In this document: positions 1 to 64,000 of the stretch, one piece after another
Numbering within the stretch: position 1 is the stretch's first letter
Layout of the letters: each line of letters begins with the position of its first letter
Source of the DNA: an uncultured Gammaproteobacteria bacterium
Lineage (GTDB): Bacteria > Patescibacteriota > Patescibacteriia > Magasanikbacterales > GWA2-37-8
Length of the DNA stretch: 64,000 nucleotides
Direction of reading: 5' to 3'
Assembly (NCBI GenBank): GCA_964596525.1
Contig: CAZQUL010000001.1
Span: forward strand, 806,509 to 870,508
Notes under the pieces: generated by a model
The model's database searches: none
The model's input: the letters and a program-made list of their open reading frames with translations, nothing else
Told to the model about the DNA's origin: nothing
Translations under genes and position numbers: made by a program

Positions 1-1
1 C

Positions 2-367
2 ATCGTCCTCGAGCCGTGGGACAAGAGCCTTATGGGTGCGGTTGAAAAAGGCGTGCGCGACTCGGGGCTTGGCATTAATCCGGTTAACGATGGCCGTGTC
101 ATCCGTTTGCCGCTTCCGGATCTTACTTCGGAACGCCGCCAGGAACTGGTGAAAATCCTCCACCAGAAGCTTGAACACGCCCGCATCTCGGTGCGTAAAG
201 TGCGCGAAGACGTGCGCGAAAAAATTCAGAACGAAGAAAAAGACAAGCGTATCAGCGAAGACGAGAAATTCCGCATGCAAGAAGAGCTCGAAAAAATGGT
301 TAAGGAATTCAACGAGGAAATCAAAAAAATCGGTGAGGCCAAAGAGAAAGAAATTACGACCGTATAA
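2..367 (+). CDS. frr: ribosome recycling factor, C-terminal part (5' end lies outside the window)
   Basis: The frame opened at nt 2 reads IVLEPWDKSLMGAVEKGVRDSGLGINPVNDGRVIRLPLPDLTSERRQELVK..., a typical Frr C-terminal sequence. No start codon is present in the window. Confidence 0.85.
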   Translation: MVLEPWDKSLMGAVEKGVRDSGLGINPVNDGRVIRLPLPDLTSERRQELVKILHQKLEHARISVRKVREDVREKIQNEEKDKRISEDEKFRMQEELEKMVKEFNEEIKKIGEAKEKEITTV

Positions 368-501
368 ACTCTTCGTAGGCCGCCAAGATGTTAACTACCC
401 TCTTGCGCGCTTGTGTCTTTGCGTTTAGCCTAGATGGAGTGCGGCGGCCGTTGCATGTCTACGGTAAAAACGTGCCGCATCGTTTTTAACCCTCTCTCAC
501 T

Positions 502-1137
502 ATGCGCTTTCATCAATTCGTTCTGGGCGTTAGTTGTGCTAGCCTCATTGCTCTTGGAGCCGGATGCCGTTCATCGCAGCCGGCTTCGGTATCCACTTCT
601 ACTGCGCCAGGAAACACCGCTTCTTCCACGGTCGTCGTAACCCCGGCTCTTCTCAAACCGAATAACCCGCCCAAGGAGCTTGCCGTAGTCGCCTCTTCGA
701 GCTATCGTTACTTTACGAACGCCACGGTGGATTGGGGTGAAACCAGCTGGGTTGGGGTGTTTCCCACCTCGTCCATGAAAGGAACTAATTTGCAGCGCGC
801 AGCGATCAGTATGTATGGGCTACCAGGCGCCTGCGACAAAGGCCTCGAAATCGAACTTGCTGATACCTTCAAAAAATTAGCTCCGGCAACGATTTCTACT
901 TCGAACCCGGCTTCACCAAGCTGGCAGGGGAGACAATGGGCAGGCGCGGCAGGTGGCACTACCGTTGATTCTGTGGTGTATCGCTTGGCACATAACGGAA
1001 GCTGTTACCGCATAGTATTGGACCTGTGGAGTATGCCTATCGCGAGCTACCCTAAGGCCAAACGTCCCAAAGCGTACGATCCAGCACCGTATATTACGGT
1101 TCTCAAAGAAGTCGTACAGAGCACTCCGTTGCCGTAA
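502..1137 (+). CDS. secreted / lipoprotein-like hypothetical protein
   Basis: The N-terminal hydrophobic signal ends in LIALGAGC (Cys right after the signal). The mature part is Ser/Thr/Pro-rich. No recognisable catalytic motif. Confidence 0.55.
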   Translation: MRFHQFVLGVSCASLIALGAGCRSSQPASVSTSTAPGNTASSTVVVTPALLKPNNPPKELAVVASSSYRYFTNATVDWGETSWVGVFPTSSMKGTNLQRAAISMYGLPGACDKGLEIELADTFKKLAPATISTSNPASPSWQGRQWAGAAGGTTVDSVVYRLAHNGSCYRIVLDLWSMPIASYPKAKRPKAYDPAPYITVLKEVVQSTPLP

Positions 1138-1156
1138 ATACCTTGGTATAAAACCA

Positions 1157-1186
1157 AAACAGCCCTTCCCTAGGGCTGTTTTGAGT
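1157..1186. terminator. bidirectional rho-independent terminator between convergent genes
   Basis: Hairpin AACAGCCC-ttccct-GGGCTGTT flanked by an A-run upstream and TTTTGAGTTT downstream. Confidence 0.55.
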
Positions 1187-1235
1187 TTAAATATAAGCAC
1201 CGCAGGGGGTTCTGCGGTGGGTTTGGAGTAGCGGA

Positions 1236-1577
1236 CTAGCGTGCCACTTCGCGACGGAAGGCGCGGTAGCGGCGCAATTCGAATAAGAAGAGCAAGGGAC
1301 CGGCGGCCGTAAAAATCGGGTAGTGAGCGTTGTACCACCAGGGTCGAATATCCGGCAGTACAACATAATCCCCGATGAGGCCGAGAATACCAACGGCGGT
1401 GATAAGAATGCAATGCAGAAGCATTGCTCGCCGCAGCTTGAGGAGCTTGCGCTGCCGCTTGAAGGAGCTTTTTTCCTGGCGAGTCTTTCCGGCCAAGGAA
1501 CTGATGCGCAGTACATGCGCGATCATAATTCCTACAGGGAGCGCTGTTAGCAGTTCGTAAAGCTCTAGTCGTCCCAT
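1236..1577 (-). CDS. small membrane protein (hypothetical)
   Basis: ORF 1236..1628 trimmed to the internal ATG (MGRLELYELL...), which is preceded by a strong RBS AAGGGGGTGG. Two or three predicted TM helices. Confidence 0.55.
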   Translation of the reverse strand: MGRLELYELLTALPVGIMIAHVLRISSLAGKTRQEKSSFKRQRKLLKLRRAMLLHCILITAVGILGLIGDYVVLPDIRPWWYNAHYPIFTAAGPLLFLFELRRYRAFRREVAR

Positions 1578-1605
1578 AATCCACCCCCTTAGGTTGTTGC
1601 CGTTT

Positions 1606-1953
1606 CTAGGCGTTCGGCTGCTTGTCAATTTTTTTCAGTTCGCTCAGCCTTTGGCAAAACATGCGGAAGCAAAAGCCCCAGGCGGCATTCACTAGGAAGA
1701 TGCGCGCCCCCAGATTCATGGTCAGCTTCGTGGCCTCGAGCGCTTGCTTAAGCAAGTAGAGATCTGTGGACACGAGGAGTGTTGTGAGAAAGAGGATGTA
1801 GGCAATTAGTTCTGCCCTCCGATTCTCGGTAGCTTCACCCTTTCTGGCACTGTGCACCCAGCGCCACACCAGAATGCCGAAACTGGTAGCGCAGGCGATG
1901 TCGGTAAGCGGTTTGATGTGGGTCAGGATGGTAATCAGATCGTTTCTGTGCAC
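1606..1953 (-). CDS. small membrane protein (hypothetical)
   Basis: ORF 1606..2016 trimmed to a GTG start preceded by GGAGGT. Hydrophobic segments LIAYILFLTTLLV and IFLVNAAWGFCF. Confidence 0.5.
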   Translation of the reverse strand: MHRNDLITILTHIKPLTDIACATSFGILVWRWVHSARKGEATENRRAELIAYILFLTTLLVSTDLYLLKQALEATKLTMNLGARIFLVNAAWGFCFRMFCQRLSELKKIDKQPNA

Positions 1954-2084
1954 GGTTGACCTCCGGAAAAAGAACGGGGAACAAGGGAATCTCTCATGTT
2001 CTGACCCGAAAGTCAATATAAGGGGTGTGATTGAGTTGCCAAAACCGTATTTTTCTCTTAACTTTCAAACAGGGTAGAAGTACG

Positions 2085-2152
2085 AAAAAACCACCCTCTA
2101 CCGAGAACAAGCACGTGTGTGCCGATTCTCGGTAGCGCGAGGGTGGTTTTCC
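2085..2152. terminator. copy 1 of a duplicated 68-nt compound hairpin terminator
   Basis: AAAAAACCACCCTC-TACCGAGAA-(18 nt loop)-TTCTCGGTA-GCGC-GAGGGTGG-TTTTCC, a two-tier stem with an A-run on one side and a T-run on the other. It lies just 3' of the minus-strand gene 2180..2392. Confidence 0.6.
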
Positions 2153-2179
2153 GCGCTACCGGAGCGGGGTGCGTGGGGT

Positions 2180-2392
2180 TTAGCTCTTGGCCAGCTTTTT
2201 CGCGAGCATCGAGACGCCGAAGATCGCGAAGATTGTGGCGAGTGCCAGAATGAGCGCTCCGACAGCCCATTGGAAGGCCGTGGGCAGCTGGAGGAATGAA
2301 ACGTACATTACGAACAGGACCGAAATGGCCAGGAAGACCGGTCGCGCGATGTTACTACCGGACAGTTCGTTATTCTCGTTGGTCGCGGTCAT
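2180..2392 (-). CDS. small membrane protein (about 70 aa, hypothetical)
   Basis: ATG preceded by GGAGG at 5 nt spacing (the ORF-track start is an upstream TTG). Two hydrophobic helices. Confidence 0.55.
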   Translation of the reverse strand: MTATNENNELSGSNIARPVFLAISVLFVMYVSFLQLPTAFQWAVGALILALATIFAIFGVSMLAKKLAKS

Positions 2393-2429
2393 TGTCGCCT
2401 CCAATTCCAGGTTTCCAGATTAACCAATA

Positions 2430-2458
2430 ATGTTATCATATTTTAGTCATCTTGTCAA
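2430..2458 (-). promoter_or_regulatory. sigma70-like promoter TCTTGACAA-N17-TAACAT
   Basis: On the minus strand, TTGACA then a 17-nt spacer then TAACAT, about 35 nt upstream of the 2392 start codon. Confidence 0.5.
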
Positions 2459-2595
2459 GATATTAGCCCGAATTTCATCTATATCTAGCTGAATAAATTG
2501 GCTTCAACAGTTCCAATATCCGCCGTCGGGTTGTCAAAACCCTTATTTTCCCTTATTCTTGAAGAGAATCTCGTCTGTTATTTGCTATACGTAAC

Positions 2596-2663
2596 AAAAA
2601 ACCACCCTCTACCGAGAACAAGCACGTGTGTGCCGATCCTCGGTAGCGCGAGAGTGGTTTTCC
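2596..2663. terminator. copy 2 of the duplicated 68-nt compound hairpin terminator
   Basis: About 96% identical to 2085..2152, with two substitutions that weaken the stems. It sits 3' of the minus-strand gene 2689..3057. Confidence 0.6.
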
Positions 2664-2688
2664 TCACGCTCCCCGAGCGTGAACTCGA

Positions 2689-3057
2689 CTATGAGCAGAG
2701 CCAGCGGATGAAGCGGTAGACGCCCTTGCCTATGGCCGAGAGAATCTCGTAGATGCCCCAGAGAATCATGGTTCCCATCATCCAGCCGGCAGCGCCGACT
2801 AGGGCGCCGAGGAGGCCGGTTACGGAAAGCTCGATGGCTTCCCGACTGAGGAATCCGGCCCCTTTAAACGCCCAAACACCGGTGTTGAGGAGAAGCAGCA
2901 CGAGGCACCCAGCACCCCACATGAGCGCAGGGATGCAGACGATCAGGGCGAAGATCTGGAATCCTTTGGGCATGTCGTCGTAAATCCCTTCGAATCGCTT
3001 GGCCTGACAGCGGCGACAAAGGCACCACGAATCGTCAATGTGCGGAAAAGTTACCAC
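2689..3057 (-). CDS. membrane protein (122 aa, hypothetical)
   Basis: GTG start preceded by AAAGGA. N-terminal CxxC...CxxC then three predicted TM helices. Confidence 0.55.
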   Translation of the reverse strand: MVTFPHIDDSWCLCRRCQAKRFEGIYDDMPKGFQIFALIVCIPALMWGAGCLVLLLLNTGVWAFKGAGFLSREAIELSVTGLLGALVGAAGWMMGTMILWGIYEILSAIGKGVYRFIRWLCS

Positions 3058-3105
3058 GGTGTGTCCTTTCGTTCCTTCGTGTGAAGGTGGGTTGAGAGAC
3101 TCATA

Positions 3106-3134
3106 ATACTATCATAACTTATCGATTTTGTCAA
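3106..3134 (-). promoter_or_regulatory. sigma70-like promoter TCTTGACAA-N17-TAGTAT
   Basis: Minus strand TTGACA, 17-nt spacer, TAGTAT, about 50 nt upstream of the 3057 start. It abuts the divergent glyQS start. Confidence 0.55.
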
Positions 3135-3150
3135 GATTTTACCTCAAAAA

Positions 3151-4560
3151 ATGTCTATGCCTAGCGAAAATAACCTCATGGAAACGATTATCAACCTGTG
3201 CAAACGCCGCGGTTTTATTTTTCCGGGCAGCGAGCTCTACGGCGGCATGGCTAATAGCTGGGACTATGGCCCCTTAGGCGTCGAACTCAAAAATAACATC
3301 AAAAAAGCCTGGTGGAAAATGTTCGTGCAGGAGCGCGGCGATATGGTGGGCATCGATGCAGCGCTCGTCATGAACCCTAAAGTCTGGGAAGCGAGCGGGC
3401 ACCTGGCCACGTTCACCGATCCTCTTATTGAATGCAAAAAATGCAATCATAGGTTTCGAGCTGACCAGATTCAAGGGCTTACAATTAGTCAGAAGCCTAG
3501 TCATGATCCCAATAATCAGACACATAGCTTTGAGATGACCAATGTCTTTTGTCCGAATTGCAAGGCGTCAGGTATTGAGGCTTTTATTGATAGTAAGATT
3601 TCAAACTTCAATCTCATGATGAAAACCTTCATCGGCCCCAAGGAAGATGCTACGGCCGTAGCGTACTTCCGCCCTGAAACCGCGCAGGCGATTTTCGTCG
3701 ATTTTCCAAATGTCCTCACCACGAGCCGCAAGCGCGTGCCGTTTGGCATTGCCCAGATCGGCAAAGCATTCCGTAACGAAATCACGCCGGGCAATTTTAT
3801 TTTCCGCACCCGCGAGTTCGAACAGATGGAGATCGAATACTTCATCCACCCGAGCATGTGGGAGCAGGCATTTGAAAACTGGCTTAAAGCCATGCATACC
3901 TGGATCGCTTCTGTCGGTATCGACACCGCAAAAATCCATAACCTCGAAGTTGAAAAAGACGAGCTCGCGCATTATTCCAAACGTACGGTCGATATTGAAT
4001 TTGACTATCCGTTCGGCAAGAAAGAATTGTACGGCCTCGCGTACCGCACGGATTTCGATCTTTCGAGCCATGCCAAAGCGAGCGGCAAAGACATCGTTTA
4101 CACCGATCCTACGTCCAACGAAAAATACGTGCCGCACGTTATCGAGCCGTCGTTCGGTGTGGACCGTACGTTCCTTGCCATACTGCTTTCCTGCTACCGT
4201 GAGGAAGAAGCGCCGACTGCCGAAGCAGGGGAGACGGACAAGCGTATCGTTCTCAAGCTCCCGTACCATCTCGCGCCGTACAAAGTGGCTGTCTTGCCGC
4301 TCTCGAAAAAAGAAGAACTTTCGAGCGTTGCTGAAGGTATCGCGAATGATCTGCGCAAGCTCTGGAATATCGATTATGACGAGACACAGAGTATCGGCAA
4401 GCGTTATCGCCGTCAGGATGAAATCGGTACGCCATTCTGCGTGACGGTCGATTTCGATTCTTTAAACGATAAGAAAGTCACGGTGCGCGAGCGCGATACG
4501 ATGAAGCAGGAACGGGTGGGGATTGAGGAGTTGATAGGTTATTTACAACACTATCTTTAG
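3151..4560 (+). CDS. glyQS: glycine--tRNA ligase (alpha2 type)
   Basis: 469 aa. The N-terminus FIFPGSELYGGMANSWDYGPLGVELKNNIKKAWW and the class II core are typical of dimeric GlyRS. Confidence 0.92.
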   Translation: MSMPSENNLMETIINLCKRRGFIFPGSELYGGMANSWDYGPLGVELKNNIKKAWWKMFVQERGDMVGIDAALVMNPKVWEASGHLATFTDPLIECKKCNHRFRADQIQGLTISQKPSHDPNNQTHSFEMTNVFCPNCKASGIEAFIDSKISNFNLMMKTFIGPKEDATAVAYFRPETAQAIFVDFPNVLTTSRKRVPFGIAQIGKAFRNEITPGNFIFRTREFEQMEIEYFIHPSMWEQAFENWLKAMHTWIASVGIDTAKIHNLEVEKDELAHYSKRTVDIEFDYPFGKKELYGLAYRTDFDLSSHAKASGKDIVYTDPTSNEKYVPHVIEPSFGVDRTFLAILLSCYREEEAPTAEAGETDKRIVLKLPYHLAPYKVAVLPLSKKEELSSVAEGIANDLRKLWNIDYDETQSIGKRYRRQDEIGTPFCVTVDFDSLNDKKVTVRERDTMKQERVGIEELIGYLQHYL

Positions 4561-4579
4561 TCTTAATCGTAGCCCCCCT

Positions 4580-6247
4580 ATGTCTGTATCTGAACTCGAG
4601 TCATTCAGTCGTCGTGACGTTGCACGCCGTGCGGCCGAGACGCCGGAAGGTCGTAAGAAGATTGAGGATATGGTGACATGGATCAAGGAGCTGCGACAGA
4701 TCGTGCGCGACAATCCTGAACAAGCGAAAAATTACCGGCCGCCGCGCGAACTTCTTGCTGAGTTCTATGAACAACTGGCGCGAGAGTACGAAGAAATCCC
4801 TCTTACCAAAGAAGAGATTGAGCGGGAATTTTCGGCTGAGAATTTGTCGAAGCTTCCCCTAAATGATTACGTGAAGCTTTTGCGTCGCGTGCCGGCGCGT
4901 TTTGTGACCCACGTAACTCGTCAGGGTATCCGGGACCATGTTTCGCATCATTATTCCGGTAGTGAACAATACAGTGGAGGTTTTGAAAAAATTATCGAAG
5001 CCGGCAAGTTACAATCCGTGTTGGAACAATACTTGCAGGGTGTTGTTACCCGTGATGTCGTTAAACAGGTCTTGAGCGATCATCTTAAGATTCCTCAGGA
5101 TTTTGACACTGTCGAAGAGGCGCGGGAACATATTGATGATTTTTTGAATCGTTCGCGCAGCAACATGCTGGTTAGTTCTGAAATTGCTGATCAGCGGGCT
5201 TTGCATGTTGCAATGGATCATGTTGCTGATGATTTTTACGGCGGCGAGCGCGGGAACGAAATCTTTTTTGCTTACCCTACAGCCTATGTAGCGGCGCATA
5301 ATTATTTAGCTCCGCAAAAGACGGCTTTTCGAAAAGGATTGGAATTAAATGCGGAAGAACGAAGTTCAGAGTATAATGATTTTTGGATCAGGAACAAGAA
5401 AAACGGGGCAGGCGAGCTTCCGGTCGATGCGGCTATTGTTTTCATTCCCGAAAATGCCGCAGTCGACCCGAAGACCGGCTCACGGTATGCCCTTGGCCCA
5501 GATCGCAAACCACTTCCCAATACGGACCAGATCGAGAAACTCAAAAAAATTATTGCCTCGCCGGAAATGAAAGTATTGTGGCCGAAAATGTATGAGCGTA
5601 TCACCGATTACCGCAACGCTCTTGGCAAGAAACGTGCGGATGAAGATCGGTTGGCTATGTTGCGCAATGAAAAGGCCGGCATGTATACTTTATCGGGAGC
5701 CGAAGATGATGTACGACGTTCAACAGCAGAGCTCGAAGAAAAGATGGAAATGATCAAGCCGTTCATCGACTCCTGCCGTGCTGGCGGACTGACCGATAAG
5801 CGTTTTTATGACATTTTCGAAAGCCGGGACGGCGAAGCGTGGAATGCGCTCGCGAGCGCCTTTGATCGTTCAGTGCAGAGCGAGCCATTCGCAGCAACTC
5901 CTGTTGATGACAATAATTTTACAGAACGGGTCCGTAGCTTGGGTATATATCTGAAGCTTGCAGAAAACACTGTGTCATCCCGTACTTACTGGGAAAAGCG
6001 ATTTCAGACTTCTGGTGCCAAGCGGCCTTCCAAAGTCATTTTTTACGAACAAGCCGTTCCTACTCAGGCTCTACAGGCGTTTAAAGAACGGGCGGGACTT
6101 AAAGATCACCGCGAGAGAATCGATTTGCGCGAAATGTTCAGTGAAAATCTGGTTTCAAACCGGGATATACATAATCAGATGGAACGTGAACGCGAAATCT
6201 TTGCTCAATATGCGGAAGAAATCTTGCGTGACTTATATTCTAAGTAA
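4580..6247 (+). CDS. hypothetical protein (555 aa, no recognised domain)
   Basis: Long ORF with even codon usage and an acidic, helical composition. Tightly followed by the next ORF. Confidence 0.7.
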   Translation: MSVSELESFSRRDVARRAAETPEGRKKIEDMVTWIKELRQIVRDNPEQAKNYRPPRELLAEFYEQLAREYEEIPLTKEEIEREFSAENLSKLPLNDYVKLLRRVPARFVTHVTRQGIRDHVSHHYSGSEQYSGGFEKIIEAGKLQSVLEQYLQGVVTRDVVKQVLSDHLKIPQDFDTVEEAREHIDDFLNRSRSNMLVSSEIADQRALHVAMDHVADDFYGGERGNEIFFAYPTAYVAAHNYLAPQKTAFRKGLELNAEERSSEYNDFWIRNKKNGAGELPVDAAIVFIPENAAVDPKTGSRYALGPDRKPLPNTDQIEKLKKIIASPEMKVLWPKMYERITDYRNALGKKRADEDRLAMLRNEKAGMYTLSGAEDDVRRSTAELEEKMEMIKPFIDSCRAGGLTDKRFYDIFESRDGEAWNALASAFDRSVQSEPFAATPVDDNNFTERVRSLGIYLKLAENTVSSRTYWEKRFQTSGAKRPSKVIFYEQAVPTQALQAFKERAGLKDHRERIDLREMFSENLVSNRDIHNQMEREREIFAQYAEEILRDLYSK

Positions 6248-6258
6248 GCATTATTCTT

Positions 6259-6807
6259 GTGCAAACTATAAAAGAAAAAATTACAGTCATTCGTAATGCT
6301 ATCCGCTACCATCGCGACCAGAAAGGCGACGATCGCTGCTGGGTCGATGATTATCTGATTTGGAAATTCCTCCCCGATTCGCCGCCCGAACCGACAACTC
6401 CGCCGCCATTCGAAAAAGCCATGGGTTGTTGTCGATCGTTTTACGATAATCGCCGTGCTGAGCAGGCGGATAGTCCTTCCGCTCAAACCGAAAACGATCC
6501 GACGAAATGGGATGAGGATATCGCAGCGATGTCCGAGACTGAACTTGCAGCTGAATTCGAAAAATTGCATGCCGCTCTGCGCGCGCATCGTGACGTGAAC
6601 GGCCGTGAACGAACGCTCGATGACGATCGGGCGTTATACGACGTATTACCCGAAAAAATTCCAGCTGATTTCCGTTTGCCGAACAAGCCTGAGTTCCTTG
6701 ATGGCATAAAACCTGGTTGCGGCTGCCCCAATTTTTGGAAGAGCCATGAAAATTGCCCGACGGACAAACATGATTTGCATCGCTGGGGACCGTGTCCTGT
6801 AGCCTAA
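6259..6807 (+). CDS. hypothetical Cys-rich protein
   Basis: GTG start immediately after a stop. Contains MGCCRSF and a C-terminal GCGCPNFW...CPTD...GPCP cluster. Confidence 0.5.
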   Translation: MQTIKEKITVIRNAIRYHRDQKGDDRCWVDDYLIWKFLPDSPPEPTTPPPFEKAMGCCRSFYDNRRAEQADSPSAQTENDPTKWDEDIAAMSETELAAEFEKLHAALRAHRDVNGRERTLDDDRALYDVLPEKIPADFRLPNKPEFLDGIKPGCGCPNFWKSHENCPTDKHDLHRWGPCPVA

Positions 6808-6811
6808 AGCT

Positions 6812-7228
6812 ATGTCCGCCGATCTTCATTTCTCCGGAAAAATAACCCAAAAAGCGCTCGTTATCAAAGATGATAAAGTGCTTATCGTCCGCGAGGCCCG
6901 CTACGACGGAAAATGGGAATTACCCGGTGGGCGATTGCATAACGAAGAATCCTTGTTCCAAGGTTTCCATCGAGAAATACAAGAAGAGCTAGGTGTTGAA
7001 GTTATCGATGAGCGGCTGTGCTACTCAGAACAATTCCGTGAAAAACATAGCGGAAGTTGGTGTGTGCTCATGGCATACACCTGCCGTCTAAAGAATTCCG
7101 ATCAAGAATTTTCGCTTGCTAAAGAAGAAGTTGCGGAGTGTAAGTGGATTACTGTTTCCGAACTTAACGATCAGCCGATTTACACCCACTCATTGCATGC
7201 TCTTCAAAATTATTTTTCACACAGTTAG
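6812..7228 (+). CDS. NUDIX hydrolase
   Basis: Nudix box GGRLHNEESLFQGFHREIQEELGVEV (GX5EX7REUXEEXGU). Confidence 0.85.
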   Translation: MSADLHFSGKITQKALVIKDDKVLIVREARYDGKWELPGGRLHNEESLFQGFHREIQEELGVEVIDERLCYSEQFREKHSGSWCVLMAYTCRLKNSDQEFSLAKEEVAECKWITVSELNDQPIYTHSLHALQNYFSHS

Positions 7229-7259
7229 ATATTAAGATTTGTTATTGACACTTTGGATT

Positions 7260-8564
7260 ATGCACCGCGTTGCCAAACTCAAAAACGGATTAACCCTCAT
7301 TACCGTACCTGTTAAAGGTACGTCTGCGACAACGGTTCTCTGCATGTTTCCGGTCGGTTCTCGTTTTGAAGAACCGCGCACCAACGGTGCGGCCCATTTT
7401 GTGGAGCACATGTTGTTCAAAGGCACGACTAAACGGCCAACGTCGCAGGATATTACCCGTACGTTCGATGCTGTAGGCGCACAGTACAACGCGTTTACGA
7501 GCAAGGAGTACACGGGTTACTACGTAAAAGTTGCGGCTGAAAAACAGAGTTTAGCATTCGAGGTTTTGGCCGACATGCTCGCCAACTCAGTATTTAAGCT
7601 CGAAGAAGTGGAAAAAGAAAAAGGCGCGATTGTGGAAGAACTCCGCATGTACAAAGACAATCCGCTTATGGATATCGATGATACGTTCGAGTCCCTCGTC
7701 TTTGAAGGTCATCCGCTCGGGTGGAATATCGGCGGGAGCGAAGATACAGTGCGCGGCATGTCGCGTGAAGATCTAGTGTCGTATTATCAGGCGCATTATT
7801 CGCCGCGGACCATGGTGCTCGTCGTCGCTGGTGCGGTCGACTCTAAGAAACTGGCCTCGTATGTCAAGCACTTCCTGGCCTACGAAGCGCCGCGTGACGC
7901 AGCCACGTTTTCGTGGTATAAAGCCCATACTACTCCCTTTGACGTACCACCCGTTCTACCACTCGAAAAACGCGTTACGGTAAAAGAAAAAAAGGTGGAT
8001 CAGCTGCAGCTCATGCTCGGCTTTCCTGCGTTTGAGCACACGCACGCTGACCGTTATGCACTATCTGTTTTGTCTACGGTACTTGGCGGCGGTATGAGCT
8101 CGCGATTGTTTACCGAGGTGCGTGAACGTCGCGGGTTGGCGTATATGGTGAAAACCGACACGACGAGCTACCGTGAAACCGGTGTCTTTTCCGTTAAAGC
8201 TGGTTTGGATCCGGCGCGCGTTCCCGAAGCCTTACGCGTCATCGTTCAGGAGCTTAAAAAGATCGTTGCCGAACCGGTAAGCACCCAAGAACTCAAAGAC
8301 GCCCAAAATTATCTTTTGGGTCATACTGCGCTCCAGCTCGAAGACAGTTTCAACCAGGCTAATTGGTTCGCGGAACGTTTCCTCTTTATGAAACGTTTGG
8401 ATACGTATCAGGATGTTGCCAAAAAGATCAAGAAAGTGACGATTAAGGACGTGCACAAAGTGGCAAAACAGGTTATCCGCTTTAACGAGTTGCGGCTGGC
8501 AGCGATTGGTGGGCTCTCTAAAGAAGTTGTGATTAAAGCGGCAAAAGATGCCCTTGCCGAGTAA
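7260..8564 (+). CDS. M16 family zinc peptidase (pitrilysin-like)
   Basis: HFVEHMLFKG inverted zinc motif (HxxEH). 441-aa ORF trimmed to the first ATG. Confidence 0.8.
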   Translation: MHRVAKLKNGLTLITVPVKGTSATTVLCMFPVGSRFEEPRTNGAAHFVEHMLFKGTTKRPTSQDITRTFDAVGAQYNAFTSKEYTGYYVKVAAEKQSLAFEVLADMLANSVFKLEEVEKEKGAIVEELRMYKDNPLMDIDDTFESLVFEGHPLGWNIGGSEDTVRGMSREDLVSYYQAHYSPRTMVLVVAGAVDSKKLASYVKHFLAYEAPRDAATFSWYKAHTTPFDVPPVLPLEKRVTVKEKKVDQLQLMLGFPAFEHTHADRYALSVLSTVLGGGMSSRLFTEVRERRGLAYMVKTDTTSYRETGVFSVKAGLDPARVPEALRVIVQELKKIVAEPVSTQELKDAQNYLLGHTALQLEDSFNQANWFAERFLFMKRLDTYQDVAKKIKKVTIKDVHKVAKQVIRFNELRLAAIGGLSKEVVIKAAKDALAE

Positions 8565-8574
8565 TTTTTAACGA

Positions 8575-9336
8575 ATGTTTACGCTTATGAAACCCTACTT
8601 TTTGGCTAACTGGAAAATGTACTTGTCGTACGATGAAAGCGTTGCTCTGGCCGAGCAGGTACGCCAAGATGTCTCTTCGAATGGTCCCGAGACTGTCGTT
8701 TTTCCGTCGGCGCTCGCTGGGTATCGCGTGGCGCGGATTATGGAAGGCAGTAGCGTTAAATGCGGAGCGCAGAATGTGGCCTGGGTAGAGAAAGGCGCGT
8801 ATACCGGCGAGGTTTCGCCGCACATGTACCGCGATGCCGGATTTACCCACGCGCTCGTCGGCCACTCGGAGCGCCGGCATGTTTTTCATGAAACCGAACA
8901 AGAGCTCCGTCAGAAGCTAGAAGCGGTGGTGGGTGTAGGCCTGACGCCGGTCGTATGCGTAGGTGAAACTGTGGCGGAGCGTGAAGCTGGACAGGCGCTT
9001 AGTGTTGTGGAGGCGCAGATCCGCCGCTTGGTTGAAGGCCTCACTCTTCCCAAAGATGCCCCTTTTATGGTAGCTTACGAACCGGTTTGGGCTATTGCGA
9101 GCGGCGCGCCCTGTTCGCCGTCGGATGCTCAAGCGGTGCAGACGATGCTTCGCAACGTGCTGTCCCAAACCGTAGGCGAGGCTTCTGTTGCCGTGCTTTA
9201 CGGCGGCAGCGTGGATGCGTCTAATGTGCGCTCGTATATCGACGAAGCCGGTTTTGACGGCGTACTGGTCGGTAGCGCCTCGGTGAAACGTGAAAGTTTT
9301 CAAGCGTTGTCTCAAGCTCTAGCACATCGCTCCTAG
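8575..9336 (+). CDS. tpiA: triosephosphate isomerase
   Basis: Motifs ANWKM, VGHSERR and AYEPVWAIASG. Confidence 0.9.
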   Translation: MFTLMKPYFLANWKMYLSYDESVALAEQVRQDVSSNGPETVVFPSALAGYRVARIMEGSSVKCGAQNVAWVEKGAYTGEVSPHMYRDAGFTHALVGHSERRHVFHETEQELRQKLEAVVGVGLTPVVCVGETVAEREAGQALSVVEAQIRRLVEGLTLPKDAPFMVAYEPVWAIASGAPCSPSDAQAVQTMLRNVLSQTVGEASVAVLYGGSVDASNVRSYIDEAGFDGVLVGSASVKRESFQALSQALAHRS

Positions 9337-9341
9337 TTTGT

Positions 9342-10259
9342 ATGAACGGATGGTGGTTTATTATCCCCGCAGTTTTTTCCGGCGCTTCCCTCATCGTGGT
9401 GGTGGTTGTTATCATTCGCAAATTTCCGCAAGCCGCCTTGCTTGACGTTAACCACTTACCCGAAGAATGGCAGGCGCAGCGCAAAAAAGAAATCCTGGCC
9501 CGCCGCATGGCCGAAGAGGGGAAAGAACAACTCGAAAAACTCAGCCGGCGCCTGTCGCCGCTTAAACGTTTGTGGGCCAAAACCCAGTTCTTTTTCCGTG
9601 TCTACGTAGGCCGTGTTAATCGTATGTGGGCCGAAGAGCGTTCACGTGAACTAGGCGATGGTCCGGTAGCGTTGCGTGCTTTGGAGCGCAAACGCAAAGT
9701 TGCCGAACTTGTCAAAGAAGCCTACGAACACATGCGCGTCGAAAAGTATGACTTGGCGGAAGGGCTTTTTATCGCTGCTATCAAAATTGATCCGCGTAAC
9801 GTGGAAGCATACCGCGGTTTGGGTGAAACGTACGTTGCTAAACAGTCGTTTGCCGAAGCTCGTGAAACATTCCGCTTTTTGCTTAAACTTACCCCAGACG
9901 ATGATGCGGTTATGGTACGCCTCGCCACCATTGCAGAAGAGCAAGGCGAACTCGACGAAGCGATTGGGTATTACCAGCAGGCTTTGGTGGTTAACGACAC
10001 CCAGGCGGCCCGCTTTTTCCACCTAGCCGAACTTCTTCTTCGGGTCAAGCAGCCGATCGTCGCTAAAGAAGCATTGTTATCCGCAGTTGAGCTCGAAGCC
10101 CGCAATCCTAAATATCTTGACTTGTTGACAGAGGCTGCTATACTATGCAAAGACAAAGAACTTTCTGAACGGGCGCTCAAGGAACTTCGCCTTGTAAACC
10201 CGGACAACCAGAAGCTCGATGTGTTTAAAAGTCGCATTGCGGATCTGGATCGTTCTTAA
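9342..10259 (+). CDS. TPR-repeat protein with N-terminal membrane anchor
   Basis: N-terminal TM helix WWFIIPAVFSGASLIVVVVVII followed by TPR-like repeats (AYRGLGETYVAKQSFAEA...). Confidence 0.7.
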   Translation: MNGWWFIIPAVFSGASLIVVVVVIIRKFPQAALLDVNHLPEEWQAQRKKEILARRMAEEGKEQLEKLSRRLSPLKRLWAKTQFFFRVYVGRVNRMWAEERSRELGDGPVALRALERKRKVAELVKEAYEHMRVEKYDLAEGLFIAAIKIDPRNVEAYRGLGETYVAKQSFAEARETFRFLLKLTPDDDAVMVRLATIAEEQGELDEAIGYYQQALVVNDTQAARFFHLAELLLRVKQPIVAKEALLSAVELEARNPKYLDLLTEAAILCKDKELSERALKELRLVNPDNQKLDVFKSRIADLDRS

Positions 10260-10266
10260 ACGAAGC

Positions 10267-10348
10267 GGATGGGTACCGAAGCGGTCAAACGGGGCTGACT
10301 GTAAATCAGCTGGCTACGCCTTCCAAGGTTCGAATCCTTGCCCATCCA
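10267..10348 (+). tRNA. tRNA-Tyr (GTA), long variable arm
   Basis: Acceptor GGATGGG/CCCATCC, anticodon loop CTGTAAA, T-loop GGTTCGAATCC. Confidence 0.85.
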
Positions 10349-10392
10349 CAATCCCGCCTACGATGCCTGGTGGGAGAGCTCAGGGCTCAACT

Positions 10393-10465
10393 GCCGCCTT
10401 AGCTCAGTTGGTAGAGCAACAGTTTTGTAAACTGTGGGTCCTGGGTTCGAATCCCTGAGGCGGCT
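10393..10465 (+). tRNA. tRNA-Thr (TGT)
   Basis: Acceptor GCCGCCT/AGGCGGC, anticodon loop TTTGTAA, T-loop GGTTCGAATCC. Confidence 0.85.
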
Positions 10466-10474
10466 CGAAAGCAT

Positions 10475-10547
10475 GCCGATGTAGCTCAGTTGGTAGAGCG
10501 CATCCATGGTAAGGATGAGGTCACCAGTTCAATCCTGGTCATCGGCT
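10475..10547 (+). tRNA. tRNA-Thr (GGT)
   Basis: Acceptor GCCGATG/CATCGGC, anticodon stem CATCC/GGATG with loop ATGGTAA, T-loop AGTTCAATCCT. Confidence 0.8.
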
Positions 10548-10600
10548 CAGAAAACGCTGCAGAGAATGCGGTGTTTTTGTTTATGTGGAAAAAATGAGCA

Positions 10601-11374
10601 CTACCAGCCCATGAGGCTTAAATACGCATCAATAATTGCCCCTCCCCCGATCCATGCGATAAATGTCCCCAGGCACAAAAAAGTGCCAAATGGAACGGGT
10701 GTATTATTCGCGGCGCCTTGCCGCAGTTTAAGATATATGCCGTAGATGGCGCCGAGCACGTATGCCAACCACAGGGCAAGAACTATCCGCGGCGAACCTA
10801 GCCATGCACCGAGCATGAGGCCAAGATATATATCCCCACTCCCGATCCAACGGCCACGGGAGAGGAGATATTGGAGAAGGAAAAAACTGGCCGCGCCTCC
10901 TGCACCAATAAGTATCGAAAGGGGTGAAGAGTCAAGTATGAAAGCCTGTAGTAGTGCCAGTGTACCACCGCCCGCAACCAGAATAAGAGGGATGAGATGG
11001 TAAAGCGCATCGTAGAGCGCGATAGCTACCAAAAGAAGTGCAAAGATGAATCCGACGAAAAGCGCGACTGGCGAATACTGTTCGGCAAGTCCAAACCACA
11101 TGCTCAATCCGCCCGCTGCGGCACCGAGCGCTTCCGTTACAGGATACCAGTAGGGGATGGCTGTGCTACACGTACGACAGCGGCCGTGTTGAACAATAAA
11201 ACTAACGAGTGGAATAAGTTCGAACCACCGCAGGGTAGTGTGGCACGACGGACAGGCGCTCCGGGTGCGACCGGCGAGTTCGTGGTGCTCTGAGCGCCAG
11301 AGCCAGACGTTGAGCGCGCTGCCGATGCAGAGTCCAAGTATCGTGGCGAGGGCGATTAAAAAAAATGAGACCAT
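10601..11374 (-). CDS. pilD: prepilin peptidase (type IV leader peptidase, A24 family)
   Basis: CPSC...CRTC zinc tetracysteine, catalytic-region motifs GSGD/GAWLG, and polytopic membrane topology. Confidence 0.85.
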   Translation of the reverse strand: MVSFFLIALATILGLCIGSALNVWLWRSEHHELAGRTRSACPSCHTTLRWFELIPLVSFIVQHGRCRTCSTAIPYWYPVTEALGAAAGGLSMWFGLAEQYSPVALFVGFIFALLLVAIALYDALYHLIPLILVAGGGTLALLQAFILDSSPLSILIGAGGAASFFLLQYLLSRGRWIGSGDIYLGLMLGAWLGSPRIVLALWLAYVLGAIYGIYLKLRQGAANNTPVPFGTFLCLGTFIAWIGGGAIIDAYLSLMGW

Positions 11375-11447
11375 AAGAAATTATTTTATAGTACCACATT
11401 TCATCCGGAAATTTTAAAAGCGATCCTGGGCGGACCGCTCTGCGGTT

Positions 11448-11813
11448 TTACTCTTCTTCGTTTTCTTCCGGCGTATTTTGCGGAGAAATCTCTTTGCGTC
11501 GTACATCGAACGCTTTTTTGATGAAGAAGACGCTGAGCCAGAAGGTAATGATGGTCGTAATTGTTTCCTCGCGCGGATTGATGACGAAGGGTGTGGCCAG
11601 GATAATCCACGTATGGAAGAAAGCAACGATAAGCCCGAGTGAACCGGCAACGAATATCTCGCGTTCCTTGGCGTAGATAGTATATCCGCGCCAGATAAAC
11701 GAACGGTTAGGGTTGTCGTCGAGCCACCAGGTCTTTGCCAGCTTGATTATACTCATGATCCACGCGAAAAGAAGGATGGGGCGAATAACCAGATTAACCA
11801 GTTCGTTTCTCAC
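11448..11813 (-). CDS. membrane protein (hypothetical)
   Basis: Three hydrophobic helices and an acidic C-terminal tail. Confidence 0.5.
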   Translation of the reverse strand: MRNELVNLVIRPILLFAWIMSIIKLAKTWWLDDNPNRSFIWRGYTIYAKEREIFVAGSLGLIVAFFHTWIILATPFVINPREETITTIITFWLSVFFIKKAFDVRRKEISPQNTPEENEEE

Positions 11814-11914
11814 GTTCGCTCCTTTCTGTGGTTTTCATCGTTCGGGTTGGTGCCGAAAAGCTGACCAGGGACCCATCCGATATCTTCAGATGGGCTGTCG
11901 TCGGCTTTTACGCT

Positions 11915-12783
11915 TTAGATGCGTTCAATCCAGTGCTTGTCTACTTCTACTTCTAGTTCCAAATAGATTTTTTTGTTGAGCGCGGCTTCGAGCTCTTTGC
12001 GGGCAGCGATGCCGATTTCTTTGATCGCCCGGCCGCCGGCGCCAATGATCATTTTCTTATACCGCTTATCGTACGTGTAGACGATGGCTTTGATGATGAA
12101 CATTTCCGGTTTTTCTTCTACGCTCTCTACTTCAACGTGTGTGGTATAGGGAACTTCTTTGCGCAAGGCCAAGAAGATTTTTTCGCGGACGATTTCGGCG
12201 ATCCACGATTCTTTTTCGATGTTGGTAAGCTGACCGGGTGGGTAGAGCGGAACACCCTCGGGCGCGAGTTCAAAAAGTTTGGCGATGAGTGGTTGGATGT
12301 GGCGGTTTTCGAGCGCGGAGAGTTCAAATGTAGCGGTAAAGTCGGAGGCGAGAGCGCGGTAGTCCTCAAGGAAGGGTTTTTCTTCGGTTGGAAGATCGGT
12401 TTTATTGATCACCATGATTTTGGGGATGGTGAGCGGGCGCAGGAGCGAAAGCACGTAGCGTTCTTCGGCGCCAATGGATTTGCCTGGGTCACAGACATAA
12501 ACCGCGATTTCAATGTCTTGCATGGCCTCGTGGACGCGTTTCATAAGATCGCCCGAGAGGATTGAGTGGTGCTCTTTAAAAATACCGGGAGTATCGACAA
12601 TGACGAGTTGGCCTTCGGTGTTGTTGATGACGCCGTGGATGATTGAGCGGGTGGTCTGCGGTTTGTCGGTGACGGCGGCGAGTTTAGTGCCAACGAGCGT
12701 ATTTAGGAGTGTGGATTTGCCCACGTTCGAGCGGCCGACGAGGGTAACGACGGCGGATTTAAGGGAGGTGGTCGAGGTAGTCA
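11915..12783 (-). CDS. era: GTPase Era
   Basis: G1 GRSNVGKST, G3 DTPG, G4 NKTD, and a C-terminal KH domain. ORF trimmed to MTTSTTSLK. Confidence 0.85.
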
Positions 12784-12896
12784 TAGAAGAAAAAAGTAAA
12801 GGTACCCTACCTGAGATAGGGCTAAAAGACAAGAGATAGGGCTAAAATTCAAAGGCCGCACGATGTGTGCGGCGCGTTTCCTCCTTGGTGAATGTG

Positions 12897-13265
12897 CTAG
12901 GCGGCCTTGTCGAAGAGCGAGAGGCCGGTCCCGAAAGCGTCGCATAGAATTTTCTCCCACGGACCGAACATATAGAGGCGCAGCTCGGTTCCATCCTGGA
13001 AGATTACCTCCAACTCCTCGTATGTTACCCGCATTTCAAAGTGGGGAATGGTTTTGGTGGCGGAGTAGGCTCTGTTGCTGATCGTCATATCGACGATGAG
13101 CTTGCCCCACTTCCACTCGAACCGCTCACCCTTCTCACGTTCGGTTTCTATCTGTGTCCGTTCTCCCTGCTGCCGGGCCAGATGGCCGGCCGCGGCAAGG
13201 ACTGTCGTGATACGGTGGCGCCTGGTCAGTTGCATGCCGTCGAATGCTTCGGTGTAAGCCGACAT
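12897..13265 (-). CDS. hypothetical protein (about 122 aa)
   Basis: ATG preceded by GGGGGAAC. The ORF-track start lies inside the promoter, so the internal ATG was used. Confidence 0.5.
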   Translation of the reverse strand: MSAYTEAFDGMQLTRRHRITTVLAAAGHLARQQGERTQIETEREKGERFEWKWGKLIVDMTISNRAYSATKTIPHFEMRVTYEELEVIFQDGTELRLYMFGPWEKILCDAFGTGLSLFDKAA

Positions 13266-13305
13266 AGTTCCCCCTGTTTTTTTGAATGTGACAGTGCGAC
13301 AGACC

Positions 13306-13334
13306 AGTCTAGCACAGTTTATCACTATTGTCAA
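13306..13334 (-). promoter_or_regulatory. sigma70-like promoter ATCTTGACAA-N17-TAGACT
   Basis: Minus strand TTGACA, 17-nt spacer, TAGACT, about 40 nt upstream of the 13265 ATG. Confidence 0.5.
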
Positions 13335-13532
13335 GATAACTACGGGAATATTAAGGTATATATGAATTTTAGTTTAAGAAAGGCTTATTTAAGCGATTAA
13401 TTATAATAGTAATAGGTTTTCTTGGAGTAATTTTTTGCTTTTGCGACTAAAAAAGACCTCATGTTTCCACCTGTCCTTCCGTTGCGTTTTGGTATATGAT
13501 ACGGGCGAGTTTAATTTAAAATCTACTTCCGT

Positions 13533-14087
13533 ATGGAAAGAGCTTATGAGAAAGCAAGAGTTGCGGATGTGGCAGCCGAAAGACATCGGGATGAGTGGGG
13601 AAAAAGGCGTGAAGAATTGGTTCGCGCTGCGAAATTTGCTTGTGAAAACGCTGCTTTTTCCTATCGAAATTTTCATGTAGGAGCAGCGGTTCTAGGGTGG
13701 TCTGCAGCTCGTGGAACCTACGATATTGGTGTGGCGGGTAATCTCAAGGAACGCGAAAAAAGTGAGGTTGGCGACGATAAGCGCTGTGCCGAGCGTGGAG
13801 CGATTGACCATATGCTAGCCAAAGCGCCGGATGCTAAAATAGTCGGTATCGTTGTAGTTTCAAAGGAAGTCGGAACCACTCCTGGTTCAGATTTACACAC
13901 CAAGACTCTCCATTGCTGTGAGCAGTGCCGTAGTATGCTGGAGGAGAAAAAGTGTGTTAACAAGCAGGCTCCGATCCTAACGGTAAATCATCGTGGTGAC
14001 GAAGATATGACTGAAGAAATGACGGTTCAGGATATGTTGGATTTATACGACAAAGATAAGCATACCTATAAATCATTGGCGGCATAA
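13533..14087 (+). CDS. cytidine/deoxycytidylate deaminase-like zinc enzyme
   Basis: SYRNFHVGAAV, CAERGAI (C/H-A-E zinc motif) and CCEQC (PCxxC-like) match the CDA fold. There is about a 35-aa N-terminal extension. Confidence 0.65.
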   Translation: MERAYEKARVADVAAERHRDEWGKRREELVRAAKFACENAAFSYRNFHVGAAVLGWSAARGTYDIGVAGNLKEREKSEVGDDKRCAERGAIDHMLAKAPDAKIVGIVVVSKEVGTTPGSDLHTKTLHCCEQCRSMLEEKKCVNKQAPILTVNHRGDEDMTEEMTVQDMLDLYDKDKHTYKSLAA

Positions 14088-14099
14088 TTTTCTATTTCT

Positions 14100-15731
14100 A
14101 TGAAAACTAAATTTATTTTCGTGGTCGGTGGTGTGCTTTCGGGCGTGGGTAAAGGCGTGGCTTCGGCGTCTATCGGGCGCATTCTCAAGAACCGCGGACT
14201 CGAAGTTTCGGCGATCAAGATTGATCCCTACATCAACGTCGATGCCGGCACCATGAACCCGACCGAGCATGGAGAAGTATTTGTCACCGAAGATGCCGAT
14301 GAGGCTGATCAGGACTTGGGCAATTATGAGCGCTTTTTGGATACGAATATCACCTCGGTTAACTACATGACGACTGGCCGCGTGTATCTCTCGGTCATCG
14401 AAGCCGAGCGTAAGATGGCGTATAAGGGAAAGTGTGTCGAAGTGGTACCGCACATTCCTATGGAAGTAGTGGATCGCATCCACAAAGCTGCCAAGTTTAG
14501 CAAAGCCGATGTGATGGTGATTGAAATCGGCGGCACGGTAGGGGAATACCAAAACATCCTTTTCCTCGAAGCGGCGCGCATGATGAAGCTCAAAAACCCC
14601 GACGACGTGCTCTTTGTGCTCGTGAGCTACATGCCCATCCCCGGCCATTTAGGCGAGATGAAAACTAAGCCCACACAAGTTGCAGCCCGCACGCTTAATG
14701 CGAGCGGTATCCAGCCCGACATTATTTTGGCCCGCGGTAAAACCGAACTCGACAAACCGCGCCGCGAAAAACTCGCGCTTTTCTGCGGTTTGCGCTCCGA
14801 AGACGAGGTCATTTCCGCGCCAGATGTGGAAAGCATTTACCTTGTGCCCGAAGTGCTTGAACGCCAGAATTTGAGCAAACTCATTGCTAAAAAACTCAAG
14901 CTTCGTCTCAAGGGCGACAAAAGCGCCGAGTGGAACCAGTTTGTTGGCAAGATGCAGCGGGCGACTAAGCCGCTCAAGATCGCGGTGGTGGGCAAGTATT
15001 TCGGTACTGGTAATTTCACGCTTGCGGATTCGTATATCTCGGTTATCGAAGCTATTAAGCATGCTGCGTGGAGCCAGGGGGCAAAACCGGAATTGGCGTG
15101 GATTGATGCTGAGGATTTCGAAAGCGGCAAGCGCAGTGTTGCCGATCTTAAAGATTTCGCGGCCATTGTAGTGCCGGGAGGATTCGGATCGCGCGGTATT
15201 GAAGGAATCATCAAGGCCATCCGTTTCGCGCGCGAAGAAAAGATTCCGTATCTCGGCTTGTGTTATGGTATGCAGCTTGCTTGTATCGAATTCGTGCGCG
15301 ACGTGCTCGGAAAGAAAACCGCGCATACCGTGGAGGTAGACGCCGACACGGCCGATCCGGTAGTGCATATCAATCCGTTCCAAAAAGATAACGTGCGCCA
15401 CAAGCGTTATGGCGGTACGATGCGCCTGGGTGCGTACCGCTGTACGATTGAAAAGGGGAGTAAGGCGGCCAAGGCATATGGGGAACTTGAAATTTCCGAA
15501 CGCCATCGCCATCGCTACGAATTCAACAACGACTATCGCAGCGCCGTAGAAGAAAAGGGATTGCGCTGCGTGGGCATTAATCCAGAAAGCAATCTCGTGG
15601 AAATCGTCGAGCTTGCGGATCATCCGTATTTCGTCGGTGTGCAGTTTCACCCTGAGTTTAAATCCCGTCCGCTTCATCCGCACCCGTTGTTTGTCGGCCT
15701 TGTTAAAGCCGGAATGAAAGGTAAGGAATAG
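14100..15731 (+). CDS. pyrG: CTP synthase
   Basis: 543 aa. N-terminal synthetase domain and C-terminal glutaminase domain (GLCYGMQLA). Confidence 0.95.
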   Translation: MKTKFIFVVGGVLSGVGKGVASASIGRILKNRGLEVSAIKIDPYINVDAGTMNPTEHGEVFVTEDADEADQDLGNYERFLDTNITSVNYMTTGRVYLSVIEAERKMAYKGKCVEVVPHIPMEVVDRIHKAAKFSKADVMVIEIGGTVGEYQNILFLEAARMMKLKNPDDVLFVLVSYMPIPGHLGEMKTKPTQVAARTLNASGIQPDIILARGKTELDKPRREKLALFCGLRSEDEVISAPDVESIYLVPEVLERQNLSKLIAKKLKLRLKGDKSAEWNQFVGKMQRATKPLKIAVVGKYFGTGNFTLADSYISVIEAIKHAAWSQGAKPELAWIDAEDFESGKRSVADLKDFAAIVVPGGFGSRGIEGIIKAIRFAREEKIPYLGLCYGMQLACIEFVRDVLGKKTAHTVEVDADTADPVVHINPFQKDNVRHKRYGGTMRLGAYRCTIEKGSKAAKAYGELEISERHRHRYEFNNDYRSAVEEKGLRCVGINPESNLVEIVELADHPYFVGVQFHPEFKSRPLHPHPLFVGLVKAGMKGKE

Positions 15732-15786
15732 GAATTGGGAGTTGGTGATTTCTGATGAGACCTTAGTAAGTAAACCTTGCTTTTAG

Positions 15787-15884
15787 CTGTCATTGCGAGC
15801 GCAGCGAAGCAATCCCCTTGATAACAGAGTGAGCTCTGAATTACCTGGGGATTGCTTCGTCGGTATGCTCCTCGCAGTGACATG
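15787..15884. other. long imperfect palindrome / structured element (about 100 nt)
   Basis: Left arm TGTCATTGCGAGC..CGAAGCAATCCCC, 29-nt apical loop, right arm GGGGATTGCTTCG..CCTCGCAGTGACA. A perfect 13-bp inner stem plus an 11-12-bp outer stem separated by an internal loop. Confidence 0.45.
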
Positions 15885-15974
15885 TTTAGTCTTAACCTAA
15901 AAAGCGGAATACAGTATCTAAGTGTAGTATCGACACTTTTTTGATTAATCCGCACTTCGAGATAAAAGGGTGGC

Positions 15975-16003
15975 TTGACACAAAATGAAAAGTCTGGTAT
16001 AAA
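15975..16003 (+). promoter_or_regulatory. sigma70-like promoter TTGACA-N17-TATAAA upstream of the GC-rich island
   Basis: GGCTTGACAcaaaatgaaaagtctggTATAAA, about 200 nt upstream of the 16209 ATG. Confidence 0.45.
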
Positions 16004-16208
16004 AATAAGTCTTTCAGTGTCTGAGCGTTCGTTACAAGGAATGAAGAGAGGTTCATGAACATGGGTCCCACGCTGTTTTTTTGAAGTTTGAGCTTCAAAT
16101 AAGCGGTGTGGGAAGAGGATGGTAGCTTCAATAACAGTTGATGCGCCGCTTTTAACCCATTGTTCACACGACCCCAGTACTGACCCGACCGAGAACAAGG
16201 AGTGTACC

Positions 16209-17111
16209 ATGACCAAGCCCTCGAAGACCCCCGTGAAGCCCGGTAAGACCTCGACCAAGTCCCCGGCTGGCAAGGCCCCCGTGGCCAAGCCCGCCGCCAA
16301 GCCGAGCAAGAAGCCTGCGAAGCCGGTCACCGATGACGATGGCGAAGAGACCGTCTCCAAGGGTACCCTGACCACCGTGCTCAGCGGCATCGCGAACCTG
16401 CTCAAGAAGAAGCCGCAGGACATGGAGCCGGTCGAGCTGCTCGAGGCCTTCTGCGACAAGGCGACCCGCACCCGTGGCCTCGTCGACTGCGCCCGCGCCA
16501 TCTTCGGCGACTCCCCCTGCATCGTCATCAACCGCAACGGCCTGCCCAACAAGAGCAAGACGCTCGCGCGCTACAACGAGGAGAGCAAGCGGCGCGTGTA
16601 CGGCGGGCTCGAGGTCGTCTCGATCGAAGTCGCCCTCGGCAAGATCACCACCCGTAGTCCCTACGACTACCGGATGGAGCTCGACAACGAGGGCATCGAC
16701 GAGGACGGCATCGCCATGCCGGAGAGTTCCGAGGTGCGCGTGTTCATCCGGTTCATGGTCAACCAGCGGATGATGGGCCTCTCCGACGGACAGGTCGACC
16801 CCCAGCGCCGTGACGCCGTGAACCAGGCGGTCGAGAACTACCCCGAGGTGCCCCGCTCCTACGAGCAGGCCAAGATCCTGTTCGAGGGTGCCCGCGATCG
16901 CAACACGCCCGAGTACCGCAAGGCGGTCGAGGATCTCACGGCCGTCACCACGCAGTTCAGCGGCAGCTCGCAGTCCGGCCACGGCCACAACACCGGCTAC
17001 GGCTTCTCGAACACGGGCTACGGCCAGAACGGTGGCTACGCCGGCGACCGCCCGCTCGGCCAGTACAGCGACGGCCCGCGCAGCCCGCGCCGCGACTTCG
17101 GTCGCGACTAG
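16209..17111 (+). CDS. high-GC hypothetical protein with Lys/Ala/Pro-rich N-terminal tail and Gly/Tyr-rich C-terminus
   Basis: ATG preceded by AAGGAG. N-terminus KPSKTPVKPGKTSTKSPAGKAPVAKPAAKPSKKPAKP, C-terminus GHGHNTGYGFSNTGYGQNGGYAGD. GC at third codon positions is near saturation. The ORF-track start at 16119 lies in AT-rich leader DNA and was rejected. Confidence 0.7.
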   Translation: MTKPSKTPVKPGKTSTKSPAGKAPVAKPAAKPSKKPAKPVTDDDGEETVSKGTLTTVLSGIANLLKKKPQDMEPVELLEAFCDKATRTRGLVDCARAIFGDSPCIVINRNGLPNKSKTLARYNEESKRRVYGGLEVVSIEVALGKITTRSPYDYRMELDNEGIDEDGIAMPESSEVRVFIRFMVNQRMMGLSDGQVDPQRRDAVNQAVENYPEVPRSYEQAKILFEGARDRNTPEYRKAVEDLTAVTTQFSGSSQSGHGHNTGYGFSNTGYGQNGGYAGDRPLGQYSDGPRSPRRDFGRD

Positions 17112-17403
17112 AGGCTTCCGGCCTCGCGCGTCGGCGCCGTAACCTTGAGTAGGCGCTAGAGCCGTCCTGTCCAAGGTTTCTCCCTCGTACCTTCCCTCCC
17201 TTCATTCCTCCTGCAGAGATCGTCGCTCCGGTTCCCGGTTGCGGCGGCTCTCTGCCTTTCCCCCAAGAGCTTATGAAGCTCATGAGCACTTGGGTAGAAA
17301 GTTCAATCGTTTTTCTACTACATTGTTCGTTGCCAATCAGTGCTTTTCGCGAAGCTTTTTTTGTTTACGCCGCTTCCACCAACCTGAACGAAAGGAGACG
17401 TCG

Positions 17404-18408
17404 ATGTCCTTCCAGCCCCCGAACCAGCCGCGTGCCTTCGTCTGCCCCGCGCCCCGGAGCGTCGACAACCGCATCTTCGCCCCCGTCATCAAAGCCAATG
17501 GCCTCCTCATGGCCGTGGCCTACCAGCGTGACGGCGAAGCACCCACGCTCGTCAACCTGTTCCGTGAGCCTGGGCGCGACGACGGCCGCATCCTCGTGCC
17601 GCTCCCGCCCGAGGGGGTGAACGTCAGCCTGCTCATCTTCAACCCCACCTCGAGTGCCATCGGCATCCTCGGTGCGGTCGAAGGCGTGTCGATCGTCAAC
17701 CCGAAGCAGGGCGTGTTCGAGCCCACGACCGCCTCCTGCCTGGTCATCAACCCGGGCATGGAAGGCGAAATCGCGGGCTACGTGAACGTCGCGGCGAACG
17801 GCGTGGCAGCGCTCGCGCGATGGAGGCTCCAGCCGGTCGGCTATGGCACCACGGTCGGCGAAGCCACGAAGAAGACCACGGATCTGCGCGGTCAGTGCGA
17901 CCTGTATGTCCGTACCGCCTACCGGGACTTCATGCGCCAGCCCATGGACGACGGCTATATGCGGGATATCGCCTCATCATCCGGCAACCTCGGGTACGAT
18001 CCGGGGCTCGTCGCGGCGCGTCCCTCGCGTCGTGCGGAGGACCTGGATGAGCCGAACTGGGACCATGACAAGCTGCGCAGCCCCAGCAAGGGTACGCGCA
18101 ACGCTCCGGATCGGGGTGGTACCGTACAGGTCGGCATCGGCACCGACGTCACGCAGGAGATTGAGGATCTCCAGCCGGTCTCGTTCTGCCTCGGCGAGAC
18201 AAGCCCGCTCTGCCAGCTCTGGATCGTGGCGCGCTCCGAAGTGCTGCGAAGTTGCATCGAAGGACATCTGGGCCACCGGGCCTGGAACTGGGAGTGTACT
18301 TCCGAGCTGGCCTGGCAGCACCTGAACTCGCTCACCCCGCCGCCTGCCCCGGTCGTCCCCGGCGTGCCCACTGCCCTGAAGGGCTGGGGGTCTGCGCGCC
18401 AGCCCTAG
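17404..18408 (+). CDS. high-GC hypothetical protein (334 aa)
   Basis: ATG preceded by AAAGGAGACG. The composition switches to GC-rich exactly at the start codon. No recognised motif. Confidence 0.65.
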   Translation: MSFQPPNQPRAFVCPAPRSVDNRIFAPVIKANGLLMAVAYQRDGEAPTLVNLFREPGRDDGRILVPLPPEGVNVSLLIFNPTSSAIGILGAVEGVSIVNPKQGVFEPTTASCLVINPGMEGEIAGYVNVAANGVAALARWRLQPVGYGTTVGEATKKTTDLRGQCDLYVRTAYRDFMRQPMDDGYMRDIASSSGNLGYDPGLVAARPSRRAEDLDEPNWDHDKLRSPSKGTRNAPDRGGTVQVGIGTDVTQEIEDLQPVSFCLGETSPLCQLWIVARSEVLRSCIEGHLGHRAWNWECTSELAWQHLNSLTPPPAPVVPGVPTALKGWGSARQP

Positions 18409-18432
18409 CGCGAATCTGAGGCGCGCGCTTTG

Positions 18433-18468
18433 AGCGCCGTTATCCTGTAAAGGAAGCGGCGCTTTTTT
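18433..18468 (+). terminator. candidate rho-independent terminator
   Basis: Stem AGCGCCG/CGGCGCT with a 17-nt loop followed by TTTTTT. Confidence 0.4.
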
Positions 18469-18637
18469 GATAGTAAAGATGATGCAAAAACATTGACTTT
18501 TTTATATATGTACGCTATTCTACGCCGTTAAACTTTCCACCTAGGAATATACTTCGTATTTCTTGGCGGTACGTTTACCGACCCGTTTTTAACGGGATCT
18601 TTCTCTGACAACACAACGCATACGAAGGAGGATTACG

Positions 18638-19921
18638 ATGGCGACCCAGACAGTTCTTGATCCGACCGCTTATCTCGGTTTTGCTAACGGTCTGCCGCTC
18701 TTTCGCGAGCACCGCCAGGCGCTCATCGCCGCGATTGGAGGTCTGGCACACCAGTTTTTGCTTTCGCCCGATGAAGAGCGATCGACGGTAAGAGAGTTGG
18801 TACCGGAAGGTGCCTGGTATCAGCATGTGCCCCGCGATCCGCGTCATGTCGACGATCTCTTGATCAACAAAGTCGGCAACAGGGTGGCGCGGGCGATGAT
18901 TGGCGAGCTACTTGCTCGCTTCAACGCGCTCACTACCGTGTGTCCGCTCGGGCATCTGGGTGTTGGTATCGACAATGGCTCCTGGACAGTGCGCGCCACC
19001 GGAGAGCGTTGCCTCGTGCCCACCTGCCGAGAGACCATCTTGTGGGAGCCTCCGCCGGTTTCGCACTACGACTGGGTCGACGACTGTCTGGTTTCCCTGG
19101 TGGTCCGCGATCGGGTGATTGGCGGGTGCAACGTGCCGATCCATATCGAAAATATCGAGCGGCTCGTCAACAGCATGGGCGGATTGCGTCCTGAGGTTGA
19201 ACAGGTGCTCTCAATTGCGACGCTCCAGAACCGGGGGCTTACCCTTAAGAAGCTTCTCGGTCAGCTGTGGCGTACGCACGCGGTGCGCTATGGCCATCAG
19301 CCGCTCAAGGTTCTCTGGTCGTTCACCCGGCATAATCCCGAATCAGTGGCATATGTGGTGGACGAGCTCAAGAGCGCGGCGTTTGCGGCTGTAACACGCC
19401 AGGCGTCGAGTGGTCCGCCGCCCGCTCCTACATCAGTAGCTCCGCGCAAGAAGCGCGAGAAGCTCTCGGTGGTGGCTATTGCCGCGGCTGACGAAGGCAT
19501 CGATCTGTGGATTCTCCAAGACGTGGCCAAAAGCTTAAAGACCCTCAAGGACTACTCAAGAATTACCGTGTGGACTACGGCGAACTGCACCTTTCCTCAC
19601 CTTATGGCAGAGTGCCTCCCGCCGCAGCTCCAGAACGCCGATGTTGTCTTGCTCTTTTTGAGCGATCGGTTCTTTAAGAGTCCCTGCGGTAAAGAAGCGG
19701 AGCGAGTTCTCCACGGCTTCTGCGACGGACTTTTCCCGTTCCGTATCTACTTGGTGAAGATAAACACCTACTCTTCGGAGTTGGCGTATAACTTGCCAGC
19801 GTTGGTGGATAGCAAGGGCTCGCGGCCGAGTGATGTCGATACGATTGTCCGCACTGCCGCTCTCAAGCTCGCCACCATTATTCCGGCCCACCTCGAGATC
19901 TTTGATCGCGAAAACGCCTAG
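18638..19921 (+). CDS. hypothetical protein with C-terminal TIR-like domain
   Basis: RBS GAAGGAGG. The C-terminal 150 aa read KLSVVAIAAADEG...DVVLLFLSDRFFKSPCGKEAERVL...FRIYLVKINTYSSELAYNLP. This matches the TIR beta-A/alpha-C pattern (S-x-x-[YF]-x-x-S-x-W/C-C-x-x-E). The N-terminal 270 aa are unknown and Cys-rich. GC is about 58-60%. Confidence 0.6.
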   Translation: MATQTVLDPTAYLGFANGLPLFREHRQALIAAIGGLAHQFLLSPDEERSTVRELVPEGAWYQHVPRDPRHVDDLLINKVGNRVARAMIGELLARFNALTTVCPLGHLGVGIDNGSWTVRATGERCLVPTCRETILWEPPPVSHYDWVDDCLVSLVVRDRVIGGCNVPIHIENIERLVNSMGGLRPEVEQVLSIATLQNRGLTLKKLLGQLWRTHAVRYGHQPLKVLWSFTRHNPESVAYVVDELKSAAFAAVTRQASSGPPPAPTSVAPRKKREKLSVVAIAAADEGIDLWILQDVAKSLKTLKDYSRITVWTTANCTFPHLMAECLPPQLQNADVVLLFLSDRFFKSPCGKEAERVLHGFCDGLFPFRIYLVKINTYSSELAYNLPALVDSKGSRPSDVDTIVRTAALKLATIIPAHLEIFDRENA

Positions 19922-20041
19922 CTCTATACCCCCACAAGCAGCTTCCCAAAGCTGCTTTTGCATGTGTGCAAAGTTATACACAGAGTAAACTCTCGGACAA
20001 AGTGTTGTGATGTGGTATACTCTCTACATCACAAGGAGCAA

Positions 20042-20062
20042 GGAGGGGCCCCTCTTTTTTGT
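20042..20062 (+). terminator. candidate terminator
   Basis: GAGGGGCCCCTC palindrome followed by TTTTTTG. It is preceded by a second hairpin, TTGTGATGT..ACATCACAA. Confidence 0.4.
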
Positions 20063-20293
20063 TTGCTTCATACTAAGTGAGGTCGTTGCGAATACGAGTT
20101 ACTTTAGGGTGACTCTCTTTATCCTCGCCTTATTTTTGGATGGCATCCGCATGCGCGGGTCGATTCTGAGCTTAAGGGGAAGATAAGCTCCTGTCAGCGA
20201 TGACGGGAACCTCTTTTCGCAATGACGTCCTTTAGTAGGAACTCACAACGGGTTTCTGCGATTTTACAATTTTTACGACATAAGGAGGGGGAG

Positions 20294-20347
20294 ATGTGCT
20301 TGTTGTTTCTTTATGTCATCATCAAGGTGGGAGACCTTCCTTTTTAG
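20294..20347 (+). CDS. 17-codon leader-like mini-ORF (MCLLFLYVIIKVGDLPF)
   Basis: The window's strongest RBS (TAAGGAGGGGGAG) sits 3-4 nt upstream of its ATG. It overlaps the annotated start of the next ORF in another frame. Confidence 0.25.
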   Translation: MCLLFLYVIIKVGDLPF

Positions 20348-21128
20348 TTTTAGCTCATTGGTAAAGGCGGTGCGGCGAAAAAGCCAGACGTCATCGTTTT
20401 CGCGTCGGGCTTTTTTTCTTGCGCTGCTTTTTTTTGGTGAACTTTTATTGGTTGTCATAGCGTTGCCGCTTATCGTGTTCCGGTCAAAAGCAGCTTTGCC
20501 GCGTGAGGTGGAGCGTTTTTACCGGGCACATCGACAAGCTATGCTTCTGCTTATCGTTCCGCTTCTTAGTATCGGAGTCGTTAAAATTGGTCTTGTGGCG
20601 TATGCTTGGACCTCGCCGGACGACCGTACGGTAAACATTACCGTGCAGTCTGATGAAGTAATTAAACCCTCGATACTAGCTCGTTTTCCGTCTACGGCCA
20701 CGGGTACGCTGCCGCCGCCAGTGGTTGCTGGTATGGCAATGGTGGCGGGTAATACATCGTGGTTTGGGACAGCTGCGCCGGGTGCAGGCGTGGTGGTAGT
20801 TCTTGAACCGGTCGGTGCGCCAGGTGCTGCACGTTGGCTTTTTGCCACTACGTCAAAGGACGGTTCGTGGCAGATTGTGCCTGAAGAACGGGTAGCACGG
20901 CTCGACTCCGGTTCGTATCTCGTTACCGCAACGGCTTTTAATCCGCTCACCCTCAACAAAAGCGCGTCATCGGGAGCCCGGCTTTTTGTGGTTGAGCCGC
21001 GTTTACGAGAAATGCTCCTCCGCCATGCCGATACTGCGGCGAATTGGGCGGTAGCTATCCTGGGCGCGGTCACGTATCTTTTTGTCATCGTTACTTACTC
21101 CGCATCGTATGGAAGAAAAACGCGTTAA
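20313..21128 (+). CDS. membrane protein (hypothetical). The start is uncertain.
   Basis: N-terminal TM helix AFFLALLFFGELLLVVIALPLIVF, C-terminal TM helix WAVAILGAVTYLFVIVTY, and a central Ala/Gly/Pro-rich domain. Confidence 0.5.
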   Translation: MSSSRWETFLFSFSSLVKAVRRKSQTSSFSRRAFFLALLFFGELLLVVIALPLIVFRSKAALPREVERFYRAHRQAMLLLIVPLLSIGVVKIGLVAYAWTSPDDRTVNITVQSDEVIKPSILARFPSTATGTLPPPVVAGMAMVAGNTSWFGTAAPGAGVVVVLEPVGAPGAARWLFATTSKDGSWQIVPEERVARLDSGSYLVTATAFNPLTLNKSASSGARLFVVEPRLREMLLRHADTAANWAVAILGAVTYLFVIVTYSASYGRKTR

Positions 21129-24100
21129 GAAGAACGTTTCTGTCCGAAAAACGGCTGGATCGGTAAAAAAGCTGCAGCTGACTAAAAAAACCATTGTCCG
21201 TCGGGCGCAAAAATCATTGCCTGTCTCCGTTCGCCCAACGTCGTCAAGACCAGATTTTAGCTTAGAAAAACTACTTTCTTTTATTCCTCGCATCGAAGCG
21301 CGGCGTTTGCCTTTGTTCGTTCTGCGTCTTGGCAATTTTTTGGCGCAACGCGCCCGTCGATCAGCTGTTTTGGCGCTTGGTCTTATTGCTCTTTCCGTTG
21401 TGCCGATGGCCTGGTCGTGGGCCGTTGCAGATCAGAATGAGAGCGCTCCGTTAGAGTATATTAATTGGACGTTTGCTCCTGAAAAAACGGTAGCTTACCG
21501 TTACGATCCAAGCCGAATTCAGATCGTTGATGGCGTGGCTATTTTGAAAGCAATCCCGCGTGAAGAAATGCCGCGTCCCGAAGAACCTGTTGCGAATGGT
21601 GAAGCTCCTCTTCTCGTACCGACGAGTATGACGGATGAGCCTGATGAGCAGCCTGGTGCAGGTGAAAATACTCCTTCTTCTACCAATGAAACAACTACAC
21701 CGTCGACGCCAGCACCTCCTTTTTCAGAAGAGTCCGATGTAACTACTACTGCGAAGCGTACACCCTGGTGGAGGAGTCTGGTTGGGCGAGTTATTGCTGC
21801 CGAAGATGAGAGTATAGTGTCGCCTTGTTACGCTGAAATCGAAGCGCTTGAACCGCAAACTCTGCCCGCGCGAACAGAGCTTGCGGCGTTTGAAGCGATT
21901 ACGGTAACGGGAGGCGGACGCGTGGATTTTCAACTTTCTCGCGATGGTGGGGCAACATGGCGAGCGTTTTCTGATGATGAATGGGTCGCGTCGTCGACAC
22001 TTTTTTCTTCAGCTGAAACGATTAATCGGCATCTCGATAAGTTCGGGTCAGCGGAAACTATTTTGTTCCGTGCCCGTTTGATGAGTGCGTGTGAGGAACC
22101 GGTTGGTCTGGTGCGCGTGAGTGTCGGCTATGCCAAAGAACGAATTCCGGAAAAATCTGTTTCTGCACCTGCGCTCGAGGTTGCTATTTCCACATCTTCG
22201 TTTGAAGTGGTGAAAGCGAATCATTCGGCGGAGCGTAGCGCTGAAGAAGGACAGTATCTTACCGTCGATCGTTTTCCGCTTGCGTATCTTGAAGGCGCGA
22301 GTACGACCTGGGCGGTTTTTCCGTGGCATGAAGTTGTAGCGGGGCACACATCTACAACCAGTTGGTTGCATTTGGGGGGAGCGTCACGTGATGGTTTGGC
22401 AACCGTGCAGCTTATCGTGCCGCGGCGCAGGGCGGATGCCGGTGTACGGGTATGCCCGGGTGCCCAGAATGCGAATGAAGTGTACCGTGGCTGCCCAAAC
22501 GAACATATTCTTACGCTTGAGGAACCCACATCTTCGCCGTATTATTTGACCGCTTTGGAAGATCTTGATCGTTGGCATATTGAAGCGCCGGCAGCCGTAT
22601 TTTCCACGGGAGCGGAGCCGATCATAGACGCGCTTGTCGCTGAATGGGCGATGGACGATAGCGACGTGTGCCGGATCGTAGACACGTTTGGTCGTGCGAC
22701 CGGTACCATAAGCGGCAGTTGTTCTTTAGCACCCGGCCGTATTGAAGGAAAATTTGGCACCGCGCGTCTGGCAAGTTCAACCAGCTCGCCTTTCGTGATT
22801 CCGTTTGTTGCCCCGGCGGCTACTACGTCGTGGACGTTTAGTACCTGGGTTTACCCTGCCACGTCAACCGCGCTACGCGTGCTCGCTGAGCAGGCGGATC
22901 AGTTCCGTTGGTTTGCCGACCCGGACAATCGTTTGCTGTTTGACTATCGAGATAGTACGACCGGCCAGTGGCAACGTCTAACTCCGAGCAATGCCTTGCT
23001 GAACAGTTCGTGGCAACAGGTTGCCGTATCTGCGGGAGAAGAGGGGGTTGCGCTCTATCAAAACGGCACGCAGGTTGCTTTTGCGTCGTCTACTGCGCAG
23101 TTTTTGTCTGCCTCTTTTTTCTTAGGAGCTGCGGCAACGAGTTCGGAAGCAGGGTGGGTAGGTGGAATTGATACGTTCCGCTGGTATAATTATCCGTTTA
23201 CTCTTGAGCGTGCGGCCGAAGAATATGTCCGCGGCAGCAACCATGCGCCGGAGCTACGCCTTGATGCGCCCGTGTTTAACGCAGCTTCTGGCACAGTTTC
23301 GTTTCCCTATACGTTATTCGATTACGATGCCGATGTCGTACGCTTGCCGCGCGTGGAGTATTCAGCCACCGGAGCGTTTATCGGCGAAGAGCGGCCAGCG
23401 ACACCAGCGGTTGCCGATTCTGCGCATAGCGGTACGGTGAATCTGCCGGCGCGGCGTGATGGTGTGCGTGGGACGTTTGTCTGGGATCTGCGTACTGATG
23501 TTGGCGATGCCGTGCACGAGGACATGGCAATGCGCATTGTCCCGGCCGATAGTTTCGGCGAAGGTAGTGCAACATCCACCCATACCGGACGTCTGGCTGT
23601 GTGGAGCGTGGATGGTGAGCCGGTGGTGGGGGGTAGTCATCGGTGTACGCCGCAAACACCCCGTTGTTCTACGCTTGGTCAGGCTTTGTCCCAAGCGCGC
23701 GACTATGACACGGTCCGCGTTGCGACCGGTACGTATCCAGAACAGATTACGATTGAACGGCCGCTTTCTTTTATTGGCCAGGGGAATCCGCGTATCGATA
23801 CGGTGAAACTTGTCAAAAACGGTCGTGTGGTGCGATCACGCGGCGTAGTGGCAGAGCGTATACAGCTTGATAAAGCGAGTGGTGACGTACGTATCGCCGA
23901 CGCGCTTCTAATCGCTGCCCCGGGTGCAGAGATTGTTTTGTCCGCCGGAACCTATAAAGAAGACACGCAGCTTGCTATCCGTCAGTCAGTTTCCATCAAG
24001 GGTACCAGCCAAAGTTCTACTGTCATCGTCAGTCCCCGTACGATCGGTACCCAGTTTGCTGATTTATCACTTATCGATATTGCTGGCACTAACGATATGG

Positions 24101-25968
24101 CGACACGGACCATCAATGTGAGTGTCGAAGATTTGACGGTAGATGTTGAGCGCATGCCTCGTCTTAAATTTGGCATCATGGTGCGCGGTGGTGCGTATGC
24201 GCATCTCAAGCGCGTGACCGTTAAAGGAACGCTGCCGGCCTGGGGTGACTGGAACACCGGTAATATTATCGTGGGCTGGAAAGATTTCGGGTATGCCGGT
24301 GAGGCACTTATCGAAGATTCGTACACTACTGATTTCCATTCTTTCGGCGTGGCGGCATATGGCCCGCGTAATAAGGTAACTCTTAAGCGCACCACAATTC
24401 AGGGAACACCCTCGATGAGCGTTTGCAACGGTGCAGTCGGTGTTATCGTTCAGTCAGACGCCGTGGCCGATATTGCGGCGACAACTATCCGCGGCTTGAT
24501 GCGCAATCCTGTAACTTCTACGTGTCCGGCGCCGGTTTACGGATCAGGACTCGAGCTCTATTGGGCCGGTAAAGTTCGTATCGAAGGTTCCCGTTTTGAA
24601 AGTGGTGAATATGGTATCGGTTCGTATAACCAGTGGGGGCCCAACCAGCCACTGTCCATTGTTGGTACCACGTTCCATAATCTTGATGTTGCCATCCAGC
24701 TTGGCGGCAGTATCGGCTTTGATGATTTCCGTTTAAATAGCTTCACGAGCACTACGTTGGCTATTCGCAATACCATGTCGACGCCCGTGGTTGCTTCTGC
24801 CTCGTGGTGGGGTGATGCGAGCGGTCCGTATGATCCTAAACCGTTGCCAGGTATACCGGATTACAATAATCCGTCCGGGAAAGGCGCAGCAGTGACGAGT
24901 TACATCGATTACCGTAATTGGCTTACTTCTGTACCATTTCAGATTTCGGTATCATCAACGGGCGGTGGTAGCGTTACGCCGGGTGGGATTTTTGAAGCGG
25001 CGTATCGCGGCATGATCGACTTTGCCCTTATGCCTGATAGTGATTACGACATTGATGACCTTGTAGTGAATGGTGTTTCAGTCGGACCTACTACGTCGTA
25101 TCGCATTGGTGAAGTGACGTCGAGTTACACGATTTTTGCCGCCTTCAAGCAGCGCCCGCCGCGGCCGATCGGTGGCACGGACCCAACGCCGCAACCGATT
25201 GTGTTCGTCCCTGCGCCTCCTTCGGCTCCGGTATCGGTTGCGTCTGCTACATTGCCGTCGGTGAGCAGTACGCCTGGTGTTTCCTCGTCTTTACCTGACC
25301 TGATCTCGGATGCGCGCTCTGGCGTGCCGGACTATCAATTCCCCGCGTCATACACATATCTCCAAGATAACACGCACCTGCAGACTGGCGTTTTGAATTC
25401 GTCCTCACCCATTCTTGCGATAAGTATTGCAAGTAGCGCAAAACCATCCGTTGTTGGTGCTAACGTTCGGGCGTTCCTTGCGCCGCGTTCGCAACCGGTT
25501 TCTCCTTCCACTACTGCACCGCTTTCAGCCACGCCTTCACTTTTGCCGCAGACAGAAATAACGAGTGTTACCCCAGCTGCGCTTAATGACCGTCTTGTTA
25601 TTACGGGTACAGGTTTGCCGCACGGCGAAGCGCTAGTCTTTATCCATTCCGAAGAAGCGGTTACCTACCGTGTCACGGTCGACAAAACCGGTGCGTGGTC
25701 TTTGGTGCATGACCAAGCTGTTGTTGCGCTTGAACCGGGTGACCATACGGTATATGCGGTTTCGTATGATCCCAAAACCAACATCAGCTTGGCTCCTAGC
25801 CGTGTGCATGGTTTTGTTATTGAGCAAAAATGGTTCAGCTACCTCATGCGCTACGTAGATGTGCCAACGACGCTCATGACGTTTGGCATCTTGCTGCTTA
25901 TTGCGGTCGGTTTATCTACCCGGCTTAGGATAGAATATGGTATAGTACTACCACGTTCTCAATCGTAA
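21082..25968 (+). CDS. giant surface protein (about 1620 aa) with LamG/concanavalin-like and right-handed beta-helix regions
   Basis: N-terminal signal-anchor AVLALGLIALSVVPMAWSWAVA. LamG-like block SWTFSTWVYPA...GVALYQNGTQVAF. Pectate-lyase-like beta-helix repeats (GTYPEQITIERPLSFIGQG, SAGTYKEDTQLAIRQSVSIKGTS). C-terminal TM helix TLMTFGILLLIAVGL. The likely start is the internal ATG at 21109. Confidence 0.8.
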   Translation: MSSLLTPHRMEEKRVKKNVSVRKTAGSVKKLQLTKKTIVRRAQKSLPVSVRPTSSRPDFSLEKLLSFIPRIEARRLPLFVLRLGNFLAQRARRSAVLALGLIALSVVPMAWSWAVADQNESAPLEYINWTFAPEKTVAYRYDPSRIQIVDGVAILKAIPREEMPRPEEPVANGEAPLLVPTSMTDEPDEQPGAGENTPSSTNETTTPSTPAPPFSEESDVTTTAKRTPWWRSLVGRVIAAEDESIVSPCYAEIEALEPQTLPARTELAAFEAITVTGGGRVDFQLSRDGGATWRAFSDDEWVASSTLFSSAETINRHLDKFGSAETILFRARLMSACEEPVGLVRVSVGYAKERIPEKSVSAPALEVAISTSSFEVVKANHSAERSAEEGQYLTVDRFPLAYLEGASTTWAVFPWHEVVAGHTSTTSWLHLGGASRDGLATVQLIVPRRRADAGVRVCPGAQNANEVYRGCPNEHILTLEEPTSSPYYLTALEDLDRWHIEAPAAVFSTGAEPIIDALVAEWAMDDSDVCRIVDTFGRATGTISGSCSLAPGRIEGKFGTARLASSTSSPFVIPFVAPAATTSWTFSTWVYPATSTALRVLAEQADQFRWFADPDNRLLFDYRDSTTGQWQRLTPSNALLNSSWQQVAVSAGEEGVALYQNGTQVAFASSTAQFLSASFFLGAAATSSEAGWVGGIDTFRWYNYPFTLERAAEEYVRGSNHAPELRLDAPVFNAASGTVSFPYTLFDYDADVVRLPRVEYSATGAFIGEERPATPAVADSAHSGTVNLPARRDGVRGTFVWDLRTDVGDAVHEDMAMRIVPADSFGEGSATSTHTGRLAVWSVDGEPVVGGSHRCTPQTPRCSTLGQALSQARDYDTVRVATGTYPEQITIERPLSFIGQGNPRIDTVKLVKNGRVVRSRGVVAERIQLDKASGDVRIADALLIAAPGAEIVLSAGTYKEDTQLAIRQSVSIKGTSQSSTVIVSPRTIGTQFADLSLIDIAGTNDMATRTINVSVEDLTVDVERMPRLKFGIMVRGGAYAHLKRVTVKGTLPAWGDWNTGNIIVGWKDFGYAGEALIEDSYTTDFHSFGVAAYGPRNKVTLKRTTIQGTPSMSVCNGAVGVIVQSDAVADIAATTIRGLMRNPVTSTCPAPVYGSGLELYWAGKVRIEGSRFESGEYGIGSYNQWGPNQPLSIVGTTFHNLDVAIQLGGSIGFDDFRLNSFTSTTLAIRNTMSTPVVASASWWGDASGPYDPKPLPGIPDYNNPSGKGAAVTSYIDYRNWLTSVPFQISVSSTGGGSVTPGGIFEAAYRGMIDFALMPDSDYDIDDLVVNGVSVGPTTSYRIGEVTSSYTIFAAFKQRPPRPIGGTDPTPQPIVFVPAPPSAPVSVASATLPSVSSTPGVSSSLPDLISDARSGVPDYQFPASYTYLQDNTHLQTGVLNSSSPILAISIASSAKPSVVGANVRAFLAPRSQPVSPSTTAPLSATPSLLPQTEITSVTPAALNDRLVITGTGLPHGEALVFIHSEEAVTYRVTVDKTGAWSLVHDQAVVALEPGDHTVYAVSYDPKTNISLAPSRVHGFVIEQKWFSYLMRYVDVPTTLMTFGILLLIAVGLSTRLRIEYGIVLPRSQS

Positions 25969-26006
25969 CCTTCTCGCCCGTCGGGCCTTGTTCTAAACAA
26001 TCACGT

Positions 26007-27038
26007 ATGGCGCCATCTCGTTACGTTTCCGGTGCAGCCTTGCTCTCGCTTCTCCTTACGTTCGGTGTGGGGTGCAATATCGTTTCGGTGCGCACCGCCG
26101 GCTCAACCCCAAGCGCGCCCACAACCGCCGCTCCAGTGAAGCGTTCCCGCGTTACGCTTGTGCCAAGCGCGCCTTCGTACGTCGTTCCCGTGGTCGAAGA
26201 TTACCTTACGTCCAATATCGTAAAACCAAAAAATACCGGCAGCGTTCTTACGGCAGCATTTTATACCTATGCCCAAGAAGAGCGCGAAGACGAACTTTAC
26301 TACTATATTTGGGGCGTGGTTGGTGAGTACGGGCAGCGTTCAGGCCGCGTGGTAACACTCGGCAGTTTCAGCGCGCCGCTCATTATTATTCTGGCCAAAG
26401 ATACTGATGGCGCTTATACGCGCGTTTTGGGGTACCGTCAGGCGCGTTCGCGCACCGAATCGCAGGCCATCCGCGAACTCTTCCCTCTAGATGCCGTTAA
26501 AGAAATACTCGGCCAAGAAGACGTCCATTCCAAACGCGTCGAACTCTTGTTTACCGAGACCCTCAATAAAGCGCGGGCAGCATTCAGCGTAGGCACCCCT
26601 GTTGATCTCGAAGCGGAAAGCGATGAGAAATGCATCAATTATAAATTCGAAGATTTCTCGCTTGGCGACCCCTACACCGGCGGTTATAATCCGTACCAGA
26701 TCGTCGGTTGGACCATCAGCAGCAACCTCAATACCGCCTTGGCGAGTGCTTACAATTCTGGTCCCAATTTAGCCGGGCGCTTCGTTATCGCGCGTGCGGC
26801 CTGCGGAACCAACTGCTACGAATACGGCATTGTCGACAATGCTACCGGCAATTTGGTTGCTGCACCCTTCCGTGCGAACTATGGCGTGGATTTCCGCCCT
26901 GATAGCCGCCTCATCGTCGTCAATCCGTACAAGAACATTCTTACGCCCAAATCCGCCGTGGTTACTTCGTACCTCGAGCTCATCGTTACGGCTACCGATG
27001 CCCGGCTCGAAACCCGCTGCGTGTATACATCCCGTTAA
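26007..27038 (+). CDS. secreted / lipoprotein-like hypothetical protein
   Basis: The signal peptide ends in TFGVGC. No recognised catalytic motif. Confidence 0.6.
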   Translation: MAPSRYVSGAALLSLLLTFGVGCNIVSVRTAGSTPSAPTTAAPVKRSRVTLVPSAPSYVVPVVEDYLTSNIVKPKNTGSVLTAAFYTYAQEEREDELYYYIWGVVGEYGQRSGRVVTLGSFSAPLIIILAKDTDGAYTRVLGYRQARSRTESQAIRELFPLDAVKEILGQEDVHSKRVELLFTETLNKARAAFSVGTPVDLEAESDEKCINYKFEDFSLGDPYTGGYNPYQIVGWTISSNLNTALASAYNSGPNLAGRFVIARAACGTNCYEYGIVDNATGNLVAAPFRANYGVDFRPDSRLIVVNPYKNILTPKSAVVTSYLELIVTATDARLETRCVYTSR

Positions 27039-27055
27039 TCTTCCCTTACTCAATA

Positions 27056-27087
27056 AAAATACTCCGCTAAACGGAGTATTTTTATTG
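27056..27087. terminator. bidirectional terminator between convergent genes
   Basis: AAAAATACTCCG-ctaaa-CGGAGTATTTTTATT. Confidence 0.7.
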
Positions 27088-27097
27088 TGGGAAATTC

Positions 27098-27784
27098 TTA
27101 CTTTTTGAAAACTACACAAACCGCACCCAAGAGCCGCTTGGCGCCAATTTTTTCGATACTCCAGTCGTAGGCTTTACTGATAAGGTTTATGAGCGGGAAA
27201 CGGTGTAGATATACATATGTCGCGGCACGGTACTGAAGGTGCTGTACCATGAGGCCGGCAGCAGTGAAATGATGCGTAAAATCTTCGATCGATGCATACG
27301 CGTAGTGTGTTTCGTGGGCATGGTGCTCGTGGCCTTCGGCATGGCCTCTCACGAGTTGGTGAAAGGCGTGCGGCGTGTGTTTGGAAACGACGAATTCCGG
27401 CGCTCGCGGATTGGGGATTGAGGTGACGAAGATTCCGCCCGGCTTAAGGATACGGCTCACTTCGCGGGCGCTTTGTCCCAAATTCTCGATGTGTTCGAAA
27501 ACGAAGTTGGCGAATACTGCATCGTAGCGATTATCGGGCAACGCCTTCAAATCCTCGGCCGAAGCTTGGTAGCTTTGGCCAAGCCAAGGGTGCGATGTGC
27601 TGAGCGAACAGTCTACGATATCTGCTCGGTCCGCGGTAAACATGAGGCCAGCGCGGGCAAGTTCGGTTTCGATGACGATACTTTGGTTGGCGCCTAGATT
27701 AAGAATGTGGGCGTGTGGCTGCGAGTGTAGAGCCTTGATGAGGGCGGCTATAAGATCGCGTTCGGCAGGGGATTGTAAAGCCAT
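27098..27784 (-). CDS. class I SAM-dependent methyltransferase
   Basis: ILNLGANQ (motif I), DAVFANFVFEHI, ILKPGGIF. Trimmed to the first ATG (the ORF-track start is TTG). Confidence 0.75.
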   Translation of the reverse strand: MALQSPAERDLIAALIKALHSQPHAHILNLGANQSIVIETELARAGLMFTADRADIVDCSLSTSHPWLGQSYQASAEDLKALPDNRYDAVFANFVFEHIENLGQSAREVSRILKPGGIFVTSIPNPRAPEFVVSKHTPHAFHQLVRGHAEGHEHHAHETHYAYASIEDFTHHFTAAGLMVQHLQYRAATYVYLHRFPLINLISKAYDWSIEKIGAKRLLGAVCVVFKK

Positions 27785-27832
27785 ACGGAATCGTGATACA
27801 ACCAAGAATAATAACCTTAGTTTACCTTACGT

Positions 27833-28252
27833 ATGGCTAAAAGCAAACTGACTATTCTTATCGTTGCGGCGGTGCTTATCGTCGTTTTTGGCGTATTCCT
27901 TGGCTACCGCATCAAAGAAGCCCTGCAGACCCCGCATCTTATTGTGGCTCATACCGAGTATCCCTTGGCGCGCGATATGTGGCACCTTAATGGACAGCCT
28001 TTGGCGGTAGGCAAGGGGATTTGTTTCTGGCAGGTTGGTAAGCGCGGTGAGATCAAGCTCGAGCGCACCGACGGTCAAATCGCGACTGCTACATTTTCTA
28101 ATACTTTAAGCATCTCTGCTCCGTTTCCGTTCGTGCAATTTTCTATCGAAACCACCCCGGGTTTTTTTGGTGGGTTAAAGGTACTTGAAATTCCCACGAC
28201 CTCCCCGATGGTGAAGGAATTCTCCTGTCCGTCCGAAGTAAAATCCTTATAA
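27833..28252 (+). CDS. membrane-anchored hypothetical protein
   Basis: N-terminal TM helix LTILIVAAVLIVVFGVFLGY. Confidence 0.5.
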   Translation: MAKSKLTILIVAAVLIVVFGVFLGYRIKEALQTPHLIVAHTEYPLARDMWHLNGQPLAVGKGICFWQVGKRGEIKLERTDGQIATATFSNTLSISAPFPFVQFSIETTPGFFGGLKVLEIPTTSPMVKEFSCPSEVKSL

Positions 28253-28305
28253 AATTGAAGACCGCCCCGAGTCTTCGGAGCGGTGCAGAAGTAGTTGTCT
28301 GTTCT

Positions 28306-28725
28306 TTAGCGGGCGAAGAGGCTGGCAAGTGCCGTCACCGTAACCGTGTAGATCGACGGTTCGGTGGGGCGCTGTTGAAGGGGGCGAAACGGACGGCAGC
28401 GGCGGTTGCGCGCAATGAGCTGGGCGGCCAGTTCGTCTGTCGATCCGCTGCTTGGCGCTGTTGCGGCAGGTGCTGTGTCAGACGATGGTTCGAGGGTTGG
28501 TGCGGATGTTCCACCGCACGGCACGCACTGGGTTCCGTCCCAGCACGTCCCGGGACCGCAAGCACTGCTGCGGGCCTCGCACGTATTGTTTCCAGGATTC
28601 ACCACGGTCCCGGTGCCGCAAGCCGCCGGTCCGCAACCGCCCAGGGTAATGAAAGTACTGTTAAGCAAAAAAACCCCTACCGCAGCAAGCGGTAGTGAGG
28701 AAATTGGTTTCATCCGGCTCTTCAT
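28306..28725 (-). CDS. Cys-rich secreted/lipoprotein-like protein. It looks chimeric: a native signal peptide joined to a high-GC mature domain.
   Basis: RBS AAGGAGG. The signal MKPISSLPLAAVGVFLLNSTFITLGGC is encoded in AT-rich DNA. The mature part (10 Cys, Gly/Pro/Thr-rich) has GC3 near 90%. The plus-strand ORF 28255..28695 is a GC-rich shadow. Confidence 0.55.
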   Translation of the reverse strand: MKSRMKPISSLPLAAVGVFLLNSTFITLGGCGPAACGTGTVVNPGNNTCEARSSACGPGTCWDGTQCVPCGGTSAPTLEPSSDTAPAATAPSSGSTDELAAQLIARNRRCRPFRPLQQRPTEPSIYTVTVTALASLFAR

Positions 28726-28946
28726 GAACGACCTCCTTTTGTTGTGGGGCGGGATCGAGGCTTATGCTAGCATAATGCCTAGATTTTGGCAAGGATATTT
28801 TAGGATAACCGGTGATAGTAAAAAGAGATATTTTTTGCCTAACATTAGCTTGATTTTACCTGCAAACTTGGTATAATCTGATAACTATGTGCTTTCGGCG
28901 CGTAGTGTGCTACGCTAGCTCGGCCTAGCTTTCTATCTGTTTCTCT

Positions 28947-31850
28947 ATGTCTTTTTTCTCCAAATTATTTGGTGATCCTAATGCTAAAGTAATTGCCGGC
29001 ATCCAGCCGATTGTGGAACGCATTAATGCCCTTGAACCTGCTCTCAAAGAATTGACCGCTGAGCAGCTTAAGGCTAAAACCCCGGAATTCAAAGAGCGCT
29101 TGGCTAAAGGGGAAACGCTTGATGATATTTTACCCGAAGCTTTCGCGGTCGTGCGCGAGATGTCGCGCCGCCTTACCGGCATGCGCCACTTCGATGTGCA
29201 GCTCATGGGTGGTATTGTGCTGCATCGCGGTAATATTGCCGAAATGCATACCGGTGAAGGTAAGACGCTTACTGCTACGCTCCCGGTGTATCTCAACGCA
29301 CTCAGTGGTAAGGGCGTGCACGTGGTTACGGTCAACGACTATCTCGCTAAGCGTGATGCCGTGTGGATGGGCCAGATTTACGATGCACTCGGCCTTTCAG
29401 TTGGTATCATCCAGAACCAAATGGTTTCATATCGCTATAGCGCGCACGCAAGAAAAACTGATGAAACAGCTCCGGCTCTGGAAGTAAAACAGGTAGAAGA
29501 AACATCCAACACAGCGCAAAAATCCTTCAGTGAATTGGCCGAAGGTTCTCCTGCCGACAAAGAACGCGACGCCAAAGGTTCCTACAAAGTAGAATACGAC
29601 TTTTTGGAATCATGCACGCGTCAGGAAGCGCACCGCTCCGACATCGTTTACGGCACGAACAACGAATTCGGTTTCGATTATCTGCGCGATAATATGTCCC
29701 AGTCGACCGGCGAGCAGGTTTTGCATGCCCTCAACTTCGCCATCGTCGATGAAGTCGATTCCATCCTTATCGACGAGGCGCGCACGCCGCTCATCATTTC
29801 CGCGCCTATGGAAGAGGCGACCGAGCGCTATTACCGCTTTGCCGAGCTTGTCGAACGCCTCGAAGAAAATACTGATTACAATATCGATGAAAAAATGCGC
29901 GCGGCAACGCTTTCCGAAAACGGTATTAAGAAAATGGAAGAGTGGCTTGGTATCTCGAATATTTATGCTGAAGGCGGCGTGGCGACCGTACACCACGTGG
30001 AACAAGCGCTTCGTGCCAAGGCGCTCTTTAAGCGTGACCGTGATTACGTCATCGAAAACGGCGAAGTGCTCATCGTTGACGAATTTACGGGTCGCAAGAT
30101 GCCGGGCCGTCGCTATAGCGAAGGTCTGCACCAGGCCATCGAAGCTAAAGAGAAAGTTAAAATCCAGCGCGAAAGCCAGACCATGGCCACCGTTACGTTC
30201 CAGAATTTTTTCCGCATGTACGCCAAGCTTTCTGGTATGACCGGTACGGCCGTCACTGAAGCGGAGGAATTCGGCAAAATCTACAAACTCGAAGTAGTGG
30301 TTATTCCGGCTAACAAAGGTAAGCGTCGCGTGGATCATCCCGACCGTATCTACCGTACGCAGCACGCCAAGTTTAAAGCTATTGCCATGCGCGTCAAAGA
30401 GCTTCAGGCCAAGGGCCAGCCGGTTCTTATTGGTACGGTTTCAGTTGTCAAGAACGAGCTCCTTGCGCAGTATCTCGAGCAAGAAGGGGTTAAATTCGAA
30501 GTGCTCAATGCTAAGAACCACGAACGTGAAGGTGAAATCGTGGCCCAGGCCGGTCGGCCGGGTGCGGTGACGCTCGCCACCAACATGGCAGGCCGCGGCG
30601 TCGATATCATTTTGGGCGGAAACCCGGCAATTCCGGCTGATGCCGAGAAAGTCCGTAGCCTTGGCGGTTTGTTTGTTATCGGCACCGAGCGCCATGAGTC
30701 GCGCCGTATCGATAATCAGCTGCGCGGCCGTTCCGGCCGTCAGGGCGATCCGGGTGAAACGCAGTTCTATCTTTCAACTGAAGACGATTTAATGCGTATC
30801 TTTGCCGGTGATCGTATCAAAGCCGTAATGGAAGCACTCAAAGTGCCCGATGACATGCCGATCGAACAACGTTCGCTCACCCGTATCATCGAAAGCGCGC
30901 AGAAGAAAGTGGAAGGCTTCCACTTTGATACCCGCAAACACCTTTTGGAATACGATGACGTGCTCAATCGTCACCGTGAAGTGATTTACGGCAACCGCCG
31001 CAAAGTGCTGGCAAGCTATGACCGCGAACGAGCTGTCCTTACCGCCGGCGCCCCGGCCCTTACCGCCGAAGAAAAAACGCTCCGCGCTATGATTTTCGAT
31101 TACGTCGAGCGCGAGGTTGAGCAGGTCGTTGCGGTGCACACGAGCGCCGAAGAAGGGGAGACATGGAACATGAAAGAGATCACTGAAACCGTGGCGACCA
31201 TCTTTCCGCTCTCGACCGAAGAGCGCGAGGCTATCACGGCGTTCTCTACACGTCCTGAAGCGAAGCTCCATGCGGCTGAACTGCGCACCAAACTCATCGA
31301 GCACATACTCACACTCGCTCGTGCCAAATATGACGAGCTCATCATCCGCCCGTTCCAGCACCCAGAACTCATCCTTGAAATCGAAAAGCAGATCATGCTC
31401 CGCTCTATCGATAACCTGTGGGTTGAGCACCTCGTAGCGGTCGATTATTTGCGCACCGGTATCGGACTACGCGGGTATGGCCAGCGTGATCCGCTCGTCG
31501 AATACAAGAAAGAAACCTACCGCATGTTCAACGAGCTCTTGAGCCTTATTCAAAAAGAAGTGGTGTATACCATCTTTAAAGTCGGTATCGGCATGACACT
31601 CGCTCCGAGTGTTGTTGCTGAAGCTCAAAAAGACTACCAGGCTGCCGACGCTTCGACGGCAGGAGTTGCTCCTCACGATCACAACCACGACCATAATCAT
31701 GCCCATGACGGCCACGATCATGCGCATGGACATCCGCACGCTCATGCAGCGCCAGCTTCTAAAAATCAGAATCCGCCCAAAGAAATGAATCGCAACGATC
31801 TCTGTTACTGTGGTTCGGGCAAGAAGTTTAAGAAATGCCATGGTGCCTAA
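28947..31850 (+). CDS. secA: preprotein translocase ATPase SecA
   Basis: 967 aa. DEAD-motor motifs, C-terminal zinc finger CYCGSGKKFKKCHG, plus a His-rich tract. Confidence 0.95.
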   Translation: MSFFSKLFGDPNAKVIAGIQPIVERINALEPALKELTAEQLKAKTPEFKERLAKGETLDDILPEAFAVVREMSRRLTGMRHFDVQLMGGIVLHRGNIAEMHTGEGKTLTATLPVYLNALSGKGVHVVTVNDYLAKRDAVWMGQIYDALGLSVGIIQNQMVSYRYSAHARKTDETAPALEVKQVEETSNTAQKSFSELAEGSPADKERDAKGSYKVEYDFLESCTRQEAHRSDIVYGTNNEFGFDYLRDNMSQSTGEQVLHALNFAIVDEVDSILIDEARTPLIISAPMEEATERYYRFAELVERLEENTDYNIDEKMRAATLSENGIKKMEEWLGISNIYAEGGVATVHHVEQALRAKALFKRDRDYVIENGEVLIVDEFTGRKMPGRRYSEGLHQAIEAKEKVKIQRESQTMATVTFQNFFRMYAKLSGMTGTAVTEAEEFGKIYKLEVVVIPANKGKRRVDHPDRIYRTQHAKFKAIAMRVKELQAKGQPVLIGTVSVVKNELLAQYLEQEGVKFEVLNAKNHEREGEIVAQAGRPGAVTLATNMAGRGVDIILGGNPAIPADAEKVRSLGGLFVIGTERHESRRIDNQLRGRSGRQGDPGETQFYLSTEDDLMRIFAGDRIKAVMEALKVPDDMPIEQRSLTRIIESAQKKVEGFHFDTRKHLLEYDDVLNRHREVIYGNRRKVLASYDRERAVLTAGAPALTAEEKTLRAMIFDYVEREVEQVVAVHTSAEEGETWNMKEITETVATIFPLSTEEREAITAFSTRPEAKLHAAELRTKLIEHILTLARAKYDELIIRPFQHPELILEIEKQIMLRSIDNLWVEHLVAVDYLRTGIGLRGYGQRDPLVEYKKETYRMFNELLSLIQKEVVYTIFKVGIGMTLAPSVVAEAQKDYQAADASTAGVAPHDHNHDHNHAHDGHDHAHGHPHAHAAPASKNQNPPKEMNRNDLCYCGSGKKFKKCHGA

Positions 31851-31856
31851 ATTATT

Positions 31857-31889
31857 AAAAAGGAACTTTACAACAGAGTTCCTTTTTAA
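31857..31889 (+). terminator. rho-independent terminator after secA
   Basis: AAAAAGGAACT-ttacaacag-AGTTCCTTTTTAA. Confidence 0.7.
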
Positions 31890-31900
31890 TTGACGAATCT

Positions 31901-32239
31901 ATGCCTGGCATTACCGATACCAATAAAATCGACCTTATCGCCCGCACTAAAGATGGACGTGCTGAGCTGGTAATCGTCGAAGAACATCCGTGGACCGGAA
32001 CCGAAGAGCGCCTCAAGATGTTTCTCGAAAAAATTAAAACGTATGTTGCGTACGCTCTCGGCGATCAGTTCAAGGAGATGTACCCGGATCTCGCTCAAAA
32101 AATCGTGACTATCAAGATTATGATGTTTCATGAGTTTGATCCAATTACCAAGAAATTGTTTGATGCCCTATCCGAGGATATCAACAAAAAATACCAGATC
32201 GTGATCGAATCAAAGATAATGGACATAAACAAAACCTAG
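31901..32239 (+). CDS. hypothetical protein (112 aa)
   Basis: Clean ORF between secA and the next gene. No motif recognised. Confidence 0.5.
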   Translation: MPGITDTNKIDLIARTKDGRAELVIVEEHPWTGTEERLKMFLEKIKTYVAYALGDQFKEMYPDLAQKIVTIKIMMFHEFDPITKKLFDALSEDINKKYQIVIESKIMDINKT

Positions 32240-32317
32240 CCTTCGATATCATGCGGAGTCTGAAAAATTTTCTCGTATCGTGTCTGCTGAATTTACTTTG
32301 CTCTTAGCCAGCTTTAT

Positions 32318-34528
32318 ATGCGTGAAAGCATGCGCTTAGATCCTTCTGCGATCGGTAGGACTGATAACGCACGGCTGCCATCTCGTGAGCTTGGTGAGAT
32401 TTCCTCTGCGCCCAAACAAGAGAATGTTCTCAAAAACGAAGCAGCGCGCATGTTTGAACATGCCGATATGTATCGTTTGCCCGGGGATTCTTCGCTCACT
32501 GAAAAAGATTTTAAACGTTACTTTGAAAGTAATGCGCGGTTTGAGGAGCAGCTTTCGGAAATGTTGGTTGCGGGATTAGAAAATTCGGAAACACACGAAG
32601 CACTTTCAGCTTTCCGCATGCTTGTCCAAAAGGATTTTTTGGCTGAATATCCGGCGGTGCTTTCGTTCGTTAACCGTATGATCGAGTCTGGCGACTATGG
32701 TGCACAGCGCTTGATCCTCGATTATATTCCTGTACTCAAGCCCGAAGATAGGGGAAGGTACATTGATGAGATTTTTGAAAAAGGAAATATCGAATTACAA
32801 GAAAAGGCAGCTTCGTTTCTCAAATTTATTCCGCCTAATGAGGGTGAGAGGTTGCGTCGGAAATTAGGTCAAATCCTATGGAACTACTTGACGGAAAATC
32901 CAGCGCTCTACGAGTCACACGGTTTTCCTTTCGAGATAATAGACAATGTTCCTGAAGGCGATCGGAATAAAGCACAAGAGTATATCGCCAACTTAATCAA
33001 AGAAGCGCTCCGAGCGCCGTCATTATCGGATCGTCGGGGGTATGCATATCTCACCTGCGTGCTTCCTTCTGATATGCAGAAAAAATTCATAAACCAATAT
33101 TTTTCCGACAAGAATACCAAGCTCACCTCGTATTTTTTGCGCGAGATGGGGTATCGGAAAGAGCGAGTTGACCCTGCTTTTTTTACCGGCTTACCAGAGG
33201 TTATTGAGCGCGGACTTAACGGAGAAAATGATGATTTTGCCGAGTCCCTTTCCGATTTGATCCCCCAAGCGCCGGTCGCTAACCGAGGGCGGCTTGTCGA
33301 ACAGGCTCTTAGCTATCCGTCGCAACGAGTGCGTTCGCGCGCAGTCAGTGCCCTCCGTAGCGTCTCTTCTTCCGATCTTCCTTTGCTGGTCGATAAGTGT
33401 TTATCCTCGTCTTATAGTAAAGTGGCTTACACGGCTTTGGATCATCTCAATCGAATGGTTTCGGAAGAGAAAATTAGTCTTCAGCCGGCAGTGCGGCGCG
33501 TGGTAGAAAAAATGCTCGATTCGGACGATTATTCGGATTTTGTCGCTGGACTCGCTTCTTTTCCCCACCTTTCGCCATTCGATCAGGAATTAATGCTCGA
33601 AAAGGTTCCGAGTTTACTTGATACTTTTTTTAAAGATCCTGATATTGCTTTGCGTATTTTCAGGCATTTTCGTTTTGACGCGCTTCCGCATAATGTCTGC
33701 GCTTTGATAGACGTTCGGTTGCCGGAGCTCCTGAAAGAAGTTTTTTCTTTCCAAAACCGAGAACACTGGTCGCAAGCCTTACGGCTTATCGATCGGTTGC
33801 CGATGGTCGAAAAGGATTCGTTTTATGATCTAGCGGTAGGTACAATAAAAGAAACCTATGAATCGGGTAGTCTAAAAGACGTGGTCGCATTGCTTGGTGA
33901 ATTATCGGATGAGATGTCCTCGGCATTCGCGAAAAAACTACCTGCAATTTCGCCGGTTTTAAGCGAGTATCTCTTGAGGAAGGCCTCGCACTCTCCTTTG
34001 TATAACAAGTTTCCCGAGCCGTTCACGAAAGAGGATTTTGCTAAAGACGGTTCGACAACTACGTTACTCGATCGTATTCCAGGTCTCGACAATGTATCAC
34101 TGCGCGAACGGGTTATTATCCGACATATTGGGCCGCAATACTACGCCGTCTGGAAAAAGGCTTATGAAGCGATTGATTGCTGGAAACGGCACGGCTTTAA
34201 CTATGTTCCGGTCGAACCGATCGTCGGCGTTTCGATGCCAGCACTAAATAAGCCGGTTGATGTATACACAAGAGTGATAAACGGGCCATCGGCCGCTCTA
34301 TGGCTCGAGGACGGTGGGTTATATCAAGGCCGTATTGACCAACAGATCCATAGCATCAAGCTTGCTTTAAGTGAACTTGGTATCATCCATGGCCATGATT
34401 ACCATAAAGGCAATTTCGTCGTGTGTTTCGAACGTGATGGCGCTTCGGGTAAACCGATCCTCACCGCGCCGCCACGAGTGTATGTGATCGATTTTGATCA
34501 AGCTACGTCTATTAAAGAAAAGAAATAA
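32318..34528 (+). CDS. hypothetical protein with helical-repeat N-terminal region and C-terminal protein-kinase-like domain
   Basis: The C-terminus HGHDYHKGNFVVCF...PRVYVIDFDQATS resembles a kinase catalytic loop (HxD..N) and a DFG-like (IDFD) segment. The N-terminal 550 aa look like HEAT/ARM repeats. Confidence 0.6.
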   Translation: MRESMRLDPSAIGRTDNARLPSRELGEISSAPKQENVLKNEAARMFEHADMYRLPGDSSLTEKDFKRYFESNARFEEQLSEMLVAGLENSETHEALSAFRMLVQKDFLAEYPAVLSFVNRMIESGDYGAQRLILDYIPVLKPEDRGRYIDEIFEKGNIELQEKAASFLKFIPPNEGERLRRKLGQILWNYLTENPALYESHGFPFEIIDNVPEGDRNKAQEYIANLIKEALRAPSLSDRRGYAYLTCVLPSDMQKKFINQYFSDKNTKLTSYFLREMGYRKERVDPAFFTGLPEVIERGLNGENDDFAESLSDLIPQAPVANRGRLVEQALSYPSQRVRSRAVSALRSVSSSDLPLLVDKCLSSSYSKVAYTALDHLNRMVSEEKISLQPAVRRVVEKMLDSDDYSDFVAGLASFPHLSPFDQELMLEKVPSLLDTFFKDPDIALRIFRHFRFDALPHNVCALIDVRLPELLKEVFSFQNREHWSQALRLIDRLPMVEKDSFYDLAVGTIKETYESGSLKDVVALLGELSDEMSSAFAKKLPAISPVLSEYLLRKASHSPLYNKFPEPFTKEDFAKDGSTTTLLDRIPGLDNVSLRERVIIRHIGPQYYAVWKKAYEAIDCWKRHGFNYVPVEPIVGVSMPALNKPVDVYTRVINGPSAALWLEDGGLYQGRIDQQIHSIKLALSELGIIHGHDYHKGNFVVCFERDGASGKPILTAPPRVYVIDFDQATSIKEKK

Positions 34529-34537
34529 GAACTCGAA

Positions 34538-34861
34538 ATGCCCAAAATTACCACCTTCAAAAATGATTCCTTCAAGAAAAGCCGCGGCGGTTATTCACGT
34601 TGGTTGTCTTTAAGGTGTGAAAAATGTCAGACTCCGCTCTTGACGTATCAGAAAGACGGGCCGGGAATTCTGAAGCGGTTGTATGTGGATCGAATCGTTT
34701 TTCCGACTGATTTCGATCCAAAGAAAAATTTAGTATGCGCTGGATGCGATGTGCTTATTGGCATTCTTATCGTATACGAGAAAGAAAATCGGCCAGCGTA
34801 CCGTTTATTTGCGGAGGCGATTGAAAAGAAAATTATCAAAAGCTGTACTCTACCGAAATAA
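34538..34861 (+). CDS. zinc-ribbon hypothetical protein
   Basis: CEKC...CAGC pair (CxxC-N46-CxxC). Confidence 0.5.
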   Translation: MPKITTFKNDSFKKSRGGYSRWLSLRCEKCQTPLLTYQKDGPGILKRLYVDRIVFPTDFDPKKNLVCAGCDVLIGILIVYEKENRPAYRLFAEAIEKKIIKSCTLPK

Positions 34862-34866
34862 TTTTT

Positions 34867-35856
34867 ATGTTTACTACCAATCATCCTGATCCGCTCAAAA
34901 TTCTCTCGTCTACCCGTCCATTGGTTGAAAATGCTCGCTTCGTTACCATCAACCCGGCGGCGATTGATGAATTTTTGGCCCACCTCAAACCAAAACTCAC
35001 TGCTATCGCGGGGAGTTATGCCACTTCCCTCAAACATGGTGAAACGCTCGACGAAAGCGTGCAGCTCCTCTTTATCATGTCATCGGTCAACTTCTGTTTT
35101 TGGGCAGCGCCCCGCGAGAAGAAATGGAGTGTGGAATGGCCAGTGGGCGTGGTAAGCAAAGGCGGATTTTTCTCGCTTGTTAGCGTATTTAGACGAGCTT
35201 TGGCAACAGGAATGCCGCTCGCGGATGCAGGGTATCTTGCGACGTTACCCCTTGCGGATGCTGAGGAGTTATTTAGGGGTTATGACGGAACGAGTATTCC
35301 GCTTTTCGAGGAACGTGTCGCCAATCTGCGCGAAATCGGTCGGGTACTCGCTCTTTCGTACGAAGGAAAAGCGATGAATCTCATTGAAGAAGCCGGATTC
35401 GACGCGGTTAACCTGGCGACGCTCCTCGTCGAAGAATTTCCGTCATTCGCCGATATCGTTGCGCATGACAACGGGCGCTATATGTTTCTTAAGCGAGCTC
35501 AATTATTCGTTAATGACTTGGTGCATCTAGCCGAATTTTTTCCCGAATTTAAGCTTTTAAATACCGACCAGATCGTGACGCTCGCGGATTATCGTTTACC
35601 GCAGGTGCTCGAGCATTTCGGTCTTATTTCGTACGCGGATGATTTGATGCAGCGCTTAAAAGCGTATGACGAGCTTGCGCCAGGGAGTCGTGAAGAACTT
35701 GAAATCCGAGCGGCGACGATTTGGGCGGTTGAGCTTGTGCGTCAGCAACTCGGTGTGCCTGCTACGACGACGGTGGATACGGCCATCTGGCTTCTGGCCC
35801 AGGATTTGCGTGAGGACATGAAGCCGCATCATCGGACGCGGACAACGGCATATTAG
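34867..35856 (+). CDS. DUF2419-like protein (queuosine salvage / Qng1-like family), tentative
   Basis: SSVNFCFWAAP and the overall length and pattern are reminiscent of the DUF2419 family. I could not verify this without a search. Confidence 0.45.
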   Translation: MFTTNHPDPLKILSSTRPLVENARFVTINPAAIDEFLAHLKPKLTAIAGSYATSLKHGETLDESVQLLFIMSSVNFCFWAAPREKKWSVEWPVGVVSKGGFFSLVSVFRRALATGMPLADAGYLATLPLADAEELFRGYDGTSIPLFEERVANLREIGRVLALSYEGKAMNLIEEAGFDAVNLATLLVEEFPSFADIVAHDNGRYMFLKRAQLFVNDLVHLAEFFPEFKLLNTDQIVTLADYRLPQVLEHFGLISYADDLMQRLKAYDELAPGSREELEIRAATIWAVELVRQQLGVPATTTVDTAIWLLAQDLREDMKPHHRTRTTAY

Positions 35857-35884
35857 TTCATAACCGTTGATTTTTTAAAACATA

Positions 35885-35909
35885 AAAGGAAGTAGGTCAT
35901 ACTTCCTTT
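35885..35909. terminator. bidirectional terminator
   Basis: AAAGGAAGTA-ggtca-TACTTCCTTT between convergent genes. Confidence 0.7.
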
Positions 35910-35931
35910 GCAAAGAACGAAGGCGTGCCGG

Positions 35932-37365
35932 TCAGCGCAGCACGATGCTCATGGCGATGATCCAGAGCACGTACACGATGACGGTGCGCAGCATGAGCGG
36001 GATCGCCGCTCGCCTCCAGGCGCTTGATTCGACCTGGAGGGCTGCGCGAATCGGGAAGTTGGGAATGTTCCCGGGTGGGGTGAGCGTGCCGCCGAAGAGC
36101 GCCGCGAGCATGATGGCGATGATGATGATCGTCGCCGCCGCCATGCTCAGCTTCCCGTTCGCGATGAGCGGCACTACCAAGGCCGCGAAGACCTTGGTGA
36201 TGAGTGCATTGTCGGCGTACCCCGATGCCGGCGCTGCCACCAGAAAGAAGAGCGCGGCGACGGCCAGCGTGGGCAGGTCGAGGGGGATGAACCCTGCAGC
36301 CCAGCTCACGAAGGGCGCCCCCACGGTTCCGATCACGTCGAGAGCGGCGAGAAGGGCGGCGAGGACGATCGGCTCCCACTTGGCCTTGGTGCGGTCCTCG
36401 AGCACCTTGTGCGGCAGATTGTCGTGGCGAGGGAAGCGGCTGCGCGAGATGAAGTAGTTGGCGATGCCCGTTGCCGCATCGACGAGGGCGAGAAGGATGT
36501 TCTCGCTGATCGCGATGTGGGCGGTGATCATGATGCCGAGGTGCAGGAGGGGCAGTGCCATCTTGTCCGAGAAGCCGAAGGGCTTGAGGATCGGGTACCG
36601 AGCCTCTTCCTTCATGAGGCTGAGCGCGCCCCGACTCGTGAAGAGCACGTAGATGAAGCAGGGGAGCCCGACGAGGGCCAGATAGGTCCCCAGCCCCCAG
36701 CCAAAGCTCGTCTGGAGCACACCCCAGACGATGATGACCGGGGGTGCGACGTACGGCAGGATGCCGTTGCCGCTACCGATGACGGCAGCGAGCTTCACCG
36801 CGAGCTCCGCGCGCTTGTCGGAGCGCACGCGCTCCTCGAGATACTTGACGAGCACCACGCTCGCCGCTGGCCCCATGAGGCTGGCCATGAGGCCACCTCC
36901 GACGAGAACGAGCCATAGGCCGCCGACATACTCGAGTGCCCGCAGGATGGGCTGCGTGTGGGGGGCGGCGATGCGAGCGGCCGCGAGAATGCCGAGCAGT
37001 GCCAGGCAGTTGTACACGACGGACGCATGGATGAGGAAGTGGCCCGTCGAGATGAAGACCGCGCCAAGCGCGATCACGCCGACGGCGATGCCGGCGTACT
37101 CACCCTCATCGGTGGTCTTGTGCAGAAAACGGATGAGGGACTTGTGCTCGCGCAGCCAGGTGCGAGGGCGGCCGATGATCATGAGGTCCGCCTTGGCGAA
37201 CCCGAGCATGGCAGCGATCGCGGCCAGGAGGAGAAGTCCTCCGCTTACGACCGCGCTTCCATGCGTGAGCTGCACGGCGAGAAACGCTACGAGGCACAGA
37301 ATCCCGAGATAGCACTCGAGGATTGCCTCCTTAACTCCAACCAGTGCATTGTCCTTGTGCGACAT
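35932..37365 (-). CDS. high-GC polytopic ion-transporter-like membrane protein (477 aa)
   Basis: At least 10 predicted TM helices. Resembles the NhaD/ArsB/CitMHS-type ion transporter superfamily by topology only. RBS AGGGAGGG. GC is about 63-65% with high GC3, and the flanks are AT-rich. Confidence 0.7.
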   Translation of the reverse strand: MSHKDNALVGVKEAILECYLGILCLVAFLAVQLTHGSAVVSGGLLLLAAIAAMLGFAKADLMIIGRPRTWLREHKSLIRFLHKTTDEGEYAGIAVGVIALGAVFISTGHFLIHASVVYNCLALLGILAAARIAAPHTQPILRALEYVGGLWLVLVGGGLMASLMGPAASVVLVKYLEERVRSDKRAELAVKLAAVIGSGNGILPYVAPPVIIVWGVLQTSFGWGLGTYLALVGLPCFIYVLFTSRGALSLMKEEARYPILKPFGFSDKMALPLLHLGIMITAHIAISENILLALVDAATGIANYFISRSRFPRHDNLPHKVLEDRTKAKWEPIVLAALLAALDVIGTVGAPFVSWAAGFIPLDLPTLAVAALFFLVAAPASGYADNALITKVFAALVVPLIANGKLSMAAATIIIIAIMLAALFGGTLTPPGNIPNFPIRAALQVESSAWRRAAIPLMLRTVIVYVLWIIAMSIVLR

Positions 37366-37445
37366 CGTTTTTCCCTCCCTTTATTCATGTTGTCAATGTC
37401 CGATGCGTTCCTTCGCCTGCGTTTTTTTCACAAGCGAATCGCAGT

Positions 37446-37474
37446 AGTTTATGTCTTTTTTCCTTCTTTGTCAA
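37446..37474 (-). promoter_or_regulatory. sigma70-like promoter CTCTTGACAA-N17-TAAACT for the transporter gene
   Basis: Minus strand TTGACA, 17-nt spacer, TAAACT, about 80 nt upstream of the 37365 ATG. Confidence 0.5.
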
Positions 37475-37504
37475 GAGCAAAATCCCTTTTATAATTCGAC
37501 GTGC

Positions 37505-37541
37505 AACAAAAAAACAGACCGGGAAAAGGCCTGTTTTTTTG
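37505..37541. terminator. bidirectional terminator after atpC
   Basis: AAAAAAACAGACC-gggaaaa-GGCCTGTTTTTTTG. Confidence 0.6.
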
Positions 37542-37544
37542 TGT

Positions 37545-37964
37545 TTAATCCGGTTTTTCTATTTTAATCATTCGTTCAAGCGACGAACGCTGTTCTTCGA
37601 GGTATTTAAGCTGGATCTTGCTCAGTACTTCGGGGTTGGCGAGTTTCGAAAGGACGAATTTCTCGTAATCCTTAATGGTTTCGTAATTAACTTCTTTGCT
37701 ATGGATGCAGTTCTCGACTAGAATTTTTACCTGGTTTTTTTCGTTTTCGACGGTTATGACGCCGTTGCGCATGAGGAACACTTCTTCCCGTTCGTCGGTA
37801 ACGCGAACGCGCGTTTTGGAGAAGAGAATGCTCGCGATGAGCGGTGCGTGCCCGGCAAACACTTCCATGTCACCGAGCTCATTATGGAGAAGAACGGATT
37901 TGACCGGCTCATTGAACATGATGCCGAGTGGCGTCTCGATGCTTAGGTTAAAGGTAGCGGACAT
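37545..37964 (-). CDS. atpC: F1 ATP synthase epsilon subunit
   Basis: 139 aa. N-terminal beta-sandwich and C-terminal helices. Last gene of the atp operon. Confidence 0.85.
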   Translation of the reverse strand: MSATFNLSIETPLGIMFNEPVKSVLLHNELGDMEVFAGHAPLIASILFSKTRVRVTDEREEVFLMRNGVITVENEKNQVKILVENCIHSKEVNYETIKDYEKFVLSKLANPEVLSKIQLKYLEEQRSSLERMIKIEKPD

Positions 37965-37975
37965 ACGAAGGCAGG

Positions 37976-39403
<1,428 letters not shown>

Positions 39404-40324
39404 TTAGGTCGCTACTTCTACCGCAGCGCTACCGGCGGCAAGTTCGCAGAGCTGTTGCGTAATGGCAGCCTGGCGTCCCTTGTTGTAAAGAAGTGTCAGG
39501 CTTTTTACCACTTCGTCGGCAGCTTCGGTGGCCTTTTTCATCGCCACCATGCGGCTCGAGTATTCCGAGGCCTTAAACTCGATGAATCCCTGCAGAAAGA
39601 GCATGTGGGCCAGCTGGCGGGCAAGCACTTCAATGACGCGCTCGGTGTCTGGTTCAAAGATTATTTCCTGATCAAGAGCCTCCGGTTTTTTGGCTGACGG
39701 GGTTTTGAGACCGTATTCTTTCCAGCGCAGCTGGTCGGCGATCATTTCTGGTGAGAAGGGGAGGTACTGCTTAATGTTCGGAATCGTGGTGAACGGATTG
39801 ACGTAGTGGGTTGAAACAAGGAAAACCTCGCGCACGTCCGAGCGGTTCCAGAGTTCGAGAATGCTGTCGATAACTTGGAGCGCTTCAAAGGAGTCGGTTT
39901 TTTCCGTTATTTCGGAAAAGTGCCGTTCTACTGGGTAGCCGAGGCGCAAAGCCGTTTCGTACCCTTTTCGGCCGATCGTGAACAAGATCCGTTTATTGAA
40001 CGGCGTCTCTTTCCACGCGGCCGACGAGAAGAGTGTATCGATCATGCGCAGGTTGAGCGAGCCGCACAATCCTTTGTCTGAGGTAATGAAGACGAAGACG
40101 CGTTTGTCGGCTTCGAGCGGGGTCTGCGCGTACGTGAGCTCGCTTACCGACCCGCCGGCCATGCGTAATGCTTCGACAAGACTCCAGGCATAGGTACGGG
40201 CAGCAACCGCTCGTTTTTGGAAGGTCTTCATTTTGTTGGCCGCAACAAGCTGCATGGCTTGCGTGATTTTTTGCGTATTCTTCGTGGCCTGGATCTGTTT
40301 TTTGGTTTCGGCAAGAAAGGCCAT
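39404..40324 (-). CDS. atpG: F1 ATP synthase gamma subunit
   Basis: Trimmed to MAFLAETKKQIQATKNTQKITQAM, the canonical gamma N-terminus. The longer ORF-track start would overlap atpA. Confidence 0.85.
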   Translation of the reverse strand: MAFLAETKKQIQATKNTQKITQAMQLVAANKMKTFQKRAVAARTYAWSLVEALRMAGGSVSELTYAQTPLEADKRVFVFITSDKGLCGSLNLRMIDTLFSSAAWKETPFNKRILFTIGRKGYETALRLGYPVERHFSEITEKTDSFEALQVIDSILELWNRSDVREVFLVSTHYVNPFTTIPNIKQYLPFSPEMIADQLRWKEYGLKTPSAKKPEALDQEIIFEPDTERVIEVLARQLAHMLFLQGFIEFKASEYSSRMVAMKKATEAADEVVKSLTLLYNKGRQAAITQQLCELAAGSAAVEVAT

Positions 40325-40334
40325 ACGAAGGGCG

Positions 40335-41846
40335 TTAAACAGCGAAGAAAGTTTCGGCGGCTGCCTTGAATCCGGCGGTGATTTCGTCGGAAAGGGCTTT
40401 GTCACGCTCGATGGCGCTGACGGTGCCGGCGTGCGATGCCTTGAAGAATTCGAGGAACGCTTCGAGTTTAGCCTGCACATCGGCGACCGGCAAGGCGTCG
40501 AGGTAGCCGTTCATGGCGGTCCAGAGGATTACGGCTTCTTCCGCGAGGGAACGTGGGCGTAACTGCTTTTGTTTGAGGGCTTCAACGAGGCGTTCGCCGC
40601 GGATAAGCTGCTTTTTCGATGTCGCGTCGAGTTCGGAAGCGAACTGCGAGAAGGCTGCCAATTCGTAGTATTGGGCCAAATCGAGCTTGATCGTACCGGA
40701 AAGTTTTTTGATGATCTTGGTTTGCGCTGCCGAACCGACGCGCGATACCGAAATACCGACGTTGATGGCTGGACGGATGCCTTTATAGAATAAGCCGGTT
40801 TCAAGGAAGATCTGACCGTCGGTAATGGAAATTACGTTAGTCGGAACGTAGGCTGAAATGTCACCAGCCTGCGTTTCGATGATCGGGAGAGCGGTGATAG
40901 ATCCGCCGCCGTTCGCGGTGTTGAGTTTGACGGCGCGCTCCAAAAGGCGGGAATGGATATAGAATACATCGCCAGGGAATGCTTCGCGACCCGGCGGTTT
41001 GCGCAAAAGAAGCGACAGTTCGCGGTAAGCGACAGCGTGTTTGGAGAGATCGTCGTAGATGACGAGCACGTCTTTACCTTGTTTGAGGAAAAATTCTGCG
41101 ATAGCAACGCCAGCGTACGGGGCCAGGAATTGCATGACCGCCGGGTCGGACGCCGAAGACGAAACGATCGTCGTGTAGTCCATAGCGCCGGCATCGCTGA
41201 GCGTTTTGATGACCTGAGCGGTTTTGGAATCACGCTGGCCGACAGCTACGTACACGCAGAGCATGTTCTGTCCTTTTTGATTGATGATAGTGTCGAGCGC
41301 GATCGCGGTTTTACCGGTCTGGCGGTCACCGATAATGAGTTCGCGCTGGCCGCGGCCGACTGGAATGAGCGCGTCGATCGCCAAGACGCCGGTTTGCACG
41401 GGCTGTGAAACCGACTCGCGGGCCATAACGCCCGGGGCGATGGTTTCGAGCGGCATGGCGGTGCCTTTTTCGAGTGCTTTGCCGCCGTCGAGTGCTTTGC
41501 CGACCGGTGAAACGACACGGCCCAAAATCTGCTCGCTTACTTTGATAGAGAGCTGTTTGCCGGTCGAGACTGCCGTGAGACCGACGCGCAAATCCGAGGA
41601 GTTGGTCATAGCAACAGCCACATTGATATCGCGGCCGATTTGCACAACGAGCGCTTCGATGCCAATCTCTTCGATTACCACCACTTCACCCATGGCCAGA
41701 CCGGAGATATTGGCAATCTCGATGATATTGTCTTTGGCGGAAACAATAAGGCCGGCTTTTTTAGGAGCCGTAACGTCTACCTTAATCCGCTCGATCGCTT
41801 TATCGATCGAGGAGAGGAGCTGTTTTACATGATCGTTCTGAGCCAT
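40335..41846 (-). CDS. atpA: F1 ATP synthase alpha subunit
   Basis: Walker A GDRQTGKT, 503 aa. Confidence 0.95.
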
Positions 41847-41858
41847 AGAATGCGAAAG

Positions 41859-42467
41859 TTAGGGAAGAGTTGCGTACGAACCGATCTGGCGCGCCCAGCT
41901 GACATCGAATAAGGCACCGTCTTTAAAGATGCGCATGCCACCCAAAAGCGACGAATCAACGGTGAAGGTTATGTAGTAAAGCGCACCTTCTTTGTTGAAA
42001 TGGTCGCGAATGCGGTTTTTTTCTTCGGTAGAGAGGGGGAGAGCGGTTTGAACACGGATCCGCGAAACACCAGGGAAGCGCTCTGTAAAGCGGAGGATTT
42101 CTTTTTCAAGATCCTGTTCGCCGTGGTTGCGCAGTGCTTTTATCACCTCAAGAAGCGAAACTTCGTTTTTATCGGCACTGGAAGCAATGGATAATTCCCT
42201 TACTACGAAGCCCTGAAGAGCCTTAAAGAGGGAAAAATCCGTTGTCGAAAAGCGGCCGGTTGAGACGAATTTAATGAGCCGGATGCTATCTTTGCGCAGA
42301 TCTTCACCTTCAACCGTCGAGAAATACGCGCGGAATGAGTCCGGATATGTTTTCCCTAGGATTTCGTCGATCTTTTTACGGCGCGCTTCGCCGGACGATG
42401 CAAAAACATCGTGGCGGATGAGCGTCTGCAGATCTTTGAGAAGGGCGCTGACCAGCATCCTGAGCAT
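41859..42467 (-). CDS. atpH: F1 ATP synthase delta (OSCP) subunit
   Basis: Position between atpF and atpA. C-terminal LLGGMRI...G..D.S pattern. Confidence 0.75.
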   Translation of the reverse strand: MLRMLVSALLKDLQTLIRHDVFASSGEARRKKIDEILGKTYPDSFRAYFSTVEGEDLRKDSIRLIKFVSTGRFSTTDFSLFKALQGFVVRELSIASSADKNEVSLLEVIKALRNHGEQDLEKEILRFTERFPGVSRIRVQTALPLSTEEKNRIRDHFNKEGALYYITFTVDSSLLGGMRIFKDGALFDVSWARQIGSYATLP

Positions 42468-42476
42468 ATTCTCGCG

Positions 42477-42980
42477 TTAAACGGTTTCAGCAAGCTCGTC
42501 CCAGGATTCACGGACGCTCTTTTGAATGGCATCTTTGGGTACTTTGTTCTTGAGTACGTCGGAAACCGTGCGCTCCATGCGGGTAATGATATCCTGCTCA
42601 ACCTCTTTAGTAAGATTGTCTTTGAGAGCCTGAATTTGTTCACGCGCTTCGGCCATGAGGCGTTTGCGGTGCTCCTCGGCCTCAAGAACGAGCTCGCTCG
42701 CACGGCGTTCGGCCTCTACGCGGGCAGCGTTCATCTGCGCTTGCATTTCAGCCATCATTTTCTTGCTTTCCGCGTCGCGGGCTTTCATTTCGTGTTCGAA
42801 TTTTTGTTTAAGATGCTCGGCTTCTTCTAGGTTGCTCTTAATCATTTCGCGGCGTTTGTCGAGGGCGTTCAGAACCGGCTTGTAGACAAATTTGGCGAGG
42901 ATTAAAATGATAATCCCGAAGTTAACGAGGTACATGGCAACACCCATGAGATCGATGCCGAGTTTGCTGAGAACATCCAT
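42477..42980 (-). CDS. atpF: Fo ATP synthase b subunit
   Basis: Single N-terminal TM helix followed by a long charged coiled coil. Confidence 0.85.
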   Translation of the reverse strand: MDVLSKLGIDLMGVAMYLVNFGIIILILAKFVYKPVLNALDKRREMIKSNLEEAEHLKQKFEHEMKARDAESKKMMAEMQAQMNAARVEAERRASELVLEAEEHRKRLMAEAREQIQALKDNLTKEVEQDIITRMERTVSDVLKNKVPKDAIQKSVRESWDELAETV

Positions 42981-43015
42981 AGACTCCGTCGCTAAGAATA
43001 AATAGAAAGTTTGTT

Positions 43016-43246
43016 TTAGACGACAAACAGGATGATGAGCGAGATAACGAGGCAGTAAATACCGGTTGATTCACAGATAGCCATGGCTACGACCATGTTC
43101 GGAATGATGTTGTCTTTGACAGCCGGGTTGCGACCGATAGCTTCCATGGCCTTCGACGCCACATTACCTTCGGCGATAGCCGGAGCGATAGAACCGATGC
43201 CCATGCAAATACCTGCAGCGAGCACTTTGAATGCAATTGGATCCAT
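43016..43246 (-). CDS. atpE: Fo ATP synthase c subunit
   Basis: 76-aa two-helix hairpin with the conserved carboxylate (E) in helix 2. Confidence 0.9.
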   Translation of the reverse strand: MDPIAFKVLAAGICMGIGSIAPAIAEGNVASKAMEAIGRNPAVKDNIIPNMVVAMAICESTGIYCLVISLIILFVV

Positions 43247-43287
43247 ATGGATTTCCTATTAAATAAATAATAAATTAATACATTATT

Positions 43288-44112
43288 TTAAGCAGCAACC
43301 GGAGCGGGGAGTGCGTTCGCGTTCTTCTTCTCTTCAGCAAGTTCTTCTTCTGAAACAGGGGGCAGCATGCCGGAAATGAACTGGATCGACAGGAGAGTAA
43401 AGACAAGCGCTTGGACAAAACCAGAGAAGATGCTGATGATCATAAAGGGAACTGGAACGATGAAGCGCGTATAGAACGACAAGCTCGAAATGACAAGGAC
43501 AAGAACTTCACCGGCGAAAACGTTACCGAAGAGACGGAACGACATGGAAAGGACTTTAGAAATTTCACCGATAATATCGAGCAGGCCGAGGAAGATTTCG
43601 AGAATGGCATTACCAAAGTCTGCGAAAGAGCGAACCTTGAGCAAAGCTCCCAGCTTAATGTACTTGCCGATATGAGCGAGCGGGGAGTGTTTGAATGAAA
43701 GTATTTGGCCAATGATGATAACGAGCGCAGCCAAGCCCATAGTAAGCATAAGATCGGCGGTGGCGGTGCGCAAAATGGCTGAACCATCAAGTGTAACTTG
43801 ATAGATGAGGGGGAGGGCCGAAAGCTGGTTTGCTACCGTAATAAGTATGAAGAGCGTCATGAGCAGGGGGAAAAACTTGCGGGCGCGTTTTTCACTGCCA
43901 AAAGCTGTTCTTACCTGCTCCATGATGAAGGTGATGATAAATTCCAGAAAAACCTGAAAACGGCCGGGGATAACTTTAACGGCACGCTTGGTGTAAATGG
44001 CTAGCACTATAAGGATGATGGTAATAACTCCCATGGTCACGAAGGAGTTGTAAATCGGAAAGGGCCCAATTTTGGCGAGCGGTGTTGCGGCGAGTGAAAT
44101 GCCAAGATCCAT
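43288..44112 (-). CDS. atpB: Fo ATP synthase a subunit
   Basis: Polytopic membrane protein with the conserved Arg-containing helix (FRLFGNVFAGE). Confidence 0.9.
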   Translation of the reverse strand: MDLGISLAATPLAKIGPFPIYNSFVTMGVITIILIVLAIYTKRAVKVIPGRFQVFLEFIITFIMEQVRTAFGSEKRARKFFPLLMTLFILITVANQLSALPLIYQVTLDGSAILRTATADLMLTMGLAALVIIIGQILSFKHSPLAHIGKYIKLGALLKVRSFADFGNAILEIFLGLLDIIGEISKVLSMSFRLFGNVFAGEVLVLVISSLSFYTRFIVPVPFMIISIFSGFVQALVFTLLSIQFISGMLPPVSEEELAEEKKNANALPAPVAA

Positions 44113-44135
44113 ATATACGCGTTAAAAAAACAAAT

Positions 44136-44459
44136 TTACTTAAGATACTCCTTTACGGACATAGTGTCAAGTTCTTTTGCTTCTGGTGATACGGATGATT
44201 CCTTCATTTCCCGTTCGCGCTTGACCATGCGGCGGATAATAATTGTTGGTAAAGGGAAGGAAATGAGGATCAGGATGAAAATAAAAAAGGCTTTCTTATG
44301 AAAGACATAATCAAGCCCATAGCCGATCATTCCAAAAATGCCGATAACGATTGCGTTGACGAGGAAAATTTTGCCTCGCGTTTGCCACGTATAGCCGAGC
44401 ATACCAAACAAAATAATCTTAGCATCACGCATGATAGACGATAATTGATTTTTTGGCAA
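44136..44459 (-). CDS. small membrane protein at the head of the atp operon (AtpI/AtpZ-like)
   Basis: Two to three TM helices. Assignment is by position only. Confidence 0.45.
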   Translation of the reverse strand: MPKNQLSSIMRDAKIILFGMLGYTWQTRGKIFLVNAIVIGIFGMIGYGLDYVFHKKAFFIFILILISFPLPTIIIRRMVKREREMKESSVSPEAKELDTMSVKEYLK

Positions 44460-44618
44460 GCCCCCCCATGTTGATGAATTCGATGAGTATTCTTCCTATC
44501 GGAATCGTTTTGCTGTTTATACTTATGTGGATAATCCCTTTTGGGAATATTTTTTTTCTGCTATGATGGAGTCCATTACAGTTTTATTTTTAACCGGAGG
44601 TGCTTTTAATTTAGCTAT

Positions 44619-45359
44619 ATGAACCAATCCGAAACCAAGAAAGGATTCTTGGAGGGACTTACCCCGGGGCAGGCATTACTCTTCGGGTTTTTAGTTTCTC
44701 TCTCTGTGCTGTCCGTGTCGCTTAACATCGTTTTGGGCACCATGCTCGCGCGGCGCGGTAACGCCGTAAGCGCGCCGACTGCCTATGGCGGTGGGGAACA
44801 GTACCCGACAGCAGGAGATCAGCCAATGCAGCCCACGACTCCGCAAACCTTTACGATTACGAAAGACAATCATATCCGCGGCAACTTCAACGCCAAAGTT
44901 ACCCTGGTTGAGTTTTCCGATTTCGAATGTCCGTTTTGCAGCCGTTTCCACCCCACGCTTAAGCAAGTTATGAGCGAATACGGCGATAAAGTCCGCTTGG
45001 TTTACAAGCACTTCCCCTTGAGTTTCCACGCGCAGGCCCAAAAAGCAGCTGAAGCTTCGGAATGCGCTTCTGAGCAAGGTAAATTCTGGGAAATGCATGA
45101 TAAGATTTTTGACAATCAGGAACAGCTTAGCTTGGCATCGCTCAAGCAGTGGGCTCGTGATTTGCGCCTTAATGGTTCTAAATTCGACTCCTGTCTTGAT
45201 ACGGGTAAGTATGCTGGCAAAGTCGCAGCCGATCTCTCCGAGGGTGAGCAGAAAGGTGTAAGCGGCACTCCGGCGACCTTTATCAATGGTCAGATGGTCA
45301 GCGGTGCGGTTTCATACGCCACGCTCAAGCAGATCATCGATGCTGAGCTGGCTAAATAA
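44619..45359 (+). CDS. DsbA/BdbD-family thiol:disulfide oxidoreductase with membrane anchor
   Basis: N-terminal TM helix and thioredoxin-fold active site FSDFECPFCSRFHP. Confidence 0.75.
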   Translation: MNQSETKKGFLEGLTPGQALLFGFLVSLSVLSVSLNIVLGTMLARRGNAVSAPTAYGGGEQYPTAGDQPMQPTTPQTFTITKDNHIRGNFNAKVTLVEFSDFECPFCSRFHPTLKQVMSEYGDKVRLVYKHFPLSFHAQAQKAAEASECASEQGKFWEMHDKIFDNQEQLSLASLKQWARDLRLNGSKFDSCLDTGKYAGKVAADLSEGEQKGVSGTPATFINGQMVSGAVSYATLKQIIDAELAK

Positions 45360-45450
45360 ATAGTCTAAACTTCAGAAAAATCACCGGCATGTCGGTGATT
45401 TTTCGTTTCTAAGGCGTTGTGTTACGATATGCTTATCTTGAAAATATTTT

Positions 45451-45765
45451 ATGAACCATGTTTCTTCGCCATCTCCGCGTGCCAGTACCAGCTCTTTTCT
45501 TTTGTCTCGAAAGGCGGTAATCCTTATGACACTCGGTTTTTTTGTCGCTTTATGGTTGCATTTTTTCTTGGTGCGGGGTGCGATTTTCGATGTTTTCGCC
45601 CCGTATGAACAGCAAGGAGAATATCTGGCTCTTAGAAACGAGCTACTTGATGAAACGACCGTCGGCATGTTCTTCTATGTGCTTCCCTTTTTGGTGCTTG
45701 TTGCGACGATAATGTTTTTGGTCGGGTGGCTTAGAGGCAGGCAATCCAAGATCCATGCTCAATAA
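45451..45765 (+). CDS. small membrane protein (hypothetical)
   Basis: Two hydrophobic helices. Confidence 0.45.
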   Translation: MNHVSSPSPRASTSSFLLSRKAVILMTLGFFVALWLHFFLVRGAIFDVFAPYEQQGEYLALRNELLDETTVGMFFYVLPFLVLVATIMFLVGWLRGRQSKIHAQ

Positions 45766-45769
45766 AAAT

Positions 45770-45803
45770 AAAACACGGATACGAGAGGTATCCGTGTTTT
45801 TTG
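45770..45803. terminator. bidirectional terminator
   Basis: AAAACACGGATAC-gagagg-TATCCGTGTTTTTTG. Confidence 0.75.
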
Positions 45804-45804
45804 T

Positions 45805-47169
45805 TTAGCGGCCTTTCATGCCGACAACAATCGAAAGCGTGCGCAGGAGAATGTTGAAATCGAGAATCGGGCCGCGGTGTTTGACGTAGTAGAGGTCGTA
45901 TTCCAGTTTGCGTAGGTTTTCGTTAATCGTGCCATAATACGATTCGCGCACCTGTGCCCAGCCGGTGAGACCGGGTTTGACGAGGTGCCGCAAATGGTAA
46001 AAATGCACCTGATCGCTAATCTGATCCACGAATTCCGGGCGCTCGGGACGCGGACCGATGAAGCCCATATCGCCAGCAAGAATGTTGATGAACTGAGGCA
46101 CTTCATCAAGGCGCGTGCGGCGCAAAAATTTACCAATCATCGTGATACGTGGATCATTGTTGGCTGTGAACTGTGCGCCTTGCGCTTCGGCGCTGCCGTC
46201 TTTGGCCAGCACTTTCATGCTGCGATATTTAACAAGCGTGAAATGCTTCCCGTTGCGTCCTACGCGCACTTGGCGGAAAAAGATGGGGCCAGGTGAGGAC
46301 AATTTAACAGCAAGAGCGATAAACGGGAGCGTGGCTACAAAAATACCGCCAAGCACGATGGCTAAAGGGTAGTCGATGAGCATGCGGAAACGGTCGTAGA
46401 TCTTTTTTTCTTGTTCGCGCAGGTTGGTGAGAAACCAAATGTCAGAGAAGGTGGCAGGTGAGATGCGGCCGGTAATGCTTTCGTAGAAGGTGTAGAATGG
46501 CACGACGGTCAGGTGGTCGAAAATATGCCGGTAAAGTTGTTGGGTGATGGTCCGATCTTCGGTTTTTTGGGGTGAAACGACTATAGTATCTGCGTTTTCT
46601 TGTTTGAGAGCTTCGTCTACGGAGATGTAACGCTTAAGAGGTGGTAGGGTTTCGGCCAGGTCGGTGCCGACTATGCCGACGGGTCGATAGCCGCGTTCTG
46701 GATGATTAAAAAGCGTTGTAATAAGAGTGCTCGTTTCATCGGTTGCGCCCACAAAAAGAATGCGCGTTTGCCACAGAACCGGAAAAACGAACCGGCGGTT
46801 GAACAAGCGCCAGGCGAAAAAAGCCGCAAAAGACAATATGACAGCTAAACCGAGAATCGTTTTAGGAGCGGTTGTGGCTGGGTTGACGAGATAAAAATAC
46901 AGACTGCCGCCCAAAAACGTGGTGATAATACTGAAACCAGTCTTCTTGATGAGTAACAAGGTATTTCGGAATGTGGCCAGATCATAAAAACCACCTACAA
47001 ACATACCGATTACCGTACCGGTGAAAATAGCGGTGAGGTGGGGGAGGAGTGCTTCATACTCACCTACGATTGAACCGGTGCGGCCACGCAGGAGGAGTGC
47101 TAGAAACCAAAAACCGTACCAAAAAAAACAATCACCGACGAGGATGAGAAGTTGTTTGAAGCGATACAT
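45805..47169 (-). CDS. polyprenyl-phosphate sugar phosphotransferase (WbaP/bacterial sugar transferase family)
   Basis: C-terminal catalytic domain with KPGLTGWAQV and DEVPQFINIL. N-terminal TM helices. Confidence 0.85.
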   Translation of the reverse strand: MYRFKQLLILVGDCFFWYGFWFLALLLRGRTGSIVGEYEALLPHLTAIFTGTVIGMFVGGFYDLATFRNTLLLIKKTGFSIITTFLGGSLYFYLVNPATTAPKTILGLAVILSFAAFFAWRLFNRRFVFPVLWQTRILFVGATDETSTLITTLFNHPERGYRPVGIVGTDLAETLPPLKRYISVDEALKQENADTIVVSPQKTEDRTITQQLYRHIFDHLTVVPFYTFYESITGRISPATFSDIWFLTNLREQEKKIYDRFRMLIDYPLAIVLGGIFVATLPFIALAVKLSSPGPIFFRQVRVGRNGKHFTLVKYRSMKVLAKDGSAEAQGAQFTANNDPRITMIGKFLRRTRLDEVPQFINILAGDMGFIGPRPERPEFVDQISDQVHFYHLRHLVKPGLTGWAQVRESYYGTINENLRKLEYDLYYVKHRGPILDFNILLRTLSIVVGMKGR

Positions 47170-47304
47170 ACATGGTATAGTATAGCACTTATAGTACTCT
47201 TTTTGGCTAAAAAAACAAGCACTGCACCCTCGGTACCCTAAGCCGGATATGGTATTATGAGTTTATACCTTTTTTAACCTACCTACCTTGGCTTTTTACA
47301 TCGT

Positions 47305-48324
47305 ATGCCTAATGCTCCCATTTTTGAGAAAAAGAACGTTTTGGTGACCGGTGGTGCGGGTTTCATTGGTTCTCATTTGTGCGAACGTCTTTTGCGCGAG
47401 GCCAAAGTGATCTGTGTCGATGATTTTTCCAACTCCCAGCCCCAAAATATCAACCATCTCCTGCAGTATCCGGATTTTGAGTTCGTAAACGCCGATGTTG
47501 ACAAGCCGCTTGATCTGGACCTTCATCCGGAACTTGATAAATTCAAGATCAAATTTCAAGGTGTACAAGAGATCTATCATCTGGCTTGCCCTACGAGCCC
47601 GCTCGATTTTGAACGCCTCAAGATGAAATCGCTCTGGGCCAATTCTTCGGCCATGATTAATACGCTTGATTTGGCGGCTAAATACCGCGCTAGTTACGTG
47701 TTCGCTTCAAGTTCGGTAGTGTATGGTCCGGCGCTCGACGATTCCACTCGTTTCCGTGAGTCAGACCATGGCATTGTTGACCAGCTTTCGGCCCGCGCCT
47801 GCTATGATGAAGGTAAACGTTTCGCCGAGACGTGTGTGGAAACATACCGTCAGGTGTATGGTCTTAACACCAAAATCGCGCGCGTTTTCACTACGTACGG
47901 TCCACGCATGCGCCTTTACCACGGTAATCTCATCATCGATTGGATCACCAATGCGCTTGATCACAAAGAGATCGTGGTTCATCAAGATGATGGTATTACG
48001 AGCACGTTATGCTTCGTTTCCGACATCGTTGATGGTCTTTTGCGCCTTATGGCTTCGCACGAAGACGTGCGTGTCGCCAACCTGGGCAGCGACCAAATGA
48101 TCGACATGCTCGAAGTGGCCAAGCGCATCGTTAGCATGACCGAATCCAATTCTTCGGTTGTAATGGGTCCGCCGACTGCCGAAACCGGTATGCGCAAGGG
48201 TGCACCCGATCTTTCTTTCACCAAGGAGCGTCTCGGGTGGTTCCCGCTTGTTCCGCTCAAAGACGGGTTGCGCAAAACAGTGGATTATGTTATTGCCAAT
48301 AAAGCAGCGGCCAATTTCCGCTAG
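47305..48324 (+). CDS. NAD-dependent epimerase/dehydratase (UDP-glucuronate decarboxylase-like)
   Basis: VTGGAGFIGSHL Rossmann motif and YDEGKR (YxxxK). Confidence 0.85.
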   Translation: MPNAPIFEKKNVLVTGGAGFIGSHLCERLLREAKVICVDDFSNSQPQNINHLLQYPDFEFVNADVDKPLDLDLHPELDKFKIKFQGVQEIYHLACPTSPLDFERLKMKSLWANSSAMINTLDLAAKYRASYVFASSSVVYGPALDDSTRFRESDHGIVDQLSARACYDEGKRFAETCVETYRQVYGLNTKIARVFTTYGPRMRLYHGNLIIDWITNALDHKEIVVHQDDGITSTLCFVSDIVDGLLRLMASHEDVRVANLGSDQMIDMLEVAKRIVSMTESNSSVVMGPPTAETGMRKGAPDLSFTKERLGWFPLVPLKDGLRKTVDYVIANKAAANFR

Positions 48325-48338
48325 AATATAAGTAATTT

Positions 48339-49013
48339 ATGGGGTCCTACCCGGTCATCATCATTGTTCCAGCGTTCAATGAAGAACGCCATGTCCGTCG
48401 CGTGGTGAGCGGTCTTAAGCTCGCCGGTTTTGACGATGTGGTGGTAGTGGATGATGGCTCGCACGACCGGACAGCCTACGAGGCGCGCTTAGCTGGAGCG
48501 GTCGTTATCCGCCATGTCATCAACCGTGGACAAGGCGCTGCGCTCGAAACTGGTAACGAATACGCGCGGGCACGCGGTGCGGCCTGGGTAGCACATATCG
48601 ACGGCGACGATCAGTTCAATCCGGCCGACATCGTATCGGCCTTGGAGCGCGCTCGCAAAGAACAAGCAGATGTTATCATCGGTTCTCGTTTTCTGGATGA
48701 TCGCACTAAGCTTCCTTTCACCAAAAAGCATATCGTCTTTCCTGTTGCTCGGCTCATCAATACGCTGCTTACCGGTGTAAAGCTTACGGACGTGCATAAT
48801 GGCTTTCGGCTGTTTTCTCGCCGGGCACTTTCTACGATCAGTCTCAAACACGACGGCATGGCGCACAATACCGAATTCATTGCCCAGATCAAACGTCATG
48901 GCCTTGCTTTTGTCGAGCATCCGGTCGAAGTCCGTTATCACGAATACGGCCAAGGTTGGCGCGCCGGGTGGCGCATTCTCAAAGATTGGTGTGTTGGCTG
49001 GTTCGTAAGCTAA
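48339..49013 (+). CDS. family 2 glycosyltransferase (polyprenol-phosphate sugar transferase-like)
   Basis: PAFNEE...VVVDDGSHD and DGDDQ (DxD) motifs. Confidence 0.85.
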   Translation: MGSYPVIIIVPAFNEERHVRRVVSGLKLAGFDDVVVVDDGSHDRTAYEARLAGAVVIRHVINRGQGAALETGNEYARARGAAWVAHIDGDDQFNPADIVSALERARKEQADVIIGSRFLDDRTKLPFTKKHIVFPVARLINTLLTGVKLTDVHNGFRLFSRRALSTISLKHDGMAHNTEFIAQIKRHGLAFVEHPVEVRYHEYGQGWRAGWRILKDWCVGWFVS

Positions 49014-49019
49014 TCACGT

Positions 49020-49409
49020 ATGTCCGGCATTCAAATTCTTCTTCTCACCTTGGCTATCGGCGCATGGTGGGGCGTGTGGAAAAAATACCGTAGCTCAGCC
49101 ATTAGCAGAAGTGCATTCGCCGCTTGGTCATGTGTGTGGATTGCGGTTAGTATTGTTGTCATTCGGCCCACGCTTACATCACGGGTAGCTCTTTTTCTCG
49201 GTGTCGGCCGCGGTGCAGACGTAGTGGTGTATGCTGCGCTTGCCTTGATTTTTATTTTTTTATTTCGCTTCTCCATCGCGCTCGAAGAAATGCGGCGAGA
49301 AATTACAGCTCTGGTGAGAATCATGGCTTTGTCTTCTGCCGCTCCTGCGCAGGCATATGATAAGGATCCTGCTCGATCATCGAAACAACCACCTCAGCAG
49401 TCTGTATGA
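49020..49409 (+). CDS. small membrane protein co-transcribed with GT2 (DUF2304-like)
   Basis: Four hydrophobic helices. Typical partner position downstream of a GT2 gene. Confidence 0.5.
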   Translation: MSGIQILLLTLAIGAWWGVWKKYRSSAISRSAFAAWSCVWIAVSIVVIRPTLTSRVALFLGVGRGADVVVYAALALIFIFLFRFSIALEEMRREITALVRIMALSSAAPAQAYDKDPARSSKQPPQQSV

Positions 49410-50551
49410 AATTGGCGCACGTAACAGTTAATTTTCCACCGCACATCGGCGGTATAGGCGAGGTATGCTTCGGAGAGGCGCACGGACTTTCGGAACGCGG
49501 CCACGATGTGACCGTGTTTTCGTTACGACATGGTCCGGAAAGCCGCTCTACCACGCCTTTATCGCAGGTTAAAACCGTTTTTTTATCACCCCTTCTGCAC
49601 GGGGGTGATGCCGGTCTCGTTCCGCAACTCCTCAGCGCGCTTAAAGGTTTCGATTTAGTCCACTTGCATTATCCCTTTTATGGCGGCGCGGAGTGGGTGT
49701 ATGCGCGGAGTTTGTTTGCGAATAGCCCTTATATCGTCACGTACCACATGGATGCGCAGCCGCCGCTTGCCTGGAAACGTTCGGTACAGCGTTGGTATGA
49801 TCGTTTTTTGTCACCACGCATCATGAACCGGGCCGAGCGGGTGATAGCAGTTGATAGTAAATTTTTTGCCACTACGGATTTAGGAAAGTGTATTTCTCCA
49901 GATAAAGTAGTAGAGCTTGCCAATGCCATCGATGTAGACACGTTTTATCCGCGTGCACCTGACTGGGGGATGGTAGATCTTGAAGGGTGGGAAAACAAGA
50001 AAATCCTCTTGTTCGTAGGCAACCTCCTCGCCATCAAGCGTGTTGATTTGATTATTTCCGCTCTGCCAGGCCTGCCTCCGGATGTGGTGCTTGCTGTTGT
50101 TGGAGGTGGTGTGGCCCAGGCGCAGTACGAAGCCTTGGCGCAGCGTTTAGGGGTAGAGGATCGCGTGCGGTTCGTGGGGCCTTGCTTCAATCAAAAAAAA
50201 ATATCGTATTATTATAGTTTGGCGCATGCAGTCGTGGTGCCGTCGGACTACGAATCGTTTTCGTTGGTGACTGTTGAGGCGCAGGCTACGGGAGCAGTGG
50301 TAGTGGCGAGTGCAATTCCGAGCATTACGCACAAGATTTCACCGGGCATCGATGGTTTTTTGTTTGCTCCCGGGTCGGTAGAAAGTTTGCAAGAAGAACT
50401 ACGCAAAGCGCTTAGCCTTAGCCGTGACGAACGTCGCTCTTTTGCGCAACGTGCTCGCGGGCGTGTTGTGGAACGCTATGGCCTTGCGTATCATCTGGAT
50501 GAGCTGGAGCGTGTTTACGGTGAGGTGCTAGCCGAGATGCGCAACCGCTAA
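49406..50551 (+). CDS. family 4 glycosyltransferase
   Basis: C-terminal E-x7-E-like region SFSLVTVEAQATGAVVVAS. Start overlaps the previous stop. Confidence 0.8.
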   Translation: MKLAHVTVNFPPHIGGIGEVCFGEAHGLSERGHDVTVFSLRHGPESRSTTPLSQVKTVFLSPLLHGGDAGLVPQLLSALKGFDLVHLHYPFYGGAEWVYARSLFANSPYIVTYHMDAQPPLAWKRSVQRWYDRFLSPRIMNRAERVIAVDSKFFATTDLGKCISPDKVVELANAIDVDTFYPRAPDWGMVDLEGWENKKILLFVGNLLAIKRVDLIISALPGLPPDVVLAVVGGGVAQAQYEALAQRLGVEDRVRFVGPCFNQKKISYYYSLAHAVVVPSDYESFSLVTVEAQATGAVVVASAIPSITHKISPGIDGFLFAPGSVESLQEELRKALSLSRDERRSFAQRARGRVVERYGLAYHLDELERVYGEVLAEMRNR

Positions 50552-50554
50552 TCT

Positions 50555-51382
50555 TTGCATATGTCGTTTGATTATCAAAAAAATATTTGGGGCAGGGGGA
50601 TGGCGCGCCGTTCGTGGAGTTCGCCGACGAGCATCCGTTTGCGCCAAGCCGAAATGGCCCTTAAAGGACTCAAACCGGGCGCGCGCGTGCTCGAAGTGGG
50701 GTGTGGCGCCGGACAATTCATTCGTGCCATCAAGCACTATCACCCAGAACTTGCTTGCACCGGCACCGATATCAGCCGCGAGGCTATTGCGCTCGCCCGC
50801 CAGACGTACGACGGGGTGGCGTACGAAGTATCAGAACCGTACACATTACCTTTTGATAACGAGCGGTTCGAAGCTGTGCTTATCTTCGATGTTTTAGAGC
50901 ATGTTGATGATCCGCTGCGTTTCATGCAAGAAGTCAGCCGCGTTCTCGTCCCGGGCGGTACACTTTATGCTTTTGTGCCGTGCGAGGGTGATTCATTGTC
51001 TTTGTGGCATTATCTAACCAAACTACGCATAACACCTCGGCTTACAGAGCAGTATGCCGGGCATATCCAAGCCTTTAGCCGCACGTCACTTGCACAGCTT
51101 ATGAACGAGGCTGGTTTCCAAAAAAAACACGCGCGCTACAGCGAGCACTTACTTGGTCAGATTATCGGCGTCGTGTCATTTATCGCCACCGATCGCGCGG
51201 CCAAGGCCCGGGCAGCACAACATATCAATAACGAAGAGTATTTTTTGACGAGTAAACTACAGCAACGGTCACCGGTCGTTGTTCTTAAGCAGTTCATCAA
51301 TACCCTTATTTTTTACGAGTCATTCTTTTTGCAGTGGATTCCGTCGCCGAACGTACATGTGGTGTATACTAAAACGAAGTAG
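50555..51382 (+). CDS. class I SAM-dependent methyltransferase
   Basis: VLEVGCGAGQ motif I, DVLEHVDDP, VLVPGG. Confidence 0.75.
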   Translation: MHMSFDYQKNIWGRGMARRSWSSPTSIRLRQAEMALKGLKPGARVLEVGCGAGQFIRAIKHYHPELACTGTDISREAIALARQTYDGVAYEVSEPYTLPFDNERFEAVLIFDVLEHVDDPLRFMQEVSRVLVPGGTLYAFVPCEGDSLSLWHYLTKLRITPRLTEQYAGHIQAFSRTSLAQLMNEAGFQKKHARYSEHLLGQIIGVVSFIATDRAAKARAAQHINNEEYFLTSKLQQRSPVVVLKQFINTLIFYESFFLQWIPSPNVHVVYTKTK

Positions 51383-51418
51383 TCAGCTCATAGTTGAGAA
51401 CGACTTAATAGAATACTA

Positions 51419-53314
51419 ATGCTAGTCCATCTTTGTATGCCCAAACCATCTTCTGCGCGTGTTGTCGATCTGGCGCGTCTCGTGCGTTATTTCATTCTTA
51501 CTTCTACTACCCAGGCCGGCAGCGGGCACCCCTCATCGTCGCTCTCTGCTACAGATCTCATGACCACACTCATGTTTGGTGGCTTCTTTAGAGCAGATCT
51601 CGAGCGGCCTGACGCCATTCATAACGATCGATTGATTTTTTCCAAAGGCCACGCAGCGCCGCTTTTGTATGCGCTCTATGCCGCTGCCGGCAAAGTTTCT
51701 TCCCAGGAATTGTCTAGATTGCGTGTTTTTGGCAGCCCGCTCGAAGGTCATCCGACGCTCGCGTTTCCCTATACCGAAGCGGCCACCGGTTCGCTGGGGC
51801 AGGGATTGTCCGTGGGCGTAGGCATGGCTCTTAATGCCACTATGGAAAAATTGACGTATCGTACCTACGTGCTGCTTGGTGATAGCGAAATGGCCGAAGG
51901 TTCCGTATGGGAAGCTATGGCTGCGGCCAGTCACTACCAGCTCAGTAATCTTATCGCGGTCCTCGATGTTAACCGCCTCGGACAGCGCGGCGAGACCATG
52001 TATGGCCACCACGTTGAAGTGTATGCAGAGCGCGCTAAAGCGTTTGGTTGGGAATCAATGGTAATCGACGGCCACAATCTCGAAGAAATCGATCGGGCTT
52101 TTACGGCGGCGCAAACATCGAGCAAACCGTTCATGATTGTGGCTAGGACCCTCAAGGGCAAAGGCGTTTCATTTATTGAAAATCAAGAAGGTTGGCATGG
52201 TCGCGCGCTTAAATCCGAAGAATTGGAACGGGCATTGACAGAGATCGGGGATGTTGATGGCAGCCTTCGTGGTATCGTTGCGAGAAGCGGCGAAGAAGTG
52301 GTGAAACAATCTCCAAAATCGCGTACCAAGCTCAGCTCTGGAAACGAAGGGGTCACTTCGCTGTCGCTCGTAATGATAGACTTTAAAAATGAAAAAATTT
52401 CTACCCGTAAAGCGTATGGCATGGCGCTCGTAAATATTGGTGCCAAAAATGATAAGGTGGTCGCCTTGGATGCGGAAACGAGCAATTCGACGTTTGCTGA
52501 ACTGTTCAAAAAAGCGTTCCCCGAACGCTTCGTTGAGATGTTCATTGCCGAACAGAACATGGTCGGCACAGCACTGGGACTCTCGCGGCGCGGAAAAATC
52601 CCATTCGTCTCGACGTTCGCGGCGTTTTTCAGCCGGGCGTTCGACCAGATTCGTATGAGCCAGTACTCGGCTGCGAACATCAAGTTTGTCGGCTCTCATG
52701 CCGGCGTATCCATCGGCGAAGACGGTGCTTCGCAGATGGGGCTCGAAGATATTGCCCTGTTTAGAACCCTCCACGATTCCGTGGTTTTGTACCCGAGCGA
52801 CGCGGTTTCCACCGGGGCGTTGGTGAATCTCGCGGCCGAGCATATCGGCAACGTGTATATCCGCACGACGCGCAAAGACCTGCCGGTTTTGTATAGCGCT
52901 AAAGAAAAGTTTAAAATCGGTGGTAGTAAAGTCCTTCGTGCAAGCGGTAAAGATAAAGCAACTATCATCGGCGCAGGCATTACGCTTCACGAAGCGCTGA
53001 CTGCTCATGAAGTACTCGCTAAAAAAGGGATAGCGGTGCGAATTATTGATCTCTACAGCATTAAACCTGTCGACACAAAAACTCTTGCTCGGGCGCTTGA
53101 AGAAACCAAGGGTATTATCGTGGTCGAAGACCATTATCCCGAAGGCGGCATTGCGGAAGCTGTTCGGAGCGCGTTTCCGGAGCATAAAAAACCAATTATT
53201 TCGCTTGCTATCGGTAAATTGCCGCGTAGTGGAAAACCGGAAGAACTTTTGGCATACGAAGCGATCGATGCGAAGGCGATCGTGAAAGCGGTACAAAAAA
53301 TTCTTAAAGCATAA
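51419..53314 (+). CDS. tkt: transketolase
   Basis: 631 aa. ThDP-binding N-terminal domain (GSGHPSSSLS, GDSEMAEG) plus pyrimidine-binding and C-terminal domains. Confidence 0.9.
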   Translation: MLVHLCMPKPSSARVVDLARLVRYFILTSTTQAGSGHPSSSLSATDLMTTLMFGGFFRADLERPDAIHNDRLIFSKGHAAPLLYALYAAAGKVSSQELSRLRVFGSPLEGHPTLAFPYTEAATGSLGQGLSVGVGMALNATMEKLTYRTYVLLGDSEMAEGSVWEAMAAASHYQLSNLIAVLDVNRLGQRGETMYGHHVEVYAERAKAFGWESMVIDGHNLEEIDRAFTAAQTSSKPFMIVARTLKGKGVSFIENQEGWHGRALKSEELERALTEIGDVDGSLRGIVARSGEEVVKQSPKSRTKLSSGNEGVTSLSLVMIDFKNEKISTRKAYGMALVNIGAKNDKVVALDAETSNSTFAELFKKAFPERFVEMFIAEQNMVGTALGLSRRGKIPFVSTFAAFFSRAFDQIRMSQYSAANIKFVGSHAGVSIGEDGASQMGLEDIALFRTLHDSVVLYPSDAVSTGALVNLAAEHIGNVYIRTTRKDLPVLYSAKEKFKIGGSKVLRASGKDKATIIGAGITLHEALTAHEVLAKKGIAVRIIDLYSIKPVDTKTLARALEETKGIIVVEDHYPEGGIAEAVRSAFPEHKKPIISLAIGKLPRSGKPEELLAYEAIDAKAIVKAVQKILKA

Positions 53315-53347
53315 AGCGACGCAGGTGCGTCGCTTGGTATCTTTTTT
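53313..53347. terminator. bidirectional terminator after tkt
   Basis: AAGCGACGCA-ggt-GCGTCGCTT followed by TTTTTT. Confidence 0.65.
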
Positions 53348-53350
53348 CAT

Positions 53351-54466
53351 TCAGCTTTTGGACGTGATTTGGCGCAGTTCGCGCTTGACGGCCAGGTTGG
53401 GCTTAAGCTGGGCGAGCTTCTTAGAAATCGTTTTGGCTGCTTCTGCGGCCTGGTCGGTGCGCGCTTGATCGATTTTTTCGATCTCCGCGTCGATGTTCTC
53501 GACGAGCTCTTGGTTCTTGAGGTTCTCGGCCTCTTTCTTGAGCCTGAGAAGCGTCCGATATTCCGCGGCGTAGTCGTCCTGCGGACCGATGCTCGCGAAT
53601 CGGCGACGGAGGTTTCTGGTCCACTGTACGGGCTGGAGCGGGGTGGTAAGCACAAGCTTTATGCCCCACAAGGCGTAGGCGGTCAGGTAGCCCGGCAGCC
53701 AGAGTAGATACAGGAGCCAGCCGCCGAGGGATTGGGGTATTTGGCGGAAAGGATCAGACTGTGGATCAAAGCCTGGTTCGATTAGCCTTTTTCTCGAATC
53801 GTAATCCCAACGTTCGACTAGTCCAATGCGACCGATACCAAAATATCCTGCCGCACAACCGAGCGAGAAGAGTGTCCAGAGCAGCCAGTTCCACCAGGGA
53901 GGGATGGGAAGGTAGGGGGCAGGCTCGGGCGGTAATGAAGTAATAGTTGCGACTGATTTGTACTCCTCGGGTATTTCTTGGGAAGGGAGCGGAGTGACAT
54001 ATTCTTGTACGCCATTAAGCAATTGCCTTAGGCGTTCTGAGTTGTCGAGAGCTTTGAGCGGTTTGGCATGCTCGCAGCTTCTTCTGGTTCCGCTTTGTGA
54101 ACAGTGCAGGTATTTTTCCGACACCTTTTTAATGCTTGGCTCCTGATAGATTGAGTCAAGCGGCCAGTGGCGCACGGCGATAATCTTGGTGCTCAAGTTA
54201 TAGGTATCGGCATCACCAGGCCACTCGCGGTAGTTCGGGTCTGTCAAGCTTTTTTCAAAGTGGTGCTGCAGGACGGTTTTTTCCATGTTTTGCCGCCATG
54301 CTTGGTATGCCTCCCACACCTCTTTTTTCTCTTCCCAAGCGTCGTGTGCGGGATTGTTTAGGTATACCTTTTTGGTGATGACTGAACCCGCCCCCACCAT
54401 CATTAGTCCGCATACGAGGCCGCAGAGCGTGTTTTTCCAATACTTCGCACGTCCAATTGTGGGCAT
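53351..54466 (-). CDS. membrane protein (hypothetical)
   Basis: Trimmed to the ATG preceded by AGGAGG (MPTIGRAKYW...). N-terminal TM helix and two central Trp-rich TM helices. Confidence 0.6.
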   Translation of the reverse strand: MPTIGRAKYWKNTLCGLVCGLMMVGAGSVITKKVYLNNPAHDAWEEKKEVWEAYQAWRQNMEKTVLQHHFEKSLTDPNYREWPGDADTYNLSTKIIAVRHWPLDSIYQEPSIKKVSEKYLHCSQSGTRRSCEHAKPLKALDNSERLRQLLNGVQEYVTPLPSQEIPEEYKSVATITSLPPEPAPYLPIPPWWNWLLWTLFSLGCAAGYFGIGRIGLVERWDYDSRKRLIEPGFDPQSDPFRQIPQSLGGWLLYLLWLPGYLTAYALWGIKLVLTTPLQPVQWTRNLRRRFASIGPQDDYAAEYRTLLRLKKEAENLKNQELVENIDAEIEKIDQARTDQAAEAAKTISKKLAQLKPNLAVKRELRQITSKS

Positions 54467-54741
54467 GAAAGCCTCCTGTAGATTAAAAGGAACGACTGTT
54501 CCTCGGTTAGGGGAACAGTCAACCGTACTCTTTATGCTCAAGAAAGTCAATAAAAGCGATACGGCTAGGTATCGCTCTGATGATTTAGCGAGGAATAACG
54601 TTGTGTTCGCAGCATCCCTGTGGTCCGCACCAGAAATCGGCGGCGCAAGTTACGGTGGCTGTGCAGGCGAGCTTCTGGCAATGGCCGATAAACCGGAGGC
54701 CGTGGCGCGCGTTTGATGAGGCAGCCCGACCAATTCCACAT

Positions 54742-55068
54742 TTAACCCAAGGCAGAGTATTTTTCCATCTCTTTTTTGAACTCATCTACCGCTTTGTCAA
54801 AAAGCTGGTAGCCTTGGTTTGTGGCCTTTGTGTAAGCGGTGGCATCGGTGCCGTAAAAAATGTCCCCATTGCGCCGGCTTCCGCAACTGTGCACCGAGGC
54901 CATGAAACCCTTGCCGTGGAAACCCCGGACGTGATGGATGTCGAGGGTGAACGTGTCGTCCCGCTTTACTGCGGAATCCGCGGCATGGATAACATTGAAG
55001 TTGATCGTCGCCATTTCCGTGGAATGTGTTTCATCGCGCCAGACCCCTTCATTGCCGAAAAGTGCCAT
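54742..55068 (-). CDS. hypothetical protein (108 aa)
   Basis: Strong RBS AAGGAGGAAG directly upstream. No recognised motif. Confidence 0.55.
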   Translation of the reverse strand: MALFGNEGVWRDETHSTEMATINFNVIHAADSAVKRDDTFTLDIHHVRGFHGKGFMASVHSCGSRRNGDIFYGTDATAYTKATNQGYQLFDKAVDEFKKEMEKYSALG

Positions 55069-55246
55069 CGTCTTCCTCCTTGACCGTCATCCGGCCGTTA
55101 ACGAACTGACAGGTAAGTATATGTATTTTCTCGGAACTTGTCAACTTTAAAGACATATCTATTTACACAGGAAAGGGTGTTTATGCGAAAAAATTCTGAG
55201 CCTGCACAAAAAACAAACAACCTCGGTTAAGAGGCTGCTTGTTTTG

Positions 55247-55317
55247 TTCCGAGACTAGGATTCGAACCTAGATAACAAGATTCAGAGTCTTGTGTCCTAC
55301 CATTAGACGATCTCGGA
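55247..55317 (-). tRNA. tRNA-Gln (CTG)
   Basis: On the minus strand: acceptor TCCGAGA/TCTCGGA, anticodon stem CAAGA/TCTTG with loop CTCTGAA, T-loop GGTTCGAATCC. Confidence 0.85.
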
Positions 55318-55336
55318 TTGTAAGCTGTAAGGCAGC

Positions 55337-56011
55337 TTATTTTTTGGCGGTAAAGAGCACAGTCGGCGGACCGTCGGCTTTGCGCCGTGTGTGGTCGAAA
55401 TCATGTAAACTGTCCATGATTGTAGCATACGAATACCGATAGTCAAGCCCTTTTTCCAGTGCCGAATCATTGACGATAAACTCCTCTTTTTCGTCGTCAA
55501 AACCCACTAGCACCATGACATGAAAGTACGATCCGCCCTGGCGCCAACGGTGCTGAGGATTGTTAAGAGTATAGCCGTAATGGAAACCGATTACTGGCCG
55601 ACCGGCAGCGAGCTCTTCTTTGATATCTTCAATGGTAGGATTGCGGACGATGGTCGCGGAAAACGAGGTGTTGGCGGCGATGATTTCTTGCGTTCGCTCG
55701 GCATTGGAGTCGGCATTACCACCGTAACGCGCGTCTTGCCAGGCAAAAAGCTGGCGCATGAGCGCTTTAGCTTTTACTTTGGTGAGTTCCTCTTCGCCTT
55801 TGTACCAGGCGTCCACCATGGTGACGGCTGCTTCTTCGCATGCGTTGTTCCATGGCGCTACCCACTGACCGTCCGGAACTTCGGGTGTAAACGGCACCTC
55901 GAGGTTGGCGGACGTCGTGGTTGGGGTGGGGGAAGAGAGGTGGACCTCGAAGGGGATAAAACCGGCCTGGGCAGCCAGAAGGAGCCCAATCGCGGAAAGA
56001 ATAGAAGGCAT
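55337..56011 (-). CDS. secreted papain-like (peptidase C39-like) domain protein
   Basis: Signal peptide. APWNNACEEAAVTMV (Cys nucleophile region) and the later GYTLNNPQHRW...H pattern resemble the Peptidase_C39_2 fold. Confidence 0.55.
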   Translation of the reverse strand: MPSILSAIGLLLAAQAGFIPFEVHLSSPTPTTTSANLEVPFTPEVPDGQWVAPWNNACEEAAVTMVDAWYKGEEELTKVKAKALMRQLFAWQDARYGGNADSNAERTQEIIAANTSFSATIVRNPTIEDIKEELAAGRPVIGFHYGYTLNNPQHRWRQGGSYFHVMVLVGFDDEKEEFIVNDSALEKGLDYRYSYATIMDSLHDFDHTRRKADGPPTVLFTAKK

Positions 56012-56014
56012 AGA

Positions 56015-57652
56015 TTACGAGACTACAGCCCCGCCGAAAGCGGCTGCCAGATCTTCCGCGTTCAGGCCGGGTGAAACGTGTTCGGTTGGGGCTTTGGAAG
56101 TTCCAGGTACATGTTCGGCGCTGAAGTGAAAGCGGCCGCCGTAGCGCTGCTCAAGGACACTTTCAATGAGTTTTTTATTTTTGGTTTCATTGAGTTTTTC
56201 GGCGTGGAAAGCGTACGCGACGTTCAAAGTGAAACTCGGGCCGGAGAGTTCTTTGGGAGCAGCCATGTTGAGAATAAAGGTGAGCGACGGACTCTCCAGG
56301 CCAATCGTTTTGACGATCTCTTTCCAGTCGCGCTGGATGGCTTCGAGCGTAGCTGTTGAGGGTCCGGTATCAGTAGAGGCAGTAGGGGGAATTGTTGATG
56401 TTGGAGTAGAAGGAGACGAAGTTGCTGTAGGTGCGGATGGTGTTGAAATTGGCGTAGCAGGTCCGGTAAAAGGTTTTTCGGCCGGTTTTGTTCCTGGTAC
56501 GGTTTGAGGGGTAGGACGCGCGGCTCCGGTCGATGGCAGAGTTTGAAGTTGGATTTTTGGTCTCTGAACATACTCCACGGCCAGAAGTTCAAGCGGCAAT
56601 TCGGGAATGGGTGATGTTTTGATCTGGAGTCGCCGTTCCAGTAGTCGATCGACGAGAAGGAGTACCTCGTCAACGGTAAAGAGTTCGAGTGCCTTTTCCA
56701 GGCGGGCAATGGTCTCCTCGTCGAACGTGCCGTTCCAGTTCTTGGTTTCTTTGGTGATTTTGGCGGTGAGAATGGTGCGGGCGATATCAATGAGCTGTAC
56801 GGCAAAATAATCGATATTAAGACCATTGGTCACGAGTCCGGCCAGATAGCTGATCGCAGCTTCGGGGGTCTTTTTTCCCACATGTTCGATGAAAGTGAGG
56901 ACCGCTTCGGTGGTGAGAGGTGGAAGAACGGTTTCTACATCCGCGGTAGTAACCGCACCGTCGTGCGCGAGGGTTAAAATTTGCCCCAGCATGCTTTCGG
57001 CGTCGCGCAAGCCGCCTTCGCATTTGATGATGAGCCGGTCAAGAACGGCATCTTCCACCTTTACTCCTTCTTCGGCGATGAGTTTGTGCAGGCGTTCTTT
57101 GATGGCTCCTGGCTTGATTTTCTTGAACGTGAACCGCTGGCAGCGGGAGAGAATGGTGGCGGGAAGCTTGTGGAGTTCGGTTGTTGCGAGAATGAAGAGC
57201 GCGTGGGCGGGTGGCTCCTCGAGCGTTTTAAGGAGGGCGTTGAAGGCACTTGTCGAGAGCATGTGCACTTCGTCGATGATAAAGATTTTGTAGGGCGAGC
57301 GGGTCGGCTTGAACTGCGCGTTGTCGATGATATGTTCGCGTACGTTATCGACACCGGTATGCGAGGCTGCATCGATTTCAATCACGTCCACGCTGCGCTG
57401 CGCAGTAATTTCTTGGCAGGAGGTGCAGGTATTGCAGGGTTCAAAACTGTCTTTGGCCCGGTTTTGGCAGTTGATGGCTTTGGCAAAGAGACGAGCGGTA
57501 GAAGTTTTGCCCGTGCCACGCGGGCCGGAAAATAGGTAAGCATGACCCAGGCGGTTAAGAAGAAGTTCGTTGGTGAGGGTCTGGCGGATATCATCTTGGC
57601 CGACCAGATCGGCAAATCGTTGTGGGCGGTATTTGCGGTAAAGCGTGGTCAT
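56015..57652 (-). CDS. dnaX: DNA polymerase III gamma/tau subunit
   Basis: GPRGTGKTSTARLFAKAINCQN, zinc module CNTCTSC, 545 aa. Confidence 0.9.
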   Translation of the reverse strand: MTTLYRKYRPQRFADLVGQDDIRQTLTNELLLNRLGHAYLFSGPRGTGKTSTARLFAKAINCQNRAKDSFEPCNTCTSCQEITAQRSVDVIEIDAASHTGVDNVREHIIDNAQFKPTRSPYKIFIIDEVHMLSTSAFNALLKTLEEPPAHALFILATTELHKLPATILSRCQRFTFKKIKPGAIKERLHKLIAEEGVKVEDAVLDRLIIKCEGGLRDAESMLGQILTLAHDGAVTTADVETVLPPLTTEAVLTFIEHVGKKTPEAAISYLAGLVTNGLNIDYFAVQLIDIARTILTAKITKETKNWNGTFDEETIARLEKALELFTVDEVLLLVDRLLERRLQIKTSPIPELPLELLAVEYVQRPKIQLQTLPSTGAARPTPQTVPGTKPAEKPFTGPATPISTPSAPTATSSPSTPTSTIPPTASTDTGPSTATLEAIQRDWKEIVKTIGLESPSLTFILNMAAPKELSGPSFTLNVAYAFHAEKLNETKNKKLIESVLEQRYGGRFHFSAEHVPGTSKAPTEHVSPGLNAEDLAAAFGGAVVS

Positions 57653-57822
57653 AGACGAAAAAGTGGGTAAGACTCTTGGGCTATTGTAGCCAGAAATACG
57701 ATGCCTGACAAATCGTTCTCAATGTTGTTTTCGAAACCTTTTACGGAGGCTGTGGAGGAAAATTGACAGGTTTTATGGTATGTGATACATAGTATGTGAA
57801 ACCTTCCAGAGAGAGGTGTGCG

Positions 57823-58359
57823 ATGAACAGGATGAGTTTCTCGTGGTTGTGCGGCGTGGCACTGCTTGCCGCTTGCGCTGTTTCCCAAGAAAACGTCGTG
57901 CCGAGCGCTGCGGTTTCCGTTGTCGAATCCGTGGCCACATCAGAAAAGGAGATTTTCGCCCGAGCGCGCCCGATACCGACCAATCTACCATCCGTTACGG
58001 CGTATGATTCCGCGATCCTGCGGGTTGTTACTCAGCCGGTTGATATTCTTCTGCCCCCGTACGATGTGGGCGAAGAAGATAAAAGTCCTACTATTACCCG
58101 CAAACCCGCCACGCAGATTGAAGTTGCCTGCGTGAAGGCGCACCGGCTCGATTGGCAACAAGAACGCGGCGATGCGTTCTCCATCGGCATCCTCTGTGAT
58201 GAGGTGCCGGTTGCCATCATCAGGAATCGAGGGCGGGGAAATGCCCTCACCGTGCTTGGTCGCTATATCGAACCCGAGGGCAATCGTCTGAAGATGTACT
58301 ACGCGAGCCATGAAGGCGTCGATGTTATTGCGTGCCTCAATCCGCGTTCTTGCCACTAG
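57823..58359 (+). CDS. lipoprotein (hypothetical)
   Basis: RBS GAGAGAGGTG and lipobox LLAAC. Confidence 0.55.
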   Translation: MNRMSFSWLCGVALLAACAVSQENVVPSAAVSVVESVATSEKEIFARARPIPTNLPSVTAYDSAILRVVTQPVDILLPPYDVGEEDKSPTITRKPATQIEVACVKAHRLDWQQERGDAFSIGILCDEVPVAIIRNRGRGNALTVLGRYIEPEGNRLKMYYASHEGVDVIACLNPRSCH

Positions 58360-58380
58360 CCCTTTTTATCTCCATCTCTA

Positions 58381-58442
58381 AGCCTTTCTATGGAAAGGCT
58401 TTATACAAAACACCCTGACCGAATGATCAGGGTGTTTTGTTT
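58381..58442. terminator. tandem hairpins between convergent genes
   Basis: AAGCCTTTC-tatg-GAAAGGCTT, then AACACCCTGA-ccgaatga-TCAGGGTGTTTTGTTTTT. Confidence 0.65.
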
Positions 58443-60986
58443 TTACAACGTTGCTTCGCTTAAATCTACATTGCTTGGTTTGGATACGCCGAGTGCGGCG
58501 CGTTCCATGATTTCGGCGTTTACCACGTCGCGGGGGCGGCCGTACTTGAGGCGCGAAAGTTCCTTGATGGCCGCGGCGAGCTCTTTGTTACCCGGTTGCG
58601 GCGGATACGTCATCATATTGAACGGTTTGGCGGCAGTATTGTCGATGAGGAGTTTGATGTAGGCGGTAAACTGCTCCACGTTCACGAGGTCATAGGCGCC
58701 AAAAACCGGCGCGAATTCTTTGGCGAGGATTTCGGCATCCTCCACGCCGATACGGAAACTGACGAGCGTACCTGCGTTACCGAGCACGGCATCGCGTACC
58801 GTAGTTTTGCCCTTGTTGTCTTCGAGCTGCTTCATGTACTGGTGCGCGATGATAAGTTCCAAACGGTATTTGCGCGCTTCAGACAAAATGGTGGCGATGG
58901 AGTCGGTAATGAAGTTCTGAAACTCGTCGATATAGAGGAAGAAGTCGTGGCGTTGTTCTTCGGGGAGTGCGGCACGTTCGAGCGCGGCCATCTGGAGTTT
59001 GGATACGATAATCATGCCGAGCAGGTTGGCGTTGATTTCACCCACCAAACCTTTGGCCAGGTTGACAAGCAAGATTTTCTTTTTGTCCATGATATCGCGG
59101 AAGTTGAAACCGGAACGCGTTTGACCGATGATGTTTCGGACCATTTCGTTTTCCACGAAGCGGCCGACTTTCGAAATGAGGTAACCAAGCATTTCGGATT
59201 TATGGAAGTCGGACGTTTTGGCCATTTCTTTTTCCCAAAAGGCGAGCACCATCGGGTCCTTGAGTTTCTTTTTCCACTTTTCCACGAAGGCATCGTCGGT
59301 GAACATGCGGGGGATTTCCACGATGCTGCCGGGGTTTTCGAGATCCGCCATGAGCGTCAACATGACGTTTCTCATGTTGTGCTCGAACATCGGGCCGATC
59401 ATGGCCGGATCCGATACCATCTTGTAGAAAATGGAGATCATTTCTTGCGTCACGAAGTCTTTCTGTTCCTCGGTGCGCGCTTCGAGCATGTTGAGACCGA
59501 TGGGGCGCTCGATGTCTGATGGATTAAAGTACACAACGTCGTCGGCGCGCTCTTTGGGCACGTGCTGCAAAACGTATTCCACGAAATCGCCGTGCGGATC
59601 GATGACACATACGCCTTCACCGTTAATAACATCTTGCACGGCCAGGTTCTGGATGAAGACCGATTTACCGCTACCGGATTTACCGATGACGTAGAGGTGG
59701 CGGCGGCGGTCGGCACGCTTCATGCGTACAATGGTTTCTTCGCCGCGATAAATTGAACGGCCAAGGATAATGCCGTCTTTCGGTATATTGATGGGCGGGG
59801 GGGCCTTACGGGCGCCGAGCCAGTTGACGTGGGGGGTTTCGGTGGAAGCCGTGGGAAGGTGCCAGAGGCTTGCTAGTTCGGTCGTATTGACTACCATGTA
59901 GTGGTCTTCGCGCATGGTGCGGTAGATGGAATCTTCGATGAGGCGGTTGGGATTTTTGGGGATGGCAGCGGTAAGCGTGTTGCCGTAACGGTAGATGTTG
60001 TACTGACTGTAAGCGTTGATGATGTTTTCGAGGTTCATCATGGCCTGCTCTTTGCTCTCCGACGAGCTGACCAGACGGATCGTAATTTCAAGCCCGCCAT
60101 GGCTCATTTTTTCTTCCATGCTTTTTACCATTTCTTCTTCCATCTGCGTGGGGCGGTACGGATCTTCGCCGTCTTTTTTCTTGCTGTCTACCGCGGGTTT
60201 AAAGCCCTGGTACCATTTTTTCTTGTCCATGACGCTTTCCACTTTTTTGCCGGCACGGATATCGCGGATCTTGGCCACGCCTTGCTTGCGCCATTCGGAT
60301 GATGCTGGGCGGATGACGTACTGGATAATAGCACCTTCGTTGTCAGTCAGTTTGCTGAGCGGGTTAAGGAGCGATACCAACGGGTCGCTTTCGATTTTCT
60401 GGTAGTTTTTAAGCGGAAACGCGGAATTGTTCTTGAGCCATAAATACGCTCCGACCACCACGCTTTTAGGTTTGAAAATATTATAGTCGGACTCTTCGGT
60501 GATTTCGGCGTGGGGGTACTGGGCGTGGATCTGCTGCTCGATGAAATCGCGGAATTTAGCAGGAACGGCGACGTAGAAGGAGATTTTGCTGTCTTTGACG
60601 ACAATCTCGAACGAACTATGATCATTCCTGCCGTGTAGCCAGGATTTTTCCGGCTTAAGACCTGCGAGTGCGGCAAAGAGCGTTTCGCACACCGCGATCT
60701 GCTCGCGGATCTGGTTGATGTTTTCTTCGCCGCCGCCTCCGCCTGCCGAGTCGGATTTGCGTTCTTTGGGCACGCGGATGAGGAGTACGGTTTTATTGAA
60801 GGCACGGCTTTTGCGCGCCTTGCTGTGTAAAACGGCGCGGGCGATGTAGAGCCCGGCTACGGCGAGCAAAATGAGCACGACGACCCCTCCGGCAACAGCC
60901 ACGCCGAGCATAACGGTTTTGTTATCCGTAAGCGACGAAGCGGAAAACGATGATAACGATGATATGAAAGAAGAAATAGGGTCCAT
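58443..60986 (-). CDS. VirD4/TraG-family (type IV coupling protein-like) membrane-anchored ATPase
   Basis: One N-terminal TM helix. Walker A VIGKSGSGKS, Walker B LYIDEFQNF, AHQ motif. Trimmed to MDPISS (about 848 aa). Confidence 0.65.
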   Translation of the reverse strand: MDPISSFISSLSSFSASSLTDNKTVMLGVAVAGGVVVLILLAVAGLYIARAVLHSKARKSRAFNKTVLLIRVPKERKSDSAGGGGGEENINQIREQIAVCETLFAALAGLKPEKSWLHGRNDHSSFEIVVKDSKISFYVAVPAKFRDFIEQQIHAQYPHAEITEESDYNIFKPKSVVVGAYLWLKNNSAFPLKNYQKIESDPLVSLLNPLSKLTDNEGAIIQYVIRPASSEWRKQGVAKIRDIRAGKKVESVMDKKKWYQGFKPAVDSKKKDGEDPYRPTQMEEEMVKSMEEKMSHGGLEITIRLVSSSESKEQAMMNLENIINAYSQYNIYRYGNTLTAAIPKNPNRLIEDSIYRTMREDHYMVVNTTELASLWHLPTASTETPHVNWLGARKAPPPINIPKDGIILGRSIYRGEETIVRMKRADRRRHLYVIGKSGSGKSVFIQNLAVQDVINGEGVCVIDPHGDFVEYVLQHVPKERADDVVYFNPSDIERPIGLNMLEARTEEQKDFVTQEMISIFYKMVSDPAMIGPMFEHNMRNVMLTLMADLENPGSIVEIPRMFTDDAFVEKWKKKLKDPMVLAFWEKEMAKTSDFHKSEMLGYLISKVGRFVENEMVRNIIGQTRSGFNFRDIMDKKKILLVNLAKGLVGEINANLLGMIIVSKLQMAALERAALPEEQRHDFFLYIDEFQNFITDSIATILSEARKYRLELIIAHQYMKQLEDNKGKTTVRDAVLGNAGTLVSFRIGVEDAEILAKEFAPVFGAYDLVNVEQFTAYIKLLIDNTAAKPFNMMTYPPQPGNKELAAAIKELSRLKYGRPRDVVNAEIMERAALGVSKPSNVDLSEATL

Positions 60987-61071
60987 ACGAAAGTGACAGA
61001 GTAAGGTACGGTAGCCGTAGTGTACCACGAATGAGGGGTTTTTGATAGGCAAAAACAAGCCTGTTTTAATC

Positions 61072-61099
61072 CAAAACGCCCTCGGGCGAGGGCGTTTTG
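61072..61099 (-). terminator. terminator for the gene at 61108..61602
   Basis: AACGCCCTCG-ggc-GAGGGCGTT flanked by A and T runs. Confidence 0.5.
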
Positions 61100-61107
61100 C
61101 AGGTTCT

Positions 61108-61602
61108 TTATTCTTTGTTGACGAGCTTCATAAGGCGGTCGGTTTTTATCTTCGCTTCTTGCTCGAGGAAGAAGCGGTTGACGCCCGGTAGGATTTTGAG
61201 CCACTCGAAGATGAGAGTGAATATTTTTTCGACCTGCGATTTGCCGGAAGCAAGAATTTCGCGAATGGCGCGGGATGTTTGTTCGCCTTTGATTTTAAAG
61301 GCTTCTTTGGCGGTGGGGGAGAGCTCGCGGTATACGTCGCCGATGTTTTCTTCGAGGATTTTTTCTACTTTGACGGTGATTTCGTCACGGGTCGCGGGAA
61401 TCGGGGGTGGGGTACGGCGCAGCGGATTGAAGCTCCGCTTCTGACCGGTTTCGGCGGCCTTGCCCGGTTCTTTGCGTTCTTTTTCGCGAGCGGTTTCTCG
61501 TTGTTCGCGCGGTTTTTCTTGGTCGGGACGCTTAAGATCACCGGTCTGTTCCGGTTGGTTCATTACTTTTCGTTCGGGTTGCGGACCGAGTTCGGTAGGC
61601 AT
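61108..61602 (-). CDS. hypothetical protein (charged, Lys/Glu/Arg-rich)
   Basis: Trimmed to the ATG 11 nt downstream of a TATACT -10-like box. No motif recognised. Confidence 0.45.
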   Translation of the reverse strand: MPTELGPQPERKVMNQPEQTGDLKRPDQEKPREQRETAREKERKEPGKAAETGQKRSFNPLRRTPPPIPATRDEITVKVEKILEENIGDVYRELSPTAKEAFKIKGEQTSRAIREILASGKSQVEKIFTLIFEWLKILPGVNRFFLEQEAKIKTDRLMKLVNKE

Positions 61603-61664
61603 AGTGGGAGTAGTATAGCACGTTGGCCTCCTCGCCAAAAGTGTAGAGGCAACTTCTAGCAGTG

Positions 61665-63089
61665 TCAATGGTCCAGTTTTTTCTCGATTTTGGTGCCTTC
61701 GGGCGTGTCTTTGACGATGTAGCCGAGCGTTTCAAGTTCTGCACGTAAGCGGTCGGATTCGGCCCAGTTTTTGGTGGTGCGAGCGGTGTTGCGCGCAGTA
61801 ACAAGATTTGCAGCTTCGTCGGAGATATTTCCTGTAACACGAGCATTGAACGTGTCGAAATCTTCAGCTCCTTTGGCTATTGCAAGACCAAGAACCGAAT
61901 CAATGTCCAAAAGTTTTTTGTATGAAAATTTCGATTCCAAATAGTCTGATGACAATAAAGTGTGGAGAGCGGCCAGCCCCTGTGACGTATTGAGATCGTC
62001 GAGAACGCTTTCTTGCCAGTTTGAGGTGGCGGAAATGGATTTATCACCGGTGACCCTCTTTAACTTCCATGCCGCTTCGTACAAACGCTCTAGACTAACC
62101 TTGGACGCTTCAAGAGATTTTAAGCTAAAATTTTGTTGTGTCCGATAGTGCGCACCGAGAACGGCATACCTCAAATCCAATCCACTGAACCCCTTTTCCT
62201 CCAGATCGCGCAAGGTATAGAAATTTCCCAAACTCTTGGACATTTTTTTACCGTCCACCAAGAGGTGCTCGCTGTGGAACCAGTGGCGGACAAACGGTTC
62301 AGGCGCGTAGAGTGGAGCGCTTTGGGCGATTTCGTTGGTGTGGTGGGGGAAACGCAAATCCACGCCGCCGGTATGGATGGTGGTCGTCGCACCGTTAAAT
62401 TCCCGCCAGTTTACGGCGGAGCATTCGATGTGCCAGCCGGGGCGGCCTTTACCGAGTTCGAGGTCGTCCCAAAAAATCTGCCCGTCGTCTGGAGTATGTG
62501 CTTTCCAGAGGGCGAAGTCGCTCAAGTCGTCTTTGTGGTACTCGTCGTTCGCGATGCGGGCGTTGATTTTTTTACCTTCCATGAATTTTTCGCCCATGAG
62601 CGCGCCGTAATCGTGGAATGATTCCTCGTATTTTTGGATGCTGAAGTAGGTGCTGCCATCATCGGCCCGGTACGCAAAGCCTTGCGCAAGAAGTTTTTTG
62701 ATGAGTTCAATGATTGTCGGTATGACATCAGTAACGTTGACGAAGGCGATATCGTTCACGCTCGCGCCGACTTTTTGCAAGTCGTTTTTAAACAGGTCGA
62801 AGTAGCGCCTGGTGAAACGCTTAAGGTCGTCTGTGGCTGCACCGTTGCCTTTTTCGGCAATCGTCGCTTTGATGGTTTTGTCATCAACGTCGGTGATGTT
62901 CATGACCCAGTTTACGGCATAACCATCGGCCTTGAGCGTGCGGTAAAGAATATCGGCTGAGATAAAACTGCGTAGGTTGCCGATATGCGCGTAGTTGTAG
63001 ACGGTCGGGCCGCAGGAGTAGAGGTTGACCGTTCGATCGTTGGGGATGAGTTCTTTTGTTCGTGTAAGCGAGTTGTAGAGAGAGAGCAT
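61665..63089 (-). CDS. cysS: cysteine--tRNA ligase
   Basis: HIGN and KMSKS motifs. Trimmed to MLSLYNSLTRTKE. Confidence 0.9.
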   Translation of the reverse strand: MLSLYNSLTRTKELIPNDRTVNLYSCGPTVYNYAHIGNLRSFISADILYRTLKADGYAVNWVMNITDVDDKTIKATIAEKGNGAATDDLKRFTRRYFDLFKNDLQKVGASVNDIAFVNVTDVIPTIIELIKKLLAQGFAYRADDGSTYFSIQKYEESFHDYGALMGEKFMEGKKINARIANDEYHKDDLSDFALWKAHTPDDGQIFWDDLELGKGRPGWHIECSAVNWREFNGATTTIHTGGVDLRFPHHTNEIAQSAPLYAPEPFVRHWFHSEHLLVDGKKMSKSLGNFYTLRDLEEKGFSGLDLRYAVLGAHYRTQQNFSLKSLEASKVSLERLYEAAWKLKRVTGDKSISATSNWQESVLDDLNTSQGLAALHTLLSSDYLESKFSYKKLLDIDSVLGLAIAKGAEDFDTFNARVTGNISDEAANLVTARNTARTTKNWAESDRLRAELETLGYIVKDTPEGTKIEKKLDH

Positions 63090-63263
63090 ACACCCGGGTA
63101 AAATATGCCCAGAGTGGGCAGAAAAAACTATCAACATCCTACCTATTACTATACGTTCTGTCCACCGTTTGCTATACTTAATTCAATTAAAGGAGGTTAA
63201 AGAATCGGTTTTTTCGGCCTCCTCGGTCTTAGGCGAGAGGTTTTCTTTTTCTGTCATTTGCTT

Positions 63264-64000
63264 ATGTTTTGGTCTAAACCCGTTTCCTACGTCGGTATCG
63301 ATTTGGGCGCCGGTGGCGTCAAGCTGGTTGAGTTGCGCGAAGAAAAAAAACGCCCGGTTCTGTTTACCTACGGCCTTACATCCGACCATCATGACGTGCA
63401 CCGCATCCTGTCCATGACCCGTGCGGCTAGCAGTGAAAAAACACAGGCCGCTCCAACGGCTGCCGACGTGGTGGTCAAAAATCCGGCCCCCACTCCGGCT
63501 TCCAACCAAGAAAAAGAACTCGTTACGCGGTATGCCGCGCTGGTAAGCGCCGTGATGAAAAAAGTCGGAGTGAAAGCCAAGAAGGCGCTTGTCAATTTGC
63601 CTGTGTCGGCTGTCTTTCATACCATCGTTACCTTGCCGATCACCAAAAAAGAGGAGTTCGATCATTTATTGCGCGTTGAAGTGCAGAAACTGCTTCCCTA
63701 TAAACTCGACGAAGCGTCGGTTGAGTACGAAATCCTTTCGCAAAACAAAGAAGCCCAGGTGCAGCGCATCTTAGTGCATGCCGTGCCCAACGATTTGTTG
63801 GCGTTTTACACGGCCATGATGGAGCGGGCTGGCTTTAAGCGTGATGATGTGGAATTCGAAACCGAATCAGTCGCGTTGGTGCGCTCTCTTGTCGGCCGCG
63901 ATCCGGCACTCTCGATGATTATTGACATGGGTGCTGAGCGCACGAGCTTCTTTATTGTCGAAGAAGCAAAACCGATCACGCATCATTCCATCGAAGTAGG
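63264..64000 (+). CDS. pilM: type IV pilus assembly ATPase-like protein PilM (3' end beyond window)
   Basis: MFWSKPVSYVGIDLGAGGVKLVEL actin-like fold N-terminus. The ORF runs off the window end. Confidence 0.8.
   Translation, partial: MFWSKPVSYVGIDLGAGGVKLVELREEKKRPVLFTYGLTSDHHDVHRILSMTRAASSEKTQAAPTAADVVVKNPAPTPASNQEKELVTRYAALVSAVMKKVGVKAKKALVNLPVSAVFHTIVTLPITKKEEFDHLLRVEVQKLLPYKLDEASVEYEILSQNKEAQVQRILVHAVPNDLLAFYTAMMERAGFKRDDVEFETESVALVRSLVGRDPALSMIIDMGAERTSFFIVEEAKPITHHSIEV

What the first reader, a model, noticed from the sequence alone, without database searches (positions are those of the whole stretch)
16209..19921. Three-gene high-GC island wired to native-type promoters
By eye GC jumps from about 50% to about 65-70% at 16209, and third codon positions are almost all G or C. 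This persists through two ORFs (16209..17111, 17404..18408) and continues at about 58-60% in a third (18638..19921). The intergenic pieces and leaders are AT-richer and carry host-style TTGACA-N17 promoters (15975..16003, possibly 18494..18522), AAGGAG-type RBSs and T-run terminators. This argues for real integration and expression of foreign, Actinobacteria-like coding sequences rather than a binning or assembly chimera. None of the three proteins has an obvious housekeeping identity.
Basis: partly seen in the sequence, partly recalled or inferred. Interest (0 to 1): 0.8.

Follow-up and report, generated by a model that had tools for sequence, protein, structure and literature searches.

The report
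GC-rich TIR gene trio beside pyrG
Three unusually GC-rich genes next to the CTP synthase gene of a small-genome (Patescibacteria-like) bacterium are real and sit in the same place in its relatives. They use different codon and ribosome-binding signals from the rest of the genome, and are more likely an old, fast-evolving TIR-domain conflict module than a fresh import from Actinobacteria.

Summary
The composition jump is real. The three ORFs have GC 0.67/0.67/0.58 and GC3 0.94/0.85/0.68, against about 0.52 and 0.57 for the window. It is not an assembly chimera.

No Actinobacteria-like donor exists in the databases: word-indexed searches find only self, and an exhaustive HMMER search finds nine remote homologues.

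The same module, pyrG then a variable M1, M2 and M3, lies directly after pyrG in two related metagenomic genomes (pyrG 83-89% identical). There it is again GC3-rich. Sister lineages have pyrG next to secA or another core block and lack the module.

pyrG synonymous sites are saturated between these genomes, so the high GC3 cannot be a passive scar of one recent transfer. The promoter, a 5' leader hairpin with compensatory changes, and the strong Shine-Dalgarno sites are conserved. The proteins are only 23-43% identical.

The AAGGAG sites are not host-style: 46 of 53 genes in the window lack an SD. SD presence goes with high GC3 in all three genomes.

M3 is a new zinc-ribbon domain fused to a TIR-like domain. 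The isl1 core has a homologue on a 63%-GC phage-like contig.

Best reading: an anciently integrated, rapidly diversifying TIR conflict module written in a foreign expression style.

The parts
14100..15731 (+). pyrG (CTP synthase). Native anchor gene that precedes the module in every genome where the upstream side is known.
   Evidence: Pfam CTP_synth_N and GATase in the precomputed calls. GC3 0.61 and no SD. 89% and 83% identical to the pyrG of L086 and L084, and 62-72% to Magasanikbacteria-like MAGs.
15788..15882 (.). REP/MITE-like palindromic element in the pyrG-M1 spacer. Specific to the window and not part of the conserved module. It is the site of the Logan contig break.
   Evidence: DNA fold -30.8 kcal/mol, z = -8.0. 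L001 ends at 15817 and L002/L003 start at 15794. Absent from the aligned spacers of L084 and L087.
15975..16003 (+). Sigma-70-type promoter of M1 (TTGACA-N17-TATAAA).
   Evidence: Sequence and own scan. The -35 and -10 hexamers are conserved at the same alignment position in L084 and L087, as CTTGAC-N17-TATAGT.
16010..16208 (+). Roughly 200-nt structured 5' leader of M1. It holds a conserved hairpin (about 16066-16113) and the SD AAGGAG at 16197-16202.
   Evidence: RNA MFE -70.2 kcal/mol, z = -4.8. In the consensus fold of three genomes, 13 of 37 pairs keep pairing through changes on both sides. No Rfam match.
16209..17111 (+). isl1 (the M1 slot), 300 aa. It has a Lys/Pro-rich basic N-tail, a globular core (about aa 65-235) and a Gly/Tyr/Ser/Arg-rich C-tail.
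   Evidence: GC3 0.94, AAG 22 of 22, GAG 18 of 20. No Pfam, PHROG or PADLOC family and no PDB sequence match. The core is homologous to P0007 (E 4.9e-9) and P0009. P0007 lies on a phage-like contig of 63% GC. The M1 proteins of L084 and L087 are not detectably homologous in their cores.
17112..17403 (+). M1-M2 spacer with SD AAGGAG at 17392-17397. No clear terminator, so M1 and M2 may be co-transcribed.
   Evidence: Sequence. Partial nucleotide conservation with L084 and L087, mean column identity 63%.
17404..18408 (+). isl2 (M2), 334 aa. A beta-rich N-terminal part, a disordered middle, a Trp-containing C-terminal part and a Pro-rich tail.
   Evidence: GC3 0.85. Homologous over its full length to the second gene after pyrG in L084 (pairwise E 0.002) and to P0012. 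Family alignment A8. No Pfam, PADLOC or PDB match. The single-sequence AlphaFold2 model is unusable, pLDDT 33.
18434..18468 (+). Intrinsic terminator after M2 (GCGCCG...CGGCGC followed by TTTTTT).
   Evidence: Read directly from the sequence. The scan's rule (loop of 3-8) does not list it, because the loop is longer.
18493..18521 (+). Candidate promoter of M3 (TTGACT-N17-TATTCT).
   Evidence: Consensus scan, 9 of 12 matches. Weaker evidence than for the M1 promoter.
18638..19921 (+). isl3 (M3), 427 aa. A new N-terminal domain with a zinc-ribbon-like Cys set (about aa 5-250, nt 18650-19387), a Pro-rich linker, and a TIR-like C-terminal domain (about aa 275-427, nt 19460-19918). SD AAGGAGG at 18625-18631.
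19937..19960 (+). Intrinsic terminator after M3 (AGCAGCTT...AAGCTGCT followed by a T-run).
   Evidence: Read directly from the sequence.
15732..28946 (.). Variable region between pyrG and secA. The three-gene module is its conserved 5' part.
   Evidence: In L005 and L096 (pyrG 69% identical) secA follows pyrG directly. In L011, L012 and L095 the window's 45.8-51.4 kb block follows pyrG.

Best explanation
The three ORFs are real protein-coding genes. They form a clade-specific accessory module that was integrated immediately downstream of pyrG before the window genome and its known relatives diverged. It has stayed at that position since.

The module has three parts:
- M1 is a variable first gene. 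Here it is isl1, whose core has a homologue on a phage-like contig.
- M2 is a conserved but very fast-evolving second gene.
- M3 combines a new zinc-ribbon-containing domain with a TIR-like domain.

The module carries its own expression apparatus: a sigma-70-type promoter, a long structured leader, strong Shine-Dalgarno sites, GC3-rich codons and intrinsic terminators. This style differs from the SD-less, moderate-GC3 core genes. It is shared by other accessory genes of the lineage and by a 63%-GC phage-like contig.

Shown: the composition, the synteny, conservation of the regulatory DNA, the divergence of the proteins, the link between SD and GC3, and the TIR-like fold.

Inferred, function (about 40%): the module is a conflict system of the anti-phage or abortive-infection kind. 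In this reading the M3 N-domain, perhaps with M1 and M2, senses an invader, and the TIR domain acts as an NAD+-consuming or signal-generating effector.

Inferred, composition: the persistent GC3 excess reflects repeated replacement of ORFs, above all M1, from a GC-rich, SD-using mobile gene pool, followed by slow amelioration. The gradient M1 > M2 > M3 fits this. Selection for GC-ending codons is the main alternative.
For: Real and in place:
- Logan contigs are identical to the window from 15794 onward and run on towards secA.
- Three independent metagenomic sources show pyrG followed by the three genes.

Coding:
- The GC1/2/3 pattern is 0.61/0.47/0.94.
- M2 and M3 show pN below pS. The close M3 pair has dN 0.24 and dS 0.84.

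Clade-specific:
- None of about 160 Patescibacteria pyrG loci (pyrG identity 72% or less) carries a homologue.
- In those loci pyrG is followed by secA or by the Bac_transf block.

Old:
- pyrG pS is 0.73-0.82 and four-fold sites are 31-40% identical between the three genomes.
- The promoter, leader hairpin and SD are nevertheless conserved.

Foreign style:
- M1 uses AAG 88-100% and GAG 79-90% in all three genomes, against 34-36% and 25-36% in native genes.
- 46 of 53 window genes lack an SD, while all three island genes have a strong one.
- SD-bearing genes have higher GC3 in all three genomes: Mann-Whitney p 0.0022, 0.00035 and 0.048.
- The RSCU of isl1 and isl2 correlates at r 0.81 with the phage-like contig L085 and at 0.61-0.67 with native genes. 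L085 has an SD on 29 of 35 genes.

Turnover:
- The M1 cores are not detectably homologous between genomes.
- The M2 similarities disagree with pyrG. L084 and L086 are 40-43% identical in M2, and the window is 25-29% identical to each, although the window's pyrG is closest to L086.
- isl3 scores better against P0004, which lies at another locus (29% identity, E 1.9e-22), than against its syntenic counterparts P0008 and P0010 (24-26% identity, E about 7e-15 and 8e-14).

Conflict-system flavour:
- There are weak EAD7 hits in one M3 relative and in P0007.
- M3 occurs as tandem paralogues in L089 and L091.
- Horizontally transferred genes of Patescibacteria are reported to be enriched in defence functions (PMC12455944).
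Against: - No known defence-system model matches any of the three proteins. PADLOC returns nothing at E up to 0.1.
- isl3's own Pfam TIR_2 score (15.2 bits) is below the gathering cutoff of 28.
- The candidate catalytic Glu (E353, in SPCGKE) is not conserved across the family.
- isl3 itself lacks the EAD-like C-terminal extension seen in some relatives.
- No expression data exist.
- ORF-precise replacement inside conserved spacers needs donors that carry the same spacers. No such mobile donor was found in IMG/VR or among GenBank phages.
- The relationship of the three genomes rests on a few genes, not on a species tree.
Confidence: 0.5

Rival explanations
1. Recent horizontal transfer of a 3.7-kb block from a high-GC donor such as Actinomycetota, perhaps the epibiont's host, later wired to host promoters.
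For: GC3 reaches 0.94. Lys, Glu and Leu codon choices are typical of high-GC genomes and opposite to native ones. Strong SD sites stand out in an SD-poor genome. The isl1 core has a homologue on a 63%-GC phage-like contig.
Against: No homologue in any high-GC genome appears among 15 billion proteins. The only hits are nine remote homologues. At least four of them lie on contigs shown or inferred to come from relatives, and one lies on a phage-like contig. The same module at the same locus is GC3-rich in relatives with saturated pyrG synonymous divergence. The spacers, promoter and leader are conserved with the module and have native-like GC. There is no tRNA, integrase or flanking direct repeat. 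Actinomycetota were a rare donor (1 event) in a survey of HGT into Patescibacteria (PMC12455944).
Confidence: 0.07
2. Assembly or binning chimera that joins a high-GC organism's DNA to this genome.
For: The Logan contigs break at 15794-15817, which is the left edge of the island.
Against: The break falls inside a strong palindromic repeat element, and the two contigs overlap by 24 nt. The island is contiguous with native-composition genes as far as secA in an independent assembly of two runs. Contigs from other samples span pyrG into the module. The spacers have native GC.
Confidence: 0.01
3. The module is inherited vertically, and its GC3-rich, SD-led style is held by selection. One version: the genes are translated under a separate regime, such as ribosomes with an exposed anti-SD, or conditions in which the tRNAs that read AAA, GAA and CAA are limiting. 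Another version: transcription of a C/G-rich mRNA reports CTP and GTP supply, which would fit the position next to pyrG.
For: GC3 stays at 0.86-0.94 in M1 and 0.68-0.85 in M2 in three genomes, although neutral sites in pyrG are saturated. The excess is confined to the ORFs, mostly to third positions, and the spacers are not GC-enriched. C-ending codons dominate wherever there is a choice. The leader is structured and conserved. The link to pyrG holds in all three genomes while the upstream neighbours differ.
Against: No mechanism was tested. The M1 cores are not homologous between genomes, which fits replacement better. M3 of L086 has nearly host-like GC3, 0.58 against 0.47-0.56. Other SD-bearing, GC-rich genes are scattered and are not next to pyrG.
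Confidence: 0.2
4. The module encodes factors used against or on the host cell of an episymbiont, such as secreted or surface effectors, rather than an anti-phage system.
For: It evolves fast and is lineage-specific. M1 and M2 have disordered, low-complexity tails. In the window it lies next to a 1628-aa Laminin_G_3 surface-type protein. TIR proteins of pathogens can act on host cells (own knowledge).
Against: No signal peptide or secretion signal was examined or is evident. The neighbours differ between relatives: p450 in L084 and a Bac_transf block in L089. The lifestyle of this organism is unknown.
Confidence: 0.15
5. The genes are integron-type or other site-specific gene cassettes.
For: The genes are ORFan-like, point the same way and have atypical GC. 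They are separated by spacers that are conserved between genomes.
Against: The three spacers share no repeated attC-like element. No integrase or tyrosine recombinase gene was seen among the flanking genes scanned with Pfam. Each gene has its own promoter or SD, unlike promoterless cassettes.
Confidence: 0.03

Closest known systems
Prokaryotic TIR-domain defence effectors (Thoeris ThsB, Pycsar PycTIR, CBASS TIR-STING, TIR-SAVED)
   Different: No partner typical of those systems is present: no ThsA SIR2 or Macro-SLOG protein, no pyrimidine or oligonucleotide cyclase, and no STING, SAVED or cNMP-binding domain. PADLOC finds nothing. The N-domain, M1 and M2 belong to no described family. The catalytic Glu is uncertain.
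EAD-linked, diversifying conflict systems (Kaur, Burroughs, Iyer and Aravind 2020, PMC7159879)
   Same: A TIR effector occurs together with small helical C-terminal adaptor-like domains. These give weak EAD7 matches in one M3-family member and in the isl1 homologue P0007. The systems are lineage-specific and diversify quickly. According to the paper, EADs couple effectors encoded by adjacent genes.
   Different: No STAND, vWA-MoxR or GTPase core component is present. isl3 itself has no EAD-like tail. The EAD matches are far below threshold.
Phage 'morons': autonomous promoter-gene-terminator units whose base composition differs from their neighbours (own knowledge: Juhala et al. 2000; Hendrix et al. 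2000)
   Same: The units are self-contained transcription units, with a promoter, a strong SD and an intrinsic terminator, and their composition is sharply atypical and confined to the ORFs. The isl1 core has a homologue on a phage-like contig.
   Different: They are not inside a prophage. No phage genes lie nearby, and PHROGs gives no hit below E 0.067. The units are conserved at one chromosomal site across diverged genomes.
Classical genomic islands from recent HGT
   Same: Atypical GC and codon usage, accessory content, and absence from sister lineages.
   Different: There is no tRNA target, integrase or direct repeat. The module is shared and syntenic in relatives with saturated synonymous divergence. 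Its regulatory spacers are conserved.

Membership tests
TIR domain (Pfam PF13676 TIR_2 / PF01582 TIR) | Sequence match to the family profile at or above the curated cutoff | tested here: inconclusive
   isl3 scores 15.2 bits against TIR_2 (E 0.031), below the cutoff of 28. Of eight family members, 4 match TIR_2 (best E 4.4e-6) and 1 matches TIR (E 1.4e-4).
TIR domain (Pfam PF13676 TIR_2 / PF01582 TIR) | Flavodoxin-like three-layer fold that is closest to TIR structures | tested here: met
TIR NADase effectors | Conserved catalytic glutamate after the S-x-W-C-x-x-E-like motif | tested here: inconclusive
   isl3 has SPCGKE with a candidate E353. The aligned position is not conserved among the family members.
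Thoeris | A ThsB TIR protein together with a ThsA (SIR2 or TM plus Macro/SLOG) effector | tested here: not met
   No PADLOC model matches any of the three proteins or the neighbours at E up to 0.1. No SIR2 or SLOG domain appears in Pfam.
Pycsar / CBASS | A nucleotide cyclase (PycC or CD-NTase) encoded next to the TIR effector, which carries a nucleotide-sensing domain | tested here: not met
   isl1 and isl2 have no cyclase or CD-NTase match in Pfam or PADLOC. The N-domain of isl3 has no structural match to a sensor domain.
EAD-coupled conflict systems (PMC7159879) | Matching effector-associated domains on adjacent proteins, plus an NTPase core (vWA-MoxR, STAND or GTPase) | tested here: not met
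   Only weak EAD7 hits (E about 0.09) occur, in one M3 relative and in P0007. isl3 has none. No NTPase gene is in the module.
Recently acquired genomic island | Insertion at a tRNA or other target with an integrase and direct repeats, and absence from close relatives | tested here: not met
   The nearest tRNAs are at 10267-10548 and 55246-55317. No flanking repeats were found. The module is present at the same locus in relatives.
Integron gene cassettes | An intI integrase and attC recombination sites between promoterless cassettes | tested here: not met
   The spacers share no repeated attC-like element. The genes have their own promoters and SD sites. No integrase was seen in the scanned flanks. 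The whole genome was not available.
Phage moron | A promoter-gene-terminator unit of atypical composition inserted between genes of a prophage | tested here: inconclusive
   The unit structure and atypical composition are met. The prophage context is not met: no PHROG matches below E 0.067 and chromosomal core genes on both sides.

The most novel reading that the evidence does not exclude
A small clade of Patescibacteria-like bacteria keeps a second expression style for a subset of genes: strong Shine-Dalgarno sites, GC3-rich (mostly C-ending) codons and long structured leaders. The core genes of the same genomes lack SD sites.

In this reading the pyrG-linked TIR trio is the clearest example, and its composition is held by selection rather than inherited from a donor. 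The genes would then be transcribed or translated only in a particular cell state. Candidate states are free anti-SD on the ribosome, loss of the tRNAs that read AAA, GAA and CAA during phage attack, or high CTP and GTP supply, which would fit the position next to CTP synthase.

A further, wilder version is that the signals match a GC-rich host cell rather than the carrier, as with Agrobacterium T-DNA genes.
Probability: 0.15. Interest if true: 0.85.

Novelty: new variant of a known kind. Interest (0 to 1): 0.62.

Why it matters
This case shows how a textbook-looking 'foreign GC island' can mislead. The compositional anomaly is tens of GC3 points high, is confined to the ORFs, and persists at one locus in genomes whose neutral sites have fully turned over. 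Meanwhile the regulatory DNA is conserved and the proteins change almost beyond recognition. That pattern is not what simple amelioration theory predicts.

The finding also defines three undescribed protein families in candidate-phyla-radiation-type bacteria, whose immune and host-interaction genes are largely unknown. One of them is a new zinc-ribbon domain fused to TIR.

It reveals a genome with two classes of genes: SD-less core genes and SD-led, GC3-rich accessory genes. That split can be tested on the complete 1.34-Mb genome. It bears on how translation initiation and gene flow interact in ultra-small bacteria.

Tried and rejected
- Word-indexed homologue searches of the three proteins returned only self.
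- Pfam, PHROGs, PADLOC and PDB sequence searches of the single proteins gave nothing usable, apart from a weak TIR_2 hit. Profile searches of the M1 and M2 alignments against the PDB also gave nothing.
- Single-sequence AlphaFold2 of isl2 gave pLDDT 33, so it was not used.
- Foldseek of the isl3 model against the PDB and BFVD gave no hit at E 1e-3 or better. The afdb50 library was not available.
- IMG/VR scans with isl2, the isl1 family alignment, M2 of L086 and P0006 found no relatives.
- tblastn of P0007 and of a neighbouring L085 protein against GenBank phages found no match.
- The M3 alignment was too divergent for a pattern scan of the metagenomes. The single metagenome scan and the single genome scan were therefore spent on pyrG. 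They gave sister-lineage synteny but no closer relatives.
- Rfam found nothing for the leader or spacers.
- The tRNA-linked island idea was rejected. The integron idea was rejected.
- 'Extreme native codon bias' was considered, because a likelihood score under native codon frequencies is not an outlier. It was rejected because Lys, Glu and Leu codon choices are opposite to those of native genes, including highly expressed ones.
- A long-range duplex calculation between the M1 leader and the region after M1 was uninformative on whole sequences. An ungapped scan is significant only in the window.
- A literature search for the run accession found nothing.

Full report

Yes. In 100-nt windows GC is 0.37-0.52 just upstream of 16200. 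It jumps to 0.63-0.76 across 16201-17200, falls to 0.44 at 17301-17400, and returns to 0.60-0.76 up to 18400. It then falls to 0.40-0.48 and runs at 0.50-0.65 through 19900.

| ORF | GC | GC1 / GC2 / GC3 |
|---|---|---|
| 16209-17111 | 0.671 | 0.61 / 0.47 / 0.94 |
| 17404-18408 | 0.673 | 0.67 / 0.50 / 0.85 |
| 18638-19921 | 0.582 | 0.63 / 0.44 / 0.68 |

The window as a whole has GC 0.519, and the median GC3 of its ORFs is 0.57. The strong three-base periodicity identifies the + strand frames as coding. The long antisense ORF at 16164-17174 has GC1 0.91, which is the usual by-product of a GC3-rich gene.

The third gene's GC3 overlaps the upper native range (atpD 0.70). Its Lys, Glu and Gln codons still differ from native ones: AAG 81%, GAG 65% and CAG 92%.

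One other gene in the window shares the anomaly. It is 35932-37365 on the minus strand, a DUF1646 protein with GC3 0.86.

**2. Is it an artefact?**

No.
- Logan assemblies of two runs (SRR11567528 and SRR11567520) give contigs identical to the window over 15794-27111 and 15794-26268. The first contig is 14,005 nt long, so it reaches secA.
- The contig that carries pyrG ends at 15817. The 24-nt overlap lies in a 95-nt palindromic REP-like element at 15788-15882, which folds with z = -8. That element explains the break.
- Contigs from unrelated samples run from pyrG straight into a homologous module.

**3. Whose genome is it?**

The record is a 1,343,778-bp contig. Its pyrG is 69-72% identical to MAGs labelled Candidatus Magasanikbacteria or to unlabelled Patescibacteria. 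Era, SecA and other proteins give the same picture. I therefore treat it as a Patescibacteria (CPR)-type organism near Magasanikbacteria. This is an inference from a few genes. Even its pyrG and secA are singletons at 90% clustering, so the lineage is poorly sampled.

**4. Are the genes foreign, and from where?**

- Each protein finds only itself among 5.8 billion clusters.
- An exhaustive HMMER scan of 1.84 billion representatives used the three proteins concatenated, with the low-complexity tails of isl1 trimmed. It finds nine remote homologues.
  - Six match the N-terminal two-thirds of isl3: P0004, P0005, P0006, P0008, P0010 and P0011.
  - Two match the isl1 core: P0007 and P0009.
  - One matches isl2: P0012.
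- All nine are singleton clusters from metagenomes or MAGs. None comes from an identifiable Actinobacterium. The 'Actinobacteria-like donor' therefore has no support beyond composition.

**5. The decisive context.**

P0010 lies on a 568,873-bp JGI contig (L084). There pyrG is followed by a 235-aa gene, a 325-aa gene and P0010. P0008 lies on Logan contigs (L086-L088). There pyrG is followed by a 430-aa gene, a 332-aa gene and P0008.

- The second genes are homologous to isl2. The pairwise E against L084 is 0.002 over the full length. L084 and L086 are 40% identical to each other.
- The pyrG of L086 and L084 is 89% and 83% identical to the window's. That is far closer than anything in the two public collections scanned.
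- L092 carries an M2-M3 pair. L089 and L091 carry two M3 paralogues in tandem.
- L089 continues into homologues of window genes 45805-47169 and 47305-48324 (46% and 80% identity). That block follows pyrG directly in the more distant relatives L011, L012 and L095.
- In the relatives L005 and L096, secA follows pyrG directly.
- None of about 160 Patescibacteria pyrG loci with 10-kb flanks contains a homologue of any module protein.

The module is therefore an insertion specific to a narrow clade, and within that clade it is fixed next to pyrG. In the window the whole stretch 15732-28946 is extra relative to the pyrG-secA arrangement.

**6. The composition anomaly is shared.**

| Genome | pyrG GC3 | M1 GC3 | M2 GC3 | M3 GC3 |
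|---|---|---|---|---|
| window | 0.61 | 0.94 | 0.85 | 0.68 |
| L086/L087 | 0.47 | 0.89 | 0.74 | 0.58 |
| L084 | 0.52 | 0.86 | 0.68 | 0.72 |

In M1 of all three genomes AAG is 88-100% and GAG is 79-90%. In native genes they are 34-36% and 25-36%.

Between the three genomes pyrG has pS 0.73-0.82, and only 31-40% of four-fold sites are identical. Synonymous sites are therefore saturated. A single ancestral import left to decay neutrally should by now be close to host composition. M3 and some M2 genes could fit partial amelioration. M1 at 0.86-0.94 cannot.

Two readings remain.

(a) ORFs are replaced again and again from a GC-rich pool.
- The M1 cores are not detectably homologous between genomes. 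isl1 matches P0007 and P0009, the L084 M1 is a double zinc ribbon, and the L087 M1 is helical.
- The M2 and M3 similarities disagree with pyrG.
- The gradient M1 > M2 > M3 looks like an age series.

(b) Selection keeps the codons GC-ending.
- The excess is confined to ORFs and third positions.
- The spacers have native-like GC of 0.44-0.55.

I favour (a), with (b) as a live alternative.

**7. Regulatory DNA is better conserved than the proteins.**

The pyrG-M1 spacers of the three genomes share several features:
- the -35 and -10 hexamers (CTTGACA-N17-TATAAA or TATAGT);
- a block just after the start of transcription;
- a long hairpin whose arms differ between genomes but stay paired (TCCCACGCTG...CGGTGTGGGA in the window, CCTCCTCACGCT...AGAGTGAGGAGG in the others);
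- the GAGAACAAGGAG ribosome-binding region.

In the consensus fold, 13 of 37 pairs keep pairing through changes on both sides. That count rests on only three sequences. The window leader (16010-16208) folds with z = -4.8. No Rfam family matches. The proteins encoded between these spacers are 23-43% identical or unrelated.

**8. The 'host-style' RBS claim fails, and this is informative.**

- Only 7 of 53 window genes have GGAG, GAGG or AGGA within 20 nt of the start. Well-anchored core genes (pyrG, secA, atpD) have none.
- The seven include all three island genes (AAGGAG, AAGGAG, AAGGAGG) and the GC-rich DUF1646 gene (GGGAGGG).
- The same split holds in the relatives. SD-bearing genes have higher GC3 than SD-less genes: Mann-Whitney p = 0.0022 (window), 0.00035 (L084) and 0.048 (L086). 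In L084 this class includes a p450 gene next to the module.
- The phage-like contig that carries the isl1 homologue (L085) has 63% GC and an SD on 29 of 35 genes. Its codon usage correlates with isl1 and isl2 at r = 0.81, against 0.61-0.67 for native genes.

The module is thus written in a foreign style, with GC3-rich codons and SD-led initiation. It shares this style with other accessory genes of the clade. This supports an ultimately horizontal origin, probably through mobile elements, without pointing to Actinobacteria.

**9. What the proteins are.**

*isl3 (M3).*
- The family alignment shows an N-terminal domain of about 250 aa with invariant C102, C125 and C130 and an MGGLHPDI-like motif. 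A proline-rich linker follows, then a domain matching Pfam TIR_2 or TIR in 4-5 of 8 members (best E 4.4e-6; isl3 itself E 0.031).
- Some members, but not isl3, have an extra helical tail with a faint EAD7 match.
- An AlphaFold2 model built on a 7-sequence alignment has pLDDT 72, with about 88 in the N-domain and 50-66 in the C-domain.
- A candidate catalytic Glu (E353, in SPCGKE) exists but is not conserved in the family.

*isl1.* It has a Lys/Pro-rich N-tail, also seen in the M1 of L084, and a Gly/Tyr/Arg-rich C-tail. Its core is shared with P0007 and P0009. P0007 lies among small same-strand ORFs, next to a Gp3-like recombination directionality factor and a PDDEXK nuclease.

*isl2.* It has no recognisable domain.

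*Selection.* Purifying selection is visible. In M2 and M3, pN (0.43-0.55) is below pS (0.65-0.73). The close pair P0004 and L091 has dN 0.24 and dS 0.84.

**10. How it most likely works.**

Shown: this is a self-contained, clade-specific, syntenic three-gene unit. M1 and M2 are probably co-transcribed from a conserved promoter and leader. M3 has its own promoter and terminator.

Inferred: by analogy with prokaryotic TIR systems and the diversifying conflict systems described in PMC7159879, the zinc-ribbon domain of M3, possibly with M1 and M2, recognises an invader-derived cue. The TIR domain then consumes NAD+ or produces a nucleotide signal. The fast divergence, the paralogy, the swapped M1 cores and the phage homologue all fit an arms race. 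The reported enrichment of defence genes among transferred genes of Patescibacteria fits too (PMC12455944).

I put about 40% on a defence-type function. I put about 85% on the structural and evolutionary description. The reason for the pyrG linkage is unknown. It may be only the ancestral insertion point.

**11. Comparison with known systems, and novelty.**

The module works most like a TIR-based defence locus. It fails the membership tests for Thoeris, Pycsar/CBASS and EAD-NTPase systems, because no partner enzymes are present and PADLOC finds nothing. It resembles phage morons in unit structure but is not in a prophage. It lacks the hallmarks of a classical island or an integron.

I class it as a new variant of a known kind. 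Two features are unusual:
- the ORF-confined GC3 excess that persists at a fixed locus across saturated divergence;
- the split of the genome into SD-less core genes and SD-led, GC-rich accessory genes.

**12. Verdict.**

Interest 0.62.

Noticed in passing
window 35932-37365 (-): A second strongly GC-rich gene. It encodes a DUF1646 membrane protein with GC 0.65, GC3 0.86, AAG 16 of 16 and GAG 13 of 15. It has a strong SD (GGGAGGG) and sits just downstream of the atp operon. It shares the island's expression style.
   Followed up: partly
whole window; for example upstream of 14100, 28947 and 39379 (-): Core genes lack Shine-Dalgarno motifs: 46 of 53 have none. Many starts are preceded by ...TCT or ...CGT. 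SD presence correlates with high GC3 in the window and also in L084 and L086.
   Followed up: partly
window 15788-15882: A 95-nt palindromic REP/MITE-like element (GTCATTGCGAGCGCAGCGAAGCAATCCCC...GGGGATTGCTTCG...CTCGCAGTGAC). The DNA fold has z = -8. It is the break point of the Logan contigs and is absent from the same spacer in relatives.
   Followed up: partly
L084 9680-9800, L086 9670-9800, L092 430-560: A non-coding block of roughly 130 nt after M2, ending in a terminator. It is almost identical in three genomes whose synonymous sites are saturated, so it may be an RNA element. It is absent from the window and has no Rfam match. There is too little variation to test covariation.
   Followed up: partly
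window 16037-16051 and 17195-17209: A 15-nt segment of the M1 leader (AGGAATGAAGAGAGG) is complementary, at 14 of 15 positions, to a segment just after the isl1 stop codon. None of 200 shuffles reached this score. Analogous but shorter complements occur at the equivalent places in L084 (CTAAGGAAA / TTTCCTTAG) and L087, and these are not significant on their own. This may be a pairing that brackets the M1 ORF.
   Followed up: partly
window 15732-28946: Relative to L005 and L096, where pyrG and secA are adjacent, the window carries about 13 kb of extra DNA. It holds the module, a 271-aa protein, a 1628-aa Laminin_G_3 protein, a 343-aa protein, a methyltransferase and two small ORFs. All but the module have native composition.
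   Followed up: partly
window 19994-20065: A promoter-like site (CGGACA-N16-TATACT with an extended TG) is followed within about 40 nt by two SD-like motifs and a hairpin plus T-run terminator. This looks like a very short transcription unit between M3 and the next gene.
   Followed up: no
L084 11430-12767: A cytochrome P450 gene directly after the module in the relative also has raised GC3 (0.68 against about 0.45) and an SD-like site. P450 is unusual for a Patescibacteria-type genome.
   Followed up: no
L085 (JGI 3300033066, contig Ga0364482_11677): A phage-like contig of 23.7 kb and 63% GC carries the isl1 homologue P0007. It lies among small same-strand ORFs, next to a Gp3-like recombination directionality factor, a PDDEXK nuclease and an N6/N4 methyltransferase. 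No relative was found among GenBank phages or in IMG/VR.
   Followed up: partly
L089 146-2656 and L091 188-3098: M3-family genes occur as tandem paralogue pairs in two further contigs. One member of each pair carries the EAD-like tail or the TIR domain in different combinations.
   Followed up: partly

Follow-up and report, generated by a model that had tools for sequence, protein, structure and literature searches.

GC-rich, lineage-restricted genes in a Patescibacteria chromosome: silent-site composition, flanking DNA and possible origins

Horizontally acquired genes of atypical composition reportedly ameliorate toward the composition of the recipient, as set out in Lawrence and Ochman's model. 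Integron gene cassettes are single-ORF units that are moved without promoters, homologous replacement normally swaps part of the flanks too, and bacterial orphan genes are usually AT-rich. Here we analysed a 64,000-nt stretch (hereafter the window) of a 52% GC Patescibacteria (CPR) chromosome, with an overall GC content of 0.519 and intergenic DNA at 0.444, in which an earlier note had described four high-GC segments, A (16209-17111), B (17404-18408), C (28306-28640) and D (35932-37365), as a single recurrent pattern. All four were GC-rich relative to the window, as the note had said (0.67, 0.67, 0.66 and 0.65, respectively), but they did not behave as one phenomenon: in A, B and D it is third codon positions that account for the excess, in C amino-acid composition.

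Composition and codon style

GC3 reached 0.94 in gene A, 0.85 in gene B and 0.86 in gene D, compared with a mean of 0.560 (sd 0.071, maximum 0.73) for the 52 remaining genes of the window, and the corresponding z-scores of 5.3, 4.0 and 4.1 were well past chance. These three genes deviated significantly from the resident genes in base composition and codon usage, the deviation by which alien genes are recognized. Their third positions were occupied by C at 0.51-0.60, G at 0.33, A at 0.01-0.06 and T at 0.05-0.10, and their GC excess was almost purely synonymous, lying at silent codon positions, while the amino-acid composition of all three was native-like. Gene A (16209..17111, plus strand) encodes an orphan protein of 300 aa with a Lys/Pro/Ala-rich N-terminus, a Gly/Tyr-rich C-terminus and a native-like amino-acid composition typical of a ~50% GC genome; no homologue was found among 5.8 billion proteins, phages, plasmids or IMG/VR. 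Gene B (17404..18408, plus strand; GC1 0.67, GC2 0.50) encodes a near-orphan protein of 334 aa, for which phmmer, run exhaustively against 1.84 billion representatives, returned a single weak colinear match (P0012; E = 1.7e-4, 28-29% identity) on a 44% GC MAG contig of CPR-like appearance, and its AlphaFold2 model was unusable (pLDDT 33). Gene E (18638..19921, plus strand; GC3 0.68), which was absent from the earlier note's list, encodes an orphan protein of 427 aa in a protein cluster with one member only, and is an intermediate member of the A/B/D codon class. None of genes A, B and E matched a family in Pfam, NCBIfam, PADLOC or PHROG. A, B, E and D are genuine protein-coding genes confined to this lineage, and their silent sites are shifted wholesale toward G/C.

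Genes A, B and D shared a third-position style that included AAG, GAG and CAG, codons that native and highly expressed genes shun. The fraction of G-ending Lys/Glu/Gln codons was 0.96 in A, 0.78 in B, 0.76 in E and 0.94 in D, compared with 0.19-0.63 in native genes. The atp and T4SS-coupling-protein-like genes had raised C-ending codons (0.72) with low G-ending Lys/Glu/Gln codons (0.30-0.36); within the atp operon AAA was used at 0.75 and GAA at 0.78, while A and D used AAG at 1.00 and GAG at 0.87-0.90. Because the shift in A, B, E and D ran opposite to that of the atp genes at Lys/Glu/Gln, native translational selection of the kind seen in highly expressed genes was ruled out; a G-ending axis of this sort is expected from the mutational bias of another genome. 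When the C/(C+G) preference of A, B and D combined over eight four-fold codon families was compared with loci of ~70 genomes, the nearest were this genome's own native genes and the sister genome L082 (r = 0.94 each), as opposed to r = -0.13 to 0.78 for unrelated GC-rich loci. Genes A, B and D also favoured CTC over CTG. To judge from these codon preferences, a donor, if there was one, would lie within the clade.

Segment C is a separate case, unrelated to A, B, E and D. It belongs to a predicted lipoprotein gene of 139 aa (28306..28725, minus strand), in whose translation, MKSRMKPISSLPLAAVGVFLLNSTFITLGGC, an N-terminal signal peptide is followed by an L-G-G-C lipobox fitting the pattern [LVI][ASTVIG][GAS]C and then by a mature part rich in Cys, Gly, Pro, Ala and Thr. 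Over the whole ORF, GC1 was 0.58, GC2 0.66 (z = 4.2) and GC3 0.63 (z = 1.0), and for the mature part in the correct frame the values were 0.61, 0.71 and 0.66, respectively. The GC excess of C thus stems from amino-acid composition, at codon position 2, and not from silent sites. Its upper GC change point (28647) fell where the signal peptide gives way to the mature protein, 78 nt into the ORF, and the gene carries its own Shine-Dalgarno sequence.

Boundaries and flanking DNA

Maximum-likelihood GC change points lay 3-40 nt from start or stop codons, with 2-log-likelihood support intervals of about ±30-60 nt. The earlier note's placement of the boundaries near start and stop codons therefore stood in this approximate form, while these intervals are too wide to show codon-sharp boundaries, and neither gene C nor the 3' side of A, where ~140 nt remained GC-rich, conformed. 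Confinement of the GC excess to coding sequence, with native-like regulatory DNA around it, likewise held for five of the six flanks (GC 0.39-0.46, resembling native spacers) and failed 3' of A. This ORF-confined look arises because the excess is nearly all at third codon positions, and DNA outside ORFs has no such positions. In GC-rich genomes, ORF-free DNA was 5 points lower in GC than coding DNA (L002), 3 points lower (L054) or not lower (L039). Since non-coding DNA is barely below coding DNA in such genomes, a 65-67% GC donor would be expected to bring flanks of ~0.60, in support of the note's premise that a foreign fragment brings foreign flanks.

The spacer 5' of gene A (15732-16208) had a native-like GC of 0.44 and contained a sigma-70-like promoter read from the sequence (15975..16003, plus strand; TTGACA, 17 nt, TATAAA), a leader of ~200 nt and a Shine-Dalgarno sequence, AAGGAG, 7 nt 5' of the ATG; our consensus promoter scanner passed over this promoter because it accepts only T as the sixth base of the -10 box. 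The exceptional 3' flank of A is a GC-rich non-coding tail (17112..17250, plus strand) with a GC of 0.62-0.65 in a 100-nt profile, phase values of 0.64/0.61/0.70 without codon periodicity, and several hairpins (fold z = -3.5) that had no attC layout; it is the sole flank that looks like donor non-coding DNA. Gene B is preceded by AAAGGAG 5' of its ATG and followed by an intrinsic terminator identified by RNA fold and sequence (18432..18470, plus strand; GC-rich hairpin and U run), within which a GC change point fell at 18440. The promoter of gene E lies at 18493-18521 (plus strand; TTGACT-17-TATTCT). The A-B-E block is bordered on its left, just 3' of pyrG, by an imperfect palindrome of 95 nt (15788..15882), which as single-stranded DNA folded at -32.5 kcal/mol (z = -7.7 versus shuffles); the surrounding region is variable and has many orphan genes.

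Hallmarks of mobility were not seen. Direct repeats, which the earlier note had suggested might mark the boundaries, did not exceed short chance-level ones in any flank; no tRNA gene flanked the GC-rich genes, the nearest lying at positions 10.3-10.5 kb and 55.2 kb of the window; and the window held no integrase or transposase and gave no PHROG or PADLOC match. No attC-like core pairs (RYYYAAC / GTTRRRY) turned up when all flanks were scanned with regular expressions, and integron gene cassettes were rejected on the grounds that the flanks lack paired attC cores and the window lacks an integrase.

Gene D and its relatives

Gene D (35932..37365, minus strand; GC 0.65) encodes a polytopic membrane protein of 477 aa that is probably a transporter, judging by a weak match of its C-terminal third (residues 340-470) to Pfam DUF1646 (PF07854; E = 3.6e-5, 23.8 bits against a gathering cut-off of 21.4); a PDB profile search gave no match, and the AlphaFold2 model had a pLDDT of 40. 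GC3 rose along the ORF from 0.67 over the first 30 codons to about 0.9. The spacer between atpC and D (37366..37544, minus strand; GC 0.40) contains the terminator of the atp operon followed by a promoter (37474-37446, minus strand; TTGACA-17-TAAACT), a leader of ~75-80 nt and the ribosome-binding site GGGAGG. Only three homologues of D were found, with 57-61% identity and on metagenome contigs of 43-46% GC, one of them clearly from a sister genome, so that the family occupies four low-to-moderate-GC contigs only. In the sister genome, L082, the positional orthologue of D likewise lies 3' of atpC with a matching terminator-promoter-leader layout, and alignment of the two spacers revealed a conserved terminator arm (AAAAAAACAGGC) and a conserved 9-mer (GAACGCATC). 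Identity between the window and L082 was 88% for atpD and 60.5% for D. The corresponding site in L082 is thus occupied by an orthologue rather than empty, which argues against recent insertion at the D locus.

The earlier note had taken high GC of the same genes in all relatives to speak against its reading, and for D this is what we found: GC3 of D exceeded that of neighbouring genes in each of the four genomes with the gene (0.51 versus 0.36-0.45 in L082, 0.61 versus ~0.40 in L083 and 0.62 versus 0.31 in L085), the rise following the same G-ending Lys/Glu/Gln axis, with the elevation in L082 being mild and D no outlier among L082 genes. Other membrane proteins in D-bearing loci showed no such rise (Na_H_Exchanger 0.42, Cation_efflux 0.37, atpB 0.37). 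D has the longest branch in its family, with 80 unique substitutions compared with 29 for the family protein P0002, which is 68-70% identical to P0003 and P0004 and 61% identical to D; a branch of this length would fit a xenologue. The amino-acid composition of D is typical of a ~50% GC genome, its Gly+Ala+Arg+Pro fraction being 0.325 versus 0.306-0.312 in the orthologues. Synteny between the window and L082 is lost exactly at D, as is that between L083 and L085. For D alone, in-frame replacement stays a live option. The sister genome also carries a further orphan gene with elevated GC3 (L082, 15584-16243).

Origin of the GC-rich genes and comparison with known systems

We put at roughly one in two the probability that these genes were imported, or replaced resident copies, from a GC-richer Patescibacteria relative. 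Genes A, B, E and D would have been passed horizontally to the 52% GC chromosome by a relative of higher GC within its own lineage, A-B-E probably as one block of ~3.7 kb and D probably by replacing a resident copy 3' of the atp operon, and the short spacers with their promoters, leaders, Shine-Dalgarno sequences and terminators would be regulatory DNA of the recipient type. The clade covers a wide GC range (0.43, 0.455, 0.52 and 0.59 in related genomes); L002 has a GC3 of ~0.75 and favours CTC over CTG, and the between-gene sd of GC3 was 0.08-0.095 in related loci versus 0.02-0.06 in most other loci. Import is further favoured by the homologues of D and B, which occur solely on low-GC, CPR-like contigs, and by the 3' flank of A, whose GC is that expected of donor non-coding DNA. 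In a survey of groundwater Patescibacteria, 83% of the detected gene transfers were between Patescibacteria species (PMC12455944). As regards the donor, no protein in the databases searched was more than 61% identical to A, B, E or D. Import would, however, require, at each of two distinct loci, junctions no more than tens of nucleotides away from ORF ends and, at D, whose surroundings look vertically inherited, replacement end points at or inside the ORF; the amino-acid composition is hardly shifted, and because D is GC3-elevated in L082, L083 and L085 too, a single recent import does not explain it.

The rival that survives best, though we think it rather improbable, is a force acting in place on coding sequence only. 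The genes would be native, and their silent sites would be subject to selection (for example for mRNA stability, resistance to A/U-specific RNases or a second codon 'dialect' that goes with a particular tRNA state) or to GC-biased gene conversion where genes bordering variable regions recombine readily. Boundaries limited to ORFs and untouched native spacers would follow by definition, and the nearly all-synonymous excess, the native-like C-versus-G preferences, the elevation of D in every carrier along one axis, its position at the synteny breaks and the GC3-elevated orphan in L082 are consistent with such a force. Yet AAG and GAG are contrary to what the highly expressed atp genes prefer, GC3 is not raised in the three other membrane proteins of these loci, D in L082 is raised only mildly, biased conversion should reach into flanks, and the tail of A is left unaccounted for; moreover, we know of no bacterial precedent for gene-specific silent-site selection or biased conversion as large as +0.3 GC3. 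It is doubtful that a few lineage-restricted genes are held at very high GC3 by a coding-only process, be it silent-site selection or precise ORF swapping with the regulatory DNA kept, and the lead for such a process is D, whose location, promoter and leader have been inherited along with it and which is raised in GC3 in four of four genomes, by +0.3 here.

Attachment to host cells is the presumed way of life of Patescibacteria and speaks for the earlier note's proposal of repeated host-to-symbiont transfer, taken here to mean that genes from a high-GC non-Patescibacteria host (e.g., an actinobacterium) would have entered an episymbiont, coding sequence being kept by promoter capture. The codon use is that of a GC-rich genome, GC1 and GC2 of gene B fit ~67% GC, the 3' flank of A is GC-rich, and a native-looking promoter or Shine-Dalgarno sequence precedes each gene. 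No sign of a host donor emerged, however, and we consider this origin distinctly unlikely: the searches of 5.8 billion and 1.84 billion proteins and of phage, plasmid and IMG/VR collections yielded no non-CPR homologue, only the weak CPR-like match for B and the D family, one of whose contigs shares synteny with this genome; the genes favour CTC over CTG, and in C/G preference they match the native genome and not unrelated GC-rich loci; A and D have the amino-acid composition of a ~50% GC genome; and the orthology of D weakens the case further. For TM7x, the best-studied cultured case, no strong indication of genes acquired from the host has been reported (PMC7427843).

An assembly artefact (chimeric assembly or contaminating high-GC reads) is highly improbable: although both Logan contigs spanning A-B-E begin at 15794, inside the palindrome, so that the left junction to pyrG is supported by the NCBI assembly alone, independent Logan assemblies from two samples were 100% identical to the window over A-B-E and the native genes to its right (15794-28408), and one contig, assembled from a single sample, was 100% identical across D with its two junctions (30719-41349), so that between them they link A-B-E and D to native genes. 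In addition, a Shine-Dalgarno sequence and promoter of native type accompany each high-GC gene on the same contig, and a D orthologue lies at the same place in another organism.

If import from a relative is the correct explanation, these genes add one more case of gene flow between Patescibacteria of differing GC, a fairly ordinary type of transfer, and GC-rich orphans in reduced genomes can be imports and not contamination; 'ORF-sharp' GC boundaries would then also call for caution, being a natural outcome of an excess located at third codon positions. If instead a force acted in place, native genes at GC3 0.85-0.94 would represent an unusually strong gene-specific silent-site constraint for a bacterium.

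Compared with integron cassettes, the genes are alike in that a mobile unit would be about one ORF with ends close to start and stop codons, but A, E and D have their own promoters (A and D a long leader as well) and C its own Shine-Dalgarno sequence. Unlike usual orphan genes, the orphans here are GC-rich. The codon bias of highly expressed genes is also ORF-limited by definition, and C-ending codons are enriched here as in the atp operon, whereas A, B, E and D use AAG/GAG/CAG and the atp genes favour AAA/GAA as strongly as average genes do. D resembles xenologous gene displacement in keeping its position and upstream layout while showing foreign codon usage and the longest family branch, although its spacer and atpC look native and there is no known donor allele. 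From ameliorating acquired genes the present ones differ in lacking mobility genes, a tRNA target and direct repeats, in having recipient-like boundaries at five of six flanks, and in the positional orthologue of D with raised GC3 in each carrier genome. They resemble such genes in that A, B and D stand out by GC3 and codon usage from an otherwise homogeneous chromosome, in their accessory or orphan functions and location in variable regions, and in the intermediate character of gene E, as with partial amelioration or a different donor.

Composition and codon usage of the GC-rich genes

The window, a stretch of chromosome from an uncultured member of the Patescibacteria (CPR), carries, among others, pyrG, secA, an F-type atp operon, tRNA genes and glycosyltransferases, and its atpD is 76% identical to that of the nearest species representative, a 'Patescibacteria group bacterium'; an origin from E. 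coli or an engineered construct was rejected, megablast against E. coli genomes having given no match and the marker-gene families none. In 100-nt windows the four GC-rich segments reached a GC content of 0.60-0.75, compared with 0.35-0.46 in their flanks (0.519 for the window overall and 0.444 intergenic). The genes behind these segments were delimited by Shine-Dalgarno sequences and agreement with deposited gene calls, which placed the starts at 16209 for A (16209-17111, forward strand), 17404 for B (17404-18408, forward), 28725 for C (28306-28725, reverse) and 37365 for D (35932-37365, reverse). GC3 was 0.94 in A (z = 5.3), 0.85 in B (z = 4.0) and 0.86 in D (z = 4.1), against a mean of 0.560 (sd 0.071, maximum 0.73) for the remaining 52 genes of the window.

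The ORF of C had a GC3 of 0.63 (z = 1.0) but a GC2 of 0.66 (z = 4.2). Its translation reads as a signal peptide that carries an L-G-G-C lipobox and leads into a mature part rich in Cys, Gly, Pro, Ala and Thr, for which the correct frame gave GC1 0.61, GC2 0.71 and GC3 0.66. The step in GC comes 78 nt into the ORF, where signal peptide and mature part meet. The excess in C is an effect of amino-acid composition, and C was not grouped with A, B and D because its excess sits at GC2 rather than GC3 and its step at the signal-peptide junction. Thus, the four GC-rich places listed by the earlier note come down to three, to which E (18638-19921, forward), an orphan gene adjoining B and absent from that list, has to be added.

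Third-position usage was nearly identical in A, B and D (C 0.51-0.60, G 0.33, A 0.01-0.06, T 0.05-0.10). Codon usage in this genome varies along two separate axes, the C-ending two-fold codons and the G-ending codons for Lys, Glu and Gln. The atp operon and a gene resembling type IV secretion coupling proteins used C-ending two-fold codons at ~0.72 and G-ending Lys/Glu/Gln codons at only 0.30-0.36 (AAA 0.75, GAA 0.78), whereas A, B and D were high on both axes, with G-ending fractions of 0.96, 0.78 and 0.94, respectively; their codon class therefore differs from native optimisation. E belongs to the same class, its G-ending fraction of 0.76 being of the foreign type and its GC3 intermediate (0.68). 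Nearly all of the codon shift is synonymous: in A and D, the proportions of Gly+Ala+Arg+Pro and of Phe+Tyr+Met+Ile+Asn+Lys fell within ~1.4 sd of native proteins, and the amino-acid composition of D barely departs from that of its orthologues on contigs of 43-46% GC. When C/(C+G) preference was compared across loci of ~70 genomes, conditioned on GC-ending codons in the eight four-fold codon families, A+B+D correlated best with the window's own genes and with those of a sister genome, L082 (r = 0.94 each), and at r = -0.13 to 0.78 with unrelated GC-rich loci. The coupling-protein-like gene (58443-61058) is chromosomal and encodes an 871-aa protein with TrwB/TraG-like domains; with C-ending codons at 0.72 and a GC3 of 0.67, the gene is close in codon usage to the highly expressed atp genes.

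Boundaries and flanking DNA

Maximum-likelihood change points fell 40 nt 5' of the ATG of A, 36 nt 5' of the ATG and 32 nt 3' of the stop of B, and, for D, 10 nt beyond the stop and 34 nt into the ORF from the start, with 2-log-likelihood support intervals of ~±30-60 nt. Boundaries at ORF ends fit these data, and the coincidence with start and stop codons claimed earlier is as sharp as can be resolved at five of the six ends; single-codon sharpness lies beyond the resolution because of the width of the intervals. At the remaining end, 3' of the stop of A, GC stayed at 0.62-0.65 up to ~17250 with no codon periodicity, and then fell to ~0.43 ahead of B. Within D, GC3 rose from 0.67 to ~0.9 across the first 90 codons. 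The ORF-confined look of the GC-rich sequence arises largely because the excess sits at third codon positions.

Apart from the tail of A, the flanks really are recipient-like, and to that extent the description of the promoters, ribosome-binding sites, leaders and terminators as native-like was borne out: a sigma-70-like promoter precedes each of A, E and D, with a long leader in addition at A and D, a canonical Shine-Dalgarno sequence is present in all five genes (A-E), and an intrinsic terminator closes B. The argument that insertion of a foreign fragment should also bring foreign flanks is sound, since ORF-free DNA of GC-rich comparison genomes is close to coding DNA in GC content (L002, 0.54 vs 0.59; L054, 0.62 vs 0.66; L039, 0.68 vs 0.67), so that a donor of 65-67% GC should bring flanks of ~0.60. 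Nothing in the window pointed to an integron-like, phage-like or tRNA-targeted insertion, and an Rfam scan of the leaders for structured RNAs and riboswitches gave no match up to E = 1 save one chance microRNA match.

Possible origins: import, replacement or an in-place force

For A, B, E and D, import or replacement from a GC-richer relative within the Patescibacteria is the explanation that we consider most likely, with a probability of about one half. The more interesting alternative, in which a force confined to coding sequence acts on these genes where they stand, is less likely and has its main support in gene D. D had only three homologues, at 57-61% identity, each carried on a low-GC metagenome contig. 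No further relatives turned up when the JGI metagenomes and IMG/VR were scanned by alignment and with a degenerate motif (GGTLTPPGNIPNFP), a PDB sequence search found nothing, and a structure predicted from the four-sequence alignment (pLDDT 40) was too poor for a fold search. In L082 (atpD 88%, atpA 85% and atpC 58% identical to the window), the D orthologue is the next gene after atpC, as in the window, and the 178-nt spacer between them has its terminator, promoter, leader and ribosome-binding site arranged in the window's order; one terminator arm and one leader 9-mer are conserved between the two spacers. From this shared position and layout it follows that D was already at the atpC site in the common ancestor with L082, and the empty orthologous site that the earlier note looked for in relatives is, for D, an occupied one.

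The GC3 of D exceeded that of its neighbours in all four carriers (window, 0.86 vs 0.55-0.67; L082, a mild 0.51 vs 0.36-0.45; L083, 0.61 vs ~0.40; L085, 0.62 vs 0.31), with AAG and GAG part of the shift in each, so that this gene shows the very pattern, GC-rich in all relatives, that the earlier note had taken to speak against its proposal. Since silent sites should be saturated between genomes at 88% atpD identity, a single ancient and partly ameliorated import cannot explain the D pattern, which leaves two options: D is replaced time and again from relatives richer in GC, or a lasting force acts specifically on its coding sequence. Replacement is favored by the position of the window's D as the long branch of its family (80 private substitutions, compared with 29 for its homologue P0002) and by the location of D exactly at the synteny breaks between the window and L082 and between L083 and L085, whereas the native look of the spacer and atpC speaks against it; sliding identity to P0002 revealed no N-terminal block of higher identity that would mark a mosaic breakpoint inside D.

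The leaders of D in all four genomes (window 37366-37450, reverse strand; L082 6765-6854; L083 9925-10000; L085 775-849) begin with a hairpin containing GATTCG, and an AACGC motif, which reads GAACGCATC in the window and L082, is common to all four. No consensus structure for these leaders emerged from RNAalifold, and Rfam gave no match; a regulatory role is putative. Convergent to D lies a gene of the queuosine-salvage family (34867-35856; PF10343, E = 1.4e-64). Queuosine influences the decoding of NAC/NAU codons.

Search for donors, assembly and comparison with known transfers

A search of 5.8 billion clustered proteins turned up no homologue of either A or B, and E was the sole member of its own protein cluster, with no family match. 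When 1.84 billion representatives were searched exhaustively with phmmer, the sole match to B was P0012, weak and colinear (E = 1.7e-4, 28-29% identity), on a 2.9-kb MAG contig of 44% GC (L086) where its GC3 was 0.46 vs 0.39-0.40 in its neighbours. A single-sequence structure prediction for B (pLDDT 33) was too poor for a fold search. An origin of A and B from a phage, plasmid or defence island was rejected, as tblastn against phages and plasmids, PHROGs, PADLOC and IMG/VR were all negative; PHROGs, PADLOC and IMG/VR scans were likewise negative for E. Orphan genes are numerous throughout 16-28 kb, and the whole of this part has the look of a variable region. It holds a gene of high GC2 (21082-25968; 0.52) whose 1628-aa product contains a Laminin_G_3 (concanavalin-like) domain and is probably a large protein of the cell surface; several genes lacking a family match flank it (including 20313-21128 and 26007-27038). 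In SecA (28947-31850), a His-rich insertion, HDHNHDHNHAHDGHDHAHGHPHAHA, lies immediately N-terminal to the C-terminal zinc-binding tail.

Transfer from a host outside the Patescibacteria, one of the mechanisms suggested by the earlier note, is improbable: the protein, phage, plasmid, IMG/VR, JGI metagenome, PHROG and PADLOC searches show no trace of such a donor, given that A was without homologues, that E stood alone in its protein cluster, that B and D had matches only on low-GC contigs and that the other collections were negative. That the GC-rich genes are an assembly artefact is scarcely credible, because Logan contigs 100% identical to the window join A-B-E (15794-28408, two samples) and D (30719-41349, a single sample) to native genes. 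Both short-read contigs with A-B-E start inside a 95-nt imperfect palindrome (15788-15882) downstream of pyrG and next to A, so the junction of A-B-E to pyrG is that of the NCBI assembly alone. The palindrome (DNA fold -32.5 kcal/mol, z = -7.7) contains an 11-mer, GTCATTGCGAG, found elsewhere among 88 loci only in two CPR contigs (L017 and L042) and in the P0012 contig, and may represent a REP- or MITE-like element that is characteristic of CPR genomes.

GC content ranges widely within the clade (L083, 0.43; L082, 0.455; the window, 0.52; L002, 0.59), with L002 having a GC3 of ~0.75 and preferring CTC over CTG. The between-gene sd of GC3 was 0.08-0.095 in loci of the clade vs 0.02-0.06 in most other loci examined, and strong gene-to-gene heterogeneity in GC3 seems typical of the clade. 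L082 itself has a GC3-elevated orphan gene (15584-16243; 0.62 vs 0.36-0.45 locally) adjoining a very AT-rich HEPN_AbiU2 defence gene (14769-15515; GC3 0.24). As for published transfers, cultured TM7x is reported to show no strong sign of genes derived from its host (PMC7427843), and in a survey of groundwater Patescibacteria other Patescibacteria were the source of 83% of the gene transfers detected (PMC12455944). The GC-rich genes of the window are, in the main, a modestly interesting case of an already known kind.

What the first reader, a model, noticed from the sequence alone, without database searches (positions are those of the whole stretch)
18638..19921. Candidate defence effector with C-terminal TIR-like domain
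The last 150 aa follow the TIR pattern. There is a beta-A-like VVAIAAADEG, an alpha-C-like DVVLLFLSDRFFKSPCGKEAERVL with a Glu in the position of the NADase catalytic Glu, and a beta-D-like FRIYLVKINTYSSE. Bacterial TIR proteins act as NAD-consuming antiphage effectors, as in Thoeris ThsB. The 270-aa Cys-rich N-terminal domain is unknown and would be the sensor part. The gene sits in acquired DNA next to two unknown genes, which is the context expected of a defence island.
Basis: partly seen in the sequence, partly recalled or inferred. Interest (0 to 1): 0.7.

Follow-up and report, generated by a model that had tools for sequence, protein, structure and literature searches.

The report
Divergent TIR protein in CPR cassette
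The gene encodes a real protein whose last ~140 residues form a very divergent TIR domain attached to a previously undescribed zinc-ribbon domain. It is the third gene of a rare, fast-evolving three-gene cassette found only next to pyrG in a small group of ultra-small (CPR) bacteria, so it is probably an immune or conflict module, but it is not a known defence system and does not sit in a classical defence island.

The parts
18638..19921 (+). [not shown]
   Evidence: ORF; SD sequence; homologues; identical protein on two other assemblies
18638..19408 (+). Z N-terminal domain (residues 1-257): five helices, beta-hairpins carrying a zinc ribbon, then five helices. This is the family-defining domain and has no known relatives.
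18941..19027 (+). Zinc-ribbon-like motif C102-x3-H106 ... C125-x4-C130. Homologues have CxxC ... Cx2-4C.
   Evidence: Alignment A1; weak Zn_ribbon/zf-C2HC5 hits in homologues; coordinates
19409..19459 (+). Pro/Ser-rich disordered linker (residues 258-274)
   Evidence: pLDDT <50 at residues 255-273; variable length in alignment A1
19460..19885 (+). Divergent TIR_2-type domain (residues 275-416) with (beta-alpha)5 order. Invariant family motif A334 / S342..F345(F346).
19694..19702 (+). E353-A354-E355 at the start of helix alpha-C: the two candidate catalytic Glu residues
   Evidence: HMMER aligns the catalytic Glu of PdTIR/BtpA with E353. The family-conserved Glu column is E355. The register is not resolved.
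17404..18408 (+). Gene Y: 334-aa protein of unknown family, the conserved partner immediately upstream of Z
   Evidence: 46 invariant columns across 4 lineages. Found upstream of Z in the window, L083, L084, L087-89 and L090. No Pfam, NCBIfam, PADLOC, PHROG or PDB hit. SD sequence.
16209..17111 (+). Gene X: 300-aa protein with a K/P/A-rich N-terminus and a G/Y/N-rich C-terminus, very fast evolving, first gene of the cassette
   Evidence: Alignment A5; X HMM hits only at the syntenic position; GC3 0.94; SD sequence
14100..15731 (+). pyrG (CTP synthase): native housekeeping gene that anchors the cassette in every lineage

Best explanation
[not shown]
Confidence: 0.5

Rival explanations
1. The C-domain is a TIR domain that has no enzymatic activity and works only as a homotypic assembly or adaptor module, as in animal MyD88 and MAL. 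Z would then be a scaffold that brings the N-domain, X, Y or (in orthologues) EAD-coupled partners together.
Against: A Glu within one residue of the canonical position is kept in 7 of 8 family TIR modules despite ~20% overall identity. The window protein has Glu on both sides of the position (E353, E355). From general knowledge rather than a test here, characterised prokaryotic TIRs that retain this Glu are mostly NAD+-cleaving enzymes.
Confidence: 0.22
2. The C-domain is not a TIR in function. It is a related flavodoxin-like nucleotide or nucleoside N-glycosidase (nucleoside 2-deoxyribosyltransferase / MilB-like), and the cassette works in pyrimidine nucleotide metabolism or modification together with the adjacent pyrG and cytidine deaminase.
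Against: All sequence-level links are to TIR_2/TIR and none are to deoxyribosyltransferase families. The deaminase has no counterpart in the other loci. The cassette is missing from 80 other Patescibacteria pyrG loci, and from L004 where pyrG abuts secA. Long spacers and separate SD sequences, plus a promoter-like site before Z, argue against simple co-transcription with pyrG. The evolutionary rate is atypical for a metabolic enzyme.
Confidence: 0.08
3. [not shown]
For: The organism is a Patescibacteria/CPR lineage with a ~1.3-Mb genome. From general knowledge, many such lineages are episymbionts, and pathogens use TIR effectors such as BtpA/TcpB, which appear among the sequence hits. Fast evolution fits any antagonistic interface. 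Large surface proteins are encoded immediately downstream.
Against: Z, X and Y have no obvious signal peptide, transmembrane segment or secretion-associated domain on reading their sequences, and no Pfam match of that kind. No secretion-system genes are adjacent. EAD-type tails in orthologues are features of intracellular conflict systems.
Confidence: 0.08

Closest known systems
Pfam TIR_2 (PF13676) bacterial TIR-domain proteins, e.g. PdTIR (3H16), BtpA/TcpB (4C7M, 4LZP, 4LQC), AbTir (7UWG)
   Different: The window protein is far below the family's gathering score (15 against 28 bits). The Glu is displaced by about one residue relative to PdTIR and BtpA. It is fused to an N-terminal domain not seen with any other TIR.
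Thoeris ThsB (TIR sensor that signals to ThsA)
   Same: A bacterial TIR-domain protein in a small gene cluster of otherwise unknown genes. One of 8 family members gives a weak ThsB1 hit (E=0.0025).
   Different: There is no ThsA (SIR2/SLOG or Macro/TM) partner in the cassette or its flanks. The window protein has no PADLOC hit. ThsB proteins lack this ~257-aa N-domain.
EAD-coupled TIR effectors of NTPase-centred ternary conflict systems (Kaur, Burroughs, Iyer, Aravind; eLife 2020 and 2021)
   Same: Orthologues P0003, P0004, P0005, P0007 and P0008 end in an alpha-helical tail that resembles EAD7 (best E=1.9e-4). The architectural logic matches too: variable effector modules on a constant part, lineage-specific paralogues and rapid turnover.
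   Different: The window protein has no EAD tail. No vWA-MoxR, STAND or GTPase core, and no second EAD copy, is encoded nearby in any locus. The EAD7 matches are below Pfam's cut-off (17 against 32 bits).
Plant and animal TIR domains (RPS4, RPP1, MAL/TIRAP, MyD88) and SEFIR domains
   Different: Sequence identity is only 9-15%. The resemblance is at fold level and comes from a medium-confidence model.

Membership tests
TIR_2 / TIR (Pfam PF13676 / PF01582) | Score at or above the curated gathering threshold for the protein itself | tested here: not met
   Window protein: TIR_2 15.2 bits (E=0.031) for the whole protein and 17.2 bits for the isolated domain, against a cut-off of 28.
TIR_2 / TIR (Pfam PF13676 / PF01582) | Homology to bona fide members shown at family (profile) level | tested here: met
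   5/6 family C-domains hit TIR_2. Paralogue L085:2022-3098 scores TIR 22.1 bits against a cut-off of 21.3 and belongs to the same family. The C-domain profile finds TIR_2 protein P0009 (E=7.5e-4 in 5.8e9 sequences; hhalign 97.1%, E=5e-11; P0009 scores 33.6 bits against Pfam TIR_2).
TIR_2 / TIR (Pfam PF13676 / PF01582) | Flavodoxin-like (beta-alpha)5 TIR fold | tested here: met
   [not shown]
NAD+-cleaving TIR enzymes | Catalytic Glu at the start of helix alpha-C | tested here: inconclusive
   HMMER places the PdTIR/BtpA Glu on window E353. The family-conserved Glu column is E355. The canonical gapless position (S+12) is A354. The column holds Asn in P0005 and no Glu in P0009.
NAD+-cleaving TIR enzymes | NADase or ADPR-cyclase activity | not testable with these tools
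   Needs a biochemical assay.
Thoeris | ThsB TIR protein encoded next to a ThsA effector (SIR2/SLOG or Macro/TM) | tested here: not met
   X, Y and the flanking genes have no SIR2, SLOG or Macro hit. PADLOC gives no hit for Z and one weak ThsB1 hit (E=0.0025) among 8 family members.
EAD-coupled conflict systems | EAD on the effector plus a cognate EAD on a core NTPase or VMAP component nearby | tested here: not met
   Window Z ends right after alpha-E with no tail. The tail HMM hits only Z orthologues, not X, Y or the flanks. No NTPase core lies nearby. The orthologue tails are EAD7-like but below threshold.
Defence island / mobile element context | Neighbouring known defence genes, or integrase, transposase or att repeats | tested here: not met
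   The flanks encode Era, cytidine deaminase and PyrG upstream, then surface proteins, a methyltransferase and SecA downstream. There are no significant flanking repeats. tRNA genes lie 5 kb or more away. The cassette is syntenic in relatives.

The most novel reading that the evidence does not exclude
Probability: 0.3. Interest if true: 0.6.

Novelty: new variant of a known kind. Interest (0 to 1): 0.42.

Why it matters
TIR domains are a central immune module in bacteria, plants and animals, and most of their variety lies in what is attached to them. This TIR is so divergent that it escapes curated thresholds. It is fused to a confidently folded domain with no relatives and sits with two orphan partner genes, in ultra-small CPR bacteria whose defences are little explored. 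If functional, the cassette would add a new sensor architecture to TIR immunity. It would also offer a compact three-gene system to test. The family is extremely rare (about nine members among ~15 billion predicted proteins), which limits its general reach.

Tried and rejected
1. The single-sequence search of 5.8 billion proteins found only the query itself. The profile searches added only P0008, and for the C-domain only P0009. The C-domain search did not return the family's own members, so that tool's word filter is limiting here.
2. Foldseek against the PDB gave no hit at E<1e-3. AFDB50 was not available, so the N-domain fold could not be compared with predicted structures.
X and Y therefore remain without a fold.
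4. Metagenome and viral DNA scans failed or found nothing. The Z and Y alignments were too divergent to make patterns, and closer subsets found no relatives. tblastn against phage genomes and plasmids gave no match.
5. PADLOC, PHROGs and NCBIfam gave nothing meaningful for X, Y or Z.
7. An integrative mobile element was rejected: no flanking repeats, integrase or adjacent tRNA.
8. I first read L083 as a distant organism carrying the same cassette, which would have implied horizontal transfer to pyrG. That was wrong: its PyrG is 82-83% identical to the window's, so it is a relative.
9. The recurring xylanase and MO25 hits in the PDB profile searches were judged to be chance. They cover different, partial segments and are unrelated folds.

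Full report
**Observation**

The ORF is exactly as described: 18638..19921 on the + strand, 427 aa, ATG start, with an AAGGAGG Shine-Dalgarno sequence 7 nt upstream. The three quoted motifs are at residues 278-287, 335-358 and 368-381. The identical protein occurs on two further assemblies and on an NCBI contig of 1.34 Mb. The surrounding 16-20 kb is GC-rich: 0.57-0.64 against ~0.51, with GC3 of 0.94, 0.85 and 0.68 for the three genes, against 0.60 for pyrG. The host is a CPR/Patescibacteria bacterium. Its CTP synthase (14100-15731) is closest to Magasanikbacteria-type MAGs at 71% identity, and all 80 best pyrG loci are Patescibacteria-like.

**Is the C-terminus a TIR domain?**

Alone, the protein gives only a sub-threshold Pfam TIR_2 match (E=0.031, 15.2 bits against a cut-off of 28, residues 323-371). 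It has no PADLOC hit and only chance-level NCBIfam matches, and no meaningful PDB sequence hit. A word-indexed search of 5.8 billion proteins found only the query itself.

An exhaustive HMMER scan of 1.84 billion cluster representatives found six distant homologues (E 1e-4 to 2e-17). All of them matched through the N-terminal ~270 residues. Four of these, plus P0008 from a later profile search, carry a segment after the N-domain that aligns with the window's C-terminus. The invariant columns are beta-A V, Ala334 and the S342..F345 motif.

Scanned separately, 5 of 6 such segments hit TIR_2 (best E=6e-4) and 2 hit TIR. In L085, a truncated tandem paralogue belongs to the same family (hhalign probability 100%, E=6e-76). 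It scores above Pfam's own cut-off for TIR (22.1 against 21.3 bits) and just below it for TIR_2 (27.7 against 28).

A profile of the C-domains alone, searched against 5.8 billion proteins, returned exactly one outside protein, P0009 (E=7.5e-4). P0009 is a bona fide TIR_2 member (33.6 bits) and aligns with the family profile across 127 columns, from beta-A to alpha-E (hhalign 97.1%, E=5e-11). Profile searches of PDB sequences list PdTIR (E=0.016), BtpA/TcpB (0.02-0.05), AbTir, RPP1, TRIF and Hydra TRR2, all in one register. Each E-value is marginal, and chance xylanase and MO25 hits are mixed in.

**Structure**

AF2 with the 8-sequence family alignment gave mean pLDDT 73.6, about 90 in the N-domain and 50-72 in the C-domain. 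A C-domain-only model gave pLDDT 71.4 and pTM 0.67. Both show beta-A/alpha-A through beta-E/alpha-E in TIR order.

Taken together, the sequence and fold evidence supports a highly divergent TIR_2-type domain at residues ~275-416. I rate this assignment at about 0.8.

**Catalytic Glu**

HMMER aligns the catalytic Glu of PdTIR and BtpA (…K/R-E-LDG) with window E353. The column that is Glu in most family members corresponds to E355. The canonical gapless position, 12 residues after the S..FF serine, is Ala354. P0005 has Asn in the family column, and P0009 has no Glu there. A Glu is therefore present next to the expected spot and is largely conserved, but the register is unresolved. Catalysis is plausible and not shown.

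**N-terminal domain**

C-terminal modules vary across the family. They are TIR alone (window, P0006), TIR plus an alpha-helical tail (P0004, P0005, P0007, P0008), tail only (P0003), or an unrelated domain (P0002). The tails are EAD7-like: 2 of 5 hit EAD7, with a best E of 1.9e-4, below Pfam's cut-off. EADs are adaptor domains that recruit effectors to conflict-system cores by homotypic pairing (PMC7159879, PMC8195603). The window protein has no tail. No second EAD copy occurs in X, Y or any flanking ORF.

**Context**

|---|---|---|---|---|
| window vs L083, L084, L087 | 83-89% | barely alignable | 28-30% | 29-31% |
| L083 vs L084 | 98% | 92% | 84% | 77% |

- **Synteny:** the same pyrG→X→Y→Z order occurs in L083/L084 and L087-89, and Y-Z adjacency occurs in L090.
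- **Fast evolution:** the identities above come. Between L083 and L084, dN/dS is 0.27 (X), 0.29 (Y) and 0.22 (Z), against 0.01-0.10 for flanking genes. The genes are constrained but evolve fast.
- **Domain turnover:** one of the two close orthologues (P0008, L084) has the EAD-like tail and the other (P0006, L083) does not.
- **Clade restriction:** HMMs for X, Y, the Z N-domain, the TIR and the tail found nothing in the 80 other Patescibacteria pyrG loci. In L004, pyrG abuts secA, whereas the window has ~13 kb of lineage-specific genes in between.
- **Conserved GC-richness:** the GC excess (X > Y > Z) is present in every lineage. It is therefore not the signature of a recent one-off acquisition, and its cause is unexplained.
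- **Flanks:** they are housekeeping or surface genes (Era, a cytidine-deaminase-like gene, PyrG; a Laminin_G_3 giant protein, a methyltransferase, SecA). There is no integrase, transposase, flanking repeat or known defence gene.
- **Partners:** X and Y have no detectable family, no PDB relatives and no homology to each other or to Z.
- **Elsewhere:** no relatives exist in IMG/VR, phage genomes, plasmids or JGI metagenome contigs.

**Interpretation**

The Thoeris analogy and the 'defence island' context are not supported.

The rivals are a non-catalytic scaffolding TIR (0.22), a nucleotide N-glycosidase tied to pyrimidine metabolism because of the fixed pyrG adjacency (0.08), and a host-directed toxin of an episymbiont (0.08).

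**Novelty and score**

The TIR domain is a known kind. The new elements are the fusion to an unrelated, confidently folded zinc-ribbon domain, the two orphan partner genes and the CPR setting, so I file this as a new variant of a known kind. The family is tiny, with about nine members found. Interest is 0.42.

Noticed in passing
window 16209-19921; L083 7546-11227; L084 7535-11464; L088 1986-6519: The GC3 excess of the cassette, with the gradient X > Y > Z (window 0.94/0.85/0.68), is conserved in every syntenic lineage, although the proteins have diverged to ~30% identity. A one-off foreign origin should have ameliorated by now. The cause is unknown; candidates are expression-linked codon bias, GC-biased conversion at a recombination hot spot, or repeated allele replacement.
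   Followed up: partly
window 35932-37365 (-): A second GC-rich patch (GC 0.65, GC3 0.86) encodes a 477-aa multi-pass membrane protein with a DUF1646 match (23.8 bits against a cut-off of 21.4). It is unrelated to the cassette.
   Followed up: partly
window 13533-14087 (+): A cytidine/dCMP deaminase-like gene (PF00383, 28.9 bits) lies directly upstream of pyrG. It has no homologue in any of the other fetched pyrG loci.
   Followed up: partly
window 15732-28946 compared with L004 3886-3952: In relative L004, pyrG is followed within ~70 nt by secA. In the window ~13 kb separates them, holding X-Y-Z, a 271-aa membrane protein, a 1628-aa Laminin_G_3 surface protein, a 343-aa protein and a methyltransferase. 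The region downstream of pyrG is therefore variable in this clade.
   Followed up: partly
L083 10001-11227 (P0006) compared with L084 10001-11464 (P0008): These two orthologues are 77% identical, from genomes whose PyrG is 98% identical. They differ in that only P0008 has the ~75-aa EAD7-like tail, which shows domain gain or loss on a short time scale.
   Followed up: no
L085 188-3098; L086 146-2656: Tandem Z paralogues carry different C-terminal modules: TIR+tail next to TIR in L085, and tail-only (P0003) next to an unknown ~150-aa domain (P0002) in L086.
   Followed up: partly
window 16209-17111 (gene X); L083 7546-8253: X has a Lys/Pro/Ala-rich, histone-tail-like N-terminus and a Gly/Tyr/Asn/Ser-rich low-complexity C-terminus. 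The L083 orthologue instead carries weak double zinc-ribbon matches in its middle part.
   Followed up: no
window 15732-16208, 17112-17403, 18409-18637, 19922-20312: The cassette has unusually long intergenic spacers (229-478 nt) in an otherwise compact small genome. A sigma-70-like promoter match lies at 18493-18521, before Z. No Rfam family was found in these spacers.
   Followed up: no
L083 11430-12767; L084 11635-12972: A cytochrome P450 gene directly downstream of Z in these relatives is also GC-rich (GC3 0.68-0.72). P450 is an unusual gene for a CPR genome.
   Followed up: no
L091 1216-3523: The closest bona fide TIR_2 relative (P0009, 225 aa) is followed, with overlapping stop and start codons, by a 542-aa protein with no Pfam match. 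This may be another uncharacterised two-gene TIR module.
   Followed up: no
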